Source: an uncultured Methanomassiliicoccales archaeon
Lineage (GTDB): Archaea > Thermoplasmatota > Thermoplasmata > Methanomassiliicoccales > UBA472
Direction of reading: 5' to 3'
NCBI GenBank assembly: GCA_963695345.1
Contig: OY968769.1
Location: 832,001 to 896,000 of the forward strand
DNA: 64,000 nucleotides
How positions within the stretch are numbered: the stretch's first letter is position 1; the number at the start of each line of letters is the position of its first letter. Shown here in pieces: positions 1 to 64,000 of this stretch. The notes under the pieces were generated by a model that was not told the DNA's origin, did not search any database, and was given only the letters and a program-made list of their open reading frames with translations. The translations under genes were made by a program, and so were the position numbers.

Positions 1-326
1 GCGTGATGTCGTCCAAGCACATCCGCACCGACATCAACCTGGCATGGCCTTCCGCCGAGATAGCCATCGTCGGACCGGAAGGAGCCATCAACATAGTCTA
101 TAAACAGGAGCTCATAATGGCAGACGACCCACAGGTGAAGCGGGACGAGCTCATCTCCGAGTACCGTAAGGCCTACGCGTCACCGTATGTGGCCGCGGAA
201 CGGGGATACCTCGACGACATCATCGAACCGAAGGAGACCCGGTCCAGATTGATCAGCGCCCTGCATATGTTGGAGAAGAAGAGAGAGTCGAGACCGACCA
301 AGAAGCACGGCAACATTCCGCTATGA
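1..326 (+). CDS. Acyl-CoA carboxyltransferase subunit (PccB/MmdA/transcarboxylase 12S family), 5'-truncated by window edge
   Basis: C-terminal signature [15 protein letters not shown]...[16 protein letters not shown]...KKHGNIPL. Confidence 0.93.
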
Positions 327-336
327 GGCTGTCCAG

Positions 337-1828
337 ATGAAGATAAAGATAATGGACACGGTATTGCGGGACGCCCACCAGTCGCTATTGGCGACCAGGA
401 TGCGGACCGAGGACATGCTGCCCATAGCCCCGCTCATGGACGAGATCGGTTACTGGTCCGTGGAGATGTGGGGAGGCGCCACCTTCGACTCCTGCCTCCG
501 CTACCTGAAGGAGGACCCCTGGGAGCGCATCACCAAGCTCAAGAAGGCGATGCCGAACACCCGGTTCCAGATGCTTCTCCGCGGACAGAACATCGTCGGA
601 TACCGTCATTATTCGGACGACATCGTGGAGAAGTTCGTGCAGAAGGCGCACGCAGCGCGGGATCGACGTCTTCCGCATCTTCGACGCGCTCAACGACGTC
701 AGGAACATGCAGTCGGCCATGAGGGCGGTCGAAACGCTCCGGGGCGATCGTGGAGGCGGCCATTGCCTACACCACCTCGCCGGTCCACAGCATCGACACC
801 TTCGTCCAGATGGCCAACCGGCTGAAGGAGCTGGGTGCGGATACCTTGTGCATCAAGGACATGGCCGGACTCCTGAAGCCGTATGTGGCCTATGACCTGG
901 TCAAGCAGCTGAGGGAGGAGACCGCCCTGCCCGGTGCACATGCACTGCCACGCCACCTCCGGAATGTCCGAATCATCCTACGTAAAGGGGATCGAGGCCG
1001 GCGCCGAGATCATCGACACCGCCATCTCGTCCATGTCCCAGGGGACCGCCCAGCCGCCCACCGAATCGATGGTGGCCATGCTCCGCGGGACGGAGTACGA
1101 CACCGGACTGGACCTGAAGAAGCTGCAGGAGATATCCGATTACTTCGAAAAGGTGCGGGAAAAGTACTCCGATTTCGAGAGCGGACACACCGGTGTCGAT
1201 ACCAACGCCCTCATCTACCAGATACCGGGGGGGATGATCTCCAATCTGGCCTCTCAGCTGAAGGAGGCAAAGCAGGAGCACAAGATCCAGGAGATCTATG
1301 AGGAGGTGCCCCGGGTCAGGGCCGACCTCGGCTATCCCGCCGCTGGTGACGCCGACCTCGCAGATCGTCGGTACCCAGGCGACCCTCAACGTCATTTCCG
1401 GTGAGCGGTACAAGATGGTCACCAACGAGACCAAGAACCTGGTGCGCGGGCTGTACGGACGCACGCCGGCGGAGATCGACCCCGCCGTCCGCAGGAAGAT
1501 CATCGGGGACGAGAAACCCATCACCGTCCGCCCTGCCGACCTGCTCGAGCCCGAGTATGACCGGTTGGCGCTGGAGATCGGCTCCTTGGCCAGGAACGAG
1601 GAGGACGTCCTCTCCTACGCGCTCTTCCCCCGGGAGGCCATTGAGTACTTCAAGGACCGGGAGATGAACGAGAAGGGCGTGAACCTGAAGGACATCGCCG
1701 CCGTCGCCGTTCTGTACATGCGCTCCACCGAGAAGAAGCCCGCCAAGGACATCTGCAAGGGGAAGGAAGACCAGTGGAAGAACGTGGCCCGCCGCGAACA
1801 GATGAGGCAAGGGGGGTGGCTGATCTGA
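337..1828 (+). CDS. Pyruvate/oxaloacetate carboxyltransferase (OadA/PycB/transcarboxylase 5S family); about 4 apparent frameshifts
   Basis: [40 protein letters not shown] and [11 protein letters not shown] motifs across ORFs 337-825, 750-1301, 934-1404 and 1298-1828. Confidence 0.92.
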
Positions 1829-2329
1829 AGCTCAAGATTACCGCCAACGGACATCCGCATGAGGTCAACGTGGAGAAGAACGGCGGCGACTACCGCGTCA
1901 CCATCGGCAATGAGAACTATCGGGTGGCCATCAAGGACAGCGGGGTATCCATCAACGGAGAGCTACTTCCAGATAAACGTGGAGGGGGCGCTCAACGAGG
2001 GCGCCACCGTGACCACCAGCTCGCGCCAGATGAAGGTGCTTGTGGAACCGGTCCGCGAGATGGCCATGGTCTCGGTGGAGGCCGAGGTGTCGCATGGCGG
2101 CAAGGGCTCCGATTCGAAGGGCTCGATCATGGCGCCGATGCCGGGCAAGATCATCTCCATCAAGGTGAAACCGGGAGACACCGTGGCCCAGAACCAGATC
2201 GTGGCCGTCCTGGAGGCGATGAAGATGGAGAACGAGATCCAGTCCGACGTCGCCGGCACCGTTCTCAGCGTTTCCGTCCGGCCGGGGGAGACGGTCGAGG
2301 GCGGCCAGGTCCTGCTGGTTGTCCAGTGA
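1816..2329 (+). CDS. Biotin carboxyl carrier protein (1.3S-like); frameshift near 1965
   Basis: APMPGKI...LEAMKMENEI biotinylation motif; GTG start overlaps the upstream gene end. Confidence 0.9.
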
Positions 2330-3607
2330 TCAGAAGTCCGTTCCCTGGGCGAAGGCCGCGGTAGCCTCGGCCACCTTCTTGTCTCCGTAGATCGCCGCGG
2401 TCATGCTCTTGCGCACCAGCAACTGCTGGGCCAGCCGCATCACCTCGTCCTCGGTGACCTTTTCGTACTTCCTCACCTCATCGTCGATAATCGGCACATC
2501 GCCGGTGATCATGTAGTGGTAGGCGAACATGCGCATGTCGTCGCGCGGCTGGCCTATGTTCCTCAGGATGCTGCCCTTGAGGACATGCTTGGCGCGTTCC
2601 AGCTCGCCCGGTGCCAGCCCTTCGTTCTTGAGCCGCTTGAGCTCCTCCCCGAAGATGTGGATCACCCTCTGGACCCGGTCGGCGGAGGTGGAGAAGTACG
2701 ACTCTACGGTACCGGAGTCGGAGTAGGAGGACGGCGCCATGTAGATCGAGTAGACCAGGCCTTCCTCCTCCCTCACCTTCCGGTTGAGGCGTGAGCTCGC
2801 CCCGCCGCCGATGATCGCCGCCAGTACATCCTGTGCGTAGCTCGACGGGTCCTTTGCCGTCAGTCCCGGGAACGCCAATCCCACGTACATGTGGTCCCCC
2901 TTCCTGGGATACGCATCTATGGAGGCGTGGAACTTGGGTTTCTGCCTTTTCACCGGTCTGCCCTTCTCCAGACCGTCGAGCGAGTCGGTGGCCCATCGAA
3001 GGACCTGTTCCGGGTCTATGTTGCCGCAGGCCACCACCGCCATCCGGGGCGGGCGGTACTTGGTGGAATGGAATTCCAGCAGATCCTCGGAGGAGAACGA
3101 GTCCACGCTCTTGTCCGTGCCGAGCACCGGCCGGGACAGAGGTCCGCCCTTGAACAGGGAGCGCAGCAGAAGGTTCTTGATGTAGCGTTCCGGATCGTTC
3201 AGCCGGTTGTTGATCTCCTGTTTGACGACCCCTTTCTCCAGCTCCATGTAGTCCTTGTCCATCAGCGGGTTGCAGAAGATGTCCTGGACCAGGCCCTGGG
3301 CGGTTTCGACCGTCTCATCGATGGAGAAGGAGAAGAAAGAGGTCATCTCCTGGGTGGTGAAGGCGTTGAGATACCCGCCCGCCTCCTCGATCGTCTCATT
3401 GACCTGATTGAACGTGCGGTTCCTGGTGCCCTTGAACAGCATATGCTCGAGGAAGTGGGCCATTCCATGCTGCTTCGGCCCTTCGTCGCGGGAGCCGATG
3501 CCGACGCTGATCGAGACGGCGGCGGATCGAGTCTGGGGAAGACGTTCCGTGATGACCGGTATTCCGGCGGGCGTCTTGGTCACCGTTAGCAGCTGTTCGG
3601 TCCTCAT
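2330..3607 (-). CDS. M16 family (insulinase/MPP-like) zinc peptidase
   Basis: Inverted zinc motif HFLEHMLFKGT, NAFT, and SRL..VRE..GLVY in the C-terminal half. Confidence 0.93.
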   Translation of the reverse strand: MRTEQLLTVTKTPAGIPVITERLPQTRSAAVSISVGIGSRDEGPKQHGMAHFLEHMLFKGTRNRTFNQVNETIEEAGGYLNAFTTQEMTSFFSFSIDETVETAQGLVQDIFCNPLMDKDYMELEKGVVKQEINNRLNDPERYIKNLLLRSLFKGGPLSRPVLGTDKSVDSFSSEDLLEFHSTKYRPPRMAVVACGNIDPEQVLRWATDSLDGLEKGRPVKRQKPKFHASIDAYPRKGDHMYVGLAFPGLTAKDPSSYAQDVLAAIIGGGASSRLNRKVREEEGLVYSIYMAPSSYSDSGTVESYFSTSADRVQRVIHIFGEELKRLKNEGLAPGELERAKHVLKGSILRNIGQPRDDMRMFAYHYMITGDVPIIDDEVRKYEKVTEDEVMRLAQQLLVRKSMTAAIYGDKKVAEATAAFAQGTDF

Positions 3608-3853
3608 GTGCCATAGATGGCCTGACCGGATTAAAAAGGATGCCGTTTCGGATCGGGAATCCGACGTCCCAAACCGCAGGCCACGTGGGGTCTGACATTA
3701 ACCCGCTCGATCGGTGTTCGACGGATGTTGCCAGTACAAATAATATATTGTTTTATTAATATTATTAGTGAATATCTTAAGGATGCTTATTAAACCCAAT
3801 AAGCGGGTCAATCATTGATTGCGGTCGAGGCCACGGCCTTAGGGGGCATTGAA

Positions 3854-5335
3854 TTGAACGTGCTGAAGAACCTCAGTGTCGCCATCGTTGCGACGATGAT
3901 GATCCTTGTTTGTATATTGACAGTGTTACCTGACCAGGCACAGGCCGTGCCAGTGTCTGGCTGGAGCCCGGCCATACCGTTGAACGGTAATCGGTCCAGT
4001 GCCGCATCGGTCCAGGTGGGCGACACGGTATACATAATGGGCGGATTTAACACCACCTCGGTGGATATGACCAACTATGTTTTCACCTATGACCTTATGA
4101 CTGGGGCGAGTGTCCGGAAAGCGAATCTCCCGTACAAGACGGCCATCGCGGCCGCCGCTACCGATGGTAAAGAGATCTTTGTTGTCGGGAGCCTCAACAT
4201 CTCGGTCTCCCACTATATGGATACCCTTCAGATCTATAACATCAGCACGAACGTATGGACCGTCGGGCCACACATTCCAGTGGGGAGCGCCGGGGCTTGC
4301 GCGGCCGTCATTGGCAATAATCTCTATGTCGTGGGCGGATTCAACGCCACCGCTCCCTACGGTCTGAACGCCACCCAGATCTTTAACATTCATGATCGGA
4401 CCTGGAGCAATGGTTCATCTTTGCCGTTCGGCAGGTTCTGCGGCAGCTTGGTGGCCTACCATGGGTCCCTCTATCATATGGGGGGCATGGATGGTGCATC
4501 TGCCCGGACCAACTGCTACAAATGGGACCTGACCGGGTCCTGGTACTCGATCGCATCGATGCCGGAGGCGAGGGGCTTCAATAGCCTGGTGATAGGAACT
4601 GACGGATTGTTCTATACCGCAGGCGGATCGAGCCTCAATTCATTCGGCAGTGCCTGGAACAACTCATTCATCTATGACCCGACCGACAATGTCTGGAGCA
4701 GAGGTCCGAACCTGACCCAGGCTTGTACGTTGTCGGCCATGGGGGCATCGAGCAACGGTAATATCTTCCTCCTGGGAGGACGGAACTCAGCCGTCACCAA
4801 CTCGCGCGTCAGCTACATTGCCACGATGCCTTCCGCCCAATCGCAGGTGGATTCGCTGAATTCCCAGATATTGGCATTGCAGGGGAAACTGCAGGACATT
4901 GGCGCGAACATCTCGGACATCCAGGACAAGATGGACGATCAGGGGACTCAGATCGGGACGGCCCAAACGGCTCTCGGCAGCCTTCAGGTGCAGCTATCCG
5001 GTCTAAGGGCTCAGCTGAACGCAACCCAGGGCTCGATCACTGAACTCTCCACCGGCTACGAACAGCAGATGGGAGGATTGAGCTCCGAGCAGACCGCATC
5101 TGCCACACAACTGACCCAAATGCAGACCCAGATAGCGACCCTCATGGATGACCTCAACTCGACCCAGTCGCGGTTGACCCAGACCAGCAACGAAGTGGCC
5201 GGGGTCCAGAGCAGCGTGGATGGGCGGGCGGACGGGACCATGGGCCTCATAATCATGGTGCTTGCCATTGTGATGATGGTAATGGCAGCGTTCCTTATCG
5301 TTCTTGTAGCCAGGAAGAAAAAGGGGGTCCAGTAG
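3854..5335 (+). CDS. Secreted Kelch-repeat beta-propeller protein with coiled-coil stalk and C-terminal membrane anchor
   Basis: N-terminal signal peptide; about 6 Kelch repeats (YIMGG..Y..W); Q/L heptad region; hydrophobic C-terminus followed by RKKK; start uncertain (TTG 3854 or GTG 3860). Confidence 0.85.
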   Translation: MNVLKNLSVAIVATMMILVCILTVLPDQAQAVPVSGWSPAIPLNGNRSSAASVQVGDTVYIMGGFNTTSVDMTNYVFTYDLMTGASVRKANLPYKTAIAAAATDGKEIFVVGSLNISVSHYMDTLQIYNISTNVWTVGPHIPVGSAGACAAVIGNNLYVVGGFNATAPYGLNATQIFNIHDRTWSNGSSLPFGRFCGSLVAYHGSLYHMGGMDGASARTNCYKWDLTGSWYSIASMPEARGFNSLVIGTDGLFYTAGGSSLNSFGSAWNNSFIYDPTDNVWSRGPNLTQACTLSAMGASSNGNIFLLGGRNSAVTNSRVSYIATMPSAQSQVDSLNSQILALQGKLQDIGANISDIQDKMDDQGTQIGTAQTALGSLQVQLSGLRAQLNATQGSITELSTGYEQQMGGLSSEQTASATQLTQMQTQIATLMDDLNSTQSRLTQTSNEVAGVQSSVDGRADGTMGLIIMVLAIVMMVMAAFLIVLVARKKKGVQ

Positions 5336-5336
5336 G

Positions 5337-7118
5337 ATGATGCGAATGAAGAGGAAGGACAGCATCACGGCGATCATGATCGTGATGATGTTGACAATGG
5401 GCGCTTTGGTCATTGTTCCCGATACCGTGTCCGCGGTCAGCGGACCCGCTTGGACAACGATGCCTGCACTGCCAGTGAACCGTACCGAGTCGGCCTATGC
5501 CCAGGTGGGCAACACACTGTACATCATGGGCGGAGGGGTCAGCCCGCTGAGCAAGGATAACTTAGCTTACAGCTACAACATGACGAACGGTCTGACGACC
5601 GCACTGGCCACGATGCCGGTCGCGGATAGGGGATCCGCTGCCGCCGCCACCAATGACGGAAGGATATTCGTCTTCGGAGGAACTGTCGGCAGCGCAAAGA
5701 CCCAGATATACTACATATCGAACAACACTTGGATCATGGGGCCGGATATGCCGCATGGGGTCTGGCAGGGAAAAGCGGCCTACATGGTCAGTGACAACAG
5801 GATATACGTGGCCGGGGGAGAAGTGGCCGATCCAGCAAACTACCTGCAGATCCTCAACCTGGCCACAATGGTCTGGTCCGCCGGGACCCCATTACCAGTC
5901 GGTGTCGGGCAGGGCAATCTGGTCTCGTTCAACACCCAACTGCTGTACTTCGGTGGATATAACCAGACCAGTCATGCGACCAATGAGACCCTGTCCTATT
6001 CTGGAGGGACTTGGACAAAAGTGAAGCCGATGCCGGCCCCGCTGACCTACGCCGCCGCGGTTCGCGCGATCGATGATCAGATATATGTCATCGGAGGAAG
6101 TGACCAGTACATGCTGGCACAGAATTCCCTAGCTGGCGTATATGCCTATGAGCCGAGGTCCAAGACCTGGACCACCGTGGCAAGTCTGCCGGTACCGAGG
6201 GAGAACCCGGTCGCTGGCATCACATCGTACGGGACCATCGTCTGTGCCGGCGGATCGAACCTCAGCCAATCGATGAATACCGTGCTGTCTCTCCGCATCG
6301 CATCGATGTCAGTGACGACGGTGCTGTCATCCACTGTCAAGACCGGCGGACCGATTTCGGTCACGTTCACGGCAAGCATGACCTACCGCCCCCTGGCGTT
6401 TGTGGAGGGCGAGGTCTATCTGAAGGATGTTATGGGCGTATCATTCGATCTCGGATCGGCGTCCGCATCCTCCGGCCAGCAGATGACGACCTTCGACGTG
6501 CCTCAGTACGCCGCTCTGGGTTCGGCCAGGCTGAACGTGCCGGGGCTGACCGCGCACGACGCCAGGGGATACACCTGGACCTTGCCATCATTGACCTCGG
6601 CCGCTTTCACCATCGCCCCTGGACAACCGACACAGGACCAGATAGACATTCTGGCCACGAGGGTCATCGAACTCCAAGCGCAGTTGCTGGAACAGAACGC
6701 TTCACTGGCCGTCATGTCGGCGAACTCCACCTCTCAGGCATCCCAGGTGTATGTCCTGCAAGGTTCGATAGAGGCTGCCCAGGAGAACGTGGACCTCTTG
6801 AACGCCCAGCTGCTGACCGCACAGGCGCAGCTGGCATCGCTGCAGGCCCAGACCAATTCCTCGATCGGATCCGCCTCGGACTGGCAAAATCAGAGCCAAT
6901 CACAGTTGACCGCCCTGCAGGCGCAGATCGACCTGCTGAACGCCCAGGTGAATGAGAGCCAACAGCAACTGGGTCAGATCAGGACCGACGCCGGATCGGT
7001 GCAGGCCTCTGCCGACCGGAAGATGGACTCGACCACCGGCATGCTGGCGGTGGTCCTGATGATAGCGGCGATCGCCGGATTGGCACTGGCCATGGTCCTG
7101 GTGATGCGCAGGAAGTGA
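5337..7118 (+). CDS. Second Kelch-repeat / coiled-coil / C-terminal TM surface protein (paralogue)
   Basis: Same architecture plus an extra beta-rich domain; 1 nt after the upstream stop; ends in hydrophobic helix + RRK. Confidence 0.85.
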   Translation: MMRMKRKDSITAIMIVMMLTMGALVIVPDTVSAVSGPAWTTMPALPVNRTESAYAQVGNTLYIMGGGVSPLSKDNLAYSYNMTNGLTTALATMPVADRGSAAAATNDGRIFVFGGTVGSAKTQIYYISNNTWIMGPDMPHGVWQGKAAYMVSDNRIYVAGGEVADPANYLQILNLATMVWSAGTPLPVGVGQGNLVSFNTQLLYFGGYNQTSHATNETLSYSGGTWTKVKPMPAPLTYAAAVRAIDDQIYVIGGSDQYMLAQNSLAGVYAYEPRSKTWTTVASLPVPRENPVAGITSYGTIVCAGGSNLSQSMNTVLSLRIASMSVTTVLSSTVKTGGPISVTFTASMTYRPLAFVEGEVYLKDVMGVSFDLGSASASSGQQMTTFDVPQYAALGSARLNVPGLTAHDARGYTWTLPSLTSAAFTIAPGQPTQDQIDILATRVIELQAQLLEQNASLAVMSANSTSQASQVYVLQGSIEAAQENVDLLNAQLLTAQAQLASLQAQTNSSIGSASDWQNQSQSQLTALQAQIDLLNAQVNESQQQLGQIRTDAGSVQASADRKMDSTTGMLAVVLMIAAIAGLALAMVLVMRRK

Positions 7119-7145
7119 CCAGGGAAACCGTTTACAAACCAATTC

Positions 7146-7165
7146 CCTTTCTCTTTTCTTTTTCT
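7146..7165 (+). terminator. Oligo-T/pyrimidine tract, archaeal-type terminator after the Kelch gene pair
   Basis: ccctttctcttttctttttct about 30 nt after the stop codon. Confidence 0.55.
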
Positions 7166-7396
7166 AGGATGCCCAGCTGCATGGCTACAAGAATGGTGCC
7201 GGCCCCGGCAAGGAGGGAGAATGACATGGACCCACTGGTCCGCGGATCCTCCTCGGATTGTGAGAGCGATACTGGAACATCGTTTTCAAACGCATCTCAC
7301 GGGGGCTAGAATCGAAAAGCAGATATGTAGTCACAACATGGCACGAGCGTCCGTCCGATCACGGGATCGATTTGGACCGACATAAGGAGATCATCC

Positions 7397-9373
7397 ATGG
7401 CGACCAAGGGCAAAGGCAATCCGGAACGTACCTGCGACGCCGGGGCAAAGGACTGCATAGAGACAGCGGCCGCCAAGAAGATCGAGACCGCCTGGGACCG
7501 GTTCGAGCTGATGCAGCCGCAATGCGGCTTCGGAGAGCTCGGGGTGTGCTGCAACATTTGCCTTCAGGGCCCCTGCCGGATCAATCCATACGGGGGAAAG
7601 CCGGAGAAGGGCATCTGCGGCGCCCGGGACTATACGATCGTGGCCAGGAACCTCATCCGCCATATCGCGGGCGGCACCGCCTCACATTCGGGCCATGGCC
7701 GCCACATCGCCGACACGCTGCGGAAGGTGGTGGACGGGAACGCGCCGGCATATTCCATCAAGGACGAGAAGAAACTGAGGCGGGTCTCGGAACGGCTGGG
7801 GATCGATTGCCAGGGAAGGTCCAAGGAGGAACTGGCGAGGGCCGTCCTGATCAAGGTCTTCGACGACTATGGACGGAGCGAGAGTCTGCCCCTGAATTTC
7901 ACCACGGCCACTATCACCAAGCACCGCGCCGATCTTCTGGAATCGCTCGGGGTCATGCCTGACTCGATCGACCGTTCCATCGCCGACGTCATGCACCGCA
8001 CCTCGCTGGGCTGCGATGCCGATCCATTGCCCTTGCTCTTTGGCGGCATCCGGTGCGCCATCGCCGATTACAACGGAATGCAGATATCCACCGACCTGTC
8101 GGACATACTGTTCGGCACGCCCAGACTGGTCCGTACCTATGCCAACCTGGGTGCCCTCAAGGAGGATGCGGTCAACATCGCCATCCATGGTCACAACCCG
8201 GTGCTCAGCGAGGTCATCGTGGACGTCGCCCGGAAGATGGACGAGGAGGCCCGGCAGGCGGGCGCTTCGGGCATCAACATCGTCGGCATCTGCTGCACCG
8301 GGACCGAGGCGCTGATGCGGAAGGGGGTCTCCCTGGCCTCGAACTTCGCATCCCAGGAACTGGCGCTCGCCACCGGGGCGGTCGACCTGCTGGTGGCGGA
8401 TTACCAGTGCATAATGCCTTCGCTCTCGGAGATCTGCTCCTGCATGCACACCGAGATGGTGACCACGATGAGCAATGTCCGGATCCCCTATGACACCCAC
8501 GTCCAGTTCCGGGAGGAGGACGCCGAGGAGTCAGCGCGGTCGATCATCCGGATGGCCATCAAGTCCTTCCAACGGCGGGAACCGGCCAAGGTCAAGATCC
8601 CGAACGTCAGCTACGACGTGGTGGCCGGGTTCAGCACCGAGCAGATCGAGGAGCTGTGCGCACCGTTCGTACCGGAGGACCCGCTGATCCACATCGTCGA
8701 GGCCATCAGGTCCGGGCAGATACGGGGGATCGCGCTGCTGGCAGGCTGCAACAACCAGAAGGCGGTGCAGGACAGGAACCATCTGACCATCGCCAAGGAA
8801 ATGATCAAGCATGACGTCCTGGTGCTGACCACCGGATGTTCCGCCGGGGCCTGCGCCAAGAACGACCTTCTTTCCGCCGAGGCCACGGAGAGGTTCGCCG
8901 GACCCGGACTGAAGACGTTCATCCGGTCCCTCGAAGAGCGGAACGGGGTCAAGCTCCCGCCGATATGGCACATGGGTTCCTGCGTCGACAACTCCCGGGC
9001 CGCGAACCTGGCCAAGGAGATCGCGGTCCGACTGGGAACGGACGTCTCGGAGATACCGTTCGTCGTCTCGGCGCCCGAGGCGAATCACGAGAAGGCCGTG
9101 TCCATCGGCACCTGGTGCGTCGCCCTGGGCATGCCGGTCCACGTGGGCACCATCAGCTATGTTCACGGTTCGTCACTGGTCACCGAGGTGCTGGAGCACT
9201 CCGCCAGGGATGTCTTCGGCGGACATTTCATATTCGAGGCGGACCCGCACAAGGCATCGCACCGGCTGCTCAACACCATCGAACGCCGGCGCTGGATGCT
9301 GTCGTTCGAGAACCATTACGTGGTCGAGGACTCGAAGAAGCTCTCCAATCCAGGCTGTTCCGCATGGCCATAG
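7397..9373 (+). CDS. cooS: Bacterial-type (CooS/AcsA) Ni-Fe carbon monoxide dehydrogenase; possibly fused to acsB
   Basis: QPQCGFG..GVCCNICLQGPC..CGA (D/B clusters); HGHNP, ICCTG, DYQC, GCNN, TGC and GSCVD (C-cluster ligands); EKA; RBS aaggag. Confidence 0.96.
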   Translation: MATKGKGNPERTCDAGAKDCIETAAAKKIETAWDRFELMQPQCGFGELGVCCNICLQGPCRINPYGGKPEKGICGARDYTIVARNLIRHIAGGTASHSGHGRHIADTLRKVVDGNAPAYSIKDEKKLRRVSERLGIDCQGRSKEELARAVLIKVFDDYGRSESLPLNFTTATITKHRADLLESLGVMPDSIDRSIADVMHRTSLGCDADPLPLLFGGIRCAIADYNGMQISTDLSDILFGTPRLVRTYANLGALKEDAVNIAIHGHNPVLSEVIVDVARKMDEEARQAGASGINIVGICCTGTEALMRKGVSLASNFASQELALATGAVDLLVADYQCIMPSLSEICSCMHTEMVTTMSNVRIPYDTHVQFREEDAEESARSIIRMAIKSFQRREPAKVKIPNVSYDVVAGFSTEQIEELCAPFVPEDPLIHIVEAIRSGQIRGIALLAGCNNQKAVQDRNHLTIAKEMIKHDVLVLTTGCSAGACAKNDLLSAEATERFAGPGLKTFIRSLEERNGVKLPPIWHMGSCVDNSRAANLAKEIAVRLGTDVSEIPFVVSAPEANHEKAVSIGTWCVALGMPVHVGTISYVHGSSLVTEVLEHSARDVFGGHFIFEADPHKASHRLLNTIERRRWMLSFENHYVVEDSKKLSNPGCSAWP

Positions 9374-11470
9374 ACGGCGCGCTCATCGCCACCGGCTTCG
9401 CCGACCAGCTGTTGGGGGTGGCGATCGAGAAGCATGGCTACGACAAGAAGATCGAGTACCCGGAGACCGCCTACGAACTGCCGTCCATATACGCCTGGGA
9501 CGGTTCCGAGGCGAAGAAACTGGGAGACCTGCCCGGCATCCTGGGCAAGGCGCGCGGCAAGATCCGGGAGACCTCGGACCTGGAGAGCGCCCTGGTCGCC
9601 GGCGAGGCCACCATGATCGCGGCCGAGATCATCGAGTCCCTGAAGTACCTGGACGATGCCAAGCCCTACGAGGGCACCATGTACACCGGTTTCGTCCCGG
9701 ACCGCATACTGCGGCAGCTGGGACTGGCCCTCGTCGACGACACCATCCCGGGAGCGGCGGTGCTGGTCGGCACGGCCAAGGACCCGAAGCAGCTGGTCAA
9801 GACCGTCAGGGCGTGCCAGAGCAAGGGCATGCTGATCTTCGCCTCCTATGATACCGTCAGACAGCTCAGGGACAACGGCATCCACATGGGATTGGACATG
9901 ATGCTCTACCCGGTCGGGGAGTTCACCCAGGTCATTCATGCCCTCAACTTCGCGATCCGCGCCGCCCTCTCCTTCGGCGGGGTGCAGAGAGGCGACCGGG
10001 AACGACTGGCCGGCTACATGAAGAAGCGGCCCAAGGTGTTCGTCCTGCAGTTCGGTCCGCTGGACGCGATCAAGGCCTCGGCCGAGTTCGCGGTGCTGCT
10101 GAACGGTTCCCCGGTGGTGGCCGACCAGATCCTGGAAGGCATACCGGACCGTTTCGTTACCCAAGCCCCGGAAAGCATGCTGCAGACGGCCATCGAACTG
10201 AGGGAAATCAAGGTGAAGGCGGCGGCCGGTGGACGTGCCGGTCGCCTACGGCGCGGCGTTCGAGGGCGAGACGGTCCGCCGACCGGACACCTACGTGGAG
10301 GCGGGCGGCGCCTCGAAGACACCCACCTTCGAGCTGCTCAGGATGAGGGAAGAAGCGGACGTCGAGGACGGCAAGATCACGGTCATCGGGAAGGACGTGG
10401 ACCAGATGGCCGACGGATCGTCGACCCCGCTGGCGATCGTCATCGACGTGTACGGCAAGAAGATGCAGGAGGACTTCGAATCGGTGATGGAACGGCGTAT
10501 CCACCTGTTCCTTAACTTCGCCGAGGGCGTCTGGCACACCGGGCAGAGGAATCTGAACTGGCTCCGCCTGAGCAAGAACGCCGTGGCCGCGGGCTTCCGC
10601 TTCAAGCATTTCGGCGACATACTCATCACCAAGATGAAGGAGGAGTTCGGCAACATCATCAGCCGGGTCCAGGTGACCATAATCACCGATGAGGAGGAGA
10701 TCAAGCGCCAGCTGCCGTCGGCCATGGAGGTGTACGCCAAGCGGGATGCCCGGATGGCCGGCCTGACCGATGAGGCGGTGGACACGTTCTATTCGTGCCT
10801 CATGTGCCAGTCGTTCGCCCCGGACCATATCTGCATCGTCACCCCGGAAAGACTGGGCCTGTGCGGGGCGATCAACTATCTGGACGCGAAGACGGGGAAG
10901 GAGATATCCCCCACCGGCCCGAACCAGCCGATATCCAAGGGCGAGACGGTGGACGCCGTCAAAGGCCAGTGGACGGGCGTCAACCAGGCGGTGTACGATC
11001 TCACGCACCATAAGCTGGAAAGGTTCAACGCCTACACCCTGATGGAGGACCCGATGACCTCGTGCGGCTGCTTCGAGTGCATCGTGGCCATGACGGCGGA
11101 CGTCCAAGCGGTCATCGTGGTCAACCGGGAGTTCCCGGGCATGACCCCGGTGGGGATGAAGTTCTCCACTCTGGCCGGTTCCATCGGCGGGGGCAAGCAG
11201 ACCCCGGGTTTCATCGGGGTGGGCAGGAAATACCTTATCAGCAAGAAATTCATCCCAGCGGACGGCGGTTTCCTCCGCATCGCGTGGATGCCCAAGGATC
11301 TGAAGGAGGCGATGCGCGGATCGCTGGAGAAGAGGGCGGCGGAACTGGGCGAACCGGGTTTCGTGGACAAGATCGCCGACGAGACGGTCACCACGGAAGC
11401 GGACGGACTGACGGAGTGGATGGCCAAGGTGGACCACCCGGCCCTGAGGATGCCGCCGCTGCTGCAATAA
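9352..11470 (+). CDS. acsB: Bacterial-type acetyl-CoA synthase with N-terminal domain; frameshift near 10225; first ATG at 9364 but homology begins earlier
   Basis: YPETAYELP and GEATMIAAEIIE (N-domain absent from archaeal CdhC); A-cluster CLMCQSFAPDHIC..PERLGLCG; PMTSCGCFE. Confidence 0.95.
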
Positions 11471-11490
11471 TGTTTCAGGAAGGTCATGAC

Positions 11491-12451
11491 ATGGTCGAGG
11501 TTCCAATCCCCAAGGAGAAGTGGACGGGCAAGATCGGCGTACTTGAGCTTGGCGCTTCGGCGGAGAAGGGCGGCTCCCGGGGGAAAAAGGTCCTGGTCGG
11601 GCGGCGAGCACCGGCATGCCCTTCCTTTCGTACGAAGGCACTTCGCCGAACCGGCAGATCATCGCCGGGGAGGTCATGGACACCACTCGACGAACTGCCC
11701 TCGGCGGTGGCGGAGTTCTTCGGGGACGCCGTCAAGGACCCGGCGCAGTGGGCGAAGGCCTGGGTGGAGAAGTACCACGCCGACGTCATCTGCCTGAAGC
11801 TGCTGTCGACCAACCCGGAAGAGGCGAACGTATCCCCCGAGGCGGCCGCCGAGACGGTGATGAAGGTACTGGCCGCGGTCGATGTCCCGCTGATCGTCTA
11901 TGGCTGCGGACAGGAAGAGAAGGACGCCAAGACCTTGGAAGCGGTCAGCAACATCGCGCCGAAGGAAAGGCTGCTGCTCGGCTACGCCGAGGAGGGGCAC
12001 TACAAGTCCATCTCCGCGGCGTCGATGGCCAACGACCACCCGCTCATCGCGTTCTCCAACCTGGACATCAACCTGGCAAAGCAGATCACCATCCTGCTCA
12101 CCGATTTCGGGGTGAAGAAGGACAACATCGCCATGGACCCGCTGATGGCCGGCCTGGGCATGGGGCTTGACTATTCCTATTCGGTCAACGAGCGCATCCG
12201 GCTGGCCGCCCTCATGGGAGACGGCATGCTGCAGCAGCCGATGCTGTGCGACTCCACCGCTTCGTGGAAGTCGGCCGAGGCGACCGACGAGATCGTAGGG
12301 TACGGCGACGCCGAAGGAGAGGGGTGTCTGGTGGGAGGCGACCACCGCCATAGCCGCCCTGGTCTCCGGAGCGGACATACTGGTCATGCGGCATCCAGGA
12401 GCGGCCGAGCTCGTGCGGGAAGCGCTGGACGATCTCAGGGGAGGGAACTGA
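11491..12451 (+). CDS. acsD: Corrinoid iron-sulfur protein small subunit; several frameshifts
   Basis: MVEVPIPKEKWTGKI, MPFLSYEG, DPAQWAK, DINLAKQ, GMGLDYSYSVNERIRLAAL. Confidence 0.92.
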
Positions 12452-13786
12452 ATGCCGACCGCCATCGAGATCTTCAAGCATCTGCCGAAGAAGAACTGCG
12501 GGGAGTGCAAGCACCCCACCTGCCTGGCGTTCGCCATGCAGCTCGCCAACCAGAAGGCCAAGCTGGAGGATTGCCCCTATGTCTCGGACGCCGGCAAGCA
12601 GTCGCTGGCGGCCTCCTCGGCCCCGCCGATCAGGTTGGTCAAGGTCGGGCACCGGCAAGGCCGACCCTGGAGATGGGCGACGAGACCGAGCTGTACCGCC
12701 ATGACAAGAAGTTCTTCCATCCGGTGCGCTACGCGATGACGGTCTCGGACACACTGACCGAGGCCGAGGCGATATCCAAGGTCCAGAAGGCCAATGCCAT
12801 GCGGTTCGAGCGGGTCGGACAGATCATGGCCCTGGACATGGTATGCGTCAGGAACGATTCCAAGGACGCGGGCAAGTTCGTGGCGATGGTCGACAAGGTG
12901 ATGTCGTCCACGGAACTGCCCACTGATCCTCTCCAGCGATGATCCGGTGGCGATCAGGGCGGCGGCTGCTGAGGATCTCGGCCAAGGTCCCGCTGCTCTC
13001 CGCGGCGACCACGGACGAACTTCGCCGAGATGGCCGCACTGGCCAAGGAGTTCAAGTGCCCTCTGGTGGTCAGGGAATCGAACCTCAACGACCTGGCCGA
13101 CCTGGTGGCAAAGGTCAAGCTGGCAGGCGTCGAGGACATCGTTCTGGACTTCGCTGCCGGGCAACCTCAAGGACCTGATCGAGAAGAGCACCATCATCCG
13201 CAAGCTCTCGGTCAAGAAGACGTTCCGCGGGCTCGGATATCCCTATGCTGGTGAACGCCCCGGACGGCAACCGCGGCATCACCATGGGACTGGTCTCCAC
13301 CATGAAGTACGGGTCGATCGTGGTGTTCGAGGACCTGCCGCCAGCAGATGGCCATACCTCTGTTCGTGCTCCGGCAGAACATCTATACCGACCCGCAGGT
13401 GCCGATCCAGGTCAAGCCCGGATCTGTACCCGATCGGCAATCCGACGGAGAACTCGCCGATCCTGTTCACGACCAACTTCTCGCTCACCTACTTCACCGT
13501 GCTGGGAGACATCGACAAGAGCAAGGTCCCGGTGTGGCTGCAGGTCGTCGACTGCGAGGGGCTCAGCGTGCTCACCGCGTTCGCCGCCGGGAAGCTGACC
13601 TCTGAAGGAGTCGTCCATGATCTGGACAAGTCCGGGGCTAGGACCAAGTCGAAGAAGAACGTCCTGATCATACCGGGCATGGTGGCTCGGATGGCGCCGA
13701 AGCTCGCCGAGCTCACCGGCATGAAGATCGTGGTCGGACCGAAGGAATCGTCCGGCCTGCCGAAGATGCTCAAGTCGCTCGAGTGA
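12452..13786 (+). CDS. acsC: Corrinoid iron-sulfur protein large subunit; several frameshifts
   Basis: LPKKNCGECKHPTCLAFA..CPYVS [4Fe-4S] motif; RQNIYTDPQVP; TTNFSLTYF; GLSVLTAFAAGK. Confidence 0.94.
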
Positions 13787-13938
13787 CACTCCAACCATCT
13801 ATCGATGCCTATGCATTATTGGCGGCGGTCCAACCTAGGTGATGCTTACACTAGCTGTGCCGATCAAGAAACGGTGAGTTGGCCCAACATATTAGCATAT
13901 CGATAGCGCCTTCTGCTCCAGGCCTGCGTTGACGGCCA

Positions 13939-14265
13939 TTATGTGATTACGCTCAGGACGGCGAAGATGGCGTACAGGGCGGCGACGGTGATCAGGGTCG
14001 CCACCAGGTCGGTGAAGATGCAATAGAGCCAGGCCCATCGTCGGTCGTCGTAGTAATGGAACTGCCGGAGCGAACTGATGAACGCCCCCCATGAGAATGC
14101 CAGGGCCAGAAATAGAAGAAAGAAGAAGGTTATCAGGCGCCCCTGGTTCTGCCGCGCAATGACGTCGAAGCCCTCAAAACCGAGGAATGAAACGGCAAAG
14201 AAGAAAGCGACAAGAGAGACTATCAGCAAGATCGGGGCCCACTGTATATTGGAAGAGTAAGCCAT
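13939..14265 (-). CDS. Hypothetical membrane protein (about 3 TM)
   Basis: Hydrophobic ORF with ggag upstream of the ATG; no recognised family. Confidence 0.55.
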   Translation of the reverse strand: MAYSSNIQWAPILLIVSLVAFFFAVSFLGFEGFDVIARQNQGRLITFFFLLFLALAFSWGAFISSLRQFHYYDDRRWAWLYCIFTDLVATLITVAALYAIFAVLSVIT

Positions 14266-14319
14266 CTCCGGCGAACACCTTACCACATCAGTTCATTTCA
14301 GGCTGATAATACCGTCGTT

Positions 14320-14730
14320 TTAATTTCTCTTCCGTTTCAGAAATCCAACGATACCCTTGAACTTCCCGGTATACTCTGCGTAGATCGACACCAGATTGAT
14401 CTCGATGGCGACCAGGGACAGCAATACCAGCACACGACCGAGCGCGTCGGAGAAGATGTACTCTCCGAGCAGTATTATCCCCATGAAGACCACGTTCAAT
14501 GACCTTACCAGATATCTCATCCTGAATCCGGGCTGCGCGAGCAGTTCGACGAATCGGAGCAAGCCGTACGTCGCCGTGGCCACCGCCGTCAATGCCACCA
14601 CCAGGTACTTGTCGCCCTGGTCGGACCCGGTCCAGATCTCGATCACACTGCGTGTGGCGACGAAGACCATGAGCAGCGCGAACCATGTGCTTGTGCGCGA
14701 CCGGTCGAAAAGACTAGCTAGTTTTCCCAT
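14320..14730 (-). CDS. Hypothetical membrane protein (about 4 TM)
   Basis: Four hydrophobic segments and a basic C-terminus. Confidence 0.55.
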   Translation of the reverse strand: MGKLASLFDRSRTSTWFALLMVFVATRSVIEIWTGSDQGDKYLVVALTAVATATYGLLRFVELLAQPGFRMRYLVRSLNVVFMGIILLGEYIFSDALGRVLVLLSLVAIEINLVSIYAEYTGKFKGIVGFLKRKRN

Positions 14731-14809
14731 CCCTATGCATTCCAGACACACGAAACGCACTATTCAATCTTTTGATGTCAACATAGGATCGTCAAAAGGA
14801 CTGGCTGCA

Positions 14810-15562
14810 TCATTTCAACGTACCCGCCAGCCCGACGACCGCCCGATAGAATTGACTGAGCGGGTCAAGCTGGACCAGTGGAGAGCCGGACACGGCCAAT
14901 TCCTCCACCTTCCGGTCGTAGGGCAGGTATGACACCGAACCGAAACCGGCCCCGTCTATCTCCCTCTGTACGACCTCTCCCACCGTTCCCTGGACCCGGT
15001 TGACCACCAGGACGCTCCGGCCCACCTCGATCTCCATCCCCCTTGCCAGTGCCAGCAGCCGCTTTCCCGTTTCTACCCCGAGCACCGTGGCGTCGGAAAC
15101 GACCAGCAGCACGTCCATCCTCTTCGTGGTACGTCTGGAAAGATGTTCCATGCCGGCCTCGTTATCTATGACGACATAGTCATAGGAGTCCATCGCCTCA
15201 TCGATGAACGTCCTCAGGATGTTATTGATGTAGCAGTAGCAGCCCCGACCCTCTGGCCGCCCCATGGTGAGCAGGTCGAAACCGCTTCCCTCCACCTTGG
15301 CCATTTCCATCTGGTAACGGACCAACTCGTGCTTGCTCAAGCCCGCTCCGAGCTCGTCCGCCCTCCTCAGCAGGTCCTCCCTCAGCTCACCGATGGTGTG
15401 CTCCACCTTCATGCCCAGCTTGTCGCCCAGATTGGAGTTGGGATCGGCATCGACGGCCATGACCACCGATCGCGTGCGTTCCGCGATGGCCTTGATAAGC
15501 AACGCTGACAGGGTGGACTTGCCCACCCCTCCCTTGCCCGCCACGGCCACTATGAAGGTCAA
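14810..15562 (-). CDS. cooC: CooC/AcsF nickel-insertion ATPase for CODH/ACS
   Basis: GKGGVGKS Walker A, DADPNSN, GRPEGRGCYC, DNEAGMEHLSR. Confidence 0.93.
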   Translation of the reverse strand: MTFIVAVAGKGGVGKSTLSALLIKAIAERTRSVVMAVDADPNSNLGDKLGMKVEHTIGELREDLLRRADELGAGLSKHELVRYQMEMAKVEGSGFDLLTMGRPEGRGCYCYINNILRTFIDEAMDSYDYVVIDNEAGMEHLSRRTTKRMDVLLVVSDATVLGVETGKRLLALARGMEIEVGRSVLVVNRVQGTVGEVVQREIDGAGFGSVSYLPYDRKVEELAVSGSPLVQLDPLSQFYRAVVGLAGTLK

Positions 15563-15565
15563 GGA

Positions 15566-16615
15566 TCAATCCTCCAAGCCGTACTTCGACCGTATCGCCT
15601 CGGATACCTCGACCAGAAGGTCCAGAACATGCAGGCACTCCGACTCGCTGAGCCCTCCGAGCCCGCATTCCGGGGTTATCATGGACTGCTCGAGCAGCAC
15701 GTCCCGGTTCAGACCCTTGGAGACCAGCTCCCCGACCGCGGAATCGAATCTGGCCAGTAGCGTGTCCGCTGTCTGGTCCTCAAACCGGTGGCTCATGTTC
15801 GGGATCAATCCCCAGGAAAGTATGCCGCCCCGGGCCAAGAATGCCTTCAGCTGTTCCGGGTAAAGGGAGACCGAGAACGCGTAGTTGTAAGCGTCGAAGG
15901 ACAGCAGGTCTATGCTGGTGGACAGCACCATCGGCCAATCGGTGTTACCGCAGCAATGGACCCCGCGGATGGCCTTGACCCCTTCGAAAACCTCATCGAT
16001 CCAGGAGATCACGTTGTCGCCTGAGACGGAGGCGAACGGAGTTCCGACGAGGGACAACGAAGGCTCATCCAGGAAGATGATGACCTTGTCGGACAGTTTG
16101 GAAAGCTGACGCTCCTGCCACCGGACGCACATGTTGAGATTCCGGCGGATGATCTCACCGTAGGCCTCATCGTATATCGCCGGGCGCCCGTTCTGGTCCA
16201 CGATCTGCAGGCCGGCGCTCACTGGCCCGATCACCTGCCCCTTCACCGCCACGGCCCTTTTCGGCAATTTCCGCCGCATCAGCTCATAGAACCCGGAGAA
16301 GCTGTCCTCGGGATAGGCAAAGCTGTCCACATCGTCATTGATGATCCGGTTGTAGAACTCCTCCGGATCGTAGTTGGTCAGGTCAACGGTCACCCGCTTG
16401 TTCTCCCGGTCTATGACCACTCCCGGAAGGTTCGTGGCGTACTGCGCGTACATGTTCTCCTGGAATCCACGGGCGGGCAGCTGGGGCCAGTAGGGGATCT
16501 CGTGAAGACGGTGCTCTATCTCGTCAAGTGCCTTGATAGGGTCTTTGAAGGGCATTGATCCGATGCAGGTCGGTGCGCAGTTCCAGGCCATGGCCCACTC
16601 TATTTTATCGGCCAT
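15566..16615 (-). CDS. Core (single-barrel, folate-independent) methionine synthase, MesB-like
   Basis: PTCIGSMP, WPQLP..ENMY, KGQVIGP, FLDEP, zinc ligands HCC and TPECG; about 350 aa with no N-terminal folate barrel. Confidence 0.8.
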   Translation of the reverse strand: MADKIEWAMAWNCAPTCIGSMPFKDPIKALDEIEHRLHEIPYWPQLPARGFQENMYAQYATNLPGVVIDRENKRVTVDLTNYDPEEFYNRIINDDVDSFAYPEDSFSGFYELMRRKLPKRAVAVKGQVIGPVSAGLQIVDQNGRPAIYDEAYGEIIRRNLNMCVRWQERQLSKLSDKVIIFLDEPSLSLVGTPFASVSGDNVISWIDEVFEGVKAIRGVHCCGNTDWPMVLSTSIDLLSFDAYNYAFSVSLYPEQLKAFLARGGILSWGLIPNMSHRFEDQTADTLLARFDSAVGELVSKGLNRDVLLEQSMITPECGLGGLSESECLHVLDLLVEVSEAIRSKYGLED

Positions 16616-16720
16616 ACAAAAAGGTTCCTTGCCGGAGATGCTGGACCGGAAAGAGTGAAGATAAAGGATTGGCCTTGAGGAAAAGGATGGGGCCGGTTCC
16701 CCCGGCCGGGGTTCGCTGTT

Positions 16721-17134
16721 TTATGCGATCTTCTTGCCGGAGTTGTAGTTGGCGCTCTCGTCCCATACACCGGTCGGCTCGAAGGTCCAGACGGCCCTTG
16801 CCGACAGTCCCAGGGGCTTCAGAGCGGCGTTGGTGCCATCGAAGAGCGGTCCGGAGGTCAGGTTGTCCTTGACGGTGGCGGTGATCAGATAGGCGCTCAT
16901 TTCCGAGTTGACCAGGATGCAGATCTGCTTGTTGGCCTTCTTGGTGGCCTCGAGGTTGGCGTTCGAGGTCTTCATGAGAACGGCACCGACCGATATCAGG
17001 TTGGGTGCCGGGGCGCCCATGCTCCCTACCCGGATGGAGTGGGGCGTTCCGTCGGCTGCCACGGTGGTCAGGACCTTGACGGACTTGGGATCGTTCAACA
17101 ATGCGGAGACCTCTTCTGGGAGCTTGACAGACAT
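16721..17134 (-). CDS. Pyridoxamine 5'-phosphate oxidase-like FMN-binding protein
   Basis: KVLTTVAADGTPH...KTSNANL split-barrel pattern. Confidence 0.7.
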   Translation of the reverse strand: MSVKLPEEVSALLNDPKSVKVLTTVAADGTPHSIRVGSMGAPAPNLISVGAVLMKTSNANLEATKKANKQICILVNSEMSAYLITATVKDNLTSGPLFDGTNAALKPLGLSARAVWTFEPTGVWDESANYNSGKKIA

Positions 17135-17167
17135 TATTTGCACCTAGACGTACAATGAGGATGCTAA

Positions 17168-17187
17168 TAAATAAGTATTATTATTTA
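17168..17187. promoter_or_regulatory. 7-6-7 inverted repeat (TAAATAA-gtatta-TTATTTA), candidate operator in a divergent promoter
   Basis: Perfect 7-bp arms in the AT-rich spacer between the FMN-protein gene and the HTH regulator. Confidence 0.55.
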
Positions 17188-17210
17188 ATAGAAACCTATT
17201 ACACCTTGAA

Positions 17211-17942
17211 ATGAACCAAGAAGAGATCGTCCAGCGTCTCGAGAGACTGAGGGCGGAGATGGAAAGCCTGGGCCAGGAACTGAAAAGGTCGAACCTGGAA
17301 AAGTTGTGCCTGGGCATGGACGGAGCCATCAAGGAAGCCCTGTCCAAGAACGGAAAGGAATTGCTGGACAGAGATCTGGACAAGATGAGGGACGAGTCGA
17401 CCTGCGAGAACAGGGACCGATGTCTCGATACCGTCGGCAGTATCGCATCCGAGGCCATGGCCACCTACCTGGCGGGAGATACCGAGGGAGCCTTGCATCT
17501 AATCTCTTCCCTGGAGGAGAACATCCGCGGAATCGCGTCCCCCTGCGGCGACGAGGGATGCTCCGCTGATTGCCTCAGGCTCATGGATGACGTCAGGGAA
17601 AGGATAGCCTTTTCAGAAAAGCTCAGGATGGCCGCCGAAAAGGGAAGACCGGTATCCTCCGGACCACCAGTGACCGCAGATGATGTCTTCCATTCCCTCG
17701 ACCCGCTCTCCCACCCGGCCCGGGTGAGCGTTCTCATGCTGCTCTCCCAGGGCGATCTCAGCTTCACCGAGGTGAGCAGGAAACTGAATCTCAGGACTGG
17801 CCACCTCCAGTACCACCTGAAATCGTTGCTGGACGCCGGCTATGTGAACCGCAAGGTCAATCGCGGCCCGTTCTCACTGACGAAACAGGGCTCGATCGTC
17901 CTGGAATCGGCGATGGACATGACCAGGCGTCTCAAGGTCTGA
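17211..17942 (+). CDS. ArsR-type winged-HTH regulator with Cys-rich N-terminal domain
   Basis: C-terminal PLSHPARVSVL..SFTEVS..GHLQYHLKSL; N-terminal CENRDRC and CGDEGCSADC. Confidence 0.82.
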   Translation: MNQEEIVQRLERLRAEMESLGQELKRSNLEKLCLGMDGAIKEALSKNGKELLDRDLDKMRDESTCENRDRCLDTVGSIASEAMATYLAGDTEGALHLISSLEENIRGIASPCGDEGCSADCLRLMDDVRERIAFSEKLRMAAEKGRPVSSGPPVTADDVFHSLDPLSHPARVSVLMLLSQGDLSFTEVSRKLNLRTGHLQYHLKSLLDAGYVNRKVNRGPFSLTKQGSIVLESAMDMTRRLKV

Positions 17943-18085
17943 TCTGGACCATATCGCCCCAAGAAGTCCCCGGACAGCCGCTGAACTTTGATGGCTTCAG
18001 CGTTCCCATTGCCTTCTGATGGATCCCGCCGAATTGAATCGATCAAGCGCCCGATCGGACATCGTGGGGGCCGTTGATCGTCCCA

Positions 18086-20025
18086 TCATCCCTTATGCGG
18101 ACGGATCTCCAACGAGGGGAACTGCGACTGGTCGGTGTGGGGGAGGAACGAGGCGGAAGTGAACCGGTCGAAGAACGAAGCGTTGGTGGTCAGTTCCAGG
18201 TAGGTCATGGACCGATGCACCTCCAGCGCCTCATCCCTCTTCCGCTGCGACATCAGGGCCAGCCTGGCACCTCCCAGCGAAGCGTTGCCGATGAAGCTGA
18301 ACTTCTCCCTCGGGATGTCCGGAAGCAGGCCTATGGTGATGGCGTTGTTCACATCGATGTAGTTCCCGAACCCGCCGGCCACGTAGACCCGGTCCAGGTC
18401 GGCGAAGGTCATGTCCACGCTCTTCAGGAGCACCTCGCCGGCCGCATAGACCGCAGCCTTGGTCCTGATTATGTTGGCCAGATCGTCGTCGGTGATCGTG
18501 ATGTCCTTCTTTGGCGGCGCCTTTGCCATCAGGCCGTTCATGGAGGGAGGTATCTTCAGCTTCGGCTGTCCGGTCTCGTTCGCCCAGGCGATTACGTACT
18601 CGCGGCCGTTGTCGGTCTTCCTGACCCTGTCCGTCCCAACATCCTGGATCCTTCCCTTCTTGTCCACGATCCCGGTCCGGAACATGCCTGCGATCAGGTC
18701 GATCAGACCGGAACCGCAGACGCCCAACGGTTTCTGGCCGCCGATGGTCGTGTAGGTCAGTCCCAAGGAACCGTCGATGGAGACCCTTTCGATCGCCCCA
18801 GGCATGGCCCTCATGCCGCTGGCGACCTCTCCTCCCTCGAACGCCGGCCCGGCGGAACATGAGCAGGAAGCCATCCAATCCTTGCCCCCCAGGACGATCT
18901 CGCCATTGGTGCCCACGTCGATCAGCAGCGAGACCCCGTCCAGGTCCCTCATCCCGCTGGAGATGACGTCGGCCACGATGTCCCCGCCCACATAGCTGGC
19001 CCGGCCGGGTACGCAATAGATCGGTGCTTCCGGATGGATCTCGATGCCCAGCTCCTTCGCCTTGACCGAGGGCGGGATGTTGGTCACCGAGATGTATGGG
19101 TCGTAGCGTATGGTCTTGGGGTGCAGACCCAGGAAAAGGTGGACCATCGTGGTGTTGCCGCCCACGGCCATGGCGGTGATCTCCTCCTTGCACACCCGGG
19201 TATTGGTGGCCTTGCACTTGTCCGAGTTGTTGCTCACCTGGGTGAGGAGTTGGTTGATGGTATCGATGACCAGCCTTTGAAGGCGGTCGAGCCCTCCGTC
19301 CTCGGCGAACGCGATGCGCGCCAAGATATCCTCCCCGCACATGATCTGTTTGTTATAGGCCGATGCCTGGGTGACCACGTTCCCGGTGGAAAGATTGATC
19401 AGGGAGAGGACGACCGTGGTCGTTCCAATGTCCAGGGCGATCCCGAAATTGCGGGACGTGGTGTCCCATTCGTTGACTTCGATCACCGATGGGTTGGCGG
19501 TGGATCGGTCCAACACCGCGGTGACCCTCCAGGCGGAACGTCTGAGGGTGCCGGTAAGCCCTTTCAGGACCTCCAATGGAAAAGACAGTCGGCCCAGTTC
19601 CATTTTCAATGCGCACTCGATGCGTTCCCGATCGCCGACGCTGTTGTCCAGGGTCGGGGGCTGCAGTTCCAGGTAGACCGCTGACGAAAGGGGCGATATC
19701 TCTTGGATCTTGGAGCCGAAATAGGTCTCCAGTATCTGCATCTCGTTGAGCCTGGTCTCCTCCGGGACATAGGCGATGGTATCGCCCAGCACCTTCGTCA
19801 TGCAGGCCAGGCGATAGCCCATGTTCCAGTCCTCGGGCAAAATGAGGTCCGTCTGTTTGGAATCGAACTTGCCGCTCACGATCATCCGGCAGCGGCCACA
19901 GGTCCCTTTCCCCCGCAGGCGCTGTTGACCTCGACGCCTGCCAGGAAGGCGGCCTCTAGAAGGGTCGATCCCGGTTCGACATCGACGCTGGTGCCCTTGG
20001 GATAGAATCTGACGGAAACGCTCAT
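18086..20025 (-). CDS. acsV: ASKHA-type reductive activator of corrinoid proteins (RACo/AcsV, DUF4445) with N-terminal [2Fe-2S]; frameshift near 19910
   Basis: CGGKGTCGRC..RLAC ferredoxin; DIGTTT, DVGTNGE, SAGPAFEG, GVCGSG, AGGFG, GNASL. Confidence 0.9.
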
Positions 20026-20072
20026 CGTGGTTCGAATTGATTACCTGTTATATAACCCAGGCGAATTGATTC

Positions 20073-20700
20073 TCAGCCTTCTGGGTCCTGGCATTGTCCG
20101 ACCGTGGGAGAGCATTCCCTCATGCGTTTGTGGCGGAACTCGCTGCCGGCGCGGTACGCCTCTCCAAGGTTCATCCCCATCGCATAATAGGAATGGTCCG
20201 AAGGCGAGTACCAGAAAGGCAGTATCTTGGCCACGTCTGGAATCCCTTCCTCATCCAGGCAGTCCTCGTCCACTTTGACGTCCTTGATCTCCCCCACGAA
20301 TTGGGTATGGGCCCCCAGGTCGGTGACATGGGTCACCCGGCACTCGAGGACCAGCGGGAACTCGCTGACATAGGGGGCATCCACTATCTTGCTGGCGACC
20401 GCTTTGAGGCCGGCGCTGCTCGAACTTGTCCTCGGCCTTGCCCGAGACCATGCCGAAATAGTCTGATTCCTTGACATGCTTCTCCGAGGGTATGCTGATG
20501 GTGAATGCCTTCCGCCCCATCAGATTCTCGTAGGTGTATCGGACCTTCCTCACCGATATCGCCACGCTCGGAGGCTCCGACGAGCATATCCCGCCCCATG
20601 CACATGCCATCGCGTTAGGGCTATCGTCCCGGTCGTAGGTCCCGACGATGAAGACCGGGGTCGGATAGACCAGTGTTGTCGCCCCAATTGACCTCTTCAT
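20073..20700 (-). CDS. Flavin reductase family protein (flavoredoxin-like); frameshift near 20415
   Basis: YPTPVFIVGTY..NAM..AWGG; DYFGMVSG; APYVSEFPLVLEC; GAHTQFVGEI. Confidence 0.85.
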
Positions 20701-20900
20701 TAACAAATCACCTTCAAGAATAACTGAACTGCTAGCCTAACTACTTTATTGTGGTCCCCCAGCTCCATATTGGACCGGTCATATGAATGTCAAGGGCGAA
20801 CCGGGGCGCGATGAGGATGGTCCGATCCCTGCGGACAGAGTACGTCGTCATTTTCGTTCGGGTATGGGGACTATGAAATAGAAGGAATTCTCATTTCGGA

Positions 20901-21908
20901 ATGATGGTTGAGGAGGAGGGACGCGGGGACCATGACCACGAGGAGGGTCATGAACACGGCCACGATCACGTCCACGCCCGCTTCGAGCCGGGGAAGAATC
21001 TGTCGAAGCCTCTCCTAATCGTGCTTGTCATTACTTCCTCATTCGCGGTGATTGAGCTTCTGGGTGGCCTTCTGTCCGGTTCACTGGCGCTGCTCTCCGA
21101 CGCGGGCCACATGTTCACCGACATCCTGGCATTGTCTTTGAGCCTGGCGGCGGCCATCATCTCCCAGCGGGAGGCCACGGCAAAGCAGACGTTCGGATAC
21201 CTCCGGGTGGAGATCCTGGTGGCCTTGGTAAATGGCGTGGCCCTGATCTTGGTCTCGATATACATCATGTATGAGGCGATAGGTAGATTCACCAACCCCA
21301 CCGGGATCGACTCCGAGCTCATGCTGGTAGTGGCCATCGCCGGACTGGTGGCGAATGTGGTCGGCATCCTCATTCTGCGGGAGCGGTCTAAGGACAACCT
21401 CAATGTGCGGGGGGCGTTCCTGCACATGGTCGGCGACCTGCTCTCCTCGGTCGGTGTCATCATAGCGGCATTGCTCATTTTCCTGTTCAACTGGACCATC
21501 GCCGACCCGGTCATCAGCATCGCCATATCACTGATAATCCTCTATGGCGCGGGGAGGCTGAGCCTGCAGTCCGCCTACATCCTGTTGGAGTTCACGCCGG
21601 CACACCTCGAACTGTCCGAAGTGCGGACCTCCCTCATGAAGATCCCCGGTGTCGAGGACGTGCACGACATACATGCCTGGACCCTCTCATCTGGGGTCCA
21701 TGCTCTCAGCGCGCACGTGAGGGTGAACGACCAGCCGGTCTCCGCCTGCTCCTGCATAGTAAAGGCTTGCGAACATCTTTTGGAGACCAAATATCAGATA
21801 AAGCACTCCACCTTGCAGCTGGAATACGAGCAATGTGACCTGGGAGTATGCTACTTCAAGGGGTTCCCGAAGGACAATGGCTCGGATGAGAAGGGCAAGG
21901 CCGACTGA
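20901..21908 (+). CDS. Cation diffusion facilitator (CzcD/ZitB-like) with His-rich N-terminus
   Basis: SLALLSDAGHMFTD, TFGYLRVE, NVRGAFLHMVGD, HDIHAW, HSTLQLE. Confidence 0.93.
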   Translation: MMVEEEGRGDHDHEEGHEHGHDHVHARFEPGKNLSKPLLIVLVITSSFAVIELLGGLLSGSLALLSDAGHMFTDILALSLSLAAAIISQREATAKQTFGYLRVEILVALVNGVALILVSIYIMYEAIGRFTNPTGIDSELMLVVAIAGLVANVVGILILRERSKDNLNVRGAFLHMVGDLLSSVGVIIAALLIFLFNWTIADPVISIAISLIILYGAGRLSLQSAYILLEFTPAHLELSEVRTSLMKIPGVEDVHDIHAWTLSSGVHALSAHVRVNDQPVSACSCIVKACEHLLETKYQIKHSTLQLEYEQCDLGVCYFKGFPKDNGSDEKGKAD

Positions 21909-21929
21909 ACGAACGGCTGCGATGATCAA

Positions 21930-22180
21930 GCCGGATAAGCCTGAAGGACAACCCTATCATTCTCCTAAGGGGTGTGGGTCAGAGATTTGGGGAAGTTCGC
22001 CTGATGACCTCAACAAGTGTGTCGCACCCCTGACCCACGGAGATCTTAGGGGCCAAGGCATTATACCTGAAGGGCAAGGAGAGCATTGCGCGACCAATAC
22101 CCTGCATGTCGGGGGGACACGCATCCCTCTAGCAGAGGCCTGCCCCTTAGTCTCACGAAAGCATTGAAGGGGCATCGATA
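21930..22180. ncRNA. Candidate structured non-coding RNA (unknown family)
   Basis: Several stems between convergent genes: gtgggtcag 21974-21982/ctgacccac 22030-22038; cctaag/cttagg; tgcccctt 22141-22148/aaggggca 22167-22174; cctct/agagg. Confidence 0.35.
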
Positions 22181-22276
22181 TGTACATAACTGAACGTGAA
22201 CAACCTCATTCCACGATGTATCCGCTGGATAAGCGTTTTGCAGGGCGCAGGCGATCCTGCCGGGATGACTGGACCT

Positions 22277-23830
22277 TCAGTGCCGGAACACCCTTACTCC
22301 CGTGAAGACCATGGCCATGCCATGCTCGTCCGCCGCCTTGATGACCTCTTCGTCCCTGATCGATCCGCCGGGCTGGATTATGGCCGTGACCCCGTTGTTC
22401 GCGGCTTCATCGATCCCGTCCCGGAAGGGGAAGAACGCATCTGAGGCCATGACCGATCCTTTGGCCTTGTCCCCGGCCTTGTGGCAGGCGATCATGGAGC
22501 TGTCGACCCGGGACATCTGTCCGGCGCCAATCCCCACGACCTGCTCCCCCTTCGCCAGTATGATCGCGTTGGACCAGACGTGCTTGACGACCTTCCAGGC
22601 AAAGAGCATTGAGCCGATCTCCGCTTCCGTAGGTGCCCTCTTGGTCACGGTCTTCAGGGTGTCCCGGCCTACGTGGATGAAGTCGTTGGTCTGTACCAGG
22701 ATGCCGCCCTTGACCCGCTTCATCTTGTTCTCCGGTTTGGCATCGTGGACCATCGGCCCGTTGGTCTTGAGAAGGCGTATGTTCTTCTTCTTCTGGATCA
22801 GTTCCAGCGCCGCCTGGTCATATCCAGGGGCGATGACGCAATCGACGAAATGCGACGCGATCATCTCCGCCGTCCTGAGGTCCACGTTCCGGTTCAGCCC
22901 TATGACGCAGCCGAAGGCCGCCAGCGGGTCGACGTTGTAGGCGATCTCGAACGCGTCCGGAATATTGTCAGAGGATGCTATGCCGCAGGGGTTGGTGTGC
23001 TTGATGACGACCACCGTTGGGCGGTCGAACTCACGCAGCAGCTCGAGCGCCGATTCGAGGTCCAGGATGTTGTTGTAGGAGAGCTCCTTGCCATGCAGCT
23101 TCTCGCTGCTGGGTACGGACACCCCGATGCTGAATGGATCCACGTAGAACGCCGCGGTCTGCTCCGGGTTCTCCCCGTATCGGAGGTCCATGGATTTTTC
23201 GAAACCGACGTTGAGCGTGGAGGGGAACTTTTCCGAAGGGAACACGCCCCCCAGGTACTGGGATATCATGGAATCATAGGTGGCGGTGGTCCGGAACGCC
23301 TCCAGCATCAGGGCCTTCAATGTGTCCTCACGGAGCTGGTTATTGTTAGCCTCCATCTCGGCCAGGATGCTACCGTAACGGGATGGGTTCGTGACCACGG
23401 CGACGGACTCATAGTTCTTGGCCGCTGCCCTGATCATGCTCGGTCCGCCAATGTCGATGTTCTCGATGATCTCTTCCAGAGACGCTCCCTTCTTGAGGAC
23501 GGTCTGCTTGAAAGGATAGAGGTTGACGACCACCATATCGATCTTGTCTATCCCCATCTTCTGGATCTGTTCCATGTGTTCCGGCAGGTCCCGGCGGGCC
23601 AGAAGACCGGCGAAGACCTTGGGGTGCAGGGTCTTCACCCGACCGTCAAGCATCTCGGGGAACCCGGTGACGTCGGCCACCGAACGGGTGCTTATTCCGT
23701 TCTTTTCCAGCAGAGAGGCGGTGCCTCCGGTACTGACGATCTCCACCCCTCTCTCGACCAGTTCCCTGGAGAAATCAACTATTCCCTCTTTGTCTGAAAC
23801 ACTGATGATGGCGCGTTCAATCTTGACCAT
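22277..23830 (-). CDS. purH: Bifunctional AICAR formyltransferase / IMP cyclohydrolase (10-formyl-THF dependent)
   Basis: ISVSDK, STGGTA, GRVKTLHP, IDIGGPSM, LRYGENP, KHTNPCG, ASDAFFPF. Confidence 0.97.
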   Translation of the reverse strand: MVKIERAIISVSDKEGIVDFSRELVERGVEIVSTGGTASLLEKNGISTRSVADVTGFPEMLDGRVKTLHPKVFAGLLARRDLPEHMEQIQKMGIDKIDMVVVNLYPFKQTVLKKGASLEEIIENIDIGGPSMIRAAAKNYESVAVVTNPSRYGSILAEMEANNNQLREDTLKALMLEAFRTTATYDSMISQYLGGVFPSEKFPSTLNVGFEKSMDLRYGENPEQTAAFYVDPFSIGVSVPSSEKLHGKELSYNNILDLESALELLREFDRPTVVVIKHTNPCGIASSDNIPDAFEIAYNVDPLAAFGCVIGLNRNVDLRTAEMIASHFVDCVIAPGYDQAALELIQKKKNIRLLKTNGPMVHDAKPENKMKRVKGGILVQTNDFIHVGRDTLKTVTKRAPTEAEIGSMLFAWKVVKHVWSNAIILAKGEQVVGIGAGQMSRVDSSMIACHKAGDKAKGSVMASDAFFPFRDGIDEAANNGVTAIIQPGGSIRDEEVIKAADEHGMAMVFTGVRVFRH

Positions 23831-23978
23831 TTAACAGACCTCGATGATACGAGGCATACTCAAGAATCAGGGTATGCCACCTCTATATTGAATCCGCCCT
23901 GATAAACCTAACTGGTTAGGTATCAGATGGAGAAATGTGACGCCATGTAAGTTTTTATGACCTGGAAAAACATTATTC

Positions 23979-24560
23979 ATGAGTAACATCATTGGAAGCG
24001 ATGCCATGAACACCGGCATATTGGTCTATGACACCTGCGCGCAGTTCGAGGTGGTATTCGCGGCGCTGATCCTCAAGGACAAAGGTGATGTGACCACCTA
24101 CGGGGTGGAAATGAGGGAATTCGAGACCATGGAAGGGTTCAAGATCAAACCCCACAAACTGCTAAAGGACCTGTCGACCGATGACACCGACCTGTTCATC
24201 ATACCAGGTGGACAGCCGGGCGTGATCGCCGGTAACGCCCTCCTGGGCCGGAAGATCAGAGAAATGGATTCTCAGGGTAAATTGCTTGCAGCGATCTGCG
24301 GCGGTCCGGTGCATCTGGGGAATTCAGGGGTTCTCCGAGGAAGGAGATTCACCACCTCAGTCTTTGAAGAATGGAAGGATGCCTTCGAGGGCGGGACCTA
24401 TGTCGATGAGGACCTGGTAGAGGACGGTAATATCATCACCGCCTGGCCAAACGCCTATGCGGACTTCGCATTGACCTTGGGTCGGAGGATGGGGGCGTTC
24501 AGGGACGAGGCCGAGGATGCGTCAATGGTGCGTATGGTGCGCGAGTTCCAACGTGAATAG
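23979..24560 (+). CDS. DJ-1/PfpI family protein
   Basis: IIPGG, AAICGGP nucleophile motif, VEDGNIITA. Confidence 0.85.
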   Translation: MSNIIGSDAMNTGILVYDTCAQFEVVFAALILKDKGDVTTYGVEMREFETMEGFKIKPHKLLKDLSTDDTDLFIIPGGQPGVIAGNALLGRKIREMDSQGKLLAAICGGPVHLGNSGVLRGRRFTTSVFEEWKDAFEGGTYVDEDLVEDGNIITAWPNAYADFALTLGRRMGAFRDEAEDASMVRMVREFQRE

Positions 24561-24640
24561 GCATACTCGACAGGTCCGAACATTCAATTCATTGAGGGCA
24601 ATCCTTTTACCGCCGCCCGATATTCATCAGCCGGTTGCAT

Positions 24641-25417
24641 ATGATAGTCATCAGCGAGCGCATCAACGGGCTTTTCACTTCCGTGGGCAGAGCGATCGAC
24701 AACCGCGACGCCAAGTTCATCCAGGAGCACGCATTGAAACAGATCGCCTGCGGGGCGAACATTCTGGACGTCAACGTCGGACCAGGCCGTGAGGATGGAC
24801 CGGCGGCGATGGACTGGCTTGTCAGGACGGTTCAGGAAGTCACCGACGTCCCGCTATGCCTGGACACGCCCGGCGCAAAGACCATGACCGCAGGATTGAA
24901 GGCGTGCCAGAACAAAGTGGTCATGAACTCCACCACGGCAGAGAAGAAACGCATGGACGTCTTCTTTCCCCTGGCCCGGGAATACAACGCGGATGTCATC
25001 TGTCTAACCATGGACGAGAGGGGCATCCCGAACGATGCCGAATCCAGGACCGAGATGGCCATGCTGATGATGACCACGGCGATGGAGAACGAGATCATGC
25101 CGGAACGCCTATTCCTCGATCCGCTCATCCTGCCGACGAAGGCGGCCCAGGACCAGGGGGCCAAGGTCATCAAGGCCATTGAGATGTTCCAACAGCTGAA
25201 CGACCCTTCACCCAGGACGGTGGTCGGATTGAGCAATGTCTCCAACGGCGCTAAGGACAGGCCGCTGGTGAACCGGACGTTCCTGGCCATGCTCATGGGG
25301 GCAGGCCTCAGCGCGGCCATCCTGGACCCGGAGGACGTTCAGCTTATGGAGACGCTCAAGACGGCCCAGATACTCCGGAATGAGAAACTGTATTGCGACG
25401 ATTACCTGAGGGCATGA
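24641..25417 (+). CDS. acsE: Methyl-THF:corrinoid iron-sulfur protein methyltransferase
   Basis: ISERING, LDVNVG, PLCLDT, NST, DPLILP, GLSNVSNG, NRTFLAM and AILDP pterin-binding barrel. Confidence 0.92.
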   Translation: MIVISERINGLFTSVGRAIDNRDAKFIQEHALKQIACGANILDVNVGPGREDGPAAMDWLVRTVQEVTDVPLCLDTPGAKTMTAGLKACQNKVVMNSTTAEKKRMDVFFPLAREYNADVICLTMDERGIPNDAESRTEMAMLMMTTAMENEIMPERLFLDPLILPTKAAQDQGAKVIKAIEMFQQLNDPSPRTVVGLSNVSNGAKDRPLVNRTFLAMLMGAGLSAAILDPEDVQLMETLKTAQILRNEKLYCDDYLRA

Positions 25418-26194
25418 GCTCCTACGAGTTCGATCCGAAGAAGTATCTCCAGGCATCCAGTCACCAGAAGGACTGGGGCAATCGCCTGATCGATGAGCTC
25501 CAGCTAAGTGGGGACGAGATCATTCTGGACCTGGGATGCGGCGAGGGAACGCTGACCGCCAGGCTCGCGGCCTTGGTGCCGCGCGGGGGCGTGGTGGGAA
25601 TGGACTCATCGCCTCAGATGATCGAGGCGGCAAGAGAGTCTGGAGACCCCGAACCTGAAGTTCCTGTGCAGGGACATCGATGAGCTGGATTTCCATGAGG
25701 GATTCGATGTCGTCTTCTCCAACGCCGCCCTGCATTGGGTAACGGACCACGACAAACTGCTGCGGAACGTCCATGAGGCCTTGAGGCCGGATGGAATGGC
25801 CCGATTCAATTTCGCCGGGGATGGCAACTGTTCCAATTTCTTCGCGGTGGTCAGGCAGCTGATGTCCTCGCCCCGGTATGCCCGGTATTTTGAGCACTTC
25901 CTTTGGCCGTGGTACATGCCCACCGTCGAGGACTACCAGGAAAAGGTAGGTTCCACCGGGCTTTTCGATTTCCAGGTCTGGCGAGATGTGGCGGACCGTT
26001 CCTTCTCAGCGGCGGAAATGATCGGGTGGATCGAGCAGCCGTCCATCGTGCCTCTGCTGGAACAGATCGCCAGCGACGACAAGGAGGCGTTCCGCGACGA
26101 CGTGGTGGCAATGATGCTGGAGAGAACGAGGAAGGAAGACGGAGCCTTCTTCGAGACGTTCCGCCGGATCAACCTCCTGGGGCGAAAGAGATAG
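25414..26194 (+). CDS. Class I SAM-dependent methyltransferase (Tam-like); frameshift near 25640
   Basis: ILDLGCGEG, GMDSSPQMI, FSNAALHW; ATGA overlap with acsE. Confidence 0.82.
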
Positions 26195-26250
26195 TGGCAC
26201 CTGGCCGGCAATCATTATATGTTCAACATCGGATAGCATCGCCGAAGATC

Positions 26251-26853
26251 ATGCAGAAATACCGGATAGAGGGGCTGTCGGATCTGGTCTTCGGACTGGC
26301 CCTCTCCATCGGATCGCTGGCCATGATAACTCAGCCCGTCACCGATACCAACGACATCAGGGACGGGGTGATCCAGTTCGTTTTCAGTTTCCTCATCATC
26401 GTCACCGTTTGGGTCTCCTACACGAACATCATCTCGGAGATCAAGGTGGAGACCAAGACCGACTTCCAGCTCAACCTGGCCTTACTGATGCTGGTGGCCA
26501 TCGAACCTTATCTTCTCTACCTTCTGGGCCACAATAACCAGGAGATCCTGAACTGGTCCTCCACTGCATACGCGATTGACATAGGCATGATAATGCTGAT
26601 CCTGGCCGGCCTGTACCACAAAAGGAGAGGTCCGGATGCTTCCATCGAGACCGCGGAGCATTACTCAAGGGTACGGAATCGCTACCTGGTGGTGGCGATG
26701 GTCTTCCTGGTGTCCGCCCTTCCGGTATTCTGGCAACAGAACTTCGTCATGAGCATCAACCTGCGGTTCATCATTTGGATGATGGCCATCGTGCCGGGGG
26801 TCGTCATCCGGCTGAATCTGCATCGCTCAAAGGGGATCGAAAAGGACAATTGA
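26251..26853 (+). CDS. TMEM175 (DUF1211) family potassium channel
   Basis: RIEGLSDLVFGLALSI start motif, SF.II..VW, NL..L; about 6 TM. Confidence 0.75.
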   Translation: MQKYRIEGLSDLVFGLALSIGSLAMITQPVTDTNDIRDGVIQFVFSFLIIVTVWVSYTNIISEIKVETKTDFQLNLALLMLVAIEPYLLYLLGHNNQEILNWSSTAYAIDIGMIMLILAGLYHKRRGPDASIETAEHYSRVRNRYLVVAMVFLVSALPVFWQQNFVMSINLRFIIWMMAIVPGVVIRLNLHRSKGIEKDN

Positions 26854-26937
26854 CAGGCCATAAGCAAGTGTGCCCGAGGATAGTTTCATAATGATGCAGC
26901 TCCGAACAATAGTCCGACCTTCGGGCAGGTGTTCCAG

Positions 26938-27348
26938 ATGACATTGTATGAGGATAGGTTGAAGGAGCTCACATCTTTCGTGAACGAGCAAAGCGAAAGC
27001 GCCAACCAGACCGAGGATGGTTTCTTTCAGACCGTGCTGAACCATTCGCTGGGATATGTGGAGCAGGGCAAGGACCTGAAGGACAATTACACCAGGCTCC
27101 TGACCGTCGCCCTCTATACGGTCGACACGCTGAACACGATGATCAGCAAGTGCCAGAGCGAGGGAGCGGTGGAGGAGTTCCATAACTATCGGCAACTGGT
27201 CAAATCATTCGACTATGGGACCGAGGACGTCATGAGGTCGTACGAACGGCTAAGGGACATCTACGAGAAACTGCTCTTCGCCTCGACCTACTTCGGGTTC
27301 TGCGATTATCTCGTGGACGCCGGACCGGTGAAGGTCAGCCAGAAGTGA
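26938..27348 (+). CDS. Hypothetical helical protein
   Basis: Open frame with host-like codon usage; no motif recognised. Confidence 0.55.
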   Translation: MTLYEDRLKELTSFVNEQSESANQTEDGFFQTVLNHSLGYVEQGKDLKDNYTRLLTVALYTVDTLNTMISKCQSEGAVEEFHNYRQLVKSFDYGTEDVMRSYERLRDIYEKLLFASTYFGFCDYLVDAGPVKVSQK

Positions 27349-27549
27349 GCGGGATATCGAACCTCTGCTGCAAGGAGATTGCGATGCAAATGGGCGGATG
27401 GTTCTAATCCAGCTGAGACCGGCTAATGATTCGCTGAGGCTCCGTAAGATCCAGGTACGGTAGACCCGGGTATCGAAAATTGAGGTGCGGATCGGAACCG
27501 CAAGCTCCCGGTCAGGGTTTGGGGCCCCCATCCTGCATCTTCAAGACCG

Positions 27550-27699
27550 CTATTTCTTGATCTTCTGCTTGATCTTGGAGCCGGCTCCGGAAATATCCTT
27601 CTTTATCTCCCCTCCAGTCTCCTTTATCTCCTGTCCAACCTTTTTGGCCCCTTCCTTCAGCTTGTCATCGAACTCGAACTTGCCTTTCTTCTCTGCCAT
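27550..27699 (-). CDS. Small Lys/Glu/Gly-rich protein (49 aa; LEA/CsbD-like), absent from the ORF track
   Basis: MAEKKGKFEFDDKLKEGAKKVGQEIKETGGEIKKDISGAGSKIKQKIKK*; aaaggt RBS and AT-rich promoter upstream. Confidence 0.7.
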   Translation of the reverse strand: MAEKKGKFEFDDKLKEGAKKVGQEIKETGGEIKKDISGAGSKIKQKIKK

Positions 27700-27900
27700 A
27701 TGTTATACCTTTGTGATAATTTGAACCGGGGCATATTTTACTTTTTTCATGAAATGGACCGTCGTTTATTACATTTACAAAATATTTGATTTCAAGATTA
27801 ATCATTTCATATGCAAGATGAAGCTAGGACCACGTACCCTACGGAGGGGGAAATGCCCTGGGAATCCTTGAACATCAGTACGCCCGGGAATATGCACGGC

Positions 27901-28926
27901 TCATCCGATAGCCAGAAGAACTCCCAGAATGACTGTGACGATCATCAGGCCAAGCGCTGTCAGATTGGATACCCAGTGAACATAGCGGTAGCGTTTCGGG
28001 TCTTTTCTCATGCCGGCCCCCGTGATTATCCCAACCACCGCGAATATGACCGTCAGAAGCGCTATCCGCCCATGCAGGGAATAGAACACCGCCCCCCTGA
28101 GCTGTTCGGTCACGGCTATCCAGTAAAGGAATGTAAGCAGCATGATCAGGTAGAATAGGATGCTCACATAGCGGTGATACCTCTGCCCGAACAGGTCAGG
28201 GATGCGGTCCGCCACCTTCCTGTCCGAGGAGTTCCTGAGGCCGGAGAGGACGGAGAATGAGCCCAGGGCCAGGGCCATCGTCATCAGCAGGGCATGAACG
28301 AACCAATCCGAGATCGGGTTGATGCTGGCGTCGTCAGCCCATCCCCTTCCCTCCCAATATCCTTTGTAGTCGTAACCGACCACCTCGATGGCGTAGACCC
28401 ATTTGGCCCATTTGTATCCCCATTCGCCTGGGACGACCGTTCTAAGCGGATATCCCTGGTCCAGGGGCAAAGTCTCGTTGTTCATCCCATAGGCCAATAT
28501 GACGTCGCCCCGCATGGCGTCCGCCATTCTGAGGCTGGTCGAATAGCCGTCCATGCCATAGAACACGACCTCCTGGGCCTCGGAGGAGGTCCCGGCCATG
28601 TCCAGTATCGCACCGAGCCGCACTCCGACCCATTCGGCGGTCCCGGAGGGGCCGGTCACGCAGCGTATCGTCTCCTTCTCTGAGGAATTGTCCATGGAAA
28701 GGACCTGTTGGTATGACAGGTTGAGCGAGCGGTCGACAAGGCCGAACACGGTGAGGGTATAGCCAGTGATGTTCACTTCCGGAACGCCGTTGTAGGAAAC
28801 GCTGAAGAAACGGTCGTTGGGGGTTATCGGAGGACCTGAGGGAGGGGCCGGCGAGGGTATCAAGAGCAGTATCAATGCTATGGAGACGAGTATGGCCAAT
28901 ACACCGACGGCCCTTTTCCACAGCAT
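27901..28926 (-). CDS. Sulfite oxidase/MsrP-family molybdopterin oxidoreductase fused to a 4-His cytochrome b561-like membrane domain
   Basis: TPNDRFF, Mo-ligand CVTG, DGYSTS, GYPLR..PG..GYKWAKW, GYWE.RGW; C-terminal TMs with VHALLM, RYHRY, FYSLHG, YVHW. Confidence 0.82.
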   Translation of the reverse strand: MLWKRAVGVLAILVSIALILLLIPSPAPPSGPPITPNDRFFSVSYNGVPEVNITGYTLTVFGLVDRSLNLSYQQVLSMDNSSEKETIRCVTGPSGTAEWVGVRLGAILDMAGTSSEAQEVVFYGMDGYSTSLRMADAMRGDVILAYGMNNETLPLDQGYPLRTVVPGEWGYKWAKWVYAIEVVGYDYKGYWEGRGWADDASINPISDWFVHALLMTMALALGSFSVLSGLRNSSDRKVADRIPDLFGQRYHRYVSILFYLIMLLTFLYWIAVTEQLRGAVFYSLHGRIALLTVIFAVVGIITGAGMRKDPKRYRYVHWVSNLTALGLMIVTVILGVLLAIG

Positions 28927-29048
28927 GCACTGTTTCAATTACATCCGGGAGGGCATAATCCTTCGCCTTGGATCTTGAGATTGTCAACGTTCCATGGAAC
29001 AAGAAGGCGACCCGTCGGCAGGGCATTGTGCACGGTTCTGTTCGGCGG

Positions 29049-30452
29049 TCACTCTTGGCCTGTCTTCCTCTTGCACATCAGCAGTAGCCTACCCTCAGGA
29101 GTCGATGGGAGGGTCTCAAGAACCTCAAAGTGCCTTTCGATCGACCTCTTGAAGTTCTCAAGGCTATACCATTCGAACCCTTTCCTGAACCATTCGCCCA
29201 CCACTTCGTCGTTCTTTGGGACGTATTCGATGATCAGGTTGGACCTACAGAACGGTTCGAAGGCATCGATTATGTTGTCGAAGGACAACCACTGCCACTT
29301 GACCAGATGATGGATGATCGCCAAAGCCAGGACGGTGTCGCAGCGCAGCCTCTCGGTCGCCGGCCGCAATTGATTGTAGCCGATGCCGTATCCTGGGGAC
29401 GGATCGATCGTGTTCATCAGTATCGGTAGAATATGGGAAGAATCGGAACTCGATTCGACCAGCAGTTGGTCCAACGACTGACTGTTGTTGTCCAGCGCCA
29501 ACACCCTATGCCCTTGGATCGAAGCCTGCTTCGCATACCAGCCCTTATTGCTGCCGATGTCCAGCACTGTTCCCGGTTCCAGACCTTCCAGCAGCTGAAC
29601 GAAGGATTTGTTCTTTGAGGGCCACTCTGATGTATCTGTGTGAGAGTGATACTTTGCCCACGATGTATTGTAGTAGTTCGAGAAAGCATCACGCTCGATG
29701 GGCAGCCTCTTTCCTTCGATCGTTCCCTTGACCTTGGCCAATGATGCCTTCCTTCGTTCCGGTGAAGTGTTCATTATTTGATGTAAGTTGCTCATTTGGT
29801 TCTTGAGGGGTTCCTTTATCGCGGCCGGCAATTTTGAGGACGCGGCACCCAGTCCAACGACCCAGTTCCTCTGGTCGGCCTTGTCCCCGTGAAAAGTTGA
29901 TAGACCTTTGTCTTTCAACACCATCCGGGCGACCTCACCCTTCTTTTCCAGATACAGGTTTAGAGGCCTTATGCAGGATCCGAGGATGTCACCATACGCG
30001 GGAAATGTTGGCCCTTGTTTATTATATGGAACGATTGAATTAATATTAATGTGGACGGGTTTGGGTCCGTCATAAAGAACATTGAATAGACTCGCATCCT
30101 TCAAGCTCAGGTCATACTCGGTAAGCACCATCTCGATATCTAATTCCAGTAGGCCCGCCCTTTTGATCATCTCGAATGACCATTCATACGGATAGGAAAC
30201 GAATTCGATCCTCTTTTGTTCTAGCACAATCTCGAATTCATCGGTCGAGAAGTCCGAGACCTTGGTGTCGACCAACATTCCTCGCCGGACCAGTTCCTCG
30301 ATCGCACCGGAATCGAAGACCCCACTGATCTTCTTCCATCCAGCTTCGTTGTATCCCCTGAATACGCGGCCGTTCCAAAAAAAAACCCTGCTCTTTCGGT
30401 CACGACCGGCCGTGCTCGAATACTCAACTTCGCTTATCGGTATCTTTGACAT
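29049..30452 (-). CDS. SAM-dependent methyltransferase (NoeA-like), lower GC
   Basis: SYPYEWSFEM, LKDASLFN, VLDIGSNKG, LALAIIHHL; AT-richer codons than the flanks. Confidence 0.78.
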   Translation of the reverse strand: MSKIPISEVEYSSTAGRDRKSRVFFWNGRVFRGYNEAGWKKISGVFDSGAIEELVRRGMLVDTKVSDFSTDEFEIVLEQKRIEFVSYPYEWSFEMIKRAGLLELDIEMVLTEYDLSLKDASLFNVLYDGPKPVHININSIVPYNKQGPTFPAYGDILGSCIRPLNLYLEKKGEVARMVLKDKGLSTFHGDKADQRNWVVGLGAASSKLPAAIKEPLKNQMSNLHQIMNTSPERRKASLAKVKGTIEGKRLPIERDAFSNYYNTSWAKYHSHTDTSEWPSKNKSFVQLLEGLEPGTVLDIGSNKGWYAKQASIQGHRVLALDNNSQSLDQLLVESSSDSSHILPILMNTIDPSPGYGIGYNQLRPATERLRCDTVLALAIIHHLVKWQWLSFDNIIDAFEPFCRSNLIIEYVPKNDEVVGEWFRKGFEWYSLENFKRSIERHFEVLETLPSTPEGRLLLMCKRKTGQE

Positions 30453-30899
30453 GGTTGCAACAGATGATCCGGACATTCCGGCGTATAGATGGCGTTCCCG
30501 GTCCCTATATTCCAAACCTGATGCTTGCACTAGGAACTTTTTTTCTATTTCAATTCTCAGCCTACGATTGCCTAATAGGATATCTGATGGCGAGAGAAAT
30601 AATCTTCCTTCAAAATATCAAGTCATCACCCCATGTCGCCGTATCATCAATTTCGGGGAATGGAACCTGTTAAAGGACGACGGCTGACGATAGCGATTGG
30701 CGACATAGCATCCGTTTGAATTGGCTTCAGGCTGCTGCGTAGCGCACGATCGACATCGTGGATAATAATCTAATGAAGACCTCATCATCGCAATGCTCAA
30801 ATCGCGGAGAAGATGGAAAGACCATTCTTAGAAAACGAATAATAAAAAATGAATCGGTTAACCGACCAAAGATCGTATCGGAAAGATTTTGGAACAGGT

Positions 30900-31091
30900 C
30901 TAGAACCTGTTCCTGGGTGTTGCGGGCTTGTGCTTCTGGTAGCAATCCCTGCAATATACCGGCCTGCCCTCGGTCGGCTTGAATGGAACCTGGGTCTCCG
31001 CTCCGCAGTCGGAACACTTCACGTTATGCATTTCTTTCGGGCCGTCGTCTCTGCGGCCGCCAAATCCACTGGATCTCGGTTTTCCGTACAT
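30900..31091 (-). CDS. CxxC-x17-CxxC zinc-ribbon protein
   Basis: CSDCGAETQVPFKPTEGRPVYCRDC with a G/R-rich N-terminus. Confidence 0.9.
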   Translation of the reverse strand: MYGKPRSSGFGGRRDDGPKEMHNVKCSDCGAETQVPFKPTEGRPVYCRDCYQKHKPATPRNRF

Positions 31092-31231
31092 TATTATTAC
31101 CTTTCGGTTTTTCCCGTCCCGCCACCTTCGAGGCGCTAGGGATGATTCGAATCAACCCCCTAGTATAAAAAAATAGATGGTCGGACGGTCAAACATAACA
31201 ATGACTGGCATGACACGAAAGAGCACGGTGC

Positions 31232-32173
31232 CTAGGAGGGATCCTGCTCCGTCCCGACCGTCACCGGACGGGGATATAGGCCGGCCTCGCGCACTATCTC
31301 CGGAACCTTCTCCTCCCAGGCCACCGCCATGATGTGAATGCCATGGACGCCCTTCATCTGTTTCAGGTGCTCGATGGTCTCGATACAGAGCTTGATGCCT
31401 TCCGCCTTCGGATCGGCCGCGGTCTTCATGCGGTCGATGATAGCGTCCGGGACGCTCATGCCGGAGACCTTGTTCTTCATGTAGAGAGCGACCTTTGCCG
31501 ATTTCAGCGGCAGCACCCCGGCCAGAATGTGGACCTTTCGGTCGAGGCCCCGGTCCCGAACCCCATCCATGAACGTTTCGAACCTGTCCATATCATAGAT
31601 GGACTGGGTCTGTATGAAGTCAGCCCCGGCGGCCACTTTCTTGGCCAAACGGGCGACCCGGAACTCGAACGGGTCCCCGAACGGGTTCTCCACCGCTCCC
31701 AGGTACAGCTGGGGGGCGGCCTCGAGGAGGTCCCCTCCCCAGGCCTTTCCCTCGTCGCGCATGGAGCGCAGGACCATGAGCTCCTGGATGGAGTCCAGGT
31801 CGTATACGTTCTTGGCCTCCTTCTGGTTGCCGAATATCTGATGGTCCCCGGTCAGGCACAGGACGTTCCGTACCCCGAGCGCGCTGGCTCCCAGGACGTC
31901 GGATTGGATGGCGATGCGGTTCCGGTCCCGGCAGGCCATCTGCATGACCGGCTCGACGCCTTCCTGTATGCACACCAGCGAAGCGGCCCAACTGGACAAC
32001 CTAACCATTGCCGTCTGGTTATCGGTCAGATTGAAGGCGTCGGCATACCCTCTCATGTTCCCGACGTGTTTCCTCAGCACATCGGGGTTGGCCCCCTTCG
32101 GAGGCCCTATCTCGGCGGTGACCGCGAACTGCCCGGAATCCAGCACTCTCTGCAGGTTGCTTGAGGCCTTCAT
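31232..32173 (-). CDS. metF: Methylene-THF reductase, flavin subunit
   Basis: TAEIGPPKG, NLTDNQ, CRDRNRIAIQSD, CLTGDH, KVAAGADFIQTQ, GIHIM. Confidence 0.93.
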   Translation of the reverse strand: MKASSNLQRVLDSGQFAVTAEIGPPKGANPDVLRKHVGNMRGYADAFNLTDNQTAMVRLSSWAASLVCIQEGVEPVMQMACRDRNRIAIQSDVLGASALGVRNVLCLTGDHQIFGNQKEAKNVYDLDSIQELMVLRSMRDEGKAWGGDLLEAAPQLYLGAVENPFGDPFEFRVARLAKKVAAGADFIQTQSIYDMDRFETFMDGVRDRGLDRKVHILAGVLPLKSAKVALYMKNKVSGMSVPDAIIDRMKTAADPKAEGIKLCIETIEHLKQMKGVHGIHIMAVAWEEKVPEIVREAGLYPRPVTVGTEQDPS

Positions 32174-32873
32174 TGCGAGACCCCCCGGATCCTCTTTTCC
32201 TCGTCGGTCTGGACCGCTTCCTTCCTGACGGTCTTCCGCGGCCCTCCGGAGCGGCTCGGCCTCCAGTTCTTGGGGGGATCACGGCCTCCATGAGGTCCAG
32301 GCGGCCCAGCTCCTTTAATGAGCGGTAAATCAGGTCCCAGCCGCAGGGGGTGTCCGGGTCGATCTCGCACTTGCCGTTCTGGGAGCCGCCGCAGGGGCCG
32401 TTCATCAGGCTCTTGGAGCACCTCGCCACGGGACACACCCCTCCAGTAAGGTGCAGCACGCAGTCTCCGCAGCCACCACACCTCTCCAGGTAGATCCCCT
32501 GCTCTTCCGGCGCGCCCATGGAAACGGTGTTGACGCCGGGAACGACGAAAACCGAGGGATACATATCGTGGATGACCTGAGCGCCGACCCCGCACGCCAA
32601 AGAGATGACCGCGTCCTTGCCCTCGATGGCCGCCTTCATGCCCGCGGCCCATTCCTTCTCGCACGCCCGCTCGAGGGTGACCACATCTACGTTCCACCCC
32701 TTGTGTTCGAGGTCGGAATGCAGCCGGAGCGATTCCGCCAGAATGTTCGCCTCCTTTTCCCCTCCGGCCAGGCAGATCGCCACGCAGGAACGGCATCCTA
32801 CGACGAGCACTTCCCTGTGCCCCTCGAGCATCTTGATGACATCAATCAATGGTTTCTGTTCCGCGATGATCAT
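32170..32873 (-). CDS. metV: Methylene-THF reductase Fe-S/Zn subunit; frameshift near 32270
   Basis: MIIAEQKP, GCRSCVAIC, ACGVG, CGGCGDC, CPVARCSKSLMNGPCGG..C..C. Confidence 0.9.
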
Positions 32874-33274
32874 TTCCTCACCTTTCCGATGGGGTTCGGG
32901 CCGAGCCTATCCACCCTCGAGACCATCTCCTCGACGATCTCCACGAACCTCCAATCCTGATTGGAGGACAGGTTGAACATCTCCAGCCGCTCCGGTTCCA
33001 GACCGGCGGACTGGATCAGCGATTTCGCCAATGTGACGCGTTTCCGCGCCTCGATGTTGCCATACTGGTATTTGCAGTTGCCTTCGAGGCATCCAGCTAC
33101 AAATACGGCATCCGCGCCCTCCCGGAGCGCCCTCAGGAGATGCACCACATCTACCCTTCCGGTGCATGGCAGCTCCACCAGCGTCACCGAGGATGGATGG
33201 ACCGACCCTTTCGATGATGCCCGCTCGGCCGCCTCCAGCGCGCCGTCCCGGCAAACGAACCCGATGATCTTCAT
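32870..33274 (-). CDS. mvhD: MvhD/FlpD [2Fe-2S] electron-transfer subunit
   Basis: FVC, PCTGRV, GADAVFVAGC..GNC.Y..GN, GLEPERL, LGPNP. Confidence 0.92.
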   Translation of the reverse strand: MKIIGFVCRDGALEAAERASSKGSVHPSSVTLVELPCTGRVDVVHLLRALREGADAVFVAGCLEGNCKYQYGNIEARKRVTLAKSLIQSAGLEPERLEMFNLSSNQDWRFVEIVEEMVSRVDRLGPNPIGKVRK

Positions 33275-34911
33275 TCCATCTCCTCCAGTGCGGATGCCAA
33301 CTCTGACATTATCTGGTCATCCCGGTAGGAGTATACCTGGATGGCCTTGCTGGGGCAGGCCGCCGCGCAAATCCCGCAGCCCTGGCATATGCCGATGTCG
33401 ACCTCGGCCTTCCTCTCCGTACCAATGCGGGGAGCGTGGAAGGGGCAGGTCCTGACGCAGGTAAGGCATGCGGAGCAACGTTCCTGATCGACCTCGGCGA
33501 CGTTCCCTCCGATTACCAGGCGCGAACGGAGCAGCGAGGCCATCCTGGAGGCCGCGGCCTTTGCGCTCATGGTCGGACCCGCCCCCAGGTTCATTTCCGA
33601 GGCCGAACCGCAAAGGAGAATACCGGGAATATGAGCGGAGACCGGACGGCATTTGGGATTGGACCGGGCCATGCCGCCGTCGGAAGCGAGCGGTAGCTGG
33701 AAAGCCCTGGCCACGACCTCCGTCCCGACGCTCTCGGAACGGTTGTCCACCACCACCAGGTCAGCCGGTATCCTAAGGACCAGGCCGGAATGCATGTCCT
33801 TGACGACCAGACCTCCATCGTCCATGGTCGGCACGGTCTCCGAACGGATGAAACGGACCCCCATCTCCTGGGCCTTGCGGTATCCCACCTCGCACTGGCC
33901 GAAGGCATAGACCTCACGGAGGATCACGGTGACATTGGATTTGGGCGATAGGCCTTTGGCGTGCATCGAATGATGCACGGCGTCATGCGTGGACATGGGC
34001 GAACGTTCCGACGTCCCATCCTGGTCCATGGCAACCATGACGATGTTCCGCGGGACCCTCCCCAACGCCCGGAGCTGCGCCTCGAACCCTTCCTGGGTTA
34101 TGGCGCCAGGGAATCGTGAGAGCAGGGGATTGAAGGAATCGACCTTGTCCAGGGCGACGATCGCGCCTCCTACCGTTTCCTTCCATGTCTCTCCGCCCTT
34201 GGACATCGTCACCGTAAAATCGCCTGGATGTCCGTCAATGGACCGGACCTCGGTGGAATCGTGCACCCGGAACCGGTCCCCGACCGAATCGGCCATCTGG
34301 TCCAGTGCCCCGCCCTCCAGCGGGATAACGCTCTGATGGTCGCTCTCCTCGATCTGGGAGGTCGGATTCGCCACGATCACATCCAGACCTTCATCCAATA
34401 ACGCCATGGAAGCGGTTATGGCGGATGGCCCGTTGCCGATGACCAGCACCTTTCTCGACCTCCCCACTTCCATGCGGGGAGTGGTCTGGAGCATCGCGAT
34501 CCTCCTCAGCGAGGTGCGCATCGCGCGTTCCGCCCTGCCCTGCGCCTCTGACCTGGATAGGGGGCCGCACAGGCCGATGATATCGACGAAGGTGACCAGT
34601 TCGGGACAGATGCCGGCCGATTCCGCCAGTTGCGCGAATCGTTCCGATGCGCTACGGGCGCTGCAGCCGACCACCATGAACCTGTCGATGTCCCCGGCCA
34701 TCAGGGAGAGCTTGACCTCTCCCAAGGCTGGCCCGTCGCACCCGCGGTCGAAGCAGAGAACGTCCCTGACATTGGCGTCGGCGTTGGCAATAACCTTGAT
34801 CCGGTCCAGGTCGACCTTTCTGGATATTACCCCGCCGCAGGAGCATATGAAGACCCCGATGCCCTTGGGCGTTCCGATGGGGCCGTGAGAGGGCGGCACC
34901 GGCTCGGTCAT
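33271..34911 (-). CDS. HdrA/QmoB-like subunit with degenerate FAD and cluster motifs and C-terminal 2x[4Fe-4S]
   Basis: GVFICSCG N-domain; VIGNGPSA in place of GGGxAG; QCVGSR/CSxxCC replaced; CSACLTCVRTCP and CQGCGICAAACP. Confidence 0.85.
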   Translation of the reverse strand: MTEPVPPSHGPIGTPKGIGVFICSCGGVISRKVDLDRIKVIANADANVRDVLCFDRGCDGPALGEVKLSLMAGDIDRFMVVGCSARSASERFAQLAESAGICPELVTFVDIIGLCGPLSRSEAQGRAERAMRTSLRRIAMLQTTPRMEVGRSRKVLVIGNGPSAITASMALLDEGLDVIVANPTSQIEESDHQSVIPLEGGALDQMADSVGDRFRVHDSTEVRSIDGHPGDFTVTMSKGGETWKETVGGAIVALDKVDSFNPLLSRFPGAITQEGFEAQLRALGRVPRNIVMVAMDQDGTSERSPMSTHDAVHHSMHAKGLSPKSNVTVILREVYAFGQCEVGYRKAQEMGVRFIRSETVPTMDDGGLVVKDMHSGLVLRIPADLVVVDNRSESVGTEVVARAFQLPLASDGGMARSNPKCRPVSAHIPGILLCGSASEMNLGAGPTMSAKAAASRMASLLRSRLVIGGNVAEVDQERCSACLTCVRTCPFHAPRIGTERKAEVDIGICQGCGICAAACPSKAIQVYSYRDDQIMSELASALEEME

Positions 34912-36128
34912 TTCAACCTCTCCAGATAGATGCTGGCCTTGCCCGCCGCGATGTTTCCGTCCATAACGCACTCCTCGATGTCCTTGGGGCCGGAGCATGA
35001 TCCGCAGAAGAACAGCCCTTTGGCATCAGTCACCCGCCCGGGGTTCCCTTCGGACACGAAGAATCCTTGCGGGGAAAGGCGTACTCCGAGCGAGCTCGCG
35101 ATATCCGCCCCGGAGTCTGGAGGCATGAGACCGATCGATAGAATGACCAGATCGAACTCCGTCTCCTTGACGCCGTCGTCGGTGGCCATCGCATACCGGA
35201 CGAGCGGTCTCCCGCCCTCGCCTTCGACCACTTCGGCGGGCCGGCTCCGCAGCACCGTCAGTTTCGGGTCGGAACGGGCCAGGTCCGTGATCGAGTCCTC
35301 GTCCGCGTACCTCCTCCAGTCCATCATGAAGAAGGATATGTCGAGATTAGCGTCCGCTGCCCTCAATGATTGGGCCAGTTTCATCGCGTATTTGCAGCAC
35401 ACCTTGGAGCATTGCTCGGACCCGGTTCGGCCCCTTGAGCCTACGCATTGGATGAAGGCGACGCTGCGCGGCGGCTTCCCTTCGCAGAAACGATTCAATG
35501 AGCCGCACCGATTCAGCTCCGCCTCCGCGTCAAGACCGGTGATGACCCCGTTGACCGAGCCATAACCCAATCTCGGGTCTGCCCCGGCGTCGAACGGATC
35601 GTTACCTACCGCCACAATGATGGCGTCCGCCAGGACCTCGCAGCCTACCGGACCGGTCCGGACCGCGTCCCTGGAACAGACATCGACACACCTGCTGCAT
35701 TCCTCCACCGGGAACGGGCAGGACGGCGTCACTACCTTTCTCTGACCCTTGCTGCCAGTAACCGCCACTATGGCCCCGGACGGACAGGCATCGGCACAGT
35801 CACCGCAACCATCGCAGCTCATCGGGTCGATGGAACGGCCCGGCGCAACGGTGACCCGGTACATTCCCATGTCCCTCTCGATCGTGGCCACCTCCGAGGA
35901 GGTGATGATCCTCACCAGGCCTGAACGGAACAGTCTCGGGACCAGCTCCGTCGACATGCACACATCGCATTTCACGCATTGCACCCGCCCCTTGCAGGCT
36001 AGCTCTGAGGCCAGTCCGCCCAATCTAGGGGAGCGCTCCACGATGGTGCATGGTATTCCCCTCTGGGCCAGTGAAAGGGCCGCAGAAATGCCCGCGGTAC
36101 CTCCGCCGATGATGACCACACCTCTCAA
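34908..36128 (-). CDS. HdrA/QmoA-like flavoprotein with inserted ferredoxin
   Basis: IIGGGTAG, CDGCGDCADACP, FIQCVGSR, CSKVCC, DLVILSIG, GPKDI; TTG start with gaggtg RBS. Confidence 0.9.
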   Translation of the reverse strand: MRGVVIIGGGTAGISAALSLAQRGIPCTIVERSPRLGGLASELACKGRVQCVKCDVCMSTELVPRLFRSGLVRIITSSEVATIERDMGMYRVTVAPGRSIDPMSCDGCGDCADACPSGAIVAVTGSKGQRKVVTPSCPFPVEECSRCVDVCSRDAVRTGPVGCEVLADAIIVAVGNDPFDAGADPRLGYGSVNGVITGLDAEAELNRCGSLNRFCEGKPPRSVAFIQCVGSRGRTGSEQCSKVCCKYAMKLAQSLRAADANLDISFFMMDWRRYADEDSITDLARSDPKLTVLRSRPAEVVEGEGGRPLVRYAMATDDGVKETEFDLVILSIGLMPPDSGADIASSLGVRLSPQGFFVSEGNPGRVTDAKGLFFCGSCSGPKDIEECVMDGNIAAGKASIYLERLK

Positions 36129-36335
36129 GGAAACCGCACCTCGGGTGAACGAAGTATGGTGGACGACATCTCAGGTTGGAGTGCCGGGAATGATTCGAAA
36201 TGATACTGGACGGTCAAATGGTATCGGACTTTCTGACCTGATGGGTGATATAAAAAGCTTATGAACATGCTATTGCGCCGGACGGGGATTGTGGTTCGGC
36301 AACGGTTATCTAGGGCGCTGACCTTCTGTTTCCCC

Positions 36336-37175
36336 ATGCGCAGGGCGGCCATCACCGTCGATGTGGACAGGGATGTCAATCAGGCCTGTAAGGGACGAAC
36401 GGCGGCCATCTCCAGTCCTGTCAATGGTTCGGACCAGCCCAGGTTCTCCTCGTCCAGGAAAGGCTTGGAGCTCATCGTGGCCGCCATGAACGACCTGGAG
36501 GTCCGCGGGACGTTCTTCTTTGAGGCGACGACGGCGCTGGAGATCAGCAAGTCGGCGGATATCGCTGAACTGATGCAGGGACATGAGATCGCCTGCCATG
36601 CCTATGACCATGAGGATCTGACCGGGCTCGACACCGGGATAAGGATCGACCGGGAGGAGGTCGACGATATCCTGGAAAGGTCCATCGGGGTGCTGGATTC
36701 CCTGTTCGGCGAAGGAAGGCGCGGTTTCCGTGCCCCCTACCTGCACTCGAACGATGAGCTGATGGAATCGCTGAAGGAACACCGCTTCCTCTATGATTCC
36801 AGTGTGGTGGAGGAGATGCGCGACGGCCAGATCCGGCCCTATCTCACCAAGGGCGGATTGCCGGAGGTGCCCATCGCATCATCGCGGGACGGCCGGGGGA
36901 AGAAGATAGTGGGATATCTCTGGCCCCTGCATGAAGGAAAGAGGCCCATAGGCGACTACCTCCAAATGGTGGACGGTTTCCGAGACGGGCTGCTGGTCCT
37001 CTCCACCCATTCCTGGCATCCGGTGGAGAACTTCTGCGATGGCCAGCAATGCGAGCTCGATGTGCAGAAGGGCATGGACGACCTGAGGACGCTCATCAAT
37101 CATTCGATCGACACAGGGGTGGAGTTCGTCACCGTGGCGGAATATGTCGGCCGGGACATGGGAGGGAGCTGCTGA
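36336..37175 (+). CDS. Polysaccharide deacetylase (CE4/NodB-like) family protein
   Basis: TVDVD, GTFFF, HEIACHAYDH, GFRAPY, YDSS, HSW. Confidence 0.85.
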   Translation: MRRAAITVDVDRDVNQACKGRTAAISSPVNGSDQPRFSSSRKGLELIVAAMNDLEVRGTFFFEATTALEISKSADIAELMQGHEIACHAYDHEDLTGLDTGIRIDREEVDDILERSIGVLDSLFGEGRRGFRAPYLHSNDELMESLKEHRFLYDSSVVEEMRDGQIRPYLTKGGLPEVPIASSRDGRGKKIVGYLWPLHEGKRPIGDYLQMVDGFRDGLLVLSTHSWHPVENFCDGQQCELDVQKGMDDLRTLINHSIDTGVEFVTVAEYVGRDMGGSC

Positions 37176-37819
37176 TGCCTGCCATCTTCGAAAAACTGAG
37201 GAACACTGCCAGCTATTCCGCCGCCCAGGAGAAGGCCTGGGAAGACCTGGTCCATCTGGATTCGAAGAGCATCGCGAAGAACTCGATGGCCGATTTCGAT
37301 GGCCGGACGTTCACCCTCAATGTGCTCGACGAGACCGTCAAGGTCGATAAATGGGAGGGCCGGGTGACCACTTCAAGTCCGCATGACCGGGCCTTCGAGA
37401 TCCTGGTGATGCATTATCTGATCGGCTGCCAATCGGGAGGGCCGTGCGGCGAGCTTGTCCTTTTCCGCCAGCTCAAGGGAGGGGAGGCGTACAACGATAC
37501 CTTCCACAAACGCGTGAACGACCGGTTGGCCAAGGCGTTCGGCGACGATCCCGGGTCGCTGGTAACGACGGGCGAACGGTTGAAGGGAACCAGGAGGTCT
37601 AAGGGCAACGCTTCGATCGAACTGCCCCTGTTCCCCAAGGTCCCCATCACCGTTATCGTCTGGCGGGGGGATGATGAGATCCCAGCTTCTTCCACAGTTC
37701 TGTTCGACCGCAGCATAGGCGACATCTTCCCCACCGAGGACGTTGCAGTGGCCGGCTCCCTGATCGTGGAGAAGCTGGTCGGGGCGAAGGGAGAATGGCC
37801 GGTCAGTACAGACCGGTGA
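37175..37819 (+). CDS. DUF3786 family protein
   Basis: ILVMHYL, FRQLKGG, LFPKVPI..WRGDDE.PAS..LFD, EDV pattern; TGATG coupling to the upstream gene. Confidence 0.75.
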   Translation: MPAIFEKLRNTASYSAAQEKAWEDLVHLDSKSIAKNSMADFDGRTFTLNVLDETVKVDKWEGRVTTSSPHDRAFEILVMHYLIGCQSGGPCGELVLFRQLKGGEAYNDTFHKRVNDRLAKAFGDDPGSLVTTGERLKGTRRSKGNASIELPLFPKVPITVIVWRGDDEIPASSTVLFDRSIGDIFPTEDVAVAGSLIVEKLVGAKGEWPVSTDR

Positions 37820-39476
37820 TGTAACCGTCATCGCTGATGTCGATCCCCAGCGCCGCCGGGTCGGAGGACAGGCCGGGCATGAGCATTATCGGACCGCAGA
37901 CCACCACGATGAACCCTGCCCCGGCGGAAACGAACACTTCCCTGACGTTCAGTTCCCATCCGGTGGGGGCTCCCTTCAGTTTAGGATCGTCGGATAGGGA
38001 AAGCTGGGTCTTGGCCATGCAGACGGGGAGGTGATTGGTCCAGGAGCTCTCGATGAGCTTGATGGACTTCTCTGCCCCGCTCTCGTACTGAACGTCCATG
38101 GCACCGTACATCTCGGTGGCGACCACCCGGATCTTCTCCTTCAGCGGCAGGTTCGTGTCATAGAGGAAGCGGAAATTGGGCTTCTCGTTGGCCAAGACCT
38201 CAAGCACCTGCGAAGCCAGCTCCGCGCCTCCCTCCCCACCTTTAGCGAACACGTCGGAGAGCGCGCACCGCACGCCTTTCTCCTTGCAGTGATCGATGAC
38301 GATCCTGATCTCCTCCTCGGTATCGGTGGCGAAATGGTTCAGAGCCACGACCATCGGCACACCGAACTTCCTGATGTTCTCGATATGCTTGTCCAGATTC
38401 GAGAATCCGCGCCTCAGGCCGTCGCAGTCCTGAACGCATACCTTGTCGATGGGGACGTTCCCGTGCATCTTCAGCGCCCGGATCGAGCACACGACGACCG
38501 CGCAGTCGGCGTGGATACCTTCATTGCGACAGACTATGTCGAAGAACTTCTCTGCGCCCAGATCGGCCGCAAAGCCCGCCTCGGTGACGACGATGTCGGC
38601 CATCTTCAGGGCATATTTGGTGGCGGTTAGGGATGAATTGCCGTGGGCGATGTTCGCGAAGGGGAAGCCATGGATGAAGAACGGTTCGCCCTCCAAGGTC
38701 TGGACCAGATTAGGGAATATGGCATCCTTGAGGAGCAATGCCAGCGCTCCCACGCATCCGAGCTGGGTGACGGTGACCGGCTCTCCGTCGAAGGTGTAGG
38801 CCACGATCATCCTTCCCAATCGCTCCTTGAGGTCGGCCATGGAGGTGGCCAGGGCGAGGATGGCGCTGATCTCCGTCGCCACGGTGATGATGAAACCGCC
38901 CTCGTGCGGGGTCCCGCCTTCGGTCCTGCCGCCAAGTCCGACCACGATGTGCCGCAGCTCACGGCAGTTCATGTCCATCGCCTTGCGCAGTACTATCCGG
39001 GTAGGATCGATATTGAGCGGGTTCTTCTTGGAAATGCTGTTCTCCAGCAGGGCCGAGAGCAGGTTGTTCGCGGCTCCGACCGCATGGATGTCCCCGGTGA
39101 AATGCAGGTCGATGTCCCACATCGGGTATACCTGGGAGTATCCGCCGCCGGTGGCGCCCCCCTTGAGGCCGAAAGTGGGCCCTAGGGACGGTTCACGGAT
39201 CGCCCCCATCACCTTCTTGTTCAGCCTTCCCAATGCCTGCACCAGGCCGATGGTGGTGACCGTCTTGCCTTCCCCAGCCGGCGTGGCGGTGATGGCGGTC
39301 ATGAGCACGAGCTTGCCAGTCGGATGGCCGTCGAACTTCTTGAGAGAGCTCAGCGGCACTTTCGCGATGTACTTGCCATAGAGGACGATGTCATCCTTGT
39401 CCAGACCGACGGACCTCGCGATATCCTCGATGGGTCTGGCCTTGACTTCCTGAGCGATCTCGATGTTGGTCTTCAT
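37803..39476 (-). CDS. fhs: Formate-tetrahydrofolate ligase
   Basis: TPAGEGKT, REPSLGP..KGGATGGGYSQV, LHFTGD, PFANIAHG, TEAGF, CMAKTQ, MPGL. Confidence 0.97.
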   Translation of the reverse strand: MKTNIEIAQEVKARPIEDIARSVGLDKDDIVLYGKYIAKVPLSSLKKFDGHPTGKLVLMTAITATPAGEGKTVTTIGLVQALGRLNKKVMGAIREPSLGPTFGLKGGATGGGYSQVYPMWDIDLHFTGDIHAVGAANNLLSALLENSISKKNPLNIDPTRIVLRKAMDMNCRELRHIVVGLGGRTEGGTPHEGGFIITVATEISAILALATSMADLKERLGRMIVAYTFDGEPVTVTQLGCVGALALLLKDAIFPNLVQTLEGEPFFIHGFPFANIAHGNSSLTATKYALKMADIVVTEAGFAADLGAEKFFDIVCRNEGIHADCAVVVCSIRALKMHGNVPIDKVCVQDCDGLRRGFSNLDKHIENIRKFGVPMVVALNHFATDTEEEIRIVIDHCKEKGVRCALSDVFAKGGEGGAELASQVLEVLANEKPNFRFLYDTNLPLKEKIRVVATEMYGAMDVQYESGAEKSIKLIESSWTNHLPVCMAKTQLSLSDDPKLKGAPTGWELNVREVFVSAGAGFIVVVCGPIMLMPGLSSDPAALGIDISDDGYITGLY

Positions 39477-39618
39477 TAGCTCCACCCTGGGAAGGACAGG
39501 TATGTTGGAAGTATGTCTTAAACGTTAGGACATTGTCCTTCCTGAACCTGACCAGTGGTCCCGGTAGGGCATCGAACATTTATTATTTAGCGGATAGATA
39601 GGGTGACACTGAGACCTC

Positions 39619-40506
39619 ATGACCGCCATCTTGATCGAGGGAAAGCCCATCGCCGAGGAAATCAGGAAGGAACTAAGGGAAAGGATATCCTTGTTGAAGG
39701 ATAAGGGGGTCGTCCCAGGCCTGGCCGTCATCTTGGTCGGGGATGACGCGGCCTCACAGACCTATGTCCGCATGAAGGGGAAGGCGAGCGAAGAACTGGG
39801 CATGTTCTCGCAGACCATCCTCAAGCCCAATGACTTCACCGAAGCGGCGTTGCTCCAGCTCATCGACGAGCTCAATGCGGACCCCCGGGTCCATGGCATC
39901 CTGGTGCAACTGCCCCTGCCTCCGCATATCGATGAGCGGAATGTCCTGGTCCGCATCGACGAGCGCAAGGATGTGGACGCTTTCCATCCGGTGAACGTGG
40001 GCAAGATCTTGATCGGAGACCATACCGGTTTCATGCCGGCCACACCTTACGGCATACAGGAACTTCTTATTCGCAGCGGGAATGCGCCATCGGGTAAGCA
40101 CGTGGTCATACTGGGAAGAAGCAATATCGTAGGCAAGCCCCTGGCGGCCATGCTGATGCAGAAGGATGAGCGCGCCAATGCCACGGTCACCGTCTGCCAC
40201 TCAAGGACCAAGAACCTGGCGGAGATAACCCGCACCGCCGACATCCTGATCTCGGCGATGGGGGCGGAGGCGGCGTTCGTCAAGGCGGATATGGTCAAAC
40301 CGGGAGCGGTGGTCATCGATGTCGGTTCGAACCGTGTGCCGGACAAGAGCCTGCCAAGGGGTTACCGGTTAGTGGGGGACGTAGACTTCGATTCCGTGAG
40401 GTTGAAGGCGGCGGCGATCACCCCCGTGCCTGGCGGAGTGGGTCCGATGACCATCGTCATGCTCATGCGCAACACCATCAAGGCGGCGGAGTCGACGCTG
40501 GAATGA
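39619..40506 (+). CDS. folD: Bifunctional methylene-THF dehydrogenase / cyclohydrolase
   Basis: YVRMK, GILVQLPLP, KDVD..HP.N, GRSNIVGKP, ITPVPGGVGPMT. Confidence 0.97.
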   Translation: MTAILIEGKPIAEEIRKELRERISLLKDKGVVPGLAVILVGDDAASQTYVRMKGKASEELGMFSQTILKPNDFTEAALLQLIDELNADPRVHGILVQLPLPPHIDERNVLVRIDERKDVDAFHPVNVGKILIGDHTGFMPATPYGIQELLIRSGNAPSGKHVVILGRSNIVGKPLAAMLMQKDERANATVTVCHSRTKNLAEITRTADILISAMGAEAAFVKADMVKPGAVVIDVGSNRVPDKSLPRGYRLVGDVDFDSVRLKAAAITPVPGGVGPMTIVMLMRNTIKAAESTLE

Positions 40507-40585
40507 AGCGCCCTCCTAAAGAATGACTTTTTATCGCACAGCCGAAAAAGTATAAGTGCGCCAAGCTAATTCCACCCCCGCTGAA

Positions 40586-41248
40586 ATGTTGCGCGAATGC
40601 AGTGAGCACGGCTATTTCCGGGGTGACGTCTGCCCGGTCTGCGGCGAGGAGGGCAAGTTCCTTATGAACGAGCAGGAGCTTGAACAGATCGGTAGGACCA
40701 TGGCCGGAGTGCTCCGCCACTTCCCAGAGAAGTTCGGGCTGGAGATGGACGAACAGGGTTTCATCAACCTGAGGGAGTTCGTCAACGCCCTGAAGGACCA
40801 GAGCAAGCGCTACCATTGGCTCAGGCCACATCACATAATCGCTATCATCGAGACCGACCCCAAGGGCAGGTATCAGATAAGCAACGACATGATCCGCGCC
40901 ACCTACGGCCACTCCATCGAGCTGAACCTTAGGCTGCCGACGGAGAACATACCGGACCGTCTCTACTACCCGACCACACCGGAAGAGGCGGACATACTGC
41001 TCGAGACCGGGCTGAAGCCCTCCGACAGGAAGATGGTCCACCTATCCAAGACATACAACGACGCACTGTCCGCAGGCAAGGTCAGGACCGGAGAGCCCAT
41101 CATCCTGGAGATCGACGCGAAGGGAGCGATCGCGGACGGCTTCGTAATCGGCCAGGCAGGAAGGACGGTTTTCCTGGCTACGGAGATACCGGCCGAGTGC
41201 CTGAGCAAGGCGGAGCCGCCGGTCGAGGAAGAGGTCATCACGGACTGA
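40586..41248 (+). CDS. kptA: RNA 2'-phosphotransferase (Tpt1/KptA) with archaeal N-terminal zinc ribbon
   Basis: C..HGYFRG..CPVCG; LRH, KGRY, RATYGHS, R..VHLS; TATA-like aaaagtataa about 35 nt upstream. Confidence 0.92.
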   Translation: MLRECSEHGYFRGDVCPVCGEEGKFLMNEQELEQIGRTMAGVLRHFPEKFGLEMDEQGFINLREFVNALKDQSKRYHWLRPHHIIAIIETDPKGRYQISNDMIRATYGHSIELNLRLPTENIPDRLYYPTTPEEADILLETGLKPSDRKMVHLSKTYNDALSAGKVRTGEPIILEIDAKGAIADGFVIGQAGRTVFLATEIPAECLSKAEPPVEEEVITD

Positions 41249-41350
41249 TGATCAGAAACTCCTTTGACATTCTCTAAAGTTCGGCGATCGACCTGTTTGC
41301 CTTTAATTCCATGAACATTGAGGGTATCCTCTGACACTTGTTATGGCTGC

Positions 41351-41620
41351 TCAGTTCATCGGATTGACGATCTCCATGACCTGGAACACGACCGTGGCCA
41401 CGAAGACCAGAAGGAGCGGTGCGACTACCGAGTCCAGAGTCCCCAGTATCCTCTTCGACCTCATCGAGGATGCGGAAATGAGCTCTCTTGACGACAGGAG
41501 CGATACCAGAAGAATAGCGATCAATGCTCCGCCGACGCCTCCGCTGATGACCGTGGTCATCGATACAGCGCTTGACGCCGCACTCGATGTCAGTGACGAG
41601 GCTGCCATTACTAAGCTCAT
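41351..41620 (-). CDS. Small membrane protein (Ser/Thr-rich N-terminus, 2 TM)
   Basis: LLSSREL..PLLLVF pattern; hydrophobic; no function assignable. Confidence 0.55.
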   Translation of the reverse strand: MSLVMAASSLTSSAASSAVSMTTVISGGVGGALIAILLVSLLSSRELISASSMRSKRILGTLDSVVAPLLLVFVATVVFQVMEIVNPMN

Positions 41621-41779
41621 TGTTCTAGTTAACAAAATTAAGCGTATTTAATGCTAGTCGGGATAATCCAATCCTTGAGAATATCACCATCTTTCATTGG
41701 AAATGGCGAAAAAACGGTACCTGTACTTTCGTTGGACCGTACGACAATTTGATATTGCCGTGAAGGACTGGGTTGGAGC

Positions 41780-42637
41780 ATGTTCGTCCGTGCCGATCGA
41801 TTGCTCGGTTCCGCTCCCGATCTATTCCCTCAGCACGCGGTCTCTTTCGGATGGGAAGAGTACACGCCCTGTCTGGAGGCGTTCGACACCCGGACCGGGA
41901 AGATGACAAGGATAGAACTGACGGAGATCGACTGGCGGGTTTCCGGGGATAGGATGTGCGTGGGTCGGTACAGTTCAGATGGATATGTCCCCTGTCCGTC
42001 GAAACGGAAGGTGGACCGTTTCGACCAATGCGGAAGCTGCGCATCGGTCTGGATCGGACATCAGGAATGCATCTTCGAACCCAGATGTGACGGGACACGC
42101 TGCGATTCAGAGATCTGCAGAAGGAAACATGTCGTCTATGTGGCGTTCCACGGGGACATGATCAAGATCGGGATGACCTCGGGTTCGAGGCTTAAGGAGA
42201 GAGGCATAGAGCAGGGAGCTGACGCCATCGCGCCAATCGTCGATTGCGACAACCGCATGGCGGCAAGAGCGGCGGAGAACCAGATCTCCCACCTCCTGAA
42301 AGCGCGCCAGACCGTTTCTAAAAAGGAATCGCTGAGGACCATTCTGAGGATAACGGACAAAGGATTGTACGAATCGAGATATGAGGGAGTTCTATCCCAG
42401 GTGTCGAAGATCCTCCCCACCAAGAACGCGCCGCTGGATGTGCTGGATCGATACCCGGTCGCCTTCAGTGACATTGGACAGATAGATGTGTCCCCGCTCG
42501 AGGGCAGGCATGTCGGTGAGGTCGTGGCCATCAAGGGCAAGTTCCTGGTGTACAGGACGAAGAGCGGCAAGGACCTGAAAGCCCTGCAACTATCCAACGT
42601 GCCATCTCACTTCATCAGAACACAGGGAGCACCATAA
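41780..42637 (+). CDS. DUF2797-like Cys-rich protein
   Basis: C..CP..QC..C..C..C..C, HVVYVA..KIG.T..R..EQGA. Confidence 0.72.
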   Translation: MFVRADRLLGSAPDLFPQHAVSFGWEEYTPCLEAFDTRTGKMTRIELTEIDWRVSGDRMCVGRYSSDGYVPCPSKRKVDRFDQCGSCASVWIGHQECIFEPRCDGTRCDSEICRRKHVVYVAFHGDMIKIGMTSGSRLKERGIEQGADAIAPIVDCDNRMAARAAENQISHLLKARQTVSKKESLRTILRITDKGLYESRYEGVLSQVSKILPTKNAPLDVLDRYPVAFSDIGQIDVSPLEGRHVGEVVAIKGKFLVYRTKSGKDLKALQLSNVPSHFIRTQGAP

Positions 42638-42664
42638 TATAGACTCTGGGAAATACTTATACCG

Positions 42665-43753
42665 ATGCGCTCGCAGATCACATTGTTGATGGTGTTTGTT
42701 GTGCTTGCATCAATGATCTCCTCCACTATGATTACGGAGGCGGTGCCATCGGAACATTTTGGTGAAATAAGCTCTTTCACGGTGACGACTGACGGGGGTA
42801 TGTGCTTCATGGAATGGATGCAACCCTCCATGGTCTTAACCTCTGGAGCGCAAGTGGAACGCTATGAGGTATACCGTTCTGTGGAGGATCTCGATCATTT
42901 TGTGCTGTTGGCGACGCTGCCCGCTAGTCAAACAAACTATACGGATACCGATCCGCCATTCGGGGAGGTCTGTTTCTACCAGCTTTTGGCAGTGGCGGGA
43001 GATGATACATACTCCAGCCGTTACGAACCGGTGGGGATCGGGCGGACCGTTCCATCGTCACCTGACCAAACGCGCTGCCTCGCCGGGGACAGTTCGGCCT
43101 TCGCTTCATGGGCATTCGGTCCTGCCCAGATGGGGGGAACGATCAGCTCCTCCTTCATCCTCTACGGCGGATACTCCGCCACCAACCTCACGAAGATAGG
43201 ACAGCTGGCCTCCATGGGTGATGAATCTTGGAACGTGCACTATTACGATTACAAGATCACCGGCCTGGTGAACGGTTTGGGCTACTGGTTTGGCGTGGCT
43301 GCCGTGAACTCGGCCGGCCAGGGACCCATTTCCGGACCGGTCCGGGTAGTTCCGCTGGGGGGCCCCATGAATGTGACCAGCAGCGTCATAAGCGCGAATA
43401 CCGTCGACCCGATACCGGTCAACATTTCATGGACCCCGCCCATTGATACTGCTGGCATTTCACTTTATCTGGTCTGGAGCAGCAGGACCGGAGAGCACGT
43501 CGTAGACCGTAATTCATCCTGGTTCAACGAAACGGTGGCCTGTGACTGGGGAAACCAGTACCGCGTCACAACGGTGTATCAGGATGGCAGCAGGGTCTAT
43601 TCCGATTACGTGTACGTGGCGGGACCCATGGTGGAGGGTGATCCGAACGCTGGAAGTAAGGCCTTGACACTCATAGGAACAATCATCCTTCTGTCAAACG
43701 TGATCGGCGGCGCGGTCATATTGACCCAGAAACGTCTGAGGATACGAGGCTGA
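42665..43753 (+). CDS. Fibronectin type III-repeat surface protein with signal peptide and C-terminal TM
   Basis: YEVYRS..YTDT, GLVNG..Y.F.V.AVNSAG.GP.S, ISWTPP motifs. Confidence 0.8.
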   Translation: MRSQITLLMVFVVLASMISSTMITEAVPSEHFGEISSFTVTTDGGMCFMEWMQPSMVLTSGAQVERYEVYRSVEDLDHFVLLATLPASQTNYTDTDPPFGEVCFYQLLAVAGDDTYSSRYEPVGIGRTVPSSPDQTRCLAGDSSAFASWAFGPAQMGGTISSSFILYGGYSATNLTKIGQLASMGDESWNVHYYDYKITGLVNGLGYWFGVAAVNSAGQGPISGPVRVVPLGGPMNVTSSVISANTVDPIPVNISWTPPIDTAGISLYLVWSSRTGEHVVDRNSSWFNETVACDWGNQYRVTTVYQDGSRVYSDYVYVAGPMVEGDPNAGSKALTLIGTIILLSNVIGGAVILTQKRLRIRG

Positions 43754-43883
43754 ACCCCCTGCGTGGGTTGAGATCAAACGCGGATTGTCCTGGTCCTCAA
43801 ATCCAGATGCGGCGTCTAGAAATGTAAATAAGTAACCATGCCATGTTAGCCGAATACCAAGGCCTCCCTAGAGGGTTAATCAT

Positions 43884-44837
43884 ATGACCAAGATCCTTAG
43901 TCCTGAAGAGATCAAACAGAAGTTCGGTCAATATTTCTGCCGTGGCATATACACGATGGTCGATGAGAAGAACAACGTTGCCCAGATCATCGAGGAGTGC
44001 AGCGCCAAGGGACCGGTGGAGTGGGATGCCGTCAACAGGAAAAGGGCGAAGGGCGCCATCACCAAGATCAGAGTGGAAGGCACCACCCTGATCATGGACA
44101 CGATAATCGGAGAACGGGAGCTGAAGTTCGGAGCCGCCTCGAAGGACCTTGGCGGTCAGGGCCTGAGGTCGCTGACGATCGATGGCGATAACGTCAGGAC
44201 CGCCTGGGTCGGACTGGCGGGAGCCAGCGTCGGGATAGGGGCCTGCATGCCGCAGGGTCCGGGCACCATCTGCGCGGAGTATCCCGATGAGATAAGTATA
44301 GGCGGGGCGCACATGATCGAGGTAACAGTGGTCACCCCGAAACTGGTGCGGGTGATCATCGGGGTCGATGATACGGACACAAGGGAGAAGGGAGCCACCT
44401 GGGCCTCCGTCCTCAAGCTGGCGAGGTCCTGCCCCATCGGTCATTTCCTTGAGCACAAGATCATCCAGCTCAATCCGGAGGCGCCGGAGAAGACCACCAA
44501 CTGCACTTCATCGGCGGTCTCCTTCGCCATCGCGGAGAAGGAGGTTGAAGATCTGGTCCAGTACTTCGTGGAGGGGGTCAGGAAGGAAACCCTCTCCGAC
44601 CACACCGTGGTGGCGGCGTACGTCGGCCTGAAGGTCCCAGACCCATTGGTCAAGTACGGATGGGAGGCGAAGAGCATTCTCTACAACGTCGATTCGGCAT
44701 TCCGGGTCGCCGAGCAGAACGGGGTGCGCATCTTCGAGATAACCGGAAGGGGCGGAGCAATAGGGGCGGTGTCGGCGATAGGGTGCTTCGACCTGGGACT
44801 AAGGGCATCCGGACTGCCCGAGGACTTCGAAAACTAA
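43884..44837 (+). CDS. Methanogenesis marker protein 11-like (TiaS-related domain)
   Basis: GLAGASVG..C..G.G, IGVDDTD..EKGATW, QLNP..PEKTTNC, GAIGA; too short for full TiaS. Confidence 0.72.
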   Translation: MTKILSPEEIKQKFGQYFCRGIYTMVDEKNNVAQIIEECSAKGPVEWDAVNRKRAKGAITKIRVEGTTLIMDTIIGERELKFGAASKDLGGQGLRSLTIDGDNVRTAWVGLAGASVGIGACMPQGPGTICAEYPDEISIGGAHMIEVTVVTPKLVRVIIGVDDTDTREKGATWASVLKLARSCPIGHFLEHKIIQLNPEAPEKTTNCTSSAVSFAIAEKEVEDLVQYFVEGVRKETLSDHTVVAAYVGLKVPDPLVKYGWEAKSILYNVDSAFRVAEQNGVRIFEITGRGGAIGAVSAIGCFDLGLRASGLPEDFEN

Positions 44838-44870
44838 ATGAGCCTGCAAGTGTTGGCAAGACGGTAAGGT

Positions 44871-45662
44871 GTGGTTACGGTTAAGAGCGAGATCTCCAGG
44901 GTCATAGCCAATACGGCGTTCCAGACCTATGAGCGCAAACTCCAGAAGGAGATCGAGGAGGGCCAGGTGCCGAGGCATGTGGCCATCATCATGGACGGCA
45001 ACCGCCGCTTCGCCAAGGAGTTCGGCCTGAGCACCACGGAAGGCCACATCAAGGGCAAGGACAAGCTGGAGGAGGTCATGGAGTGGTGCCGGGAACTGGG
45101 CGTGAAGATCCTTACGGTCTATGCCTTCAGCACCGAGAACCTCAACCGCGAGCCGGAAGAGATCGAGTACCTGATGAACCTGTTCGAGGACAACTTCAAG
45201 CGGCTGGCGACGGACGAGAGGATCCACAAGTACCATATCCGCCTGACCGTGATCGGGCAGCGCGAACTGCTCCCCGACCGGGTCCAGAAGGCCATCCAGG
45301 TGGCGGAGGATGCCACCAAGCAGTATGACTCCTACTTCTACAACATCGCCATCGCGTATGGCAGCAGGCAGGAGATCATCCAGGCGATCAAGCAGATCGC
45401 AGAGGCGGTCAAGGACGGCAAGATGGAGGTGGAGGATATCGACGAGGAGGTCTTCTCCAAGTTCCTCTATACCGCTGACTTCCCCGATCCGGACCTGATC
45501 CTCCGTACCTCCGGCGAGGAGCGGATATCGAACTTCCTGCTCTGGCAGCTCGCTTATGCCGAGCTGTACTTCACCGACGTATACTGGCCGGGATTCCGGA
45601 AGGTGGACTTCATGAGGGCCATCCGGTCATACCAACTGAGACAGCGTCGCTTCGGCAAGTGA
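44871..45662 (+). CDS. uppS: cis-polyprenyl (undecaprenyl-type) diphosphate synthase
   Basis: HVAIIMDGNRR, YAFSTEN, RTSGEERISNFLLWQ. Confidence 0.96.
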   Translation: MVTVKSEISRVIANTAFQTYERKLQKEIEEGQVPRHVAIIMDGNRRFAKEFGLSTTEGHIKGKDKLEEVMEWCRELGVKILTVYAFSTENLNREPEEIEYLMNLFEDNFKRLATDERIHKYHIRLTVIGQRELLPDRVQKAIQVAEDATKQYDSYFYNIAIAYGSRQEIIQAIKQIAEAVKDGKMEVEDIDEEVFSKFLYTADFPDPDLILRTSGEERISNFLLWQLAYAELYFTDVYWPGFRKVDFMRAIRSYQLRQRRFGK

Positions 45663-45707
45663 GTTTTAATACCCACAACATTTTCTCGTCGCACCGGGGG
45701 ACATCGC

Positions 45708-47429
45708 TTGCGGGAAGACCTCATACTCATACACGCTCCCAGCGTCTACGACTTCAGAAAGGAATTCCTATTCTACGGACCGGTCAGCGACCTGGTGCCC
45801 TCCACCCCGGTCTTCGAGATGTACCCGATCGGGTTCACGACCATGGCGACGGCCCTGCATGAGGCCGGCTTCCGGGTCCGCATCATCAATCTGGCCAGCA
45901 TGATGCTCAACGACAGCAAGCTGGACGCCGAGAAGCTGATCGCCAAGCTGGATTCGGCTGTCTTCGGCATCGACCTGCATTGGCTTCCGCACGCCCAGGG
46001 CGCCTTGGAAGTGGCCAAGCTGGTCAAGAAGCTGCATCCCGATTCCAAGGTCCTCATGGGAGGATTCTCCTCGACCTACTACCATCAGGAGCTCATCGGT
46101 TACCCCCAGGTCGACCTGGTGCTGAGGGGGGATTCCACCGAGGGACCGGTCACGGAACTGATGCAGGCACTGGAGAAGGGCACTCCGCTGGAGAAGGTCC
46201 AGAACCTCACCTGGAAGGACGATTCCGGGAAGGCGCATTTCAACGAGCTCACCTACGTGCCGGCCGACCTGGACCACTTGGATATCGATTATGGCTGGAT
46301 CGTGAAATCGGTCATACGGCATCGGGACCTGGAAGGGTTCAAGCCGTTCAAGGACTGGGACCGCTACCCGCTCACGGTCGCCTTCACCGTGCGGGGCTGT
46401 TCGGTTCAATGCGCGGTTTGCGGCGGCTCATGCTCGGCCATGAAGGGTTTCCTCGGCAGGAGCCGTCCGGCGTTCCGCTCGCCGGAAAAGGTGGCCGCCG
46501 ACATCCACAACATCCAGCAATACCTGAAGGCGCCCACCTTCGTGGTCGGCGACCTGCGCCAGAACGGAAAGGGCTACGCAGAACGGTTCTTCAAGGAAGC
46601 GAAGGAGCTGGGCATCAGGAACCAGCTTATCCTGGAAACCTTTACCCCGGCGAACGATGAGTTCTATGCCATGGCCCAGAGCTCGCTGGAATCGTACTCG
46701 GTGGAGTTCTCACCCGATTCGCATGATGAGAGGGTAAGGAACGCCCTCGGCCGAAGGTTCGACACGCCGAGCATGGAACGCTCGGTCAAGAGCGCCTTGG
46801 ACCACGGGGCGGAGAGGTTCGACCTCTTCTTCATGATCGGCCTCCCCCAGCAGACCCGGGAATCCGCCCTGGCCAGCGCCGAGTACTCCCGCAAGATGTA
46901 CGAGATGGTGGGTAACGACGAAAGGCTGTTCGTCTTCACCTCGCCGCTGGCGCCGTTCCTGGACCCGGGCAGCATAATATTCGAGAACCCCTCCAAGTTC
47001 GGGTACCGGTCATTGGCGAGAACGCTGGAAGAGCATCGCACCAGGCTGCTCTCGCCCTCGTGGAAGTATGTACTGTCGTATGAAACCGAATGGATGGACC
47101 GGGACCAGATCGCCGACGCGTCCTACGACGCCGCCGACATCCTGAACAACGTCCGGTTCGAGTGCGACCAGATCGGCCGGGAAGAGCTCGATCTGCGCCT
47201 GGCCCGGTCGGAGAACGCCAGGAAGATGATGGGCCGCATAGACGGGATCATGAGGATGAAGGACGTGAATGACCGGCAGGAGGCGTTCCGTTCGCTGAAG
47301 GCCGAGACCGAGGAACTGATGGATTCGACGATATGCCAGAAGTCCGACCTGGAATGGGCCACGAAAGGGGTCGTGCATAGCGTGCCCAGGGCCGTGTTCG
47401 GGTTGATGAAAGGGAAGAGAAAGAAGTAG
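45708..47429 (+). CDS. B12-binding domain / radical SAM protein (TIGR04190-like)
   Basis: DLILIHAPSVYDFR..FEMYPIG, DLHWLPHAQG, RGCSVQCAVCGGS (CxxxCxxC), FFMIGLP, PFLDPGS. Confidence 0.88.
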   Translation: MREDLILIHAPSVYDFRKEFLFYGPVSDLVPSTPVFEMYPIGFTTMATALHEAGFRVRIINLASMMLNDSKLDAEKLIAKLDSAVFGIDLHWLPHAQGALEVAKLVKKLHPDSKVLMGGFSSTYYHQELIGYPQVDLVLRGDSTEGPVTELMQALEKGTPLEKVQNLTWKDDSGKAHFNELTYVPADLDHLDIDYGWIVKSVIRHRDLEGFKPFKDWDRYPLTVAFTVRGCSVQCAVCGGSCSAMKGFLGRSRPAFRSPEKVAADIHNIQQYLKAPTFVVGDLRQNGKGYAERFFKEAKELGIRNQLILETFTPANDEFYAMAQSSLESYSVEFSPDSHDERVRNALGRRFDTPSMERSVKSALDHGAERFDLFFMIGLPQQTRESALASAEYSRKMYEMVGNDERLFVFTSPLAPFLDPGSIIFENPSKFGYRSLARTLEEHRTRLLSPSWKYVLSYETEWMDRDQIADASYDAADILNNVRFECDQIGREELDLRLARSENARKMMGRIDGIMRMKDVNDRQEAFRSLKAETEELMDSTICQKSDLEWATKGVVHSVPRAVFGLMKGKRKK

Positions 47430-47434
47430 GAACG

Positions 47435-47920
47435 TTACTTCTTGGCCATCGCCCTGGCCTTGTCCGCGCCTGCCATGATGAGCTTCCTGACGCCGTCCGG
47501 GTCCTCTTCACCATTCTCCTCCATTGTTACACTGTCGACCCGTATCGGTCGGTTGAACTCGACGTAGGAGTAATGACCCCAATCGCCCCTTATCCGCACA
47601 TCGGTTCGGTAGGAGCCCACCGTCTCCACTGAGCTTATCTTCTCCAGATGGTCCGATTCATTGAGCACGTATTTCCTGTGGAATATGCCCTTGAGGACCA
47701 GTATCAGCAGCCTCTTGTCGGTGAGGACCATCAGTGCCGGTTCCGGAGCACCTACATTCCTTTCCCCGCGCAGGACCCTGGTACCCATGGACGTCCTCAT
47801 CGATTCGTGGGACGGGCTGAAGCCCTTCCAAACCTGGACCAACGATTCGTCGGCGTCGAGAAATGAAGCTGGTCCGATGCCTTTCATGGCCGACCGATCG
47901 GATGTTTTGGCATTGACCAT
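47435..47920 (-). CDS. Hypothetical protein (possible PH-like domain)
   Basis: LVLTDKRLL-type motif; follows the reductase gene on the same strand; start uncertain. Confidence 0.5.
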   Translation of the reverse strand: MVNAKTSDRSAMKGIGPASFLDADESLVQVWKGFSPSHESMRTSMGTRVLRGERNVGAPEPALMVLTDKRLLILVLKGIFHRKYVLNESDHLEKISSVETVGSYRTDVRIRGDWGHYSYVEFNRPIRVDSVTMEENGEEDPDGVRKLIMAGADKARAMAKK

Positions 47921-47930
47921 CGGGACCACA

Positions 47931-49022
47931 CTACGGGAGAACCGGCTTGCAGCGGATAAGCTTGTTGATGCGCCTCTGACCCAGGAGCCGCATGGCCCAC
48001 TCCAGGCGCCACTGGCTTCCGAAACAGGTGTTGGCCAGCCATTTGGTGTGGACCGCCGAGGCAAGAGGTTTGTAAATCTCCTTTCTCCACCGGTCCTCAT
48101 ACGCCTTCAACGGCAGGCCCTTGGTGACCGTGCCGGCTGCCGCCTGTCCCGCTATCCTTCCGCAGATCATGGAGATCGGGATGCCGCCGCCGTTCACCGC
48201 CATGACCTGTCCTGCCGCATCGCCGACCACCAGGGAGTCGCCGATGACCGTCCGTTTGATCGGGCCGGACATCGGAATGAGCTTTCCCATCAGCGGTTCG
48301 TCGCTGGTGAGGTTCTTCAGCTTCATGAACTTGTCAAAGTACTCACCGACCGGCATCTGGGAGAAATGGGTCGCTACTCCGAGCCCGACGTTCGCCCCGA
48401 CCTTCTTCGGCAATATCCAAGCGTATCCACCAGGCGCCACGGTGCCGAAGTACATCTCCGGGATCGGCTCGAAATCAGCCTTCACCTGGAGCGATACCCC
48501 CGGACAAAGATCGGTGGAACGTCCGTATCCCAGGCTCTTTCCCACCAGGGAAAGGGGGCCGTCCGCCCCTATGATGACCTTGGCCTCGATGTCCATCTCT
48601 GGCGTTGAGACGGTCCTCGCGGTCACCTTGGTGCAGGCCAGATCGGTGCGCAGTTCGGCCCCCGCCTTGACCGCTTTCGATGCCAGGAATTGGTCGAAGC
48701 GGTCCCTGTCCGTGGTATAACCGGCGAACGGGACCTCCCAACGGGTCATTCGTGGAGAATATATGCGGATCATCTCGGTGGTAAGGGAACGAAGATCTCC
48801 GGGAATGTCGAAAAGAGAATCCAAGTCATTGGCCTTTGGAAAGATCGTCCTCATCTCCTCCACCGCGGGCATGAACTCGCCGCACCGGACCGGGACACCG
48901 ACCTTGGGCCTTTTCTCCAGAATGAGGACCTGGGCTCCACCGAGAGCCGCGTGCTCGGCGGCCGAGCTTCCTGCTGGACCGGCCCCGACGACCACCACAT
49001 CGACCTTAACAACCTTGGTCAT
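47931..49022 (-). CDS. Geranylgeranyl reductase family flavoprotein (DGGR-like)
   Basis: VVGAGPAGS, PVRCGE, R..FD, GADG, PGGYAWILPK, VGDAAG..GGGI. Confidence 0.92.
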   Translation of the reverse strand: MTKVVKVDVVVVGAGPAGSSAAEHAALGGAQVLILEKRPKVGVPVRCGEFMPAVEEMRTIFPKANDLDSLFDIPGDLRSLTTEMIRIYSPRMTRWEVPFAGYTTDRDRFDQFLASKAVKAGAELRTDLACTKVTARTVSTPEMDIEAKVIIGADGPLSLVGKSLGYGRSTDLCPGVSLQVKADFEPIPEMYFGTVAPGGYAWILPKKVGANVGLGVATHFSQMPVGEYFDKFMKLKNLTSDEPLMGKLIPMSGPIKRTVIGDSLVVGDAAGQVMAVNGGGIPISMICGRIAGQAAAGTVTKGLPLKAYEDRWRKEIYKPLASAVHTKWLANTCFGSQWRLEWAMRLLGQRRINKLIRCKPVLP

Positions 49023-49069
49023 TGGATACGCCTCTTGAACTCAGATGGATGAATAAATTGACAACCTTC

Positions 49070-50035
49070 TCAGGACTTCCGGTCCAGGATGGCTTTCGTG
49101 AGTGCCTTCAAGGCCTCCTTGTACTCGGACGGCCGGAGGATCTCGAGATCGAGCAGCGCTTTGTTCGCGTACTCCTCGGCCAGCTCGGAAGAGGCGTCCA
49201 GAGCCTTGGTCTTCTTTACTAGGGCAATGGCCTCGGCGACCTCTTCCGGATCCTTCCGGTCCTTCCTGAATATCTCCCTGATGCGAACGCCATGGACCTT
49301 GTCATGCATGGCAATGATAAGAGGTAGGGTGGGTTTTCCATCTATGATGTCGATCCCGTGAGGTTTTCCCAGAGAGGCCTCCTCCCCGGTGACATCCAGG
49401 ATGTCATCGACGATCTGGAACGCTATGCCGATGTTCATGCCATAGCTGCCCATCGCCTCCATTACCGCCGGGGTCGCGTCGGCCAGGTAACTTCCCACCC
49501 GGGCACCGGCCTCGAACGGCCTGGCGGTCTTGCCCTCGATGATACTGATGTAAACGTCCTCGTTGGTGTCCTGGTCGTGTTCGTAGTCGCTCTGGAGGAT
49601 CTCCGATTCGGCAATCCCGGTGCAGGCATCGGCGACCAGGCCGATGACCTTCTCGTCAAAGGCCCCGCCCAGCGCGAAGCTCTTCACGAACAGGAAATCT
49701 CCGGCGATGAGCGCTTTCTGAGTTCCGTATTTCTTGTAAGCCGCCTGCCGCCCACGACGCATCTCACCGTGGTCGTTGATGTCATCATGGATGAGCGTGG
49801 CGCTGTGGATGAGCTCGAACGCGGAAGCGACCTTGATCACTTTCTCCGGGTCCGTCCCTCCAGTCGCCTTGAACACGAGGATCGCCACCGCCGGGCGCAT
49901 CCTCTTGCCCCCGGATGTGATGATGTAATTGCTTATCTCGGTGAGCAATGGTTGCTCGGAATGTACACTTTCACGGAGCTGCTCCTCGACCAGCATTAGC
50001 TCTTTTTGAACAGGAGCATCCCAGGTAGAAACCAT
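49070..50035 (-). CDS. All-trans polyprenyl diphosphate synthase, probably long-chain type
   Basis: GGKRMRP, SATLIHDDIND..RRG, GDFL, KTA, FQIVDDILD. Confidence 0.92.
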   Translation of the reverse strand: MVSTWDAPVQKELMLVEEQLRESVHSEQPLLTEISNYIITSGGKRMRPAVAILVFKATGGTDPEKVIKVASAFELIHSATLIHDDINDHGEMRRGRQAAYKKYGTQKALIAGDFLFVKSFALGGAFDEKVIGLVADACTGIAESEILQSDYEHDQDTNEDVYISIIEGKTARPFEAGARVGSYLADATPAVMEAMGSYGMNIGIAFQIVDDILDVTGEEASLGKPHGIDIIDGKPTLPLIIAMHDKVHGVRIREIFRKDRKDPEEVAEAIALVKKTKALDASSELAEEYANKALLDLEILRPSEYKEALKALTKAILDRKS

Positions 50036-50194
50036 CGAGCCTCGATAATGTCCAATCTATACTTAAGATTACTGGCATTAAAAAAATGTCTAAAATTGAG
50101 AGCCACAGAGGCCAAAAAAACCGTTAGGCCGACGGCGTATTGGAGCGCTCGCTGGGCCATGAAAAATGAAAAAGGGAATTGGTTTGTTGGGGTT

Positions 50195-51668
50195 TCAAGC
50201 TCCGGCGAAGAACGCGGCGGCCGCGTTCTGTGCTGCCTGATAGAACGGACCCGGCCAAACTCCGATCAGGATCACCATGAATACGCAGATGGCGACCGCG
50301 GCGACCATCGAGATCGGCAGTTTCAGCTTCTCCGTCGGTGCCCCTTCCTCGGCCTCGTCCACATACATGTACTTCACGACGCGTACGTAATAGTACAGGG
50401 AGATGGCAGAGTTGATTATGGCGGCGACTGCCAGCCAGATCATCCAACCATTTCCCGGGATCGTCGACGCGTCGATCGGGGATGAGAACAGGACGAACTT
50501 CGAGAAGAAACCTGCCAGTGGAGGTATTCCCGCCAGGGAGAACAACAACACCGTCATCCCGAAAGCCATGAACGGAGCCCGCTTGGCCAGTCCCTTGTAG
50601 TTGCTGATGGATTCGCCGACCGCCACCGTTGCCAACGTGGCCACGATCAGGAACGCCCCGCCCTTCATGAACGCGTGCGTCATGATCTGCATGATACCAG
50701 CGGACAAGGCGAAGTGCAGTGGCGACCGGCATAGCGATATCAGGATGTACCCTGCCTGGGCGATCGATGAGTAGGCCAGCATCCTCTTGATGTTGGTCTG
50801 GCTTATTGCCGCCAGATTGCCGACCGTCATGGTCACGATGGCGATGATCCCGATGAGCACGTCCCAGTTCGACTTTATCGCGAAGAGGCCGATCAGCAGC
50901 ACCTTGAACAGAGGCCATGAAACCCATCTTCTTGCTGCCGCCGGCCAGCATCGCGGTCACGGTGGTTGGGCGCTCCCTCATAGACGTCCGGGGCCCACAT
51001 GTGGAACGGGACGATGGCCACTTTGAATCCGAAGCCGGCGACGATCATTATGAGCGCCAGGAATATCACCGGTTGCATCGGCGAGTTCATGGTCACTGCG
51101 TCTGCGATGCCCGCGAAGTTGGTCGTGTCGGTGACCCCGTACAGCAAGGATATGCCGAACAGGGCGAGGCCGGAGGACAATCCACCGATGATGAAGTACT
51201 TGACCGCCGCCTCCGCTCCCTGGGCGTCCCTCTTCCTGAAGGCCACCAGGGCGTAGGAGGATATGCTGGTCAGTTCGATACCGACGAACAGCGCGACCAG
51301 GTCGTTCGAGCAGGCCACGACCATCATGCCGATGGTGGCCAGCAGTATCAGCGAGTAGAACTCCGGCTGGTGCTTGTCCTCCTCGATGAAGCGGGCCGAC
51401 GCCAGTATGACGTAGAAGGCCACTGCCAGGAAGATCATCATGAACAGCGCGGAGAACTGGTCCAGCCTGAGTATGCCGCCCTCCAGTCCAACCGCGGTGC
51501 TGTTGTTGTAGACGAACATGAAGACATCTGCGAATGCCAGTCCAACTCCTACCAGGGAGAATGCCGCACAGATCTTGCTGCTGTTCTTGGACAGCAGTCG
51601 ACCGCCGGCACCAGTATGGCGAACAGCGCCACTATGATCTCAGGACGAATTGCTTGGATATCGATCAT
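50195..51668 (-). CDS. fpoN: Fpo/Nuo subunit N; frameshifts
   Basis: EAAVKYF, GFKVAIVPFHMWAPDVYEGAP, KRMLAYSSIAQAGY, SLAGIPPLAGF. Confidence 0.92.
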
Positions 51669-53172
51669 CTTAATCGCCTCCCAATAAGACCGGTCAAGAC
51701 CTGACGGACGGCGTGATATAGTCCATTATCAGCGCCGGAAAGATACCGAACAGAACGATCAGCCCGGTCAGGACCGCCAGTGGCGCGGTCTCGAACCAGT
51801 ACAAGTCGTGGACATGCTCCAGTGTCGATCTCCTTGGTCAGCGGACCGAACAGCGTCCTCTGCATCGCCCATATGTAGTAGGCAGCGGTGATCGCCACGC
51901 TTATTATGGGTATGAGGAGCCAGCCGAACGAGTCGAAGGTCGCCGCGAACACGCAGAACTCGGCCAGGAAGCCGACCATTCCAGGTAGCCCGAGAGAGGC
52001 CATGAAGCCGATCATCATGAACGTGGCAGCATGGGCATCTTGGCCGCCAGACCGCCCAGCCGGGGCATGTTCCTGGTACCCACCTTGTGCTGGATCATGC
52101 CGCACATCATGAAGAGGACGGCCGTGATCAGGCCGTGGGCGAACATCTGGAACACGGCGGCCGCGATACCCAGCTCGGTCATAGGTGGCGATACCGAGCA
52201 TGACGATGCCCATGTGGCTGATGGACGAGTAGGCGACCATCTTCTTCAGGTCCTTCTGCGCCAGGCAGGTGATCGCCCCATACATGATCGAGACTATGGC
52301 GATTATGACCATGACCATCTGGTATTGGTCTGCGCCATACGGCGAAGGTGGGCAGGCAGACCCTGATGATACCGTAGGAACCCATCTTCAGCAGCAGACC
52401 GGCCAGCAGGACCGACCCTGCGGTCGGGGCCTGCGACGTGCGCGTCCGGAAGCCAAGTGTGGAACGGGACCATCGGCATCTTGACGATGAACCCGAAGAA
52501 CAGCGCCCCGAACACCACGAGCTGGAACATCTGACCGAAGCTACCCGACACCGAGGCGATCGCCTCCATGTCGAAGTTCTGTGAGCCCAGCAGGGCGCGG
52601 ACGCCTCGAAGTACAGGGCGAGGATTCCCAGCAGCATCACCAACGATGCGATGTGGGTGTAGATGAAGAACTTGATCGAGGCGTACGCCCGCCTTGGACC
52701 TCCCCATACCGCTATGAGGAAGTACATCGGGATCAGCACGACCTCCCAGAAGACGTAGAACAGGAAGTAGTCCAGGGACATGAACACGCCCAGGACACCG
52801 ACCTCCAGTACGAGCATCAGGCCCATGTACTGGTTGGTCCGCTCTTCCACGTCCCAGGAGAACAGGATGGCCAGGAAGACCAGCAGGGTGGTCAGGAAGA
52901 CCATGGGGATGCTGATGCCGTCGACCCCCACGTTGTAGGATATGCCCAGCGTCTCGATCCAGGTGAAGTTCTCGACGAACTGGAACGTACCGACGGTCAG
53001 GCTGAAATCGAGCCAACAGGACCACCGATATGACCAGCGGTATCGCCGAGAAGACCAGTGCGATGATACTTGGCGATGCCTTGGGTTCTTTCCCAGCATG
53101 AAGGCGATCATTGCTCCGATCAGCGGGACGAGTATACAGCAGGGATAAGATGGGTACGTTCTGCAACAGCAT
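51665..53172 (-). CDS. fpoM: Fpo/Nuo subunit M; frameshifts
   Basis: GVDGIS, FYVFWE..LIPMY, KMPMVPFHTWLPDAH, LLKMGSYG, AYSSISHMG. Confidence 0.92.
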
Positions 53173-53173
53173 T

Positions 53174-55248
53174 TCAGATCAGACCTCCGAGGACATACGA
53201 GCAGACAGCAGCACGATCAGTGCCACGATCCCACCGATGATGATGGCGCGTAGCTCTGTACCAGTCCGGTCTGCATCTTCCTCAGGACGCTTTCCGCCGC
53301 CTACCAGGCCGCGGCTGATGACGTTAACGATGCCATCGATGACCTTGCGGTCGAACCAGTCGCAGCACGAGGGAGAATCCGTACACGACCTTCTCGCCGA
53401 TCTAGTCGTAGCCCTCGGTGAAGCCGTACCGCTCGAGCAGCATGTTGTAGAGCGGTCTTACGCGCCGGGCTGTGGCACGATCGCGTCTGGGCTGATCGAC
53501 CTTCTTCTTGTAGAAGGTGAAGTACGCCAGGCCGATTCCGCCTACGGCCACGAATACCGAGAGGTAGGTCAGCCAGTCGCCAAGTACCGTTGCCCAGGTC
53601 GAAGGCCTCGGCGATCTCGAAGTAGATCGATGCCGCTGAGATCCTTGTCCCATGAACAGGCGACCAGCCCGGAGCCGATCGCCAGGATCGCCAGGATGAC
53701 CAGCGGGCCGAGCATGACCCAGGGTGCCTCATGGTGCTCGTGGACTTCGGCATGGTGACCGTGCTCGTCCGCGTGAGCGCCCACATGCTCTCCCTTGGTG
53801 TGGGTGGCGTGCTTGGTGGCCTCTCCCTCTTCCCCGCGAAGGTCATGAACCACATGCGGAACATGTAGAACGCGGTCATGAAGGCGGTCAGTGACGCCCA
53901 TGAGCCACAAGCAGCATGGAACACCGAGTGGTCAGCTCCCGCCTCGAAGACCACTGGCCAGGATCTCGTCCTTGGACCAGAACCCGCTCAGTATGGCGGA
54001 ATGCCGGCTATGGACATACGAACCGATGAGCATCACGATGGAGGTGACCTTCATGTGCTTCCTCAGCCCGCCCATGAGCCTCAGTGTCCTCAGTGTGGAC
54101 GAAGTGGATGACGGCGCCGGCGCAAAGGAAGAGCAGTGCCTTGAAGAAGGCATGGTTCATCAGGTGGAACAATCCAGCCGCGAATGCGATGCTGCCGGCC
54201 GCCATCAAGGCTTCGTTTCCGTGCTCGAGCCCGATACCGAACAGGTATGCGCCGGTACCGAGTGACAGGAACATGTAGCCCAATTGGCTGATGGTGGAAT
54301 AGGCGAGCACGCGCTTGATCAGCGGCGAGTTGAGCGCCATGGTGGCCGCCATCAATGCGGTCATACCTCCGATGATGGCGATGAACAGGCCGACGTCCGG
54401 GCACGAAGATCAACAGCGGGAACATCCTCGCCACGAGGTACACACCGGCCTTGACCATGGTCGCCGCGTGGATAAGTGCCGACACCGTGGTCGGGCCTTC
54501 CATGGCGTCCGGTAGCCAGTCATGCAGCGGGAACTGAGCGGACTTTCCGATCGCGCCTCCGAACATGAAGAACAGGCCCAGCGCCAGCATTCCCTGGTCC
54601 ACGCCCTCGTATCACCAGTCGGATCGAACAGCGTGTGGAAGTTCAGGGTCTTGAAGGTCGGTCGAACAGCATGAACAGGCCGATCATGAACATGACGTCT
54701 CCGACCCTGGTGACCAGGAACGCCTTCTTGGCGGCCGAGGCCGCCGACGGCCTCTCGAACCAGAAGCCGATCAGCAGGTAGGAACAGAGACCGACCAGTT
54801 CCCAGAATATGAACATCTGCAGGAAGTTGTTCGCCAGCACCAGACCGAGCATGACGCCCACGAACAGGCATATCTCGGTGAAGTAGCGGCGTCTCCTCTC
54901 GCCCTGGTCATGCATGTAGCCGACGGAGTAGATGACGACCAGGGTGGAGACGAATGATACCACGATGAGCATCAGCGCGGTCACGGTATCGATGTATATG
55001 CCTAGCTCCAGATTGTAACCGCCGACCGTTACCCAGGCCATGCTCTGTTCGAAGTAATGCTCCGCGCCTTCGAAACCGACGGTCAGCACCTCATAGGCGA
55101 CCAGCAGCGAAAGCACCATCGCGCCCCCGACACCGGCCAGCGCGACCATTCCACCCTTGTCCTTCATCTTGCCGCCGAGGAACCCGACGATCAGGAAAGC
55201 GACGAGCGGCAGCAATGGGATTATCCAGGCAAGTTCGTAGATCTGCAT
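53174..55248 (-). CDS. fpoL: Fpo/Nuo subunit L with His-rich loop; many frameshifts; 3' end approximate
   Basis: [62 protein letters not shown]. Confidence 0.92.
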
Positions 55249-55250
55249 TC

Positions 55251-55553
55251 TTACCACCTCATGGTGTTGAGGTCATCAACATGGACCGTGTCCTTCAACC
55301 TGTTCAGGTTCAGCAGTATTGCCAGACCCACAGCGACCTCGGCCGCGGCGATGCCGATGGAGAACAGCGCGAACACATACCCGGTCGGGGAATTGTTGTA
55401 TGCCGCGAACGCCACGAAGTTGATGTTGGCGGCGTTCAGCATCAGCTCTATGGACATCAGCACGATGATGGCGTTCTTCTTCGTGAGCACGCCCACGATT
55501 CCGATGACGAACAGGACCGACGAAAGTATCAGGAAATATTCCAGGGGGATCAT
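55251..55553 (-). CDS. fpoK: Fpo/Nuo subunit K
   Basis: SIELMLNAAN, AAAEVAVGLA. Confidence 0.95.
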   Translation of the reverse strand: MIPLEYFLILSSVLFVIGIVGVLTKKNAIIVLMSIELMLNAANINFVAFAAYNNSPTGYVFALFSIGIAAAEVAVGLAILLNLNRLKDTVHVDDLNTMRW

Positions 55554-55795
55554 TGCTCTTCCTCCTGCGCAATGAAGACACCGGCAATTATGGTGGCGAA
55601 GAGCAACAGCCCCAGCACGACGACGATCGAGCCGTATGTACCGAACAGGATTGTTCCGAATTGTTCTGAGGTGAACTGGGCTAAGGGGCCGCTCGGCCAG
55701 GTGACCGTCAGTATGGACACGACGATGAAGGCCAGGAGGGCAGCGCCCAGGATGGTCTTGCCGATCGCGTTGCCTAGACCGGTGGACTTACTCAC
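55550..55795 (-). CDS. fpoJ: Fpo/Nuo subunit J, C-terminal part (J2)
   Basis: G..LFGTY..V..LLLFA.IIAG pattern; separate gene as in archaeal Fpo-like operons. Confidence 0.8.
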   Translation of the reverse strand: MSKSTGLGNAIGKTILGAALLAFIVVSILTVTWPSGPLAQFTSEQFGTILFGTYGSIVVVLGLLLFATIIAGVFIAQEEEQ

Positions 55796-56054
55796 AGGTA
55801 CCACCTCCGGTGAGGCGTCTCTTGGTCAGCATGACCCCGAACAGGATCAGCACGTTGATCGCCCCCACGTATACCAGGACCTGGATGAGGCCCAGGAACT
55901 CGGCGTTCAGGAATATGAAGGTGATACCAACTCCGATAAAGCAGAACGTCAGGTAGAACACGGCCCGGATGATCTCCTTCGTAATCAGGACGGAGATCGC
56001 GGCGCCGACGGTGATACCTGCGATGACTAGGAACATCAGCTCAGACAGATCCAT
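55788..56054 (-). CDS. fpoJ: Fpo/Nuo subunit J, N-terminal part (J1)
   Basis: LNAEFLGLIQVLVYVGAINVLILFGVML. Confidence 0.9.
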   Translation of the reverse strand: MDLSELMFLVIAGITVGAAISVLITKEIIRAVFYLTFCFIGVGITFIFLNAEFLGLIQVLVYVGAINVLILFGVMLTKRRLTGGGTCE

Positions 56055-56800
56055 TACAGCGCCTCCTTCATGGTCAGGCAGTCCTTTGGACAGACATCTA
56101 CGCACATCTCGCAGGACACGCACTTGGAATCGTCGAAGACCGGCCTCTTGATCGGTTTCTTGGTCTTCTCGTTGATCTCGCCGGTCTCGGTCATCTTGAC
56201 CGCTCCGGTGGGACAGGCCTTCTCGCAGCGGCTGCAGGAGATGCACTTCTTGGCCTCCAGACAGACCGTGTCCTTCAGCTCCATCGACCCTTTCTTGGCG
56301 GGAGCGCCCTGTCTGTTCGAGGGCAGCAGTTCCTCGTAGTTGATCTCGTAACCAGCCTTCCAGGCGTGCTGCAGCTTGATCGGGTCGTATACCAGGTCAT
56401 CACGGGTATACGAGGCGAGCTCGAACTCCGGGGTGACGATCATCGCGTTGGTCGGACATACCTCTGCGCAATTGCCGCACATCATGCACCTTCCGACATT
56501 GACCTCGGGGCGCTTGACCTTGCCCAGCGTCTCATGCTCGATCTGCACCATCTTGATGCAAGTGGTGGGGCATGCCTTGACGCATTTCTGGCAGGCGATG
56601 CACTTGTCCAGGATGATACCGGGGCGTCCCCGGAAGCAATCCGGGATGATGCTCTTCTCCCAGGGGTACATGATCGTGCGCGGCCTGTGACCGGGAAGAG
56701 ATACCCGGACCATCGTCCTGAGGGTGACCCATAGCGGCTTGAGCATGTAACCGGTGGCTCTCAGCTTCTTGTCTCTCGGATTGTTGCTGGTTGCGTTCAT
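56054..56800 (-). CDS. fpoI: Fpo/Nuo subunit I with an additional C-terminal 2x[4Fe-4S] domain
   Basis: TIMYPWE..FRG; four CxxCxxCxxxCP motifs. Confidence 0.92.
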   Translation of the reverse strand: MNATSNNPRDKKLRATGYMLKPLWVTLRTMVRVSLPGHRPRTIMYPWEKSIIPDCFRGRPGIILDKCIACQKCVKACPTTCIKMVQIEHETLGKVKRPEVNVGRCMMCGNCAEVCPTNAMIVTPEFELASYTRDDLVYDPIKLQHAWKAGYEINYEELLPSNRQGAPAKKGSMELKDTVCLEAKKCISCSRCEKACPTGAVKMTETGEINEKTKKPIKRPVFDDSKCVSCEMCVDVCPKDCLTMKEAL

Positions 56801-56801
56801 C

Positions 56802-57900
56802 TCAGAACCACCCCATAGCCTTCATGACAACGGCGATGCCCAGGTTGACGATGGACAGCGGGAGCAGCCTCTTCCATCCGATCTTCAGGAGCTGGTCGGT
56901 CCTGATACGGACCGTGGCTGACCTTACCCATATCATGATGAAGAAGACCAAGAACACCTTGGCCAGGAACCAGACCTCGGGCCAGAGGAACGTGGGACCG
57001 TCCCATCCGCCCAGGAAGAGCACTAGCGACGAGCGCGCTGACGACATACGCCCTCAGGTAGTCGGCCATCATGATCAGGCCCCACTGTATGCCTCCGTAT
57101 TCGGTCTGCCAGCCTTCGACGAGTTCCGCCTCGGCCTCGGGCAGGTCGAACGGGACCCTTTCGGACTCGGCGATGCCGCAAACGAAGAAGGTGATGAAAC
57201 CGATGAACAACGGGAACATCAGCCACATGTGCGCTTGCTGGAAGGCGACGATGACATTGAAGTTCAGGCTTCCGGTCATGATGATGATCGAAAGCACGAC
57301 CATCAGGATCGGGATCTCATAGGCGATCAGCTGCGCCGCGCCTCTCATCGCCGCCGATCATGGTGTACTTGTTGTTGGAGGCCCACCCTGCCGATCAGGA
57401 TGAAGAACGGAGCCGAGCGAGAACACTGCGAGACCGATCAGAAGCGCCAGTTCGGGGTTGGCGACGAAGAAACGGGTGCTCCACGGCACCAGTCCCGAGG
57501 AGCAATACGGACGATGCCGATGAATCCGGTGACGGACCACATGAACAGCTTCTTGTCCGCGTCCCGCGGGATGATCAGTCTCCTTCAGCAGGGTCTTGAT
57601 CGCGTCGGCGAAGTTCTGGAAGAGACCGAGCATACCGACCTGCGTTCCCCGCCTGTCCATTATCCTTCCCAGGATCTTCCTTTCCTGCCAGATGCAGGTG
57701 ATGCCCACCAGGAGGGCGGCCACCATGAATATGGCACAGGTCAGAAGGATGGTCAGGAAATTGACCGGTCCTCCGGTCACCGCCCAGTCACCGATGAACT
57801 GGATCTCCTGGATTCCGGTGAGCCGGATAAACCATTGGACGACCTCGCCTATCCAAAACGCAAGGCCGTGCAGAAGACTGAAGAGCGTAGTTTCGACCAT
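56802..57900 (-). CDS. fpoH: Fpo/Nuo subunit H; frameshifts
   Basis: ERKILGRIMDRRG, ADAIK, AQLIAYE, RVPFDLPEAEAELVEG..TEY, RIRTDQ. Confidence 0.93.
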
Positions 57901-57904
57901 GGTA

Positions 57905-58992
57905 TCACCTGTCTGTCTCACCGAGGCACATGTCGGCCATGCCCATGATGGCGGGGATATCCGCCACCTTGCCCCCGACCAATGCTGCTGGCATTCCAGA
58001 TACTGTCACGAATATCGGAGATCGGACCTTCAACCGGTACGGTTTGTCGGATCCCGTCGCTTATCAGTACATCAGACCCTCGCCCCGGGGGTCCTCGACA
58101 TGGGCGAATGTCCGCCCGGCCGGTACCGCCTTAGGCGACTTGACCCGCACTGGGCCCTGCTTCATCTTCTGGAAGCATTGACGGATGATGTTGCACGATT
58201 CGTACATCTCATCCATGCGGACCCGGTACCGAGCGTACGAATCGCAGCCTGGATGTGTGCAGACGTCGGAAGTCGATCTCGCTGTACTTCTCGTAGGGAT
58301 CGTCCCTGCGAAGGTCGAAGTCGACGTTGCTGCCCCTCATGATCGGACCGGTTACGCCCAGGTTCATGGCCTCGGGACCGGACAGTTTGCCGACGCCCTG
58401 CGTTCTCATGCAGGAAGGCGGTGCATTCGTCGAACAGGGCCTCGTAACTCCCTGAGCCTCTTCTCGAAGAGGTTGAGAACGCGCAGGGTGTCCCTCTCCC
58501 AGTTGGGGGTGAGGTCGTTCCTGACCCCTCCGATCCTCGGATAGTTGTAGGTCATCCTGGCACCGCTCAGGTCCATCATGAGGTCCATGAACAGTCTCCC
58601 TCTCCCTCATCGGAAGAAGGAACATGGTGTATGAACCGAGATCCGTACCTATGGCCGCCAGCCACATCAGGTGAGAGGCGATCCTCTGTATCTCGAGCGT
58701 CATGAGTCCTTATCCAGCTGGCCCGTTCCGGCACCTCGAGCTCCAGAAGGTCCTCCACGGTCATGCAATACAGGTGAGACCAGGAAAGCGACGACGCGTA
58801 GCATAGCCGGTCAGCCAGCGGGACTATCTGATGGTAATCGCGGTTCTCCATCATCTTTTCCCACCCGCGGTGCAGATAACCGATGATCGGTTCGGCATCG
58901 GTGATGATCTCACCGTTGATCTTGACCCTTAGGCTCCACAGACCATGCGTCATGGGGTGCTGCGGACCCATGTTGACCCACATTTCCGACAT
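57905..58992 (-). CDS. fpoD: Fpo/Nuo subunit D; frameshifts
   Basis: [32 protein letters not shown]-terminal DMCLGETDR. Confidence 0.93.
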
Positions 58993-59469
58993 TAAATCCG
59001 CCTCCCCACTTCGTAGTCCTTCCTCAGCGGGAAGAACTGGTAGTCCTGTGGCAACAGGATCCGTTCCAGCTTCGGATGTCCAATGAAAACTGATCCCGTA
59101 CATGTCATAGGCCTCCCGCTCGTGCCAGTTCGCCCCGCCATACAGCGGCGCGATGGAGTCCACCTCGGGGGTTTCTCTGGGTACATCGACCGTAATCTGG
59201 ATCACCATCTTGTTGGCATAGGACGAGATATGGTAGACGACCTGAAAGAAGGTCTTCATGTCTACGCCTGAAACGCAGGAGCACTGCTCGAACTCGTATC
59301 CTTCCTTGAGAGTCTTGCACATCTCCAGGATCACCGAACGGTCGGTGTTGAGCGTTATCCTGCGCGGTTTGATCTTAACTTCCTTGACCTTGTCCTGGAA
59401 CTTCTCGGTCAAGGCATTGACGACCTGCTCCTCAGTGAAAGATTTGGCTTTGGGACTCGTCTCGGTCAT
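58992..59469 (-). CDS. fpoC: Fpo/Nuo subunit C; frameshift near 59085
   Basis: GVD, ANWHEREAYDMYG, GHPKLERILLP..PLRKDY. Confidence 0.9.
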
Positions 59470-59478
59470 TTTCCCACC

Positions 59479-60039
59479 TCAATCCAGGAAGGTTCCCTTC
59501 TGCTCGGCGGTTATCTTCCTGTTAAGCTTCAGCATGCCATCGATCAAGGCCTCGGGCCTGGGCGGGCAGCCCGGGATATAGATGTCGACCGGAACTATGG
59601 TGTCCAGCCCCTGAATGACATTGTATCCGTCATACCACGGACCGCCGGATATGGCGCACTCCCCCATGGCCACGACCCATTTCGGCTCAGGCATCTGTTC
59701 ATATAGCCTCCTCAGGGAAGGCCTCAGCTTGGCCGAGAGCCAACCCATGATGAGCAGGACGTCAGCCTGTCTTGGGGAGGAACGAGGGATCATGCCCAGC
59801 CGTTCCATGTCCCACCTGGGACCGTATGCCGCCGCGAATTCCAGCGAGCAACAGGCAATACCGAACTCCAGCGGATAAATCGCATTTCTCTGCCCCCACG
59901 ACCATATGGGAGCGGTGACCTTATCGACCGCCTGCTTGACGCCGGTGGACTTCATCGTCTCAACCATGAATTGGCTGGACCATTTCTGGAAGTCCTTGAC
60001 GGTCATGGTTATTACTTGGGGCGAATTACTTAGATCCAA
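59479..60039 (-). CDS. fpoB: Fpo/Nuo subunit B
   Basis: GIACCSLE, SPRQAD, MPEPKWVVAMGECA, DIYIPGCPPRPE; TTG start after aaggagg. Confidence 0.93.
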   Translation of the reverse strand: MDLSNSPQVITMTVKDFQKWSSQFMVETMKSTGVKQAVDKVTAPIWSWGQRNAIYPLEFGIACCSLEFAAAYGPRWDMERLGMIPRSSPRQADVLLIMGWLSAKLRPSLRRLYEQMPEPKWVVAMGECAISGGPWYDGYNVIQGLDTIVPVDIYIPGCPPRPEALIDGMLKLNRKITAEQKGTFLD

Positions 60040-60408
60040 AGTATGGCCTCCTTCTTTAATGCGTAGTAGACCCCGACCAACCCGATAACAATGAAAACGA
60101 ACGCAGCCAACGCAGCCTGACCGAGCAGGTCCAGGGAAGAGAGTAGTGTTAGAATATGTCAAAGCCCAAACGAGCATGAAAACCGTAACGATATCGAAAA
60201 GGACGAAGACGAGGGCATAGATGTAGAATTGCACGTGGAATTGAATTTGTGCTTGCCCGATGGGCTCCATTCCGCACTCGTAGGTTGTATCCCTTAGGGT
60301 GCTATACTTTGTCGGTCTAAAGAACTTAGCCGTAACAAAGGCCAGTACCGGGAACATGATCGCCACCAGTACAAACACAGCAATTGGATAATATTGGTCT
60401 ACGAGCAT
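60030..60408 (-). CDS. fpoA: Fpo/Nuo subunit A; frameshift near 60120 joins it artificially to B in the ORF track
   Basis: YECG..P, QFY..AL.FV.FD; alternative frame ends VYYALKKEAILWI* at 60030. Confidence 0.88.
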
Positions 60409-60704
60409 TGAGAGGGGAATATTCTCCCCGTATTTAAACGTTTGATAGATATGCTGGCTACCCTTTGAAATGCCCTAATTGTGAGTCTTATTTGACTCAG
60501 TAAGGAACGACTGACCAGAGAGCGGGAACATAGCCGAGGAATCGTTATTTCAAGGTTGGCCCGTGAGTGTCGGATGTTGATAACTAGGAACCGGTCGTCA
60601 ACCCTTGTTTTTTGGAACAAGAATGCCTAGAATCGGGTACGGACTCCCACTTGTTCCGGCAACATTAAAGAACTCGGTGACCGAATTATTCATGGGTTGA
60701 TAAA

Positions 60705-61220
60705 ATGGTCGAGAAGGTGGCGGTTTTGGTCGAGGACATGTACGAGGACCTGGAACTTTGGTATCCATTGATCCGTTTGAAGGAGGCGGGATACAATCCT
60801 ATCATCATCGGCAGCGGTACCAAGGACACCTACCTGAGCAAACACGGCTACCCGGCCCGGTCGGGTCTGGTCGCGGACAAGGCCAATGCCGATGAATTTG
60901 TGGCGGTCATCATACCCGGAGGCTTTGCCCCGGATCACATGCGGAGACATCCGCCGATGGTCGATTTCGTCAAGAAGATGTATTCGAAACAGAAACTCGT
61001 GGCCTCGATCTGCCATGCCGGTTCCTTGCTCGTGTCGGCGAACGTCCTCAAGGGAAAGAAGGCGACCTCATTCTATTCGATCAAGGACGACATGATCAAC
61101 GCCGGGGTGCGCTGGTTCGACGAGGAGGTGGTCGTGGATGGGAACCTGATAACCTCCAGATCCCCGGAGGACCTGCCGGCGTTCATGAAGGCCATATTGC
61201 AGTACCTGGAAGGGCGCTGA
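60705..61220 (+). CDS. pfpI: PfpI-type (C56) intracellular protease / glyoxalase
   Basis: EDLELWYP, PGGFAPD, ICHA, VVDGNLITSR.P.DL. Confidence 0.9.
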   Translation: MVEKVAVLVEDMYEDLELWYPLIRLKEAGYNPIIIGSGTKDTYLSKHGYPARSGLVADKANADEFVAVIIPGGFAPDHMRRHPPMVDFVKKMYSKQKLVASICHAGSLLVSANVLKGKKATSFYSIKDDMINAGVRWFDEEVVVDGNLITSRSPEDLPAFMKAILQYLEGR

Positions 61221-61334
61221 GCCCGGACCGCATCCTATCCCCCAGGTGGCCAGATGGGCCACGACGCTCTTTTTATATCATCGAGTTCATAACGCCATCG
61301 CACTGACGGTAACGTCAAAGGAGAGTTGATTCAG

Positions 61335-62138
61335 ATGAAGATTGGATTCGTCGGGGCTGGCATGATGGCCGAAGCCCTCATGAAGGGGATCATCGCAGCG
61401 GGGGTTTCGACCCCGGAGGACATAGTCGCGAGCGAAATAGTTCCGGCTCGCAGGGATTACATCACCAAGACACTGAAGGTCCGCACCACGGTGGACAATC
61501 TCGATGTTGCTAGATCATCAGATGTCATCCTCCTGGCGGTCAAGCCCCAACAGATGGGGTCGGTCCTGGAAGAGCTGAACCAGGTCCTGACGAACGAGCA
61601 TCTGATCGTATCGATCGCCGCCGGCATCAAGATCGACTTCATAGAGAAACACCTTAATCCAGGAGTGCGCGTCGTCAGGGTGATGCCGAACCAGCCATGC
61701 CAGGTCGGGGCATCCGCCTCCGCGTTCGCGCTGGGCCAGAGCGCCAAGGCCGATGACAAAGAAACCGTACAGAAGATACTGAACTCGGTGGGCATCGCAT
61801 TCCCGATGGAAGAGAAGTACCTGGATGCCGTTACCGGGCTGAGCGGTTCCGGACCGGCCTATATCTATATGATAATCGAGGCGATGGCCGACGGCGGAGT
61901 GCTGGCAGGCTTGCCCCGGGATGTGGCGATCGGACTGGCAGCCCAGACGGTACTGGGCGCGGCCAAGACCGTCCTGGAGACGAAGAGGCACCCGGGTGAA
62001 CTGAAGGACATGGTGGCATCCCCGGCAGGAACCACGATCGAGGGAATACGTGTCCTCGAGCAGTACAGCGTCAGGGCGGCGTTCATCGACGCGGTGGAGG
62101 CCGGGGCTTTGAGGTCAGCCGAACTCGGGAACAAGTAA
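61335..62138 (+). CDS. proC: Pyrroline-5-carboxylate reductase
   Basis: [35 protein letters not shown]. Confidence 0.96.
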
Positions 62139-62357
62139 ATCGGAGCGCCCTGCTCCTTCTTTTCAATTTCTTCGTATATTTATTTTGAGAACAATATTAT
62201 GTCCAGTATGGCTGAATATCGTTATCGAGGTTATCAACGCTGATAATCATACCGAAGTGAATTATCTAGTCGAGGACCGTCACGAGGTAATTCGGCGGCT
62301 ATCGACCAAGCCTATGCAAAACGGGTCCTTCTTGGACGCCCGCCACATTCAGAGGCC

Positions 62358-62993
62358 ATGATGATGAGATCGGGAAAGGGTTGGAAACTCAACAAAAAGG
62401 CGGAGATGGGTGTCGGAGAGATACTCGTTTTCACCGCCACGATCCTCGTTCTCGTTATAGCTTCCTCGGTCCTTATGACATCGGCGAACAAGGTATCCGA
62501 ACAGTCTCAAAGTACCCGCGATACAGCCTTCGGCAATATCGCTTCCGGGTTCACTGTGCAAGATATCACGGGCCATGTCCTCGCTGACGGATCGGCGATC
62601 CACACGCTTTTCATTCAGGTCAAGCTGCAGGCGGGATCGCCATCGGTCAATCTGGACAGGATCACCATCCAATTCATCGGTAACTCCTCCCAGTACATGA
62701 TGCAGATATCAAATTCGACGAACAGTTCCGGTCATGGAATTATGACAAGTTCCACCTTCTCCGCCTACCAGGTCCTGGCACAGACCACCGGCGGGTCGAC
62801 CTGGACGGCCGGTCATTACGTGGTCCAGCAAGGTGACATGATCATGATCTCGATAAGCAACGATGCAGGTAATCTGAACCTTAAACCATCACAACCCGCC
62901 ACCATCAAGATCATACCTGCCTACGGTTCTTCGACCACCGTTAATTTCGTGACCCCGTCCCTCTTCAAATCGGACTACGTCAATCTGAAATAG
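62358..62993 (+). CDS. Archaellin (FlaB/ArlB)-like protein, isolated
   Basis: Basic class III leader KKAE followed by MGVGEILVF..ILV hydrophobic helix; KLQAGS..VNL, GD, IIP..G..T..F.TP archaellin pattern. Confidence 0.78.
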   Translation: MMMRSGKGWKLNKKAEMGVGEILVFTATILVLVIASSVLMTSANKVSEQSQSTRDTAFGNIASGFTVQDITGHVLADGSAIHTLFIQVKLQAGSPSVNLDRITIQFIGNSSQYMMQISNSTNSSGHGIMTSSTFSAYQVLAQTTGGSTWTAGHYVVQQGDMIMISISNDAGNLNLKPSQPATIKIIPAYGSSTTVNFVTPSLFKSDYVNLK

Positions 62994-63036
62994 CCGACAG
63001 TAGCCATCGATATCAGAGAAAGGTAATGTCGTTCCC

Positions 63037-63504
63037 TCATGTCCTGGCCCTCGTCGTCCGCAATTTGGATCCGCATACCGGGCAGTCTGGCATGTCCTTG
63101 TCGAAGACCTTGCCGCAGCCCAGGCATTTGTAGTTCCATTTGACGAGCTGCCTGATCGCTTTCATCCCGACGGCCTTGTACTTCAGGCCGAGTGACCTCG
63201 CGGTGTTCTGGATCGAGTAGTCATCGGTGAGGATGGTCGCTTCCAGGTCCTTCGCCAGGGCGAGGAGGTCAATATCGACCGGGGAAAGTCTCTTCGAATC
63301 GCCCGTGGACTGGGACGCCTGGACGATGGCCTTCCTAGACTTTGGGGACGGGTCCATGACCGTCACCTGGTGCTCCCAGAACATCCAACGCGTATCGTTG
63401 TACTTCTTCAGCTCCTCGACGACGCCTGGGGTGGTATAAGCCTTATACTCCCCGGGTACGGACTCCATCGAGAAGAGGGCGGATGTATCCAGAACGACGA
63501 TCAC
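63037..63504 (-). CDS. nob1: Nob1-type PIN/zinc-ribbon rRNA maturation endonuclease
   Basis: VLDTSA, LSPVD, TDDYSIQN, C.GC..CPVCG. Confidence 0.92.
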   Translation of the reverse strand: MIVVLDTSALFSMESVPGEYKAYTTPGVVEELKKYNDTRWMFWEHQVTVMDPSPKSRKAIVQASQSTGDSKRLSPVDIDLLALAKDLEATILTDDYSIQNTARSLGLKYKAVGMKAIRQLVKWNYKCLGCGKVFDKDMPDCPVCGSKLRTTRART

Positions 63505-63584
63505 GTCCCACTCAATGCCTTCGCATCGGTAATACCTTTTCCAAACAATCTTAAATACCGATTCTCCTTTTTTGGCGTTCGGAC

Positions 63585-63848
63585 ATGATCGAGGTACAAG
63601 TGGACCAAGCGGTCAAGGATTACATTCAGAAGACAGGAAGGGATTTCCGCGTGAGCACGACCTGCTCTGGTCCGGTCATCATGCCGATCGAGGTCAAGCC
63701 GGCGAAGGACAATGACATCAAGGTCAAGATAGGGAAGAACACGCTCTTCATTTCCCGGGTCCAGGCAAGGTATATCGACCGGATTACGATGGAAATGATG
63801 TATGACGCCGATGTAGGGCTCAATTGCTCTCTTTATCCAGGTCTTTGA
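63585..63848 (+). CDS. Small conserved hypothetical protein (possible HesB-like fold)
   Basis: DFRVSTTCSGPV..P..KP.K..D pattern; TATA-like cttaaata about 30 nt upstream. Confidence 0.6.
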   Translation: MIEVQVDQAVKDYIQKTGRDFRVSTTCSGPVIMPIEVKPAKDNDIKVKIGKNTLFISRVQARYIDRITMEMMYDADVGLNCSLYPGL

Positions 63849-64000
63849 GCGATCTGATGTTGTCCAGGGCAAATTGAAGCTGCTCTGCCACATCGATCTT
63901 CACTTCCTCTTCCATGATCCTTTCGGGCCGGGCCATGGTGATCGGCCTTTCCGGGACGATGGTGCACGCCGGTGCCTTCCCGTGGGATATGGAGATCTCA
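63820..64000 (-). CDS. 3' end of a probable tRNA sulfurtransferase ThiI (truncated by window edge; absent from ORF track)
   Basis: Translates EISISHGKAPACTIVPERPITMARPERIMEEE...ESN*, resembling the ThiI C-terminal EISI..C...P..P.T segment. Confidence 0.5.
   Translation of the reverse strand, partial: EISISHGKAPACTIVPERPITMARPERIMEEEVKIDVAEQLQFALDNIRSLKDLDKESN

Follow-up and report, generated by a model that had tools for sequence, protein, structure and literature searches.

The window, a stretch of 64,000 nt, lies on the one-contig genome (2,561,992 bp) of an uncultured Methanomassiliicoccales archaeon. The gene content between 7.4 and 40.5 kb was assigned by Pfam and NCBIfam profile searches, and a closed genome of the same genus (G007) was used as the frame and ortholog reference; the NCBIfam scores quoted are those of its intact orthologs. 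The features are as follows:

7397-9373, + strand: cooS, CooS-type Ni-CODH (Pfam Prismane, 538 bits; G007 ortholog TIGR01702, 673 bits, cut-off 478)
9349-9376, + strand: CooS/AcsB junction, with an apparent TAG stop at 9371-9373 and an ATG at 9364
9376-10216, + strand: acsB N-terminal (A1) domain, frame 1 (Pfam CODH_A_N, 93.7 bits)
10229-11470, + strand: acsB A2-A3 core with A-cluster motifs, frame 2 (Pfam CdhC and ACS_CODH_B_C)
11470-12450 (approximate), + strand: acsD, CFeSP small subunit (Pfam CdhD; G007 ortholog NF003376, 342 bits, cut-off 280)
12451-13786 (approximate), + strand: acsC, CFeSP large subunit (C-terminal part of Pfam CdhD; G007 ortholog NF003195, 539 bits, cut-off 306)
14810-15562, - strand: CooC/AcsF-like P-loop ATPase, candidate Ni-insertion factor (Pfam AAA_31/CbiA/ParA-type matches only)
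15566-16615, - strand: conserved 349-aa protein adjoining the cooC-like gene (82% aa identity to the G007 ortholog, no indels)
18086 to about 20040, - strand: acsV/RACo, reductive activator of corrinoid protein (Pfam RACo_C_ter, Raco_middle, RACo_linker)
24641-25417, + strand: acsE, methyl-H4F:corrinoid/Fe-S protein methyltransferase (Pfam Pterin_bind; G007 ortholog NF005719, 295 bits, cut-off 259)
31232-32173, - strand: metF, methylene-H4F reductase (Pfam MTHFR, 148 bits; only an in-frame 3-nt difference from G007)
32170-32873, - strand: metV (Pfam PF12225, 119 bits)
32870-33274, - strand: mvhD-like [2Fe-2S] protein (Pfam FlpD, 127 bits)
33271-36128, - strand: two hdrA-like flavo-iron-sulfur proteins of 575 aa and 406 aa (Pfam Fer4 and Pyr_redox families), two intact ORFs by three-frame reading
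37049-37819, + strand: DUF3786 protein adjoining fhs (Pfam DUF3786, 161 bits)
37803-39485, - strand: fhs, formate-H4F ligase (Pfam FTHFS, 813 bits, full length)
39619-40506, + strand: folD, methylene-H4F dehydrogenase/cyclohydrolase (Pfam THF_DHG_CYH and THF_DHG_CYH_C)

These searches confirm the set proposed in the initial annotation (cooS, acsB, acsD, acsC, cooC, acsV, acsE, metV, metF, fhs and folD), with cooC placed at the family level only, as no specific NCBIfam model scored above cut-off and the gene is named from its position and family. Curated cut-offs were passed by CooS, AcsB, AcsD, AcsC and AcsE, in their intact same-genus orthologs as well as in the window ORFs. The 349-aa protein at 15566-16615 gave no Pfam or NCBIfam match. 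The acsV/RACo ortholog of G007 additionally shows a Fer2 domain. Two PF00809 genes are present in the source genome, acsE and one other (284 bits) that is presumably FolP, a name given without a specific model. CooS residues 12-634 align to CODH-II of C. hydrogenoformans (E 2e-204) with conserved Cys/His cluster motifs, and AcsB aligns to Moorella ACS over residues 28-313 for the A1 domain (E 4.6e-67) and 318-729 for the A2-A3 core (E 5e-166); the cluster-ligand motifs match those of the solved CODH-II and ACS structures. The N-terminal domain of bacterial type claimed for acsB is thus present. Catalytic motifs had been described as intact, which is true of the cluster-ligand motifs, whereas the frames of acsB, acsD, acsC, acsV and metV are broken in the assembly. 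As for the TATA-like boxes reported upstream of acsE and folD, a candidate AT-rich TTTATTATTTA lies about 40 nt upstream of folD, whereas upstream of acsE the resemblance to a TATA box is weak.

The cooS and acsB genes had been listed separately. By contrast, relatives encode a single CooS-AcsB protein of about 1,360 aa, of which CooS forms the N-terminal 650 aa or so; of 13 loci examined in relatives, 12 read through the junction in one open frame, a separate AcsB frame (733 aa) being found only at locus L013. Compared with G007, the window carries one additional nucleotide at 9349 and lacks two at 9353, and a near-identical short-read contig (X1) has one additional A behind 9350. The assembly is thus short of one nucleotide net at 9349-9353, a deficit that creates the apparent TAG and ATG, and on this comparison CooS and AcsB are one gene, split here by that deficit.

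The contig that carries the window also carries an archaeal 16S rRNA gene and an intact mcrA, in keeping with the archaeal context first proposed for the gene set. Membership of this mcrA-bearing organism in the Methanomassiliicoccales is likewise borne out, the same-genus AcsB being 98% identical to the AcsB recorded for an uncultured Methanomassiliicoccales archaeon. Family searches of the source genome detected two mtaB genes and matches to the NiFe-hydrogenase large subunit but no match to Mch, a marker of the H4MPT branch, and an Fpo-like operon lies inside the window. By this gene content, the organism belongs to the methyl-reducing methanogens.

Of 40 relatives within the order, 36 gave an AcsB match and 39 an mcrA match; within the genus, AcsB was detected in all seven other genomes, with identities of 93-96%. 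In AcsB trees, a single branch separates the archaeal sequences from all 45 sampled bacterial ones, which gives no indication of a recent import from bacteria. The term bacterial-type thus fits the architecture (three-domain AcsB, CooS-type CODH) but not the ancestry, AcsB falling in an archaeal clade. The pathway is widespread in the order and archaeal, and it is probably inherited vertically.

To what extent the broken frames reflect decay bears directly on function. Relative to G007, 15 frame-breaking indels were counted in acsB, acsD and acsC, in addition to the net 1-nt deficit at the junction. The acsB A1 domain and core are separated by a 1-nt insertion at about 10224, in a region where one short-read contig record spans 9816-10660 with one gap. 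The acsD gene contains four 1-nt insertions (11598, 11605, 11687 and 12310), and all four sites are without the additional base in the short-read contigs. Nine 1-nt insertions were found in acsC; those at 12646, 12664, 13239 and 13422 are confirmed as errors among the short-read contig matches listed, and the error reading of the other five is based on the comparison with G007 alone. In acsV, the N-terminal [2Fe-2S] domain is out of frame at about 19909, behind which a short-read contig has an additional C. Relative to the intact G007 ORF, metV lacks one nucleotide at 32275, which puts its last 35 or so codons out of frame; this position lies beyond the stretch compared with short-read contigs. 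When projected onto the G007 frame, acsD and acsC are 93.1% and 92.2% identical at the amino acid level, with 0 stops in either, and the ratios of nonsynonymous to synonymous codon differences (0.29 and 0.39) resemble those of purH (0.33) and fhs (0.32). With normal ratios and no internal stops after projection, purifying selection on acsD and acsC holds, with no sign of relaxation.

These indels, together with the GC content of the acs operon, could be taken as signs of decaying pseudogenes or of foreign DNA from a bacterium, joined to the contig by mis-assembly. At 63.2% GC, the operon indeed ranks at the 99.8th percentile of 6-kb windows in a genome that averages 56.0%, which contradicts the similar GC stated in the initial annotation. 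This explanation is nevertheless hardly credible: 1-nt insertions outside homopolymers make up nearly all of the indels, which occur at still higher density in the essential Fpo-like genes and are missing from near-identical short-read contigs among the matches listed; the corrected frames have no stops and show normal substitution ratios; the region is syntenic with G007; the operon's tetranucleotide profile is ordinary; and AcsB clusters with archaeal sequences. Judged from these comparisons, the breaks in acsB, acsD, acsC, acsV and metV are assembly or sequencing errors rather than decay, and the genuine inactivating frameshifts that would have spoken against the pathway are not what the acs genes carry.

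The folate-based acetyl-CoA pathway is thus real and probably working. The claim of a functional pathway gains from a chromosomal gene set syntenic with G007 and from the artefactual nature of the frameshifts; function itself is predicted. The claim that it is near-complete holds for the H4F and acs genes but not for formate dehydrogenase, as neither FdhA nor a PF00384 protein of any kind was matched in the source genome. Family searches of the same genome found neither MtrA nor MtrH, and a search for MtrH alone found it in only one of the seven other genomes of the genus. It should be noted that absences weigh strongly in a one-contig genome (completeness score 85%), yet error-ridden genes could slip past a family search.

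Based on the known enzymology of these families, from which the order of steps is derived, Fhs would activate formate, and FolD and the MetF-MetV module, with its MvhD and HdrA-like partners, would convert the product to methyl-H4F. AcsE would transfer the methyl to AcsCD, the corrinoid Fe-S protein, which is maintained in active form by AcsV. The fused CooS-AcsB would use reduced ferredoxin to make CO from CO2 and then join CO, methyl and CoA. A formate-to-acetyl-CoA H4F branch has been described in the order (Xie et al. 2024, PMC10804542). Since no Fdh was found, the cell would depend on formate from outside or on some other entry for C1 units. We infer the direction of flux, the donors of electrons and the role of formate as C1 source, as the pathway is reversible in principle and gene content alone does not fix its direction. 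Several uses had been proposed at the outset, and the failure to find Fdh, MtrA and MtrH speaks for synthesis of acetyl-CoA, with CO2 and either formate or methyl-H4F as starting material, rather than for the oxidation of methyl groups or the splitting of acetate, both of which need a CH3-H4F:CoM link.

Operation in reverse, with part of the methanol methyl groups oxidised via methyl-H4F to formate and the electrons used to reduce methyl-CoM so that H2 is not needed, accords with the presence and reversibility of all H4F-step enzymes, with the MvhD and HdrA-like genes adjoining MetFV and, formate being the end product, with the lack of an Fdh match. Methanol disproportionation of this kind is already in print for a related MAG (Speth & Orphan 2018, PMC6147122). 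That scheme, however, requires MtrAH as CH3-H4F:CoM methyltransferase, of which neither subunit was matched in the source genome; AcsE is the sole methyl-H4F:corrinoid methyltransferase candidate there, and CODH/ACS would be superfluous to the route, yet is conserved; we regard it as unlikely. It is improbable that acetyl-CoA derived from acetate is cleaved to methyl-H4F and reducing power, for C1 biosynthesis or aceticlastic-like methanogenesis: CODH/ACS is reversible and an aceticlastic scheme was drawn for that MAG, but the source genome showed no way to pass the methyl of methyl-H4F on to CoM, and the original authors themselves doubted the energy balance (PMC6147122). Oxidation or detoxification of environmental CO by the CooS part, or carboxydotrophic energy gain, would fit the finding that this part is closest to CODH-II of C. 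hydrogenoformans, a monofunctional enzyme. Its covalent fusion to ACS in relatives points instead to CO channelling within the complex, and it shares its locus with acsD and acsC, making this use very improbable. Taken together, with MtrH, MtrA, FdhA and all PF00384 proteins unmatched, AcsB occurring without MtrH in 11 of the 40 relatives and AcsE as sole candidate, we favour, with a probability of about one half, a functional, vertically inherited archaeal H4F Wood-Ljungdahl pathway serving chiefly anabolic acetyl-CoA synthesis in an H2-dependent methyl-reducing methanogen.

The novelty of this theme is limited, as an H4F acetyl-CoA gene set has been reported for Methanomassiliicoccales since 2018 and is covered by Speth & Orphan 2018, Xie 2024 and a 2026 preprint. 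As far as the available text shows, the 'Lake Pavin clade' MAG MALP (1.55 Mb on 58 contigs, versus 2.56 Mb on one contig here) has the same scheme, together with mtrAH as proposed methyl-H4F:CoM methyltransferase, which was not found here (Speth & Orphan 2018, PMC6147122). The CooS-AcsB fusion goes unmentioned in the main text on MALP, within the portion available (PMC6147122), and appears not to have been discussed so far. Methanosarcina ACDS (CdhABCDE) performs the same chemistry, and the ACS core scores above the cdhC cut-off (TIGR00316, 439 bits versus 356). By contrast, the CODH part is not of the CdhA type (TIGR00314, 46 bits, cut-off 781), AcsB has an A1 domain that CdhC does not, and the H4MPT marker Mch was not found here. 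Moorella-type acetogens use a MetFV-HdrCBA-MvhD methylene-H4F reductase; here metF, metV, mvhD and hdrA-like genes are similarly adjacent on one strand, but the cluster contains two hdrA-like genes and lacks both hdrB and hdrC. In architecture there is a likeness to the bacterial CODH/ACS known from Moorella thermoacetica and Carboxydothermus hydrogenoformans (solved structures such as 1OAO, 1MJG, 1RU3 and 7ZKJ), which shares the three-domain AcsB (A1-A3, aligned over 28-729), the CooS-type CODH, the partners AcsCD, AcsE and RACo, and H4F as C1 carrier. AcsB of this lineage differs from its Moorella and Carboxydothermus counterparts in that it groups with archaea, away from the sampled bacteria, and is without the first 27 or so residues of Moorella ACS; and whereas those bacteria make CODH and ACS as two chains, this lineage joins them in one polypeptide of about 1,360 aa.

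Cultured Methanomassiliicoccales, textbook H2-dependent methyl reducers, are said to have no Wood-Ljungdahl pathway. In the window, scanning of the long ORFs with Pfam bore out the gene list of the initial annotation, from cooS to folD between 7.4 and 40.5 kb.

Genes between 7.4 and 40.5 kb of the window
7397-9373, plus strand: cooS, CooS-type CODH (Prismane PF03063, 538 bits)
Inside ORF 8836-10515, frame 1: acsB N-terminal domain (CODH_A_N; PF18537 at 9412-9651)
10229-11470, frame 2: acsB core (CdhC and ACS_CODH_B_C)
11.4-13.8 kb, over several frames: acsD and acsC, two CdhD-family genes
14810-15562, minus strand: cooC-like P-loop ATPase (general P-loop families)
18086-19885, minus strand: RACo/acsV (RACo domains)
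~24.6-25.4 kb: acsE, pterin-binding methyltransferase
31232-33274, minus strand: metF, metV and mvhD (MTHFR, PF12225 and FlpD)
33271-36128, minus strand: two hdrA-like genes (Fer4 and Pyr_redox families)
37049-37819: DUF3786 gene (DUF3786 match)
37803-39485, minus strand: fhs (FTHFS, 813 bits)
39619-40506: folD (THF_DHG_CYH domains)

The H4F methyl branch, with Fhs, FolD, MetF(V) and AcsE all present, was recovered with Pfam and NCBIfam models. In G007, a same-genus genome that is likewise one contig and served as the reference for intact genes, the AcsC ortholog scored 539 bits with NF003195 (cut-off 306) and the AcsD ortholog 342 bits with NF003376 (cut-off 280). The same-genus AcsB ortholog, part of the translated G007 fusion P0001, reached 955.5 bits with NF040764 (cut-off 800), the window copy, split by a 1-nt insertion, not being scored whole. 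The cooC-like ATPase matched only CbiA, AAA_31 and ParA, and no NCBIfam model above its cut-off. Directly after acsE and overlapping its end lies a SAM-dependent methyltransferase gene (25402-26191, one frame shift near 25634), whose product resembles trans-aconitate/BioC-type enzymes and weakly matches the corrinoid-protein-associated CpaM. Just upstream of cooS, at 3815-7118, lie genes for two large proteins with Kelch repeats (506 and 593 aa), a spot that seems variable since no G007 ORF at the corresponding position passed the 55% identity filter.

The catalytic motifs, described as intact in the initial annotation, are indeed conserved against solved structures for all four cluster types (A to D). 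CooS can be aligned along its whole length with CODH-II of C. hydrogenoformans (E 2e-204), and HGHNP, GICCTG, DYQCI, AGCNN, TGC and GSCVDN are all retained; the Cys and His residues of these motifs are presumably the ligands of the B-, C- and D-clusters. The AcsB core aligns to residues 318-729 of the structurally solved Moorella ACS (E 5e-166), and the A1 domain, which stands N-terminal to the A2-A3 core, to residues 28-313. The motifs SCLMCQSFAPDHICIVTPERLGLCG and SCGCFE line up with the Moorella chain and carry what we take to be the A-cluster ligand pattern, Cys-x2-Cys...Cys...Cys and Cys-Gly-Cys.

In G007, a single stop-to-stop frame of 1,368 aa holds CooS (aa 12-662) and both parts of AcsB, A1 domain and core; its translated product P0001 (1,357 aa) scores above the cut-offs of TIGR01702 (aa 13-636) and of NF040764 (aa 661-1355). 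Read across the CooS/AcsB junction, 12 of 13 relatives' loci have an open frame; the loci were taken from genomes of the same genus and from three of other genera, and the remaining one has a separate 733-aa AcsB frame. Because the relatives' frames are open across the junction, the cooS stop and the acsB start seen in the window are products of a 1-nt deficit. Stop-to-stop frames of 1,328-1,390 aa were found in 16 of the 36 AcsB-matching relatives (40 searched). A database search (746-2,375 aa) yielded 907 proteins at E <= 1e-10; among the matches listed, 119 of 120 carry all four Pfam domains and the named fused proteins come from Methanomassiliicoccales, Thermoplasmata, Methanobacteriota, Bathyarchaeia and Halobacteriota records. 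Within a set of 107 AcsB rows, the fusion occurs in 28 of 59 archaeal rows and in none of the 48 bacterial-labelled ones. Three apparent bacterial fusions (loci L142-L144 in genomes G140, G180 and G185), for which the genome search gave open frames of 1,216-1,386 aa, were rejected, as their DNA gives ORFs of 724-748 aa only.

Some fused CooS-AcsB proteins are longer, ~1,895 aa (G012 C53:19223-22072; P0019, P0026 and P0167), their ACS core being interrupted by intein and LAGLIDADG homing-endonuclease domains (PF14890, PF14528). Other AcsB forms of ~1,000 aa (P0203; loci L034, L041, L064-L067, L070, L080 and L092) bear an N-terminal extension of ~290 aa, the last ~100 residues of which align weakly to the CooS C-terminus, IERRRW motif included; to judge by this alignment, the extension resembles a degenerate CODH moiety. 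Literature phrase searches found no published description of a CODH-ACS fusion, although other wordings may exist, and the fusion seems to be common in sequence databases and undiscussed in print. As a simple natural single-chain enzyme, it lends itself to work on CO channelling by structural and biochemical means.

Compared with G007, several pathway genes of the window are broken.

Frame breaks in pathway genes of the window relative to G007
9349-9353, cooS/acsB junction: net 1-nt deficit
10224, acsB: one 1-nt insertion
acsD: 1-nt insertions at four sites, each breaking the frame
acsC: nine 1-nt insertions
Near 19909, acsV: one shift
32275, metV: one 1-nt deletion

The initial annotation had named genuine inactivating frameshifts in acsB, acsC and acsD, confirmed by polished reads, as grounds against a functional pathway. 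The window and G007 differ by 99 well-flanked indels whose length is no multiple of three, 64 of them insertions and 35 deletions; 14 lie at 10-14 kb and 48 at 50-60 kb. The breaks in the pathway genes have the spectrum of single inserted bases in non-homopolymer context. Short-read Logan contigs from the sediment metagenome run X1, ~96-99% identical to the window among the pieces listed, differ from it by single bases at 9350, 11597, 11607, 11685, 12313, 12646, 12664, 13239, 13422, 19909 and 20421, which are inferred break points; X1 is possibly the source sample or a sister population, so that this evidence is not fully independent. A further X1 contig, over 9816-10660, has one gap that fits the insertion at 10224. 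Five acsC sites (12919, 12967, 13016, 13150 and 13343) are absent from the X1 matches listed, and two gene-border differences (11473 and 12451), which break no frame, were not seen in X1. Three other runs (X2-X4) covered small shares of the stretch in short contigs that are uninformative on frameshifts. When projected on the G007 frame, acsD and acsC encode proteins of 93.1% and 92.2% identity with zero internal stops, and their ratios of nonsynonymous to synonymous codon differences (0.29 and 0.39) stand beside those of the intact purH (0.33) and fhs (0.32). These sequence comparisons show the frameshifts as consensus errors and not biology, since the indels also lie outside the acs genes, have an error-like spectrum, are missing in short-read contigs and leave healthy frames once corrected. 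The pseudogene reading is rejected on the strength of the X1 contigs, the indel spectrum, the substitution ratios and the Fpo genes, which are equally affected. The assembly errors come in patches, and a long-read assembly with patchy 1-nt insertions of this kind can give the false impression of pseudogenes. Insertions of 1 nt are densest in the Fpo-like operon at 50000-61300 (antiporter-like, NADHdh and 49-kDa subunits by G007 orthology), and five frame switches relative to G007 affect a pyruvate carboxylase subunit B-like gene (HMGL-like and PYC_OADA; 0.25-1.8 kb) with a biotin carrier protein at 250-2330.

A bacterial source of the region, by mis-binning or by gene transfer, was also weighed. 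The window spans bases 832,001-896,000 of its genome (G000), a single contig of 2,561,992 bp with 56.0% GC and no N, on which an archaeal 16S rRNA gene, an intact mcrA (555-aa frame) and two mtaB also lie. The window is moreover collinear with the one-contig G007 at 74-86% nucleotide identity, therefore bin contamination is not an issue; the single contig with 16S and mcrA and the synteny together rule it out. The GC content, which the initial annotation called similar, is so only in part, as the acs operon reaches 63.2% GC (99.8th percentile of 6-kb windows) with an ordinary tetranucleotide profile. AcsB trees were inferred by quick maximum likelihood (LG+G4, SH-aLRT support, unrooted) and extended by 30 rows drawn from a single bacterial phylum (301 genomes). 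One branch (SH-aLRT 100, length 0.40) parts 45 bacterial from 62 archaeal-type rows, a split that holds with three bacterial-labelled 'cleanbin' records counted as archaeal and that rests on narrow bacterial sampling (one phylum plus 15 MAGs, with no Moorella-type sequences in the tree). The 38 Methanomassiliicoccales-type rows form one starred group. Hence the 'bacterial-type' label stands for the three-domain architecture of AcsB and is not borne out for its ancestry, the archaeal-type rows being apart from all 45 sampled bacterial rows. Since the tree is unrooted and the bacterial sampling narrow, we limit the claim to recent events: recent bacterial transfer of acsB is unsupported by these trees, which do not indicate such an import of AcsB. 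The three 'cleanbin' isolates (L083, L086 and L087, titled Anaerovoracaceae, Bacteroides salyersiae and Eggerthellaceae) have AcsB almost identical to that of Methanomethylophilaceae/Ca. Methanarcanum and are probably mis-binned archaeal contigs.

AcsB is widespread in the order, being found in 36 of 40 relatives (one by a 25-residue match only), with 23/24 in family f1 and 13/16 in families f2-f7; mcrA is present in 39 of the same 40. Close AcsB sequences occur, among others, in Methanomassiliicoccus sp. UBA386, UBA345 and UBA6, in isolate MXMAG1, in a UBA10834 Thermoplasmata MAG, in Methanomethylophilaceae MAGs and in Ca. Methanarcanum hacksteinii. A 2026 preprint (10.64898/2026.07.07.736967) likewise lists AcsB for Methanomassiliicoccales and other archaea.

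The search of the rest of the genome that the initial annotation had called for retrieved mcrA and NiFe-hydrogenase large-subunit matches, and neither fdh nor mtrA/H. MtrH and MtrA (PF02007, PF04208) gave no match in the one-contig G000 whereas control genomes responded, and neither Fdh-alpha (TIGR01591) nor any PF00384 molybdopterin oxidoreductase matched there, with control matches in 11 of 14 genomes. A gene at 27901-28938 on the minus strand joins a DUF4079 membrane domain to a molybdopterin-binding domain like that of sulfite oxidase (Oxidored_molyb), in this genome that has no PF00384 molybdoenzyme. Elsewhere in f1, each of the 17 genomes from other genera has MtrH, often within ~10 kb of mcrA; of the seven genomes that share the genus of G000, one has it and six, like G000 itself, lack it. 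AcsB occurs without MtrH in 11 of the 40 relatives. As methyl-H4F:corrinoid methyltransferase the genome offers a single candidate, AcsE, the second PF00809 gene (284 bits) being presumably FolP. The published acetate-splitting and methanol-disproportionation schemes both tie the folate pathway to methane formation by way of MtrAH and therefore lack their link in this genus.

Since the pathway is kept in the genus without the proposed MtrAH link, its likely role narrows to carbon assimilation, and an anabolic role is probably the reading that needs nothing unseen in the gene content. Formate would be converted by Fhs, FolD and MetFV (with the MvhD and HdrA-like partners) to methyl-H4F, and the methyl group would be handed on by AcsE and AcsCD to the CODH-ACS fusion, where CO made from CO2 would be added; for the flux direction, the electron donors and the formate source, this is the arrangement we infer. 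Such a role bears on how these methanogens gain cell carbon in sediments and wetlands.

The folate pathway as such, the novelty of which had been left to be checked, is already in print. Speth and Orphan 2018 (PMC6147122) describe a Methanomassiliicoccales MAG (MALP) with a complete C1-THF pathway and ACS/CODH and discuss the same possible uses, a finding cited by Zinke et al. (bioRxiv 10.1101/2020.03.09.984617), and across 243 Methanomassiliicoccales genomes Xie et al. 2024 (PMC10804542) report an H4F branch that leads from formate to acetyl-CoA. Two features may be new, namely CooS and AcsB joined covalently in one chain and, in this genus, a pathway that persists although MtrAH has been lost; supplements of these papers might already list such details. 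Environmental Methanomassiliicoccales clearly carry the folate version of the pathway, and the closed G000 adds a clean chromosomal example.

Taken together, we tentatively propose, with a probability of roughly 0.4, that Methanomassiliicoccales and other archaea (records titled Thermoplasmata, Bathyarchaeia and Halobacteriota) possess a natural single CooS-AcsB chain of ~1,360 aa, some lineages keeping a decayed ~290-aa CooS remnant before AcsB, and that the fused enzyme of this genus operates in the absence of both MtrAH and Fdh, the folate pathway being decoupled from methanogenesis and providing a formate/CO2 route to acetyl-CoA for 'acetate-dependent' methyl-reducers. G000 has the profile of a methyl-reducing methanogen, with mcrA, a methanol methyltransferase, a hydrogenase and an Fpo-like complex (its operon inside the window) and without the H4MPT branch, the marker Mch not being found in the genome. 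It differs from the MALP-type scheme, which couples the H4F pathway to methanogenesis via MtrAH, in that mtrA and mtrH were not found. Finally, whereas bacterial-type AcsB is a separate ACS chain that binds a separate CODH (alpha2beta2), the two enzymes are fused in many relatives of this archaeon.

Follow-up and report, generated by a model that had tools for sequence, protein, structure and literature searches.

A probable archaeal split-gene form of HdrA-MvhD-MetVF methylene-tetrahydrofolate reductase in a Methanomassiliicoccales methanogen

Described HdrA-linked systems

The closest described systems are the Hdr-linked methylene-tetrahydrofolate (methylene-THF) reductases of Sporomusa ovata and Moorella thermoacetica. 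In the published description (PMC9430772), the HdrA of both species carries an extra thioredoxin-reductase-like (TrxR) module, with an MvhD-like domain, a TrxR domain and a C-terminal ferredoxin; this second module lacks an inserted ferredoxin, and in S. ovata the E/K signature is given only for the first module. Pull-downs with the S. ovata proteins showed HdrA bound by MetV, MetF and MvhD each, MetVF has been purified without the Hdr and MvhD proteins, and the complex is not bifurcating in the authors' model (Kremp, Roth and Muller 2022, PMC9430772). The MetFV-HdrABC-MvhD complex of M. thermoacetica (Mock et al. 2014, cited in PMC9012536 and PMC9430772) has been proposed to bifurcate, its second acceptor being unknown, and its HdrA is described as a single 1487-aa protein with a GltD NAD(P)H/FAD insertion (PMC9430772). 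Archaeal MetFV-HdrA-MvhD clusters are already in print for 'Ca. Syntrophoarchaeum' (PMC9012536), and complementary losses, of the N-domain and of Cys197, have been suggested as a hallmark of HdrA heterodimers among ANME archaea (Chadwick et al. 2022, PMC9012536).

Five genes with two complementary HdrA halves

The minus strand of the window (the whole stretch of 64,000 nucleotides analysed) carries at 31232-36128 five co-directional open reading frames, read as hdrA1, hdrA2', mvhD, metV and metF. In these we very probably see the HdrA-MvhD-MetVF type of methylene-THF reductase in an archaeal form with split genes. The operon and its flanking signals are as follows:

36248..36256, minus strand: TATA-box-like element TTTTTATAT, read directly; presumed promoter
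34908..36128, minus strand: hdrA1, truncated HdrA flavoprotein, 406 aa (alignment to solved HdrA, orthologue alignment)
33271..34911, minus strand: hdrA2', complementary HdrA-like protein, 546 aa (match to solved HdrA, AF2 model)
32870..33274, minus strand: mvhD, [2Fe-2S] adaptor subunit, 134 aa (Pfam FlpD, solved MvhD chains)
32170..32873, minus strand: metV, iron-sulfur subunit of MetVF, with a 1-base frameshift inside (Pfam DUF5981)
31232..32173, minus strand: metF, methylene-THF reductase catalytic subunit, 313 aa (Pfam MTHFR)
31167..31173, minus strand: oligo-T of 7 T, archaeal terminator-like, read directly; putative function

The TATA-like element lies about 120 nt 5' of the hdrA1 start, inside a 132-bp divergent intergenic region, and the 7-T run about 60 nt 3' of the metF stop. 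Translation of hdrA1 starts at TTG, with GAGGTG 8 nt upstream. The overlapping stop and start codons that the initial annotation had attributed to all five genes are read, as ATGA, at hdrA1/hdrA2', hdrA2'/mvhD and mvhD/metV; the metV/metF junction as written has no ATGA, the written metV frame overlapping metF by 155 nt, and conforms only once the frameshift is corrected.

HdrA1 consists of a TrxR-like FAD domain and an inserted 2x[4Fe-4S] ferredoxin domain, and has neither the N-terminal domain nor the C-terminal ferredoxin of HdrA. Its 406 aa align without a break to solved HdrA (5odc_A, residues 146-566; E 1e-58, 202 bits) and, in contrast to the Moorella protein, hold no GltD insertion; as initially proposed, the protein begins at the FAD motif. 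In the orthologue alignment (A2, n=26), GGGxAG, E31 and GG of the FAD site are conserved and all four HA4 cysteines (C228/C240/C244/C245) occur in 26/26, while the E/K "bifurcating" signature is represented by E202 (= E356; 26/26) and K250 (= K409; 24/26). All eight cysteines of the inserted ferredoxin are found in 20 of the 26 sequences, and a four-Cys motif, C45/C51/C54/C57, is invariant (26/26), with C54/C57 in the place of C194/C197 of HdrA. This motif reads CKGxxxCxxCxxC, in place of DKTFPTNDCxxC in S. ovata.

HdrA2' is built of an MvhD-like N-domain (related to MvhD with an hhalign probability of 81%), a TrxR-like domain with a degenerate Rossmann motif and no inserted ferredoxin, and a C-terminal 2x[4Fe-4S] ferredoxin, which confirms the layout given before (CxC domain first, ferredoxin last, MvhD next). 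It matches residues 13-244 and 422-655 of solved HdrA (E 4e-40, 141 bits), and the top PDB matches of its AF2 model (pLDDT 85.3) are HdrA chains (E 1e-42, TMq 0.74-0.75). C23/C58/C83 and the eight C-terminal cysteines are kept in 29/29 orthologues. Between residues 116 and 339 there is no cysteine, and thus neither HA4 nor Cys197 is present; the FAD fingerprint lacks both its acidic residue and its GG. Against the NCBIfam HdrA model, HdrA1 and HdrA2' reach 220 and 195 bits, far under the cut-off of 1100.

The two proteins are therefore complementary, HdrA1 holding C54/C57 and all HA4 cysteines and HdrA2' the three N-domain cysteines. The alignments to solved HdrA and the cysteine counts fit the pairing suggested at the outset, the parts being those that a heterodimer would need. 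The tandem or fused HdrA pairs of ANME, as described, show the same complementary loss of N-domain and Cys197, also read as a heterodimer (PMC9012536), although the lineage here is different (Methanomassiliicoccales and relatives); the 'Ca. Syntrophoarchaeum' clusters, as published, may be similar.

The remaining products score well above the curated Pfam cut-offs: MvhD 127.2 bits for FlpD/MvhD (cut-off 22.3), MetV 119 bits for the MetV C-terminal domain DUF5981 (cut-off 23) and MetF 148 bits for MTHFR (cut-off 24). MvhD also matches solved MvhD chains (E 9e-31 to 3e-19), and its C8, C37, C62 and C67 are invariant in 66 sequences (numbered by the first alignment row, a close orthologue from L041); MetF orthologues are 63-91% identical across the order.

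[quoted passage not shown] The described Moorella system has homologous subunits, the same cluster order and a ferredoxin domain in the first HdrA module, whereas here hdrBC is missing from the operon neighbourhood. By sequence, three traits set the archaeal form apart from the bacterial type: the neighbourhood lacks hdrBC, an NAD(P)H (GltD) module is missing, and HdrA1 has a four-Cys motif that does not vary. The methanogen complex HdrABC-MvhAGD (5ODC and related cryo-EM structures) offers the HdrA fold with FAD and HA4, both ferredoxin domains (the inserted and the C-terminal one), an N-domain cluster completed by a partner cysteine and the MvhD adaptor; here, two different chains that have a single full flavin site between them stand in for its homodimer, and its hydrogenase, in our reading, would be replaced by MetVF.

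The pair had also been called QmoAB-like, and here layout alone is alike: a short HdrA-like protein from the FAD motif, then a longer one with a Cys-rich N-domain. Reference proteins were taken beside aprBA in two sulfate reducers, and we take them to be QmoABC proteins from this gene place. QmoA (27% identity, 122 bits) and QmoB (22%, 68 bits) are more distant from HdrA1 and HdrA2' than solved HdrA is (202 and 141 bits), QmoA has the motif FPKLCPPTCG, MvhD is fused in QmoB (778-781 aa) and a separate gene here, and neither qmoC nor aprBA is present at this locus. Membership of the Qmo family is not supported by these comparisons.

Conservation and genomic setting

All five genes occur in order in 30 of 35 fetched loci of Methanomassiliicoccales relatives, the other five being cut by contig ends and none having another order, so the synteny sought by the initial annotation exists. 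Reduced forms appear in 8 of 12 further loci, chosen via MetF: family f7 genomes retain metV-metF alone, and loci without HdrA genes are also without mvhD. The inserted ferredoxin domain is missing in several lineages of the order (6/26 in alignment A2, and f6 variants), some of them additionally lacking the HdrA2' N-domain, and the ferredoxin branch would thus be dispensable in them. A search for HdrB/C around the operon found none in 34 loci of the order, nor in 15 named split archaeal loci.

Among 80 loci fetched GTDB-wide, a single reading frame (about 1000-1050, 1415 or 1480-1560 aa) encodes the homologues of both HdrA1 and HdrA2', and mvhD-metV-metF come after it; the archaeal loci are the exceptions. 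The full run HdrA1-HdrA2'-MvhD-MetV-MetF is found in 54/80 loci, and hdrCB is co-encoded in 28/80, in bacteria with the fused homologue. The archaeal synteny and these fused loci bear out the likeness first drawn to the Moorella MetFV-Hdr-MvhD cluster, of which the five genes are a homologous, conserved archaeal unit.

The host is a Methanomassiliicoccales methanogen, with McrA in its genome. Three Pfam-assigned genes adjoin the operon, here and in most relatives' loci, and the remaining folate/acetyl-CoA gene set of the window spans 7397..25417:

37175-37819, plus strand: DUF3786 gene, conserved neighbour
37803-39485, minus strand: fhs, conserved neighbour
39619-40506, plus strand: folD, conserved neighbour
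7397-13786, strand not given: CODH/ACS
14810-15562, strand not given: cooC-like gene
18086-19885, strand not given: RACo
22277-23830, strand not given: purH
24635-25417, strand not given: pterin-binding AcsE-like methyltransferase

The operon lies about 20 kb from CODH/ACS, and CdhC is also about 20 kb away in many relatives. As had been remarked for hdrB/C, no HdrB-type CCG-domain gene adjoins the operon or occurs within the window, the nearest being about 43 kb past its end; HdrBC and MvhA are encoded elsewhere in the genome. No molybdopterin enzyme was found in the host genome, hence no formate dehydrogenase, nor were FrhB and MtrH.

Proposed wiring and competing readings

Solved structures of Mvh-Hdr and Fdh-Hdr complexes show MvhD as the adaptor to which an exchangeable redox module is joined, and from them we infer the wiring of a five-protein complex, which, like its partners, is proposed tentatively. 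HdrA1 and HdrA2' would form a pseudo-dimer mimicking the HdrA homodimer with a single complete flavin site. FAD, HA4 and the inserted ferredoxin domain would come from HdrA1, whose four-Cys loop is placed where a cysteine may complete the N-domain cluster of the partner; HdrA2' would bring that cluster and, as the docking place of MvhD, the C-terminal ferredoxin. Electrons could then pass from the MetF flavin via the MetV clusters, the MvhD [2Fe-2S] centre and the HdrA2' ferredoxin domain to the HdrA1 FAD, where they may be bifurcated; one branch would run on over HA4 to a partner whose genes lie elsewhere, with HdrBC, and hence CoM-S-S-CoB, as the most plausible candidate. As none of these split archaeal loci has hdrBC close by, this partner in trans is something we purely infer. 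NAD(P)H would not be used, since there is no GltD module.

With no formate dehydrogenase and a life on methyl groups, methyl-THF oxidation, supplying C1 units, would be expected as the main direction, and the heterodisulfide would be a thermodynamically suitable acceptor. Standard potentials are -200 mV for CH2/CH3-THF, -140 mV for CoM-S-S-CoB and about -450 to -500 mV for ferredoxin. By these values methyl-THF would be unable to drive heterodisulfide and ferredoxin reduction together, so that the earlier idea that such coupling drives methyl-THF oxidation fails as worded and needs restating: either heterodisulfide would be the sole acceptor, or reduced ferredoxin would help (confurcation). 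Methanomassiliicoccales methanogens are not known to have cytochromes or quinones, and thus the S. ovata membrane model would not be transferable. In the proposed complex, MetVF of the folate pathway would be joined to split HdrA halves in a methanogen, as a variant of an enzyme type known from acetate-forming bacteria.

It is unlikely that the HdrA pair and MvhD are a plain wire and ferredoxin dock for a non-bifurcating MetVF with no third partner. The operon encodes just two obvious external sites, acetogen MetVF enzymes use reduced ferredoxin according to published proposals or reports (PMC8760232, PMC8515935), and the S. ovata model, as published, is not bifurcating (PMC9430772). However, E202 (26/26) and K250 (24/26), residues described as marking bifurcating HdrA flavins (PMC9430772), are kept, the invariant HA4 cysteines would be useless, and lineages without the inserted ferredoxin domain retain the rest; moreover, ferredoxin cannot take methyl-THF electrons, and such an enzyme would therefore work only reductively.

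Quite unlikely, too, is a hydrogen-driven bifurcating reductase, with MvhAG from elsewhere docked on the operon MvhD and MetVF replacing HdrBC at the HdrA1 HA4, so that 2 H2 reduce methylene-THF and ferredoxin. The lack of hdrBC in the operon leaves the HA4 side free, MvhA is encoded in the genome, HdrA1 retains the E/K signature (and the inserted ferredoxin domain in this lineage), and the reaction would be strongly exergonic by standard potentials. Yet HdrC should fill HA4 where bacteria co-encode hdrCB (28/80 loci), which places MetVF elsewhere, and assuming that archaea dock it differently is less simple; the genomic mvhAG already has its own mvhD alongside, and no formate dehydrogenase was found that could feed a reductive methyl branch from CO2.

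The purification of S. ovata MetVF apart from the Hdr proteins, as described (PMC9430772), and the f7 genomes with only metV-metF would suit co-transcribed but separate units, MetVF acting alone and HdrA1/HdrA2'/MvhD being an independent redox module for another substrate. This is very unlikely, given that genomes throughout the order keep the five-gene arrangement with its 4-base overlaps, mvhD-metV-metF is kept across bacterial phyla, mvhD disappears wherever the HdrA genes are lost, and the S. ovata pull-downs connect the proteins (PMC9430772).

Finally, the written metV frame starts at 32873 and continues to 32019, and the alternative frame ends with TGA at 32170, giving an ATGA overlap with metF. 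One C added to the C6 run at 32271-32276 would fuse both frames and bring back the conserved tail PPKxW..GGPRK, absent from the written frame; intact orthologues have 231-235 aa and end at the metF start (28/28). The extra base is present in a public contig, weak support on its own since this is a single contig at depth 4.4, and the frameshift is probably an assembly error. That the operon is decaying in this strain, C6 standing genuinely where the frame requires C7 and the enzyme being inactive, is extremely unlikely, since further frames are broken in the same assembly (CODH/ACS has an open frame of 417 aa against 1368-1390 aa in six same-genus genomes, and mvhA and canonical hdrA are also split over frames), the assembly is 85% complete whereas five of seven same-genus genomes reach 93-99% (and one 55%), the public contig with the extra base is 97.7% identical, and the remaining codons of the five genes are all intact.

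Domain content of the operon and of its two HdrA-like proteins

As the initial annotation had described, mvhD and the two HdrA-like genes stand directly ahead of metV-metF on one strand. The features of the operon (31232-36128) are the following:

34908-36128, minus strand: hdrA1, open reading frame of 406 aa
33271-34911, minus strand: hdrA2', open reading frame of 546 aa
32870-33274, minus strand: mvhD, 134 aa; Pfam FlpD/MvhD, 127.2 bits against a cut-off of 22.3
starting at 32873, minus strand: metV; Pfam DUF5981 (MetV C-terminal family), 119 bits against a cut-off of 23
31232-32173, minus strand: metF, 313 aa; Pfam MTHFR, 148 bits against a cut-off of 24

ATGA overlaps can be read directly in the sequence at hdrA1/hdrA2', hdrA2'/mvhD and mvhD/metV. 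The start codon of hdrA1 is TTG, with GAGGTG 8 nt upstream; a TATA-like element, TTTTTATAT, is found about 120 nt upstream of hdrA1, inside a 132-bp divergent intergenic region, and a run of seven Ts lies about 60 nt past the metF stop. The TATA-like element, the T run and the GAGGTG may act as functional signals. A scan of 30600-36400 for bacterial-type promoters and terminators stayed at the level of shuffled sequence (2 against a mean of 2.2, and 2 against 3.4), and neither a tRNA nor an Rfam family was found in the window. The TTG start and the FAD motif were seemingly missed by the public gene call of hdrA1 (34908-36128), the HdrA1 of this genome in the protein collection being a 304-aa product (P0088; 100% identical, 75% of the query covered).

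The best NCBIfam matches of both proteins are HdrA models, with 220.5 bits for HdrA1 and 194.6 for HdrA2' against a cut-off of 1100, and neither is a canonical HdrA, with four domains in one chain and a score above that cut-off; each holds part of the domains. Thus, HdrA1 aligns to residues 146-566 of the solved HdrA 5odc_A (E 1e-58), which correspond to the FAD domain and the inserted ferredoxin domain, and has neither the N-terminal domain nor the C-terminal ferredoxin. It carries the FAD fingerprint (G8, G10, G13, G37 and G38 in 26/26 orthologues, E31 in 24/26), the four Cys of the HdrA cluster HA4 (26/26), and E202 (26/26) and K250 (24/26), which align with E356 and K409 of the solved HdrA. 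This last pair has been used to tell bifurcating HdrA flavins from others (Kremp et al., PMC9430772).

HdrA2' aligns to HdrA residues 13-244 and 422-655 (E 4e-40), and the top structural matches of its AF2 model (pLDDT 85.3) are HdrA chains (E 1e-42, TMq 0.74-0.75). Three Cys of its N-domain and eight of its C-terminal ferredoxin are present in 29/29 orthologues, and hhalign relates the N-domain to MvhD (probability 81%). Residues 116-339 are free of Cys, so that HA4, the Cys194/Cys197 pair and the inserted ferredoxin domain are all missing, and the Rossmann motif is GxGxxA, lacking the acidic residue and the GG of HdrA1. The FAD fingerprint, the HA4 Cys and the Glu/Lys pair therefore occur together in HdrA1 only, HdrA2' having neither the HA4 Cys nor the Lys. 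Judged from their sequences, the two proteins are complementary, exactly matching the complementary losses taken as the mark of HdrA heterodimers by Chadwick et al. (2022; PMC9012536).

HdrA1 also has a CKGxxxCxxCxxC motif (C45, C51, C54 and C57; 26/26) where fused forms, that is, bacterial HdrA with both parts in one open frame, and the solved HdrA have DKTFPTNDCxxC. In one family of the order (f6) this motif is kept though the N-domain of the partner is gone, and its survival there suggests that the four Cys bind a cluster of their own. The motif is present in 109 of the best 120 relatives of HdrA1 in a large protein collection; the rest comprise 10 N-terminal fragments and 1 protein that differs. 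A few carriers are named as bacterial (Desulfomonilaceae, Deltaproteobacteria), so the motif is not strictly archaeal. Some bacterial-named proteins (P0183, P0190/P0192 and similar) are stand-alone, of about 413 aa, with CKATDxCxxCxxC, the HA4 Cys and one ferredoxin motif; comparison with true QmoA ruled them out as QmoA.

Relatives in the order, in bacteria and among Qmo proteins

Of the 201 genomes of the order Methanomassiliicoccales, the 35 best-scoring HdrA2' places, a non-random sample, were fetched. The five genes occur in order in 30/35 of these loci, 5/35 are cut by contig ends, and no other gene order was found among the 35; the synteny on which the initial annotation had made its proposal depend is thus conserved in relatives. 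The usual neighbours are fhs, folD and DUF3786. MetF is encoded in 85/201 genomes, distributed by family as f1 39/46, f2 1/1, f3 4/4, f4 1/1, f5 7/10, f6 21/24 and f7 11/114. Twelve further loci picked through MetF comprised 8 reduced operons, 3 with metV-metF only and 1 with metF only. In family f6 and genus g6, HdrA1 is without the inserted ferredoxin domain and HdrA2' without its N-domain; in genera g4 and g5 the inserted ferredoxin domain alone is missing (6/26 HdrA1 rows). A stepwise reduction can be followed across loci (L162-L165, L168, L173; L067-L074), with loss of the inserted ferredoxin, then of the HdrA2' N-domain, and finally metV-metF alone in f7. CdhC is encoded in 113/201 genomes (f1 41/46, f6 24/24, f7 37/114), frequently at a distance of some 20 kb from the operon. 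In three loci of f4 and f7 that lack the HdrA genes (L169, L170, L171), hdrC-hdrB lies only about 3-4 kb from metF, which could be chance or the remnant of a functional link.

A GTDB-wide scan, using one genome per species and a 12-row alignment, yielded 80 loci, a sample that is biased because its two peptide patterns miss many relatives. The run of HdrA1-like, HdrA2'-like, MvhD, MetV and MetF was found in 54/80 loci of this biased sample. Bacterial loci encode the two HdrA parts as a single open frame, whose length is about 1000-1050, 1415 or 1480-1560 aa; the longest class was found in bacterial loci only. An HdrB/HdrC-like match is present in the flanks of 28/80 loci of the same biased sample, in 0/34 loci of the order and in 0/15 named archaeal loci of the split type, with the HdrA parts on two genes. 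As the window contains no CCG gene either, the earlier statement that hdrBC is not adjacent holds.

The comparisons establish the homology of the archaeal operon to the bacterial type, its domain content, the complementarity of the two HdrA parts, their fusion in bacteria and the conserved gene order. The operon shows the double-HdrA layout: the first TrxR module bears the E/K signature, and the second combines an MvhD-like N-domain with a C-terminal ferredoxin and lacks the inserted one. The HdrA domain map published for the Moorella thermoacetica and Sporomusa ovata clusters (PMC9430772) fits HdrA1 plus HdrA2'. The kinship with the Moorella-type cluster put forward in the initial annotation is therefore borne out by gene order and layout, for an operon without hdrCB and GltD. 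The differences are that the double HdrA is one open frame in the Moorella/Sporomusa type and two polypeptides here; that hdrC and hdrB are co-clustered there and absent here; and that the NAD(P)H-binding GltD insertion of the Moorella subtype is absent, the 406-aa HdrA1 showing no large insertion against HdrA 146-566. An unrooted FastTree tree was built from 115 rows covering the HdrA2' region. A branch with local support of 100 separates the 45 split archaeal rows from all others; the five proteins intended as outgroup were placed among the fused bacterial sequences.

Two further observations concern the bacterial loci. In 18 of the 80 (e.g., L093, L095, L112), the fused HdrA is immediately preceded by a second, more distant MetF paralogue (about 30% identity), in addition to the metV-metF pair that follows it. 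In Desulfobacteraceae loci (L090, L093, L094, L095, L104 and others), the first HdrA module has a TGA at the Cys197 position (KTFPTNDCAM*), presumably encoding selenocysteine in the fused HdrA.

The description of the pair as QmoAB-like stands for layout, which is shared with QmoA/QmoB, and fails for family. True qmoABC was located beside aprBA in two sulfate-reducer genomes, with a QmoA of 424 aa and a QmoB of 778-781 aa to which MvhD is fused. HdrA1 and HdrA2' score 122 and 68 bits against QmoA and QmoB, and 202 and 141 bits against solved HdrA. The Cys motif of QmoA is unlike that of HdrA1, and the qmoC/aprBA context is absent from the operon, where mvhD-metV-metF follow instead and the flanks have no HdrC-like match. 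Membership of the Qmo family is thus rejected.

Possible electron routes

In every Wood-Ljungdahl pathway that runs on folate, the methyl-/methylene-THF step is the one that limits the energetics, and no solved structure or agreed mechanism is known for an Hdr-linked methylene-THF reductase, bacteria included. MetV has no relative in the PDB by sequence or by fold: the sequence search gave spurious repeat-protein matches only, and the AF2 model (pLDDT 90.7) had 0 Foldseek matches at E <= 0.001 and only generic alpha/beta folds at TMq ~0.3, with no hint of where MetV might dock. No relation between MetV and MvhD was detected by hhalign (probability 1.1%). On sequence evidence, the archaeal form is the simplest version among those found here, having two half-size HdrA chains with a single complete flavin site and lacking both the NAD(P)H module and HdrBC, and it may lend itself better to studies of structure and mechanism.

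The enzyme type is already known in bacteria, and published work (PMC9012536) covers heterodimeric HdrA pairs as well as a MetFV-HdrA-MvhD cluster in the archaeon 'Ca. Syntrophoarchaeum'. Genome papers on Methanomassiliicoccales treat MetF as NAD(P)H-linked; among them, Speth and Orphan (2018; PMC6147122) name its link to ferredoxin as unknown, and the operon is a concrete candidate for that link. Borrel et al. (2014) listed a second mvhD without context. In the literature searched, no paper was found to connect the MetVF of Methanomassiliicoccales with MvhD and a pair of HdrA proteins; supplements and Lang et al. (2015) lay outside this scope, and such a link may already be in print.

The five proteins presumably form one complex. 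In the reading that we tentatively prefer, MvhD and the ferredoxin domain of HdrA2' would connect MetVF with the HdrA1 FAD; of the other two branches, one would lead to ferredoxin and one would pass via HA4 to a partner whose genes lie elsewhere, the most plausible candidate being the heterodisulfide-reducing HdrBC. MvhD is the adaptor in the solved Mvh-Hdr and Fdh-Hdr structures; HdrC should occupy HA4 in the bacterial fused forms. HdrB-type CCG domains are encoded at seven other places of the genome, the nearest about 43 kb past the window end. Taking potentials into account, methyl-THF is able to reduce the heterodisulfide and unable to reduce ferredoxin simultaneously, so that the ferredoxin branch would run the other way or serve the reductive direction only. 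A search of the genome, which is 85% complete, found no molybdopterin enzyme and hence no formate dehydrogenase; this, together with life on methyl compounds, leads us to expect that methyl-THF oxidation for C1 supply would be the main direction. Such an oxidation was proposed earlier by Lang et al. (2015), as cited in PMC6147122.

Two other readings appear unlikely, to a similar degree. The operon may encode a plain ferredoxin-linked enzyme, an arrangement that would leave the HA4 branch aside. Alternatively, the complex might be a methyl-THF:heterodisulfide oxidoreductase, with the ferredoxin branch and the additional four-Cys cluster serving to tune the flow or to gate it. If this were true, methanogens regarded as strictly H2-dependent would oxidise some methyl groups to formate while reducing CoM-S-S-CoB, which amounts to methyl disproportionation without H2, and the redox link named missing by Speth and Orphan (2018) would be supplied.

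An H2-driven bifurcation with MetVF at HA4 seems less likely still; MvhA and three more MvhD copies are encoded elsewhere in the genome. That MetVF and HdrA1/HdrA2'/MvhD work as separate modules is improbable. S. ovata MetVF purifies alone, and pull-downs in the same organism tie MetV, MetF and MvhD to HdrA (both in PMC9430772). A complex prediction for MetF, MetV and MvhD, run without controls, scored 0.17 against a mark of 0.32, a result that carries no weight either way on binding. An F420-linked enzyme is rejected, no FrhB-type domain having been found in the genome (85% complete), as is an NAD(P)H-linked one, there being no GltD module.

The metV frame and the genomic setting

The metV frame as written runs to 32019, overlapping metF by 155 nt, and its last 80 residues resemble an out-of-frame translation. 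A second frame, whose stop is the TGA at 32170, shares an ATGA overlap with metF, and the two frames would be joined if the C6 run at 32271-32276 gained one C. In 28/28 intact orthologues MetV has 231-235 aa and ends at the metF start, and the distance from MetV residue 202 to that start is 95 nt in the relatives compared and 94 in the window. The residues P200, K202, W204, G210, G211 and R213 of the MetV tail (96-row alignment) are recovered only once the frame is corrected. One additional base exactly at the C run is found in a public contig from a sediment metagenome, which shows 13 differences in 577 bases and is a single contig at a depth of 4.4.

The assembly appears to have many indel errors, as judged from the CODH/ACS frame at 7397-11470, which is broken into three overlapping open frames, from two genes outside the window, mvhA and the canonical hdrA, each split over frames, and from a completeness of 85% against 93-99% in 5/7 genomes of the same genus. 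The open frame of CdhC has 417 aa here and 1368-1390 aa in six same-genus genomes. The metV frameshift is thus very probably an assembly error, and decay of the operon in this strain, which the letters taken literally would imply, is most improbable. With the frameshift read as an error, the five overlapping genes of the initial annotation hold for the organism; they do not hold, at metV/metF, for the window as written.

The window lies inside one 2.56-Mb contig (56% G+C); the genome encodes McrA, no MtrH was found in it at 85% completeness, and the named relatives of the proteins are labelled 'Methanomassiliicoccales archaeon'. DUF3786, fhs and folD adjoin the operon, and about 20 kb from it are CODH/ACS, a CooC-like gene, RACo, purH and a pterin-binding AcsE-like gene. 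A near-complete folate-type Wood-Ljungdahl set (CODH/ACS, CooC, RACo, AcsE-like, purH, the MetVF operon, fhs and folD) is thereby gathered in about 33 kb (7397-25417 and 31232-40506). The DUF3786 gene (37175-37819) stands between operon and fhs in most relatives, and DUF3786 also follows metV in three fused-HdrA loci, of which at least two carry the name Dehalococcoidales (L148, L149). The window further encodes two Kelch-repeat proteins (3815-7118) and, at 27901-28938, a membrane protein that combines a molybdopterin-oxidoreductase domain with DUF4079; as far as seen, these are unrelated to the operon.
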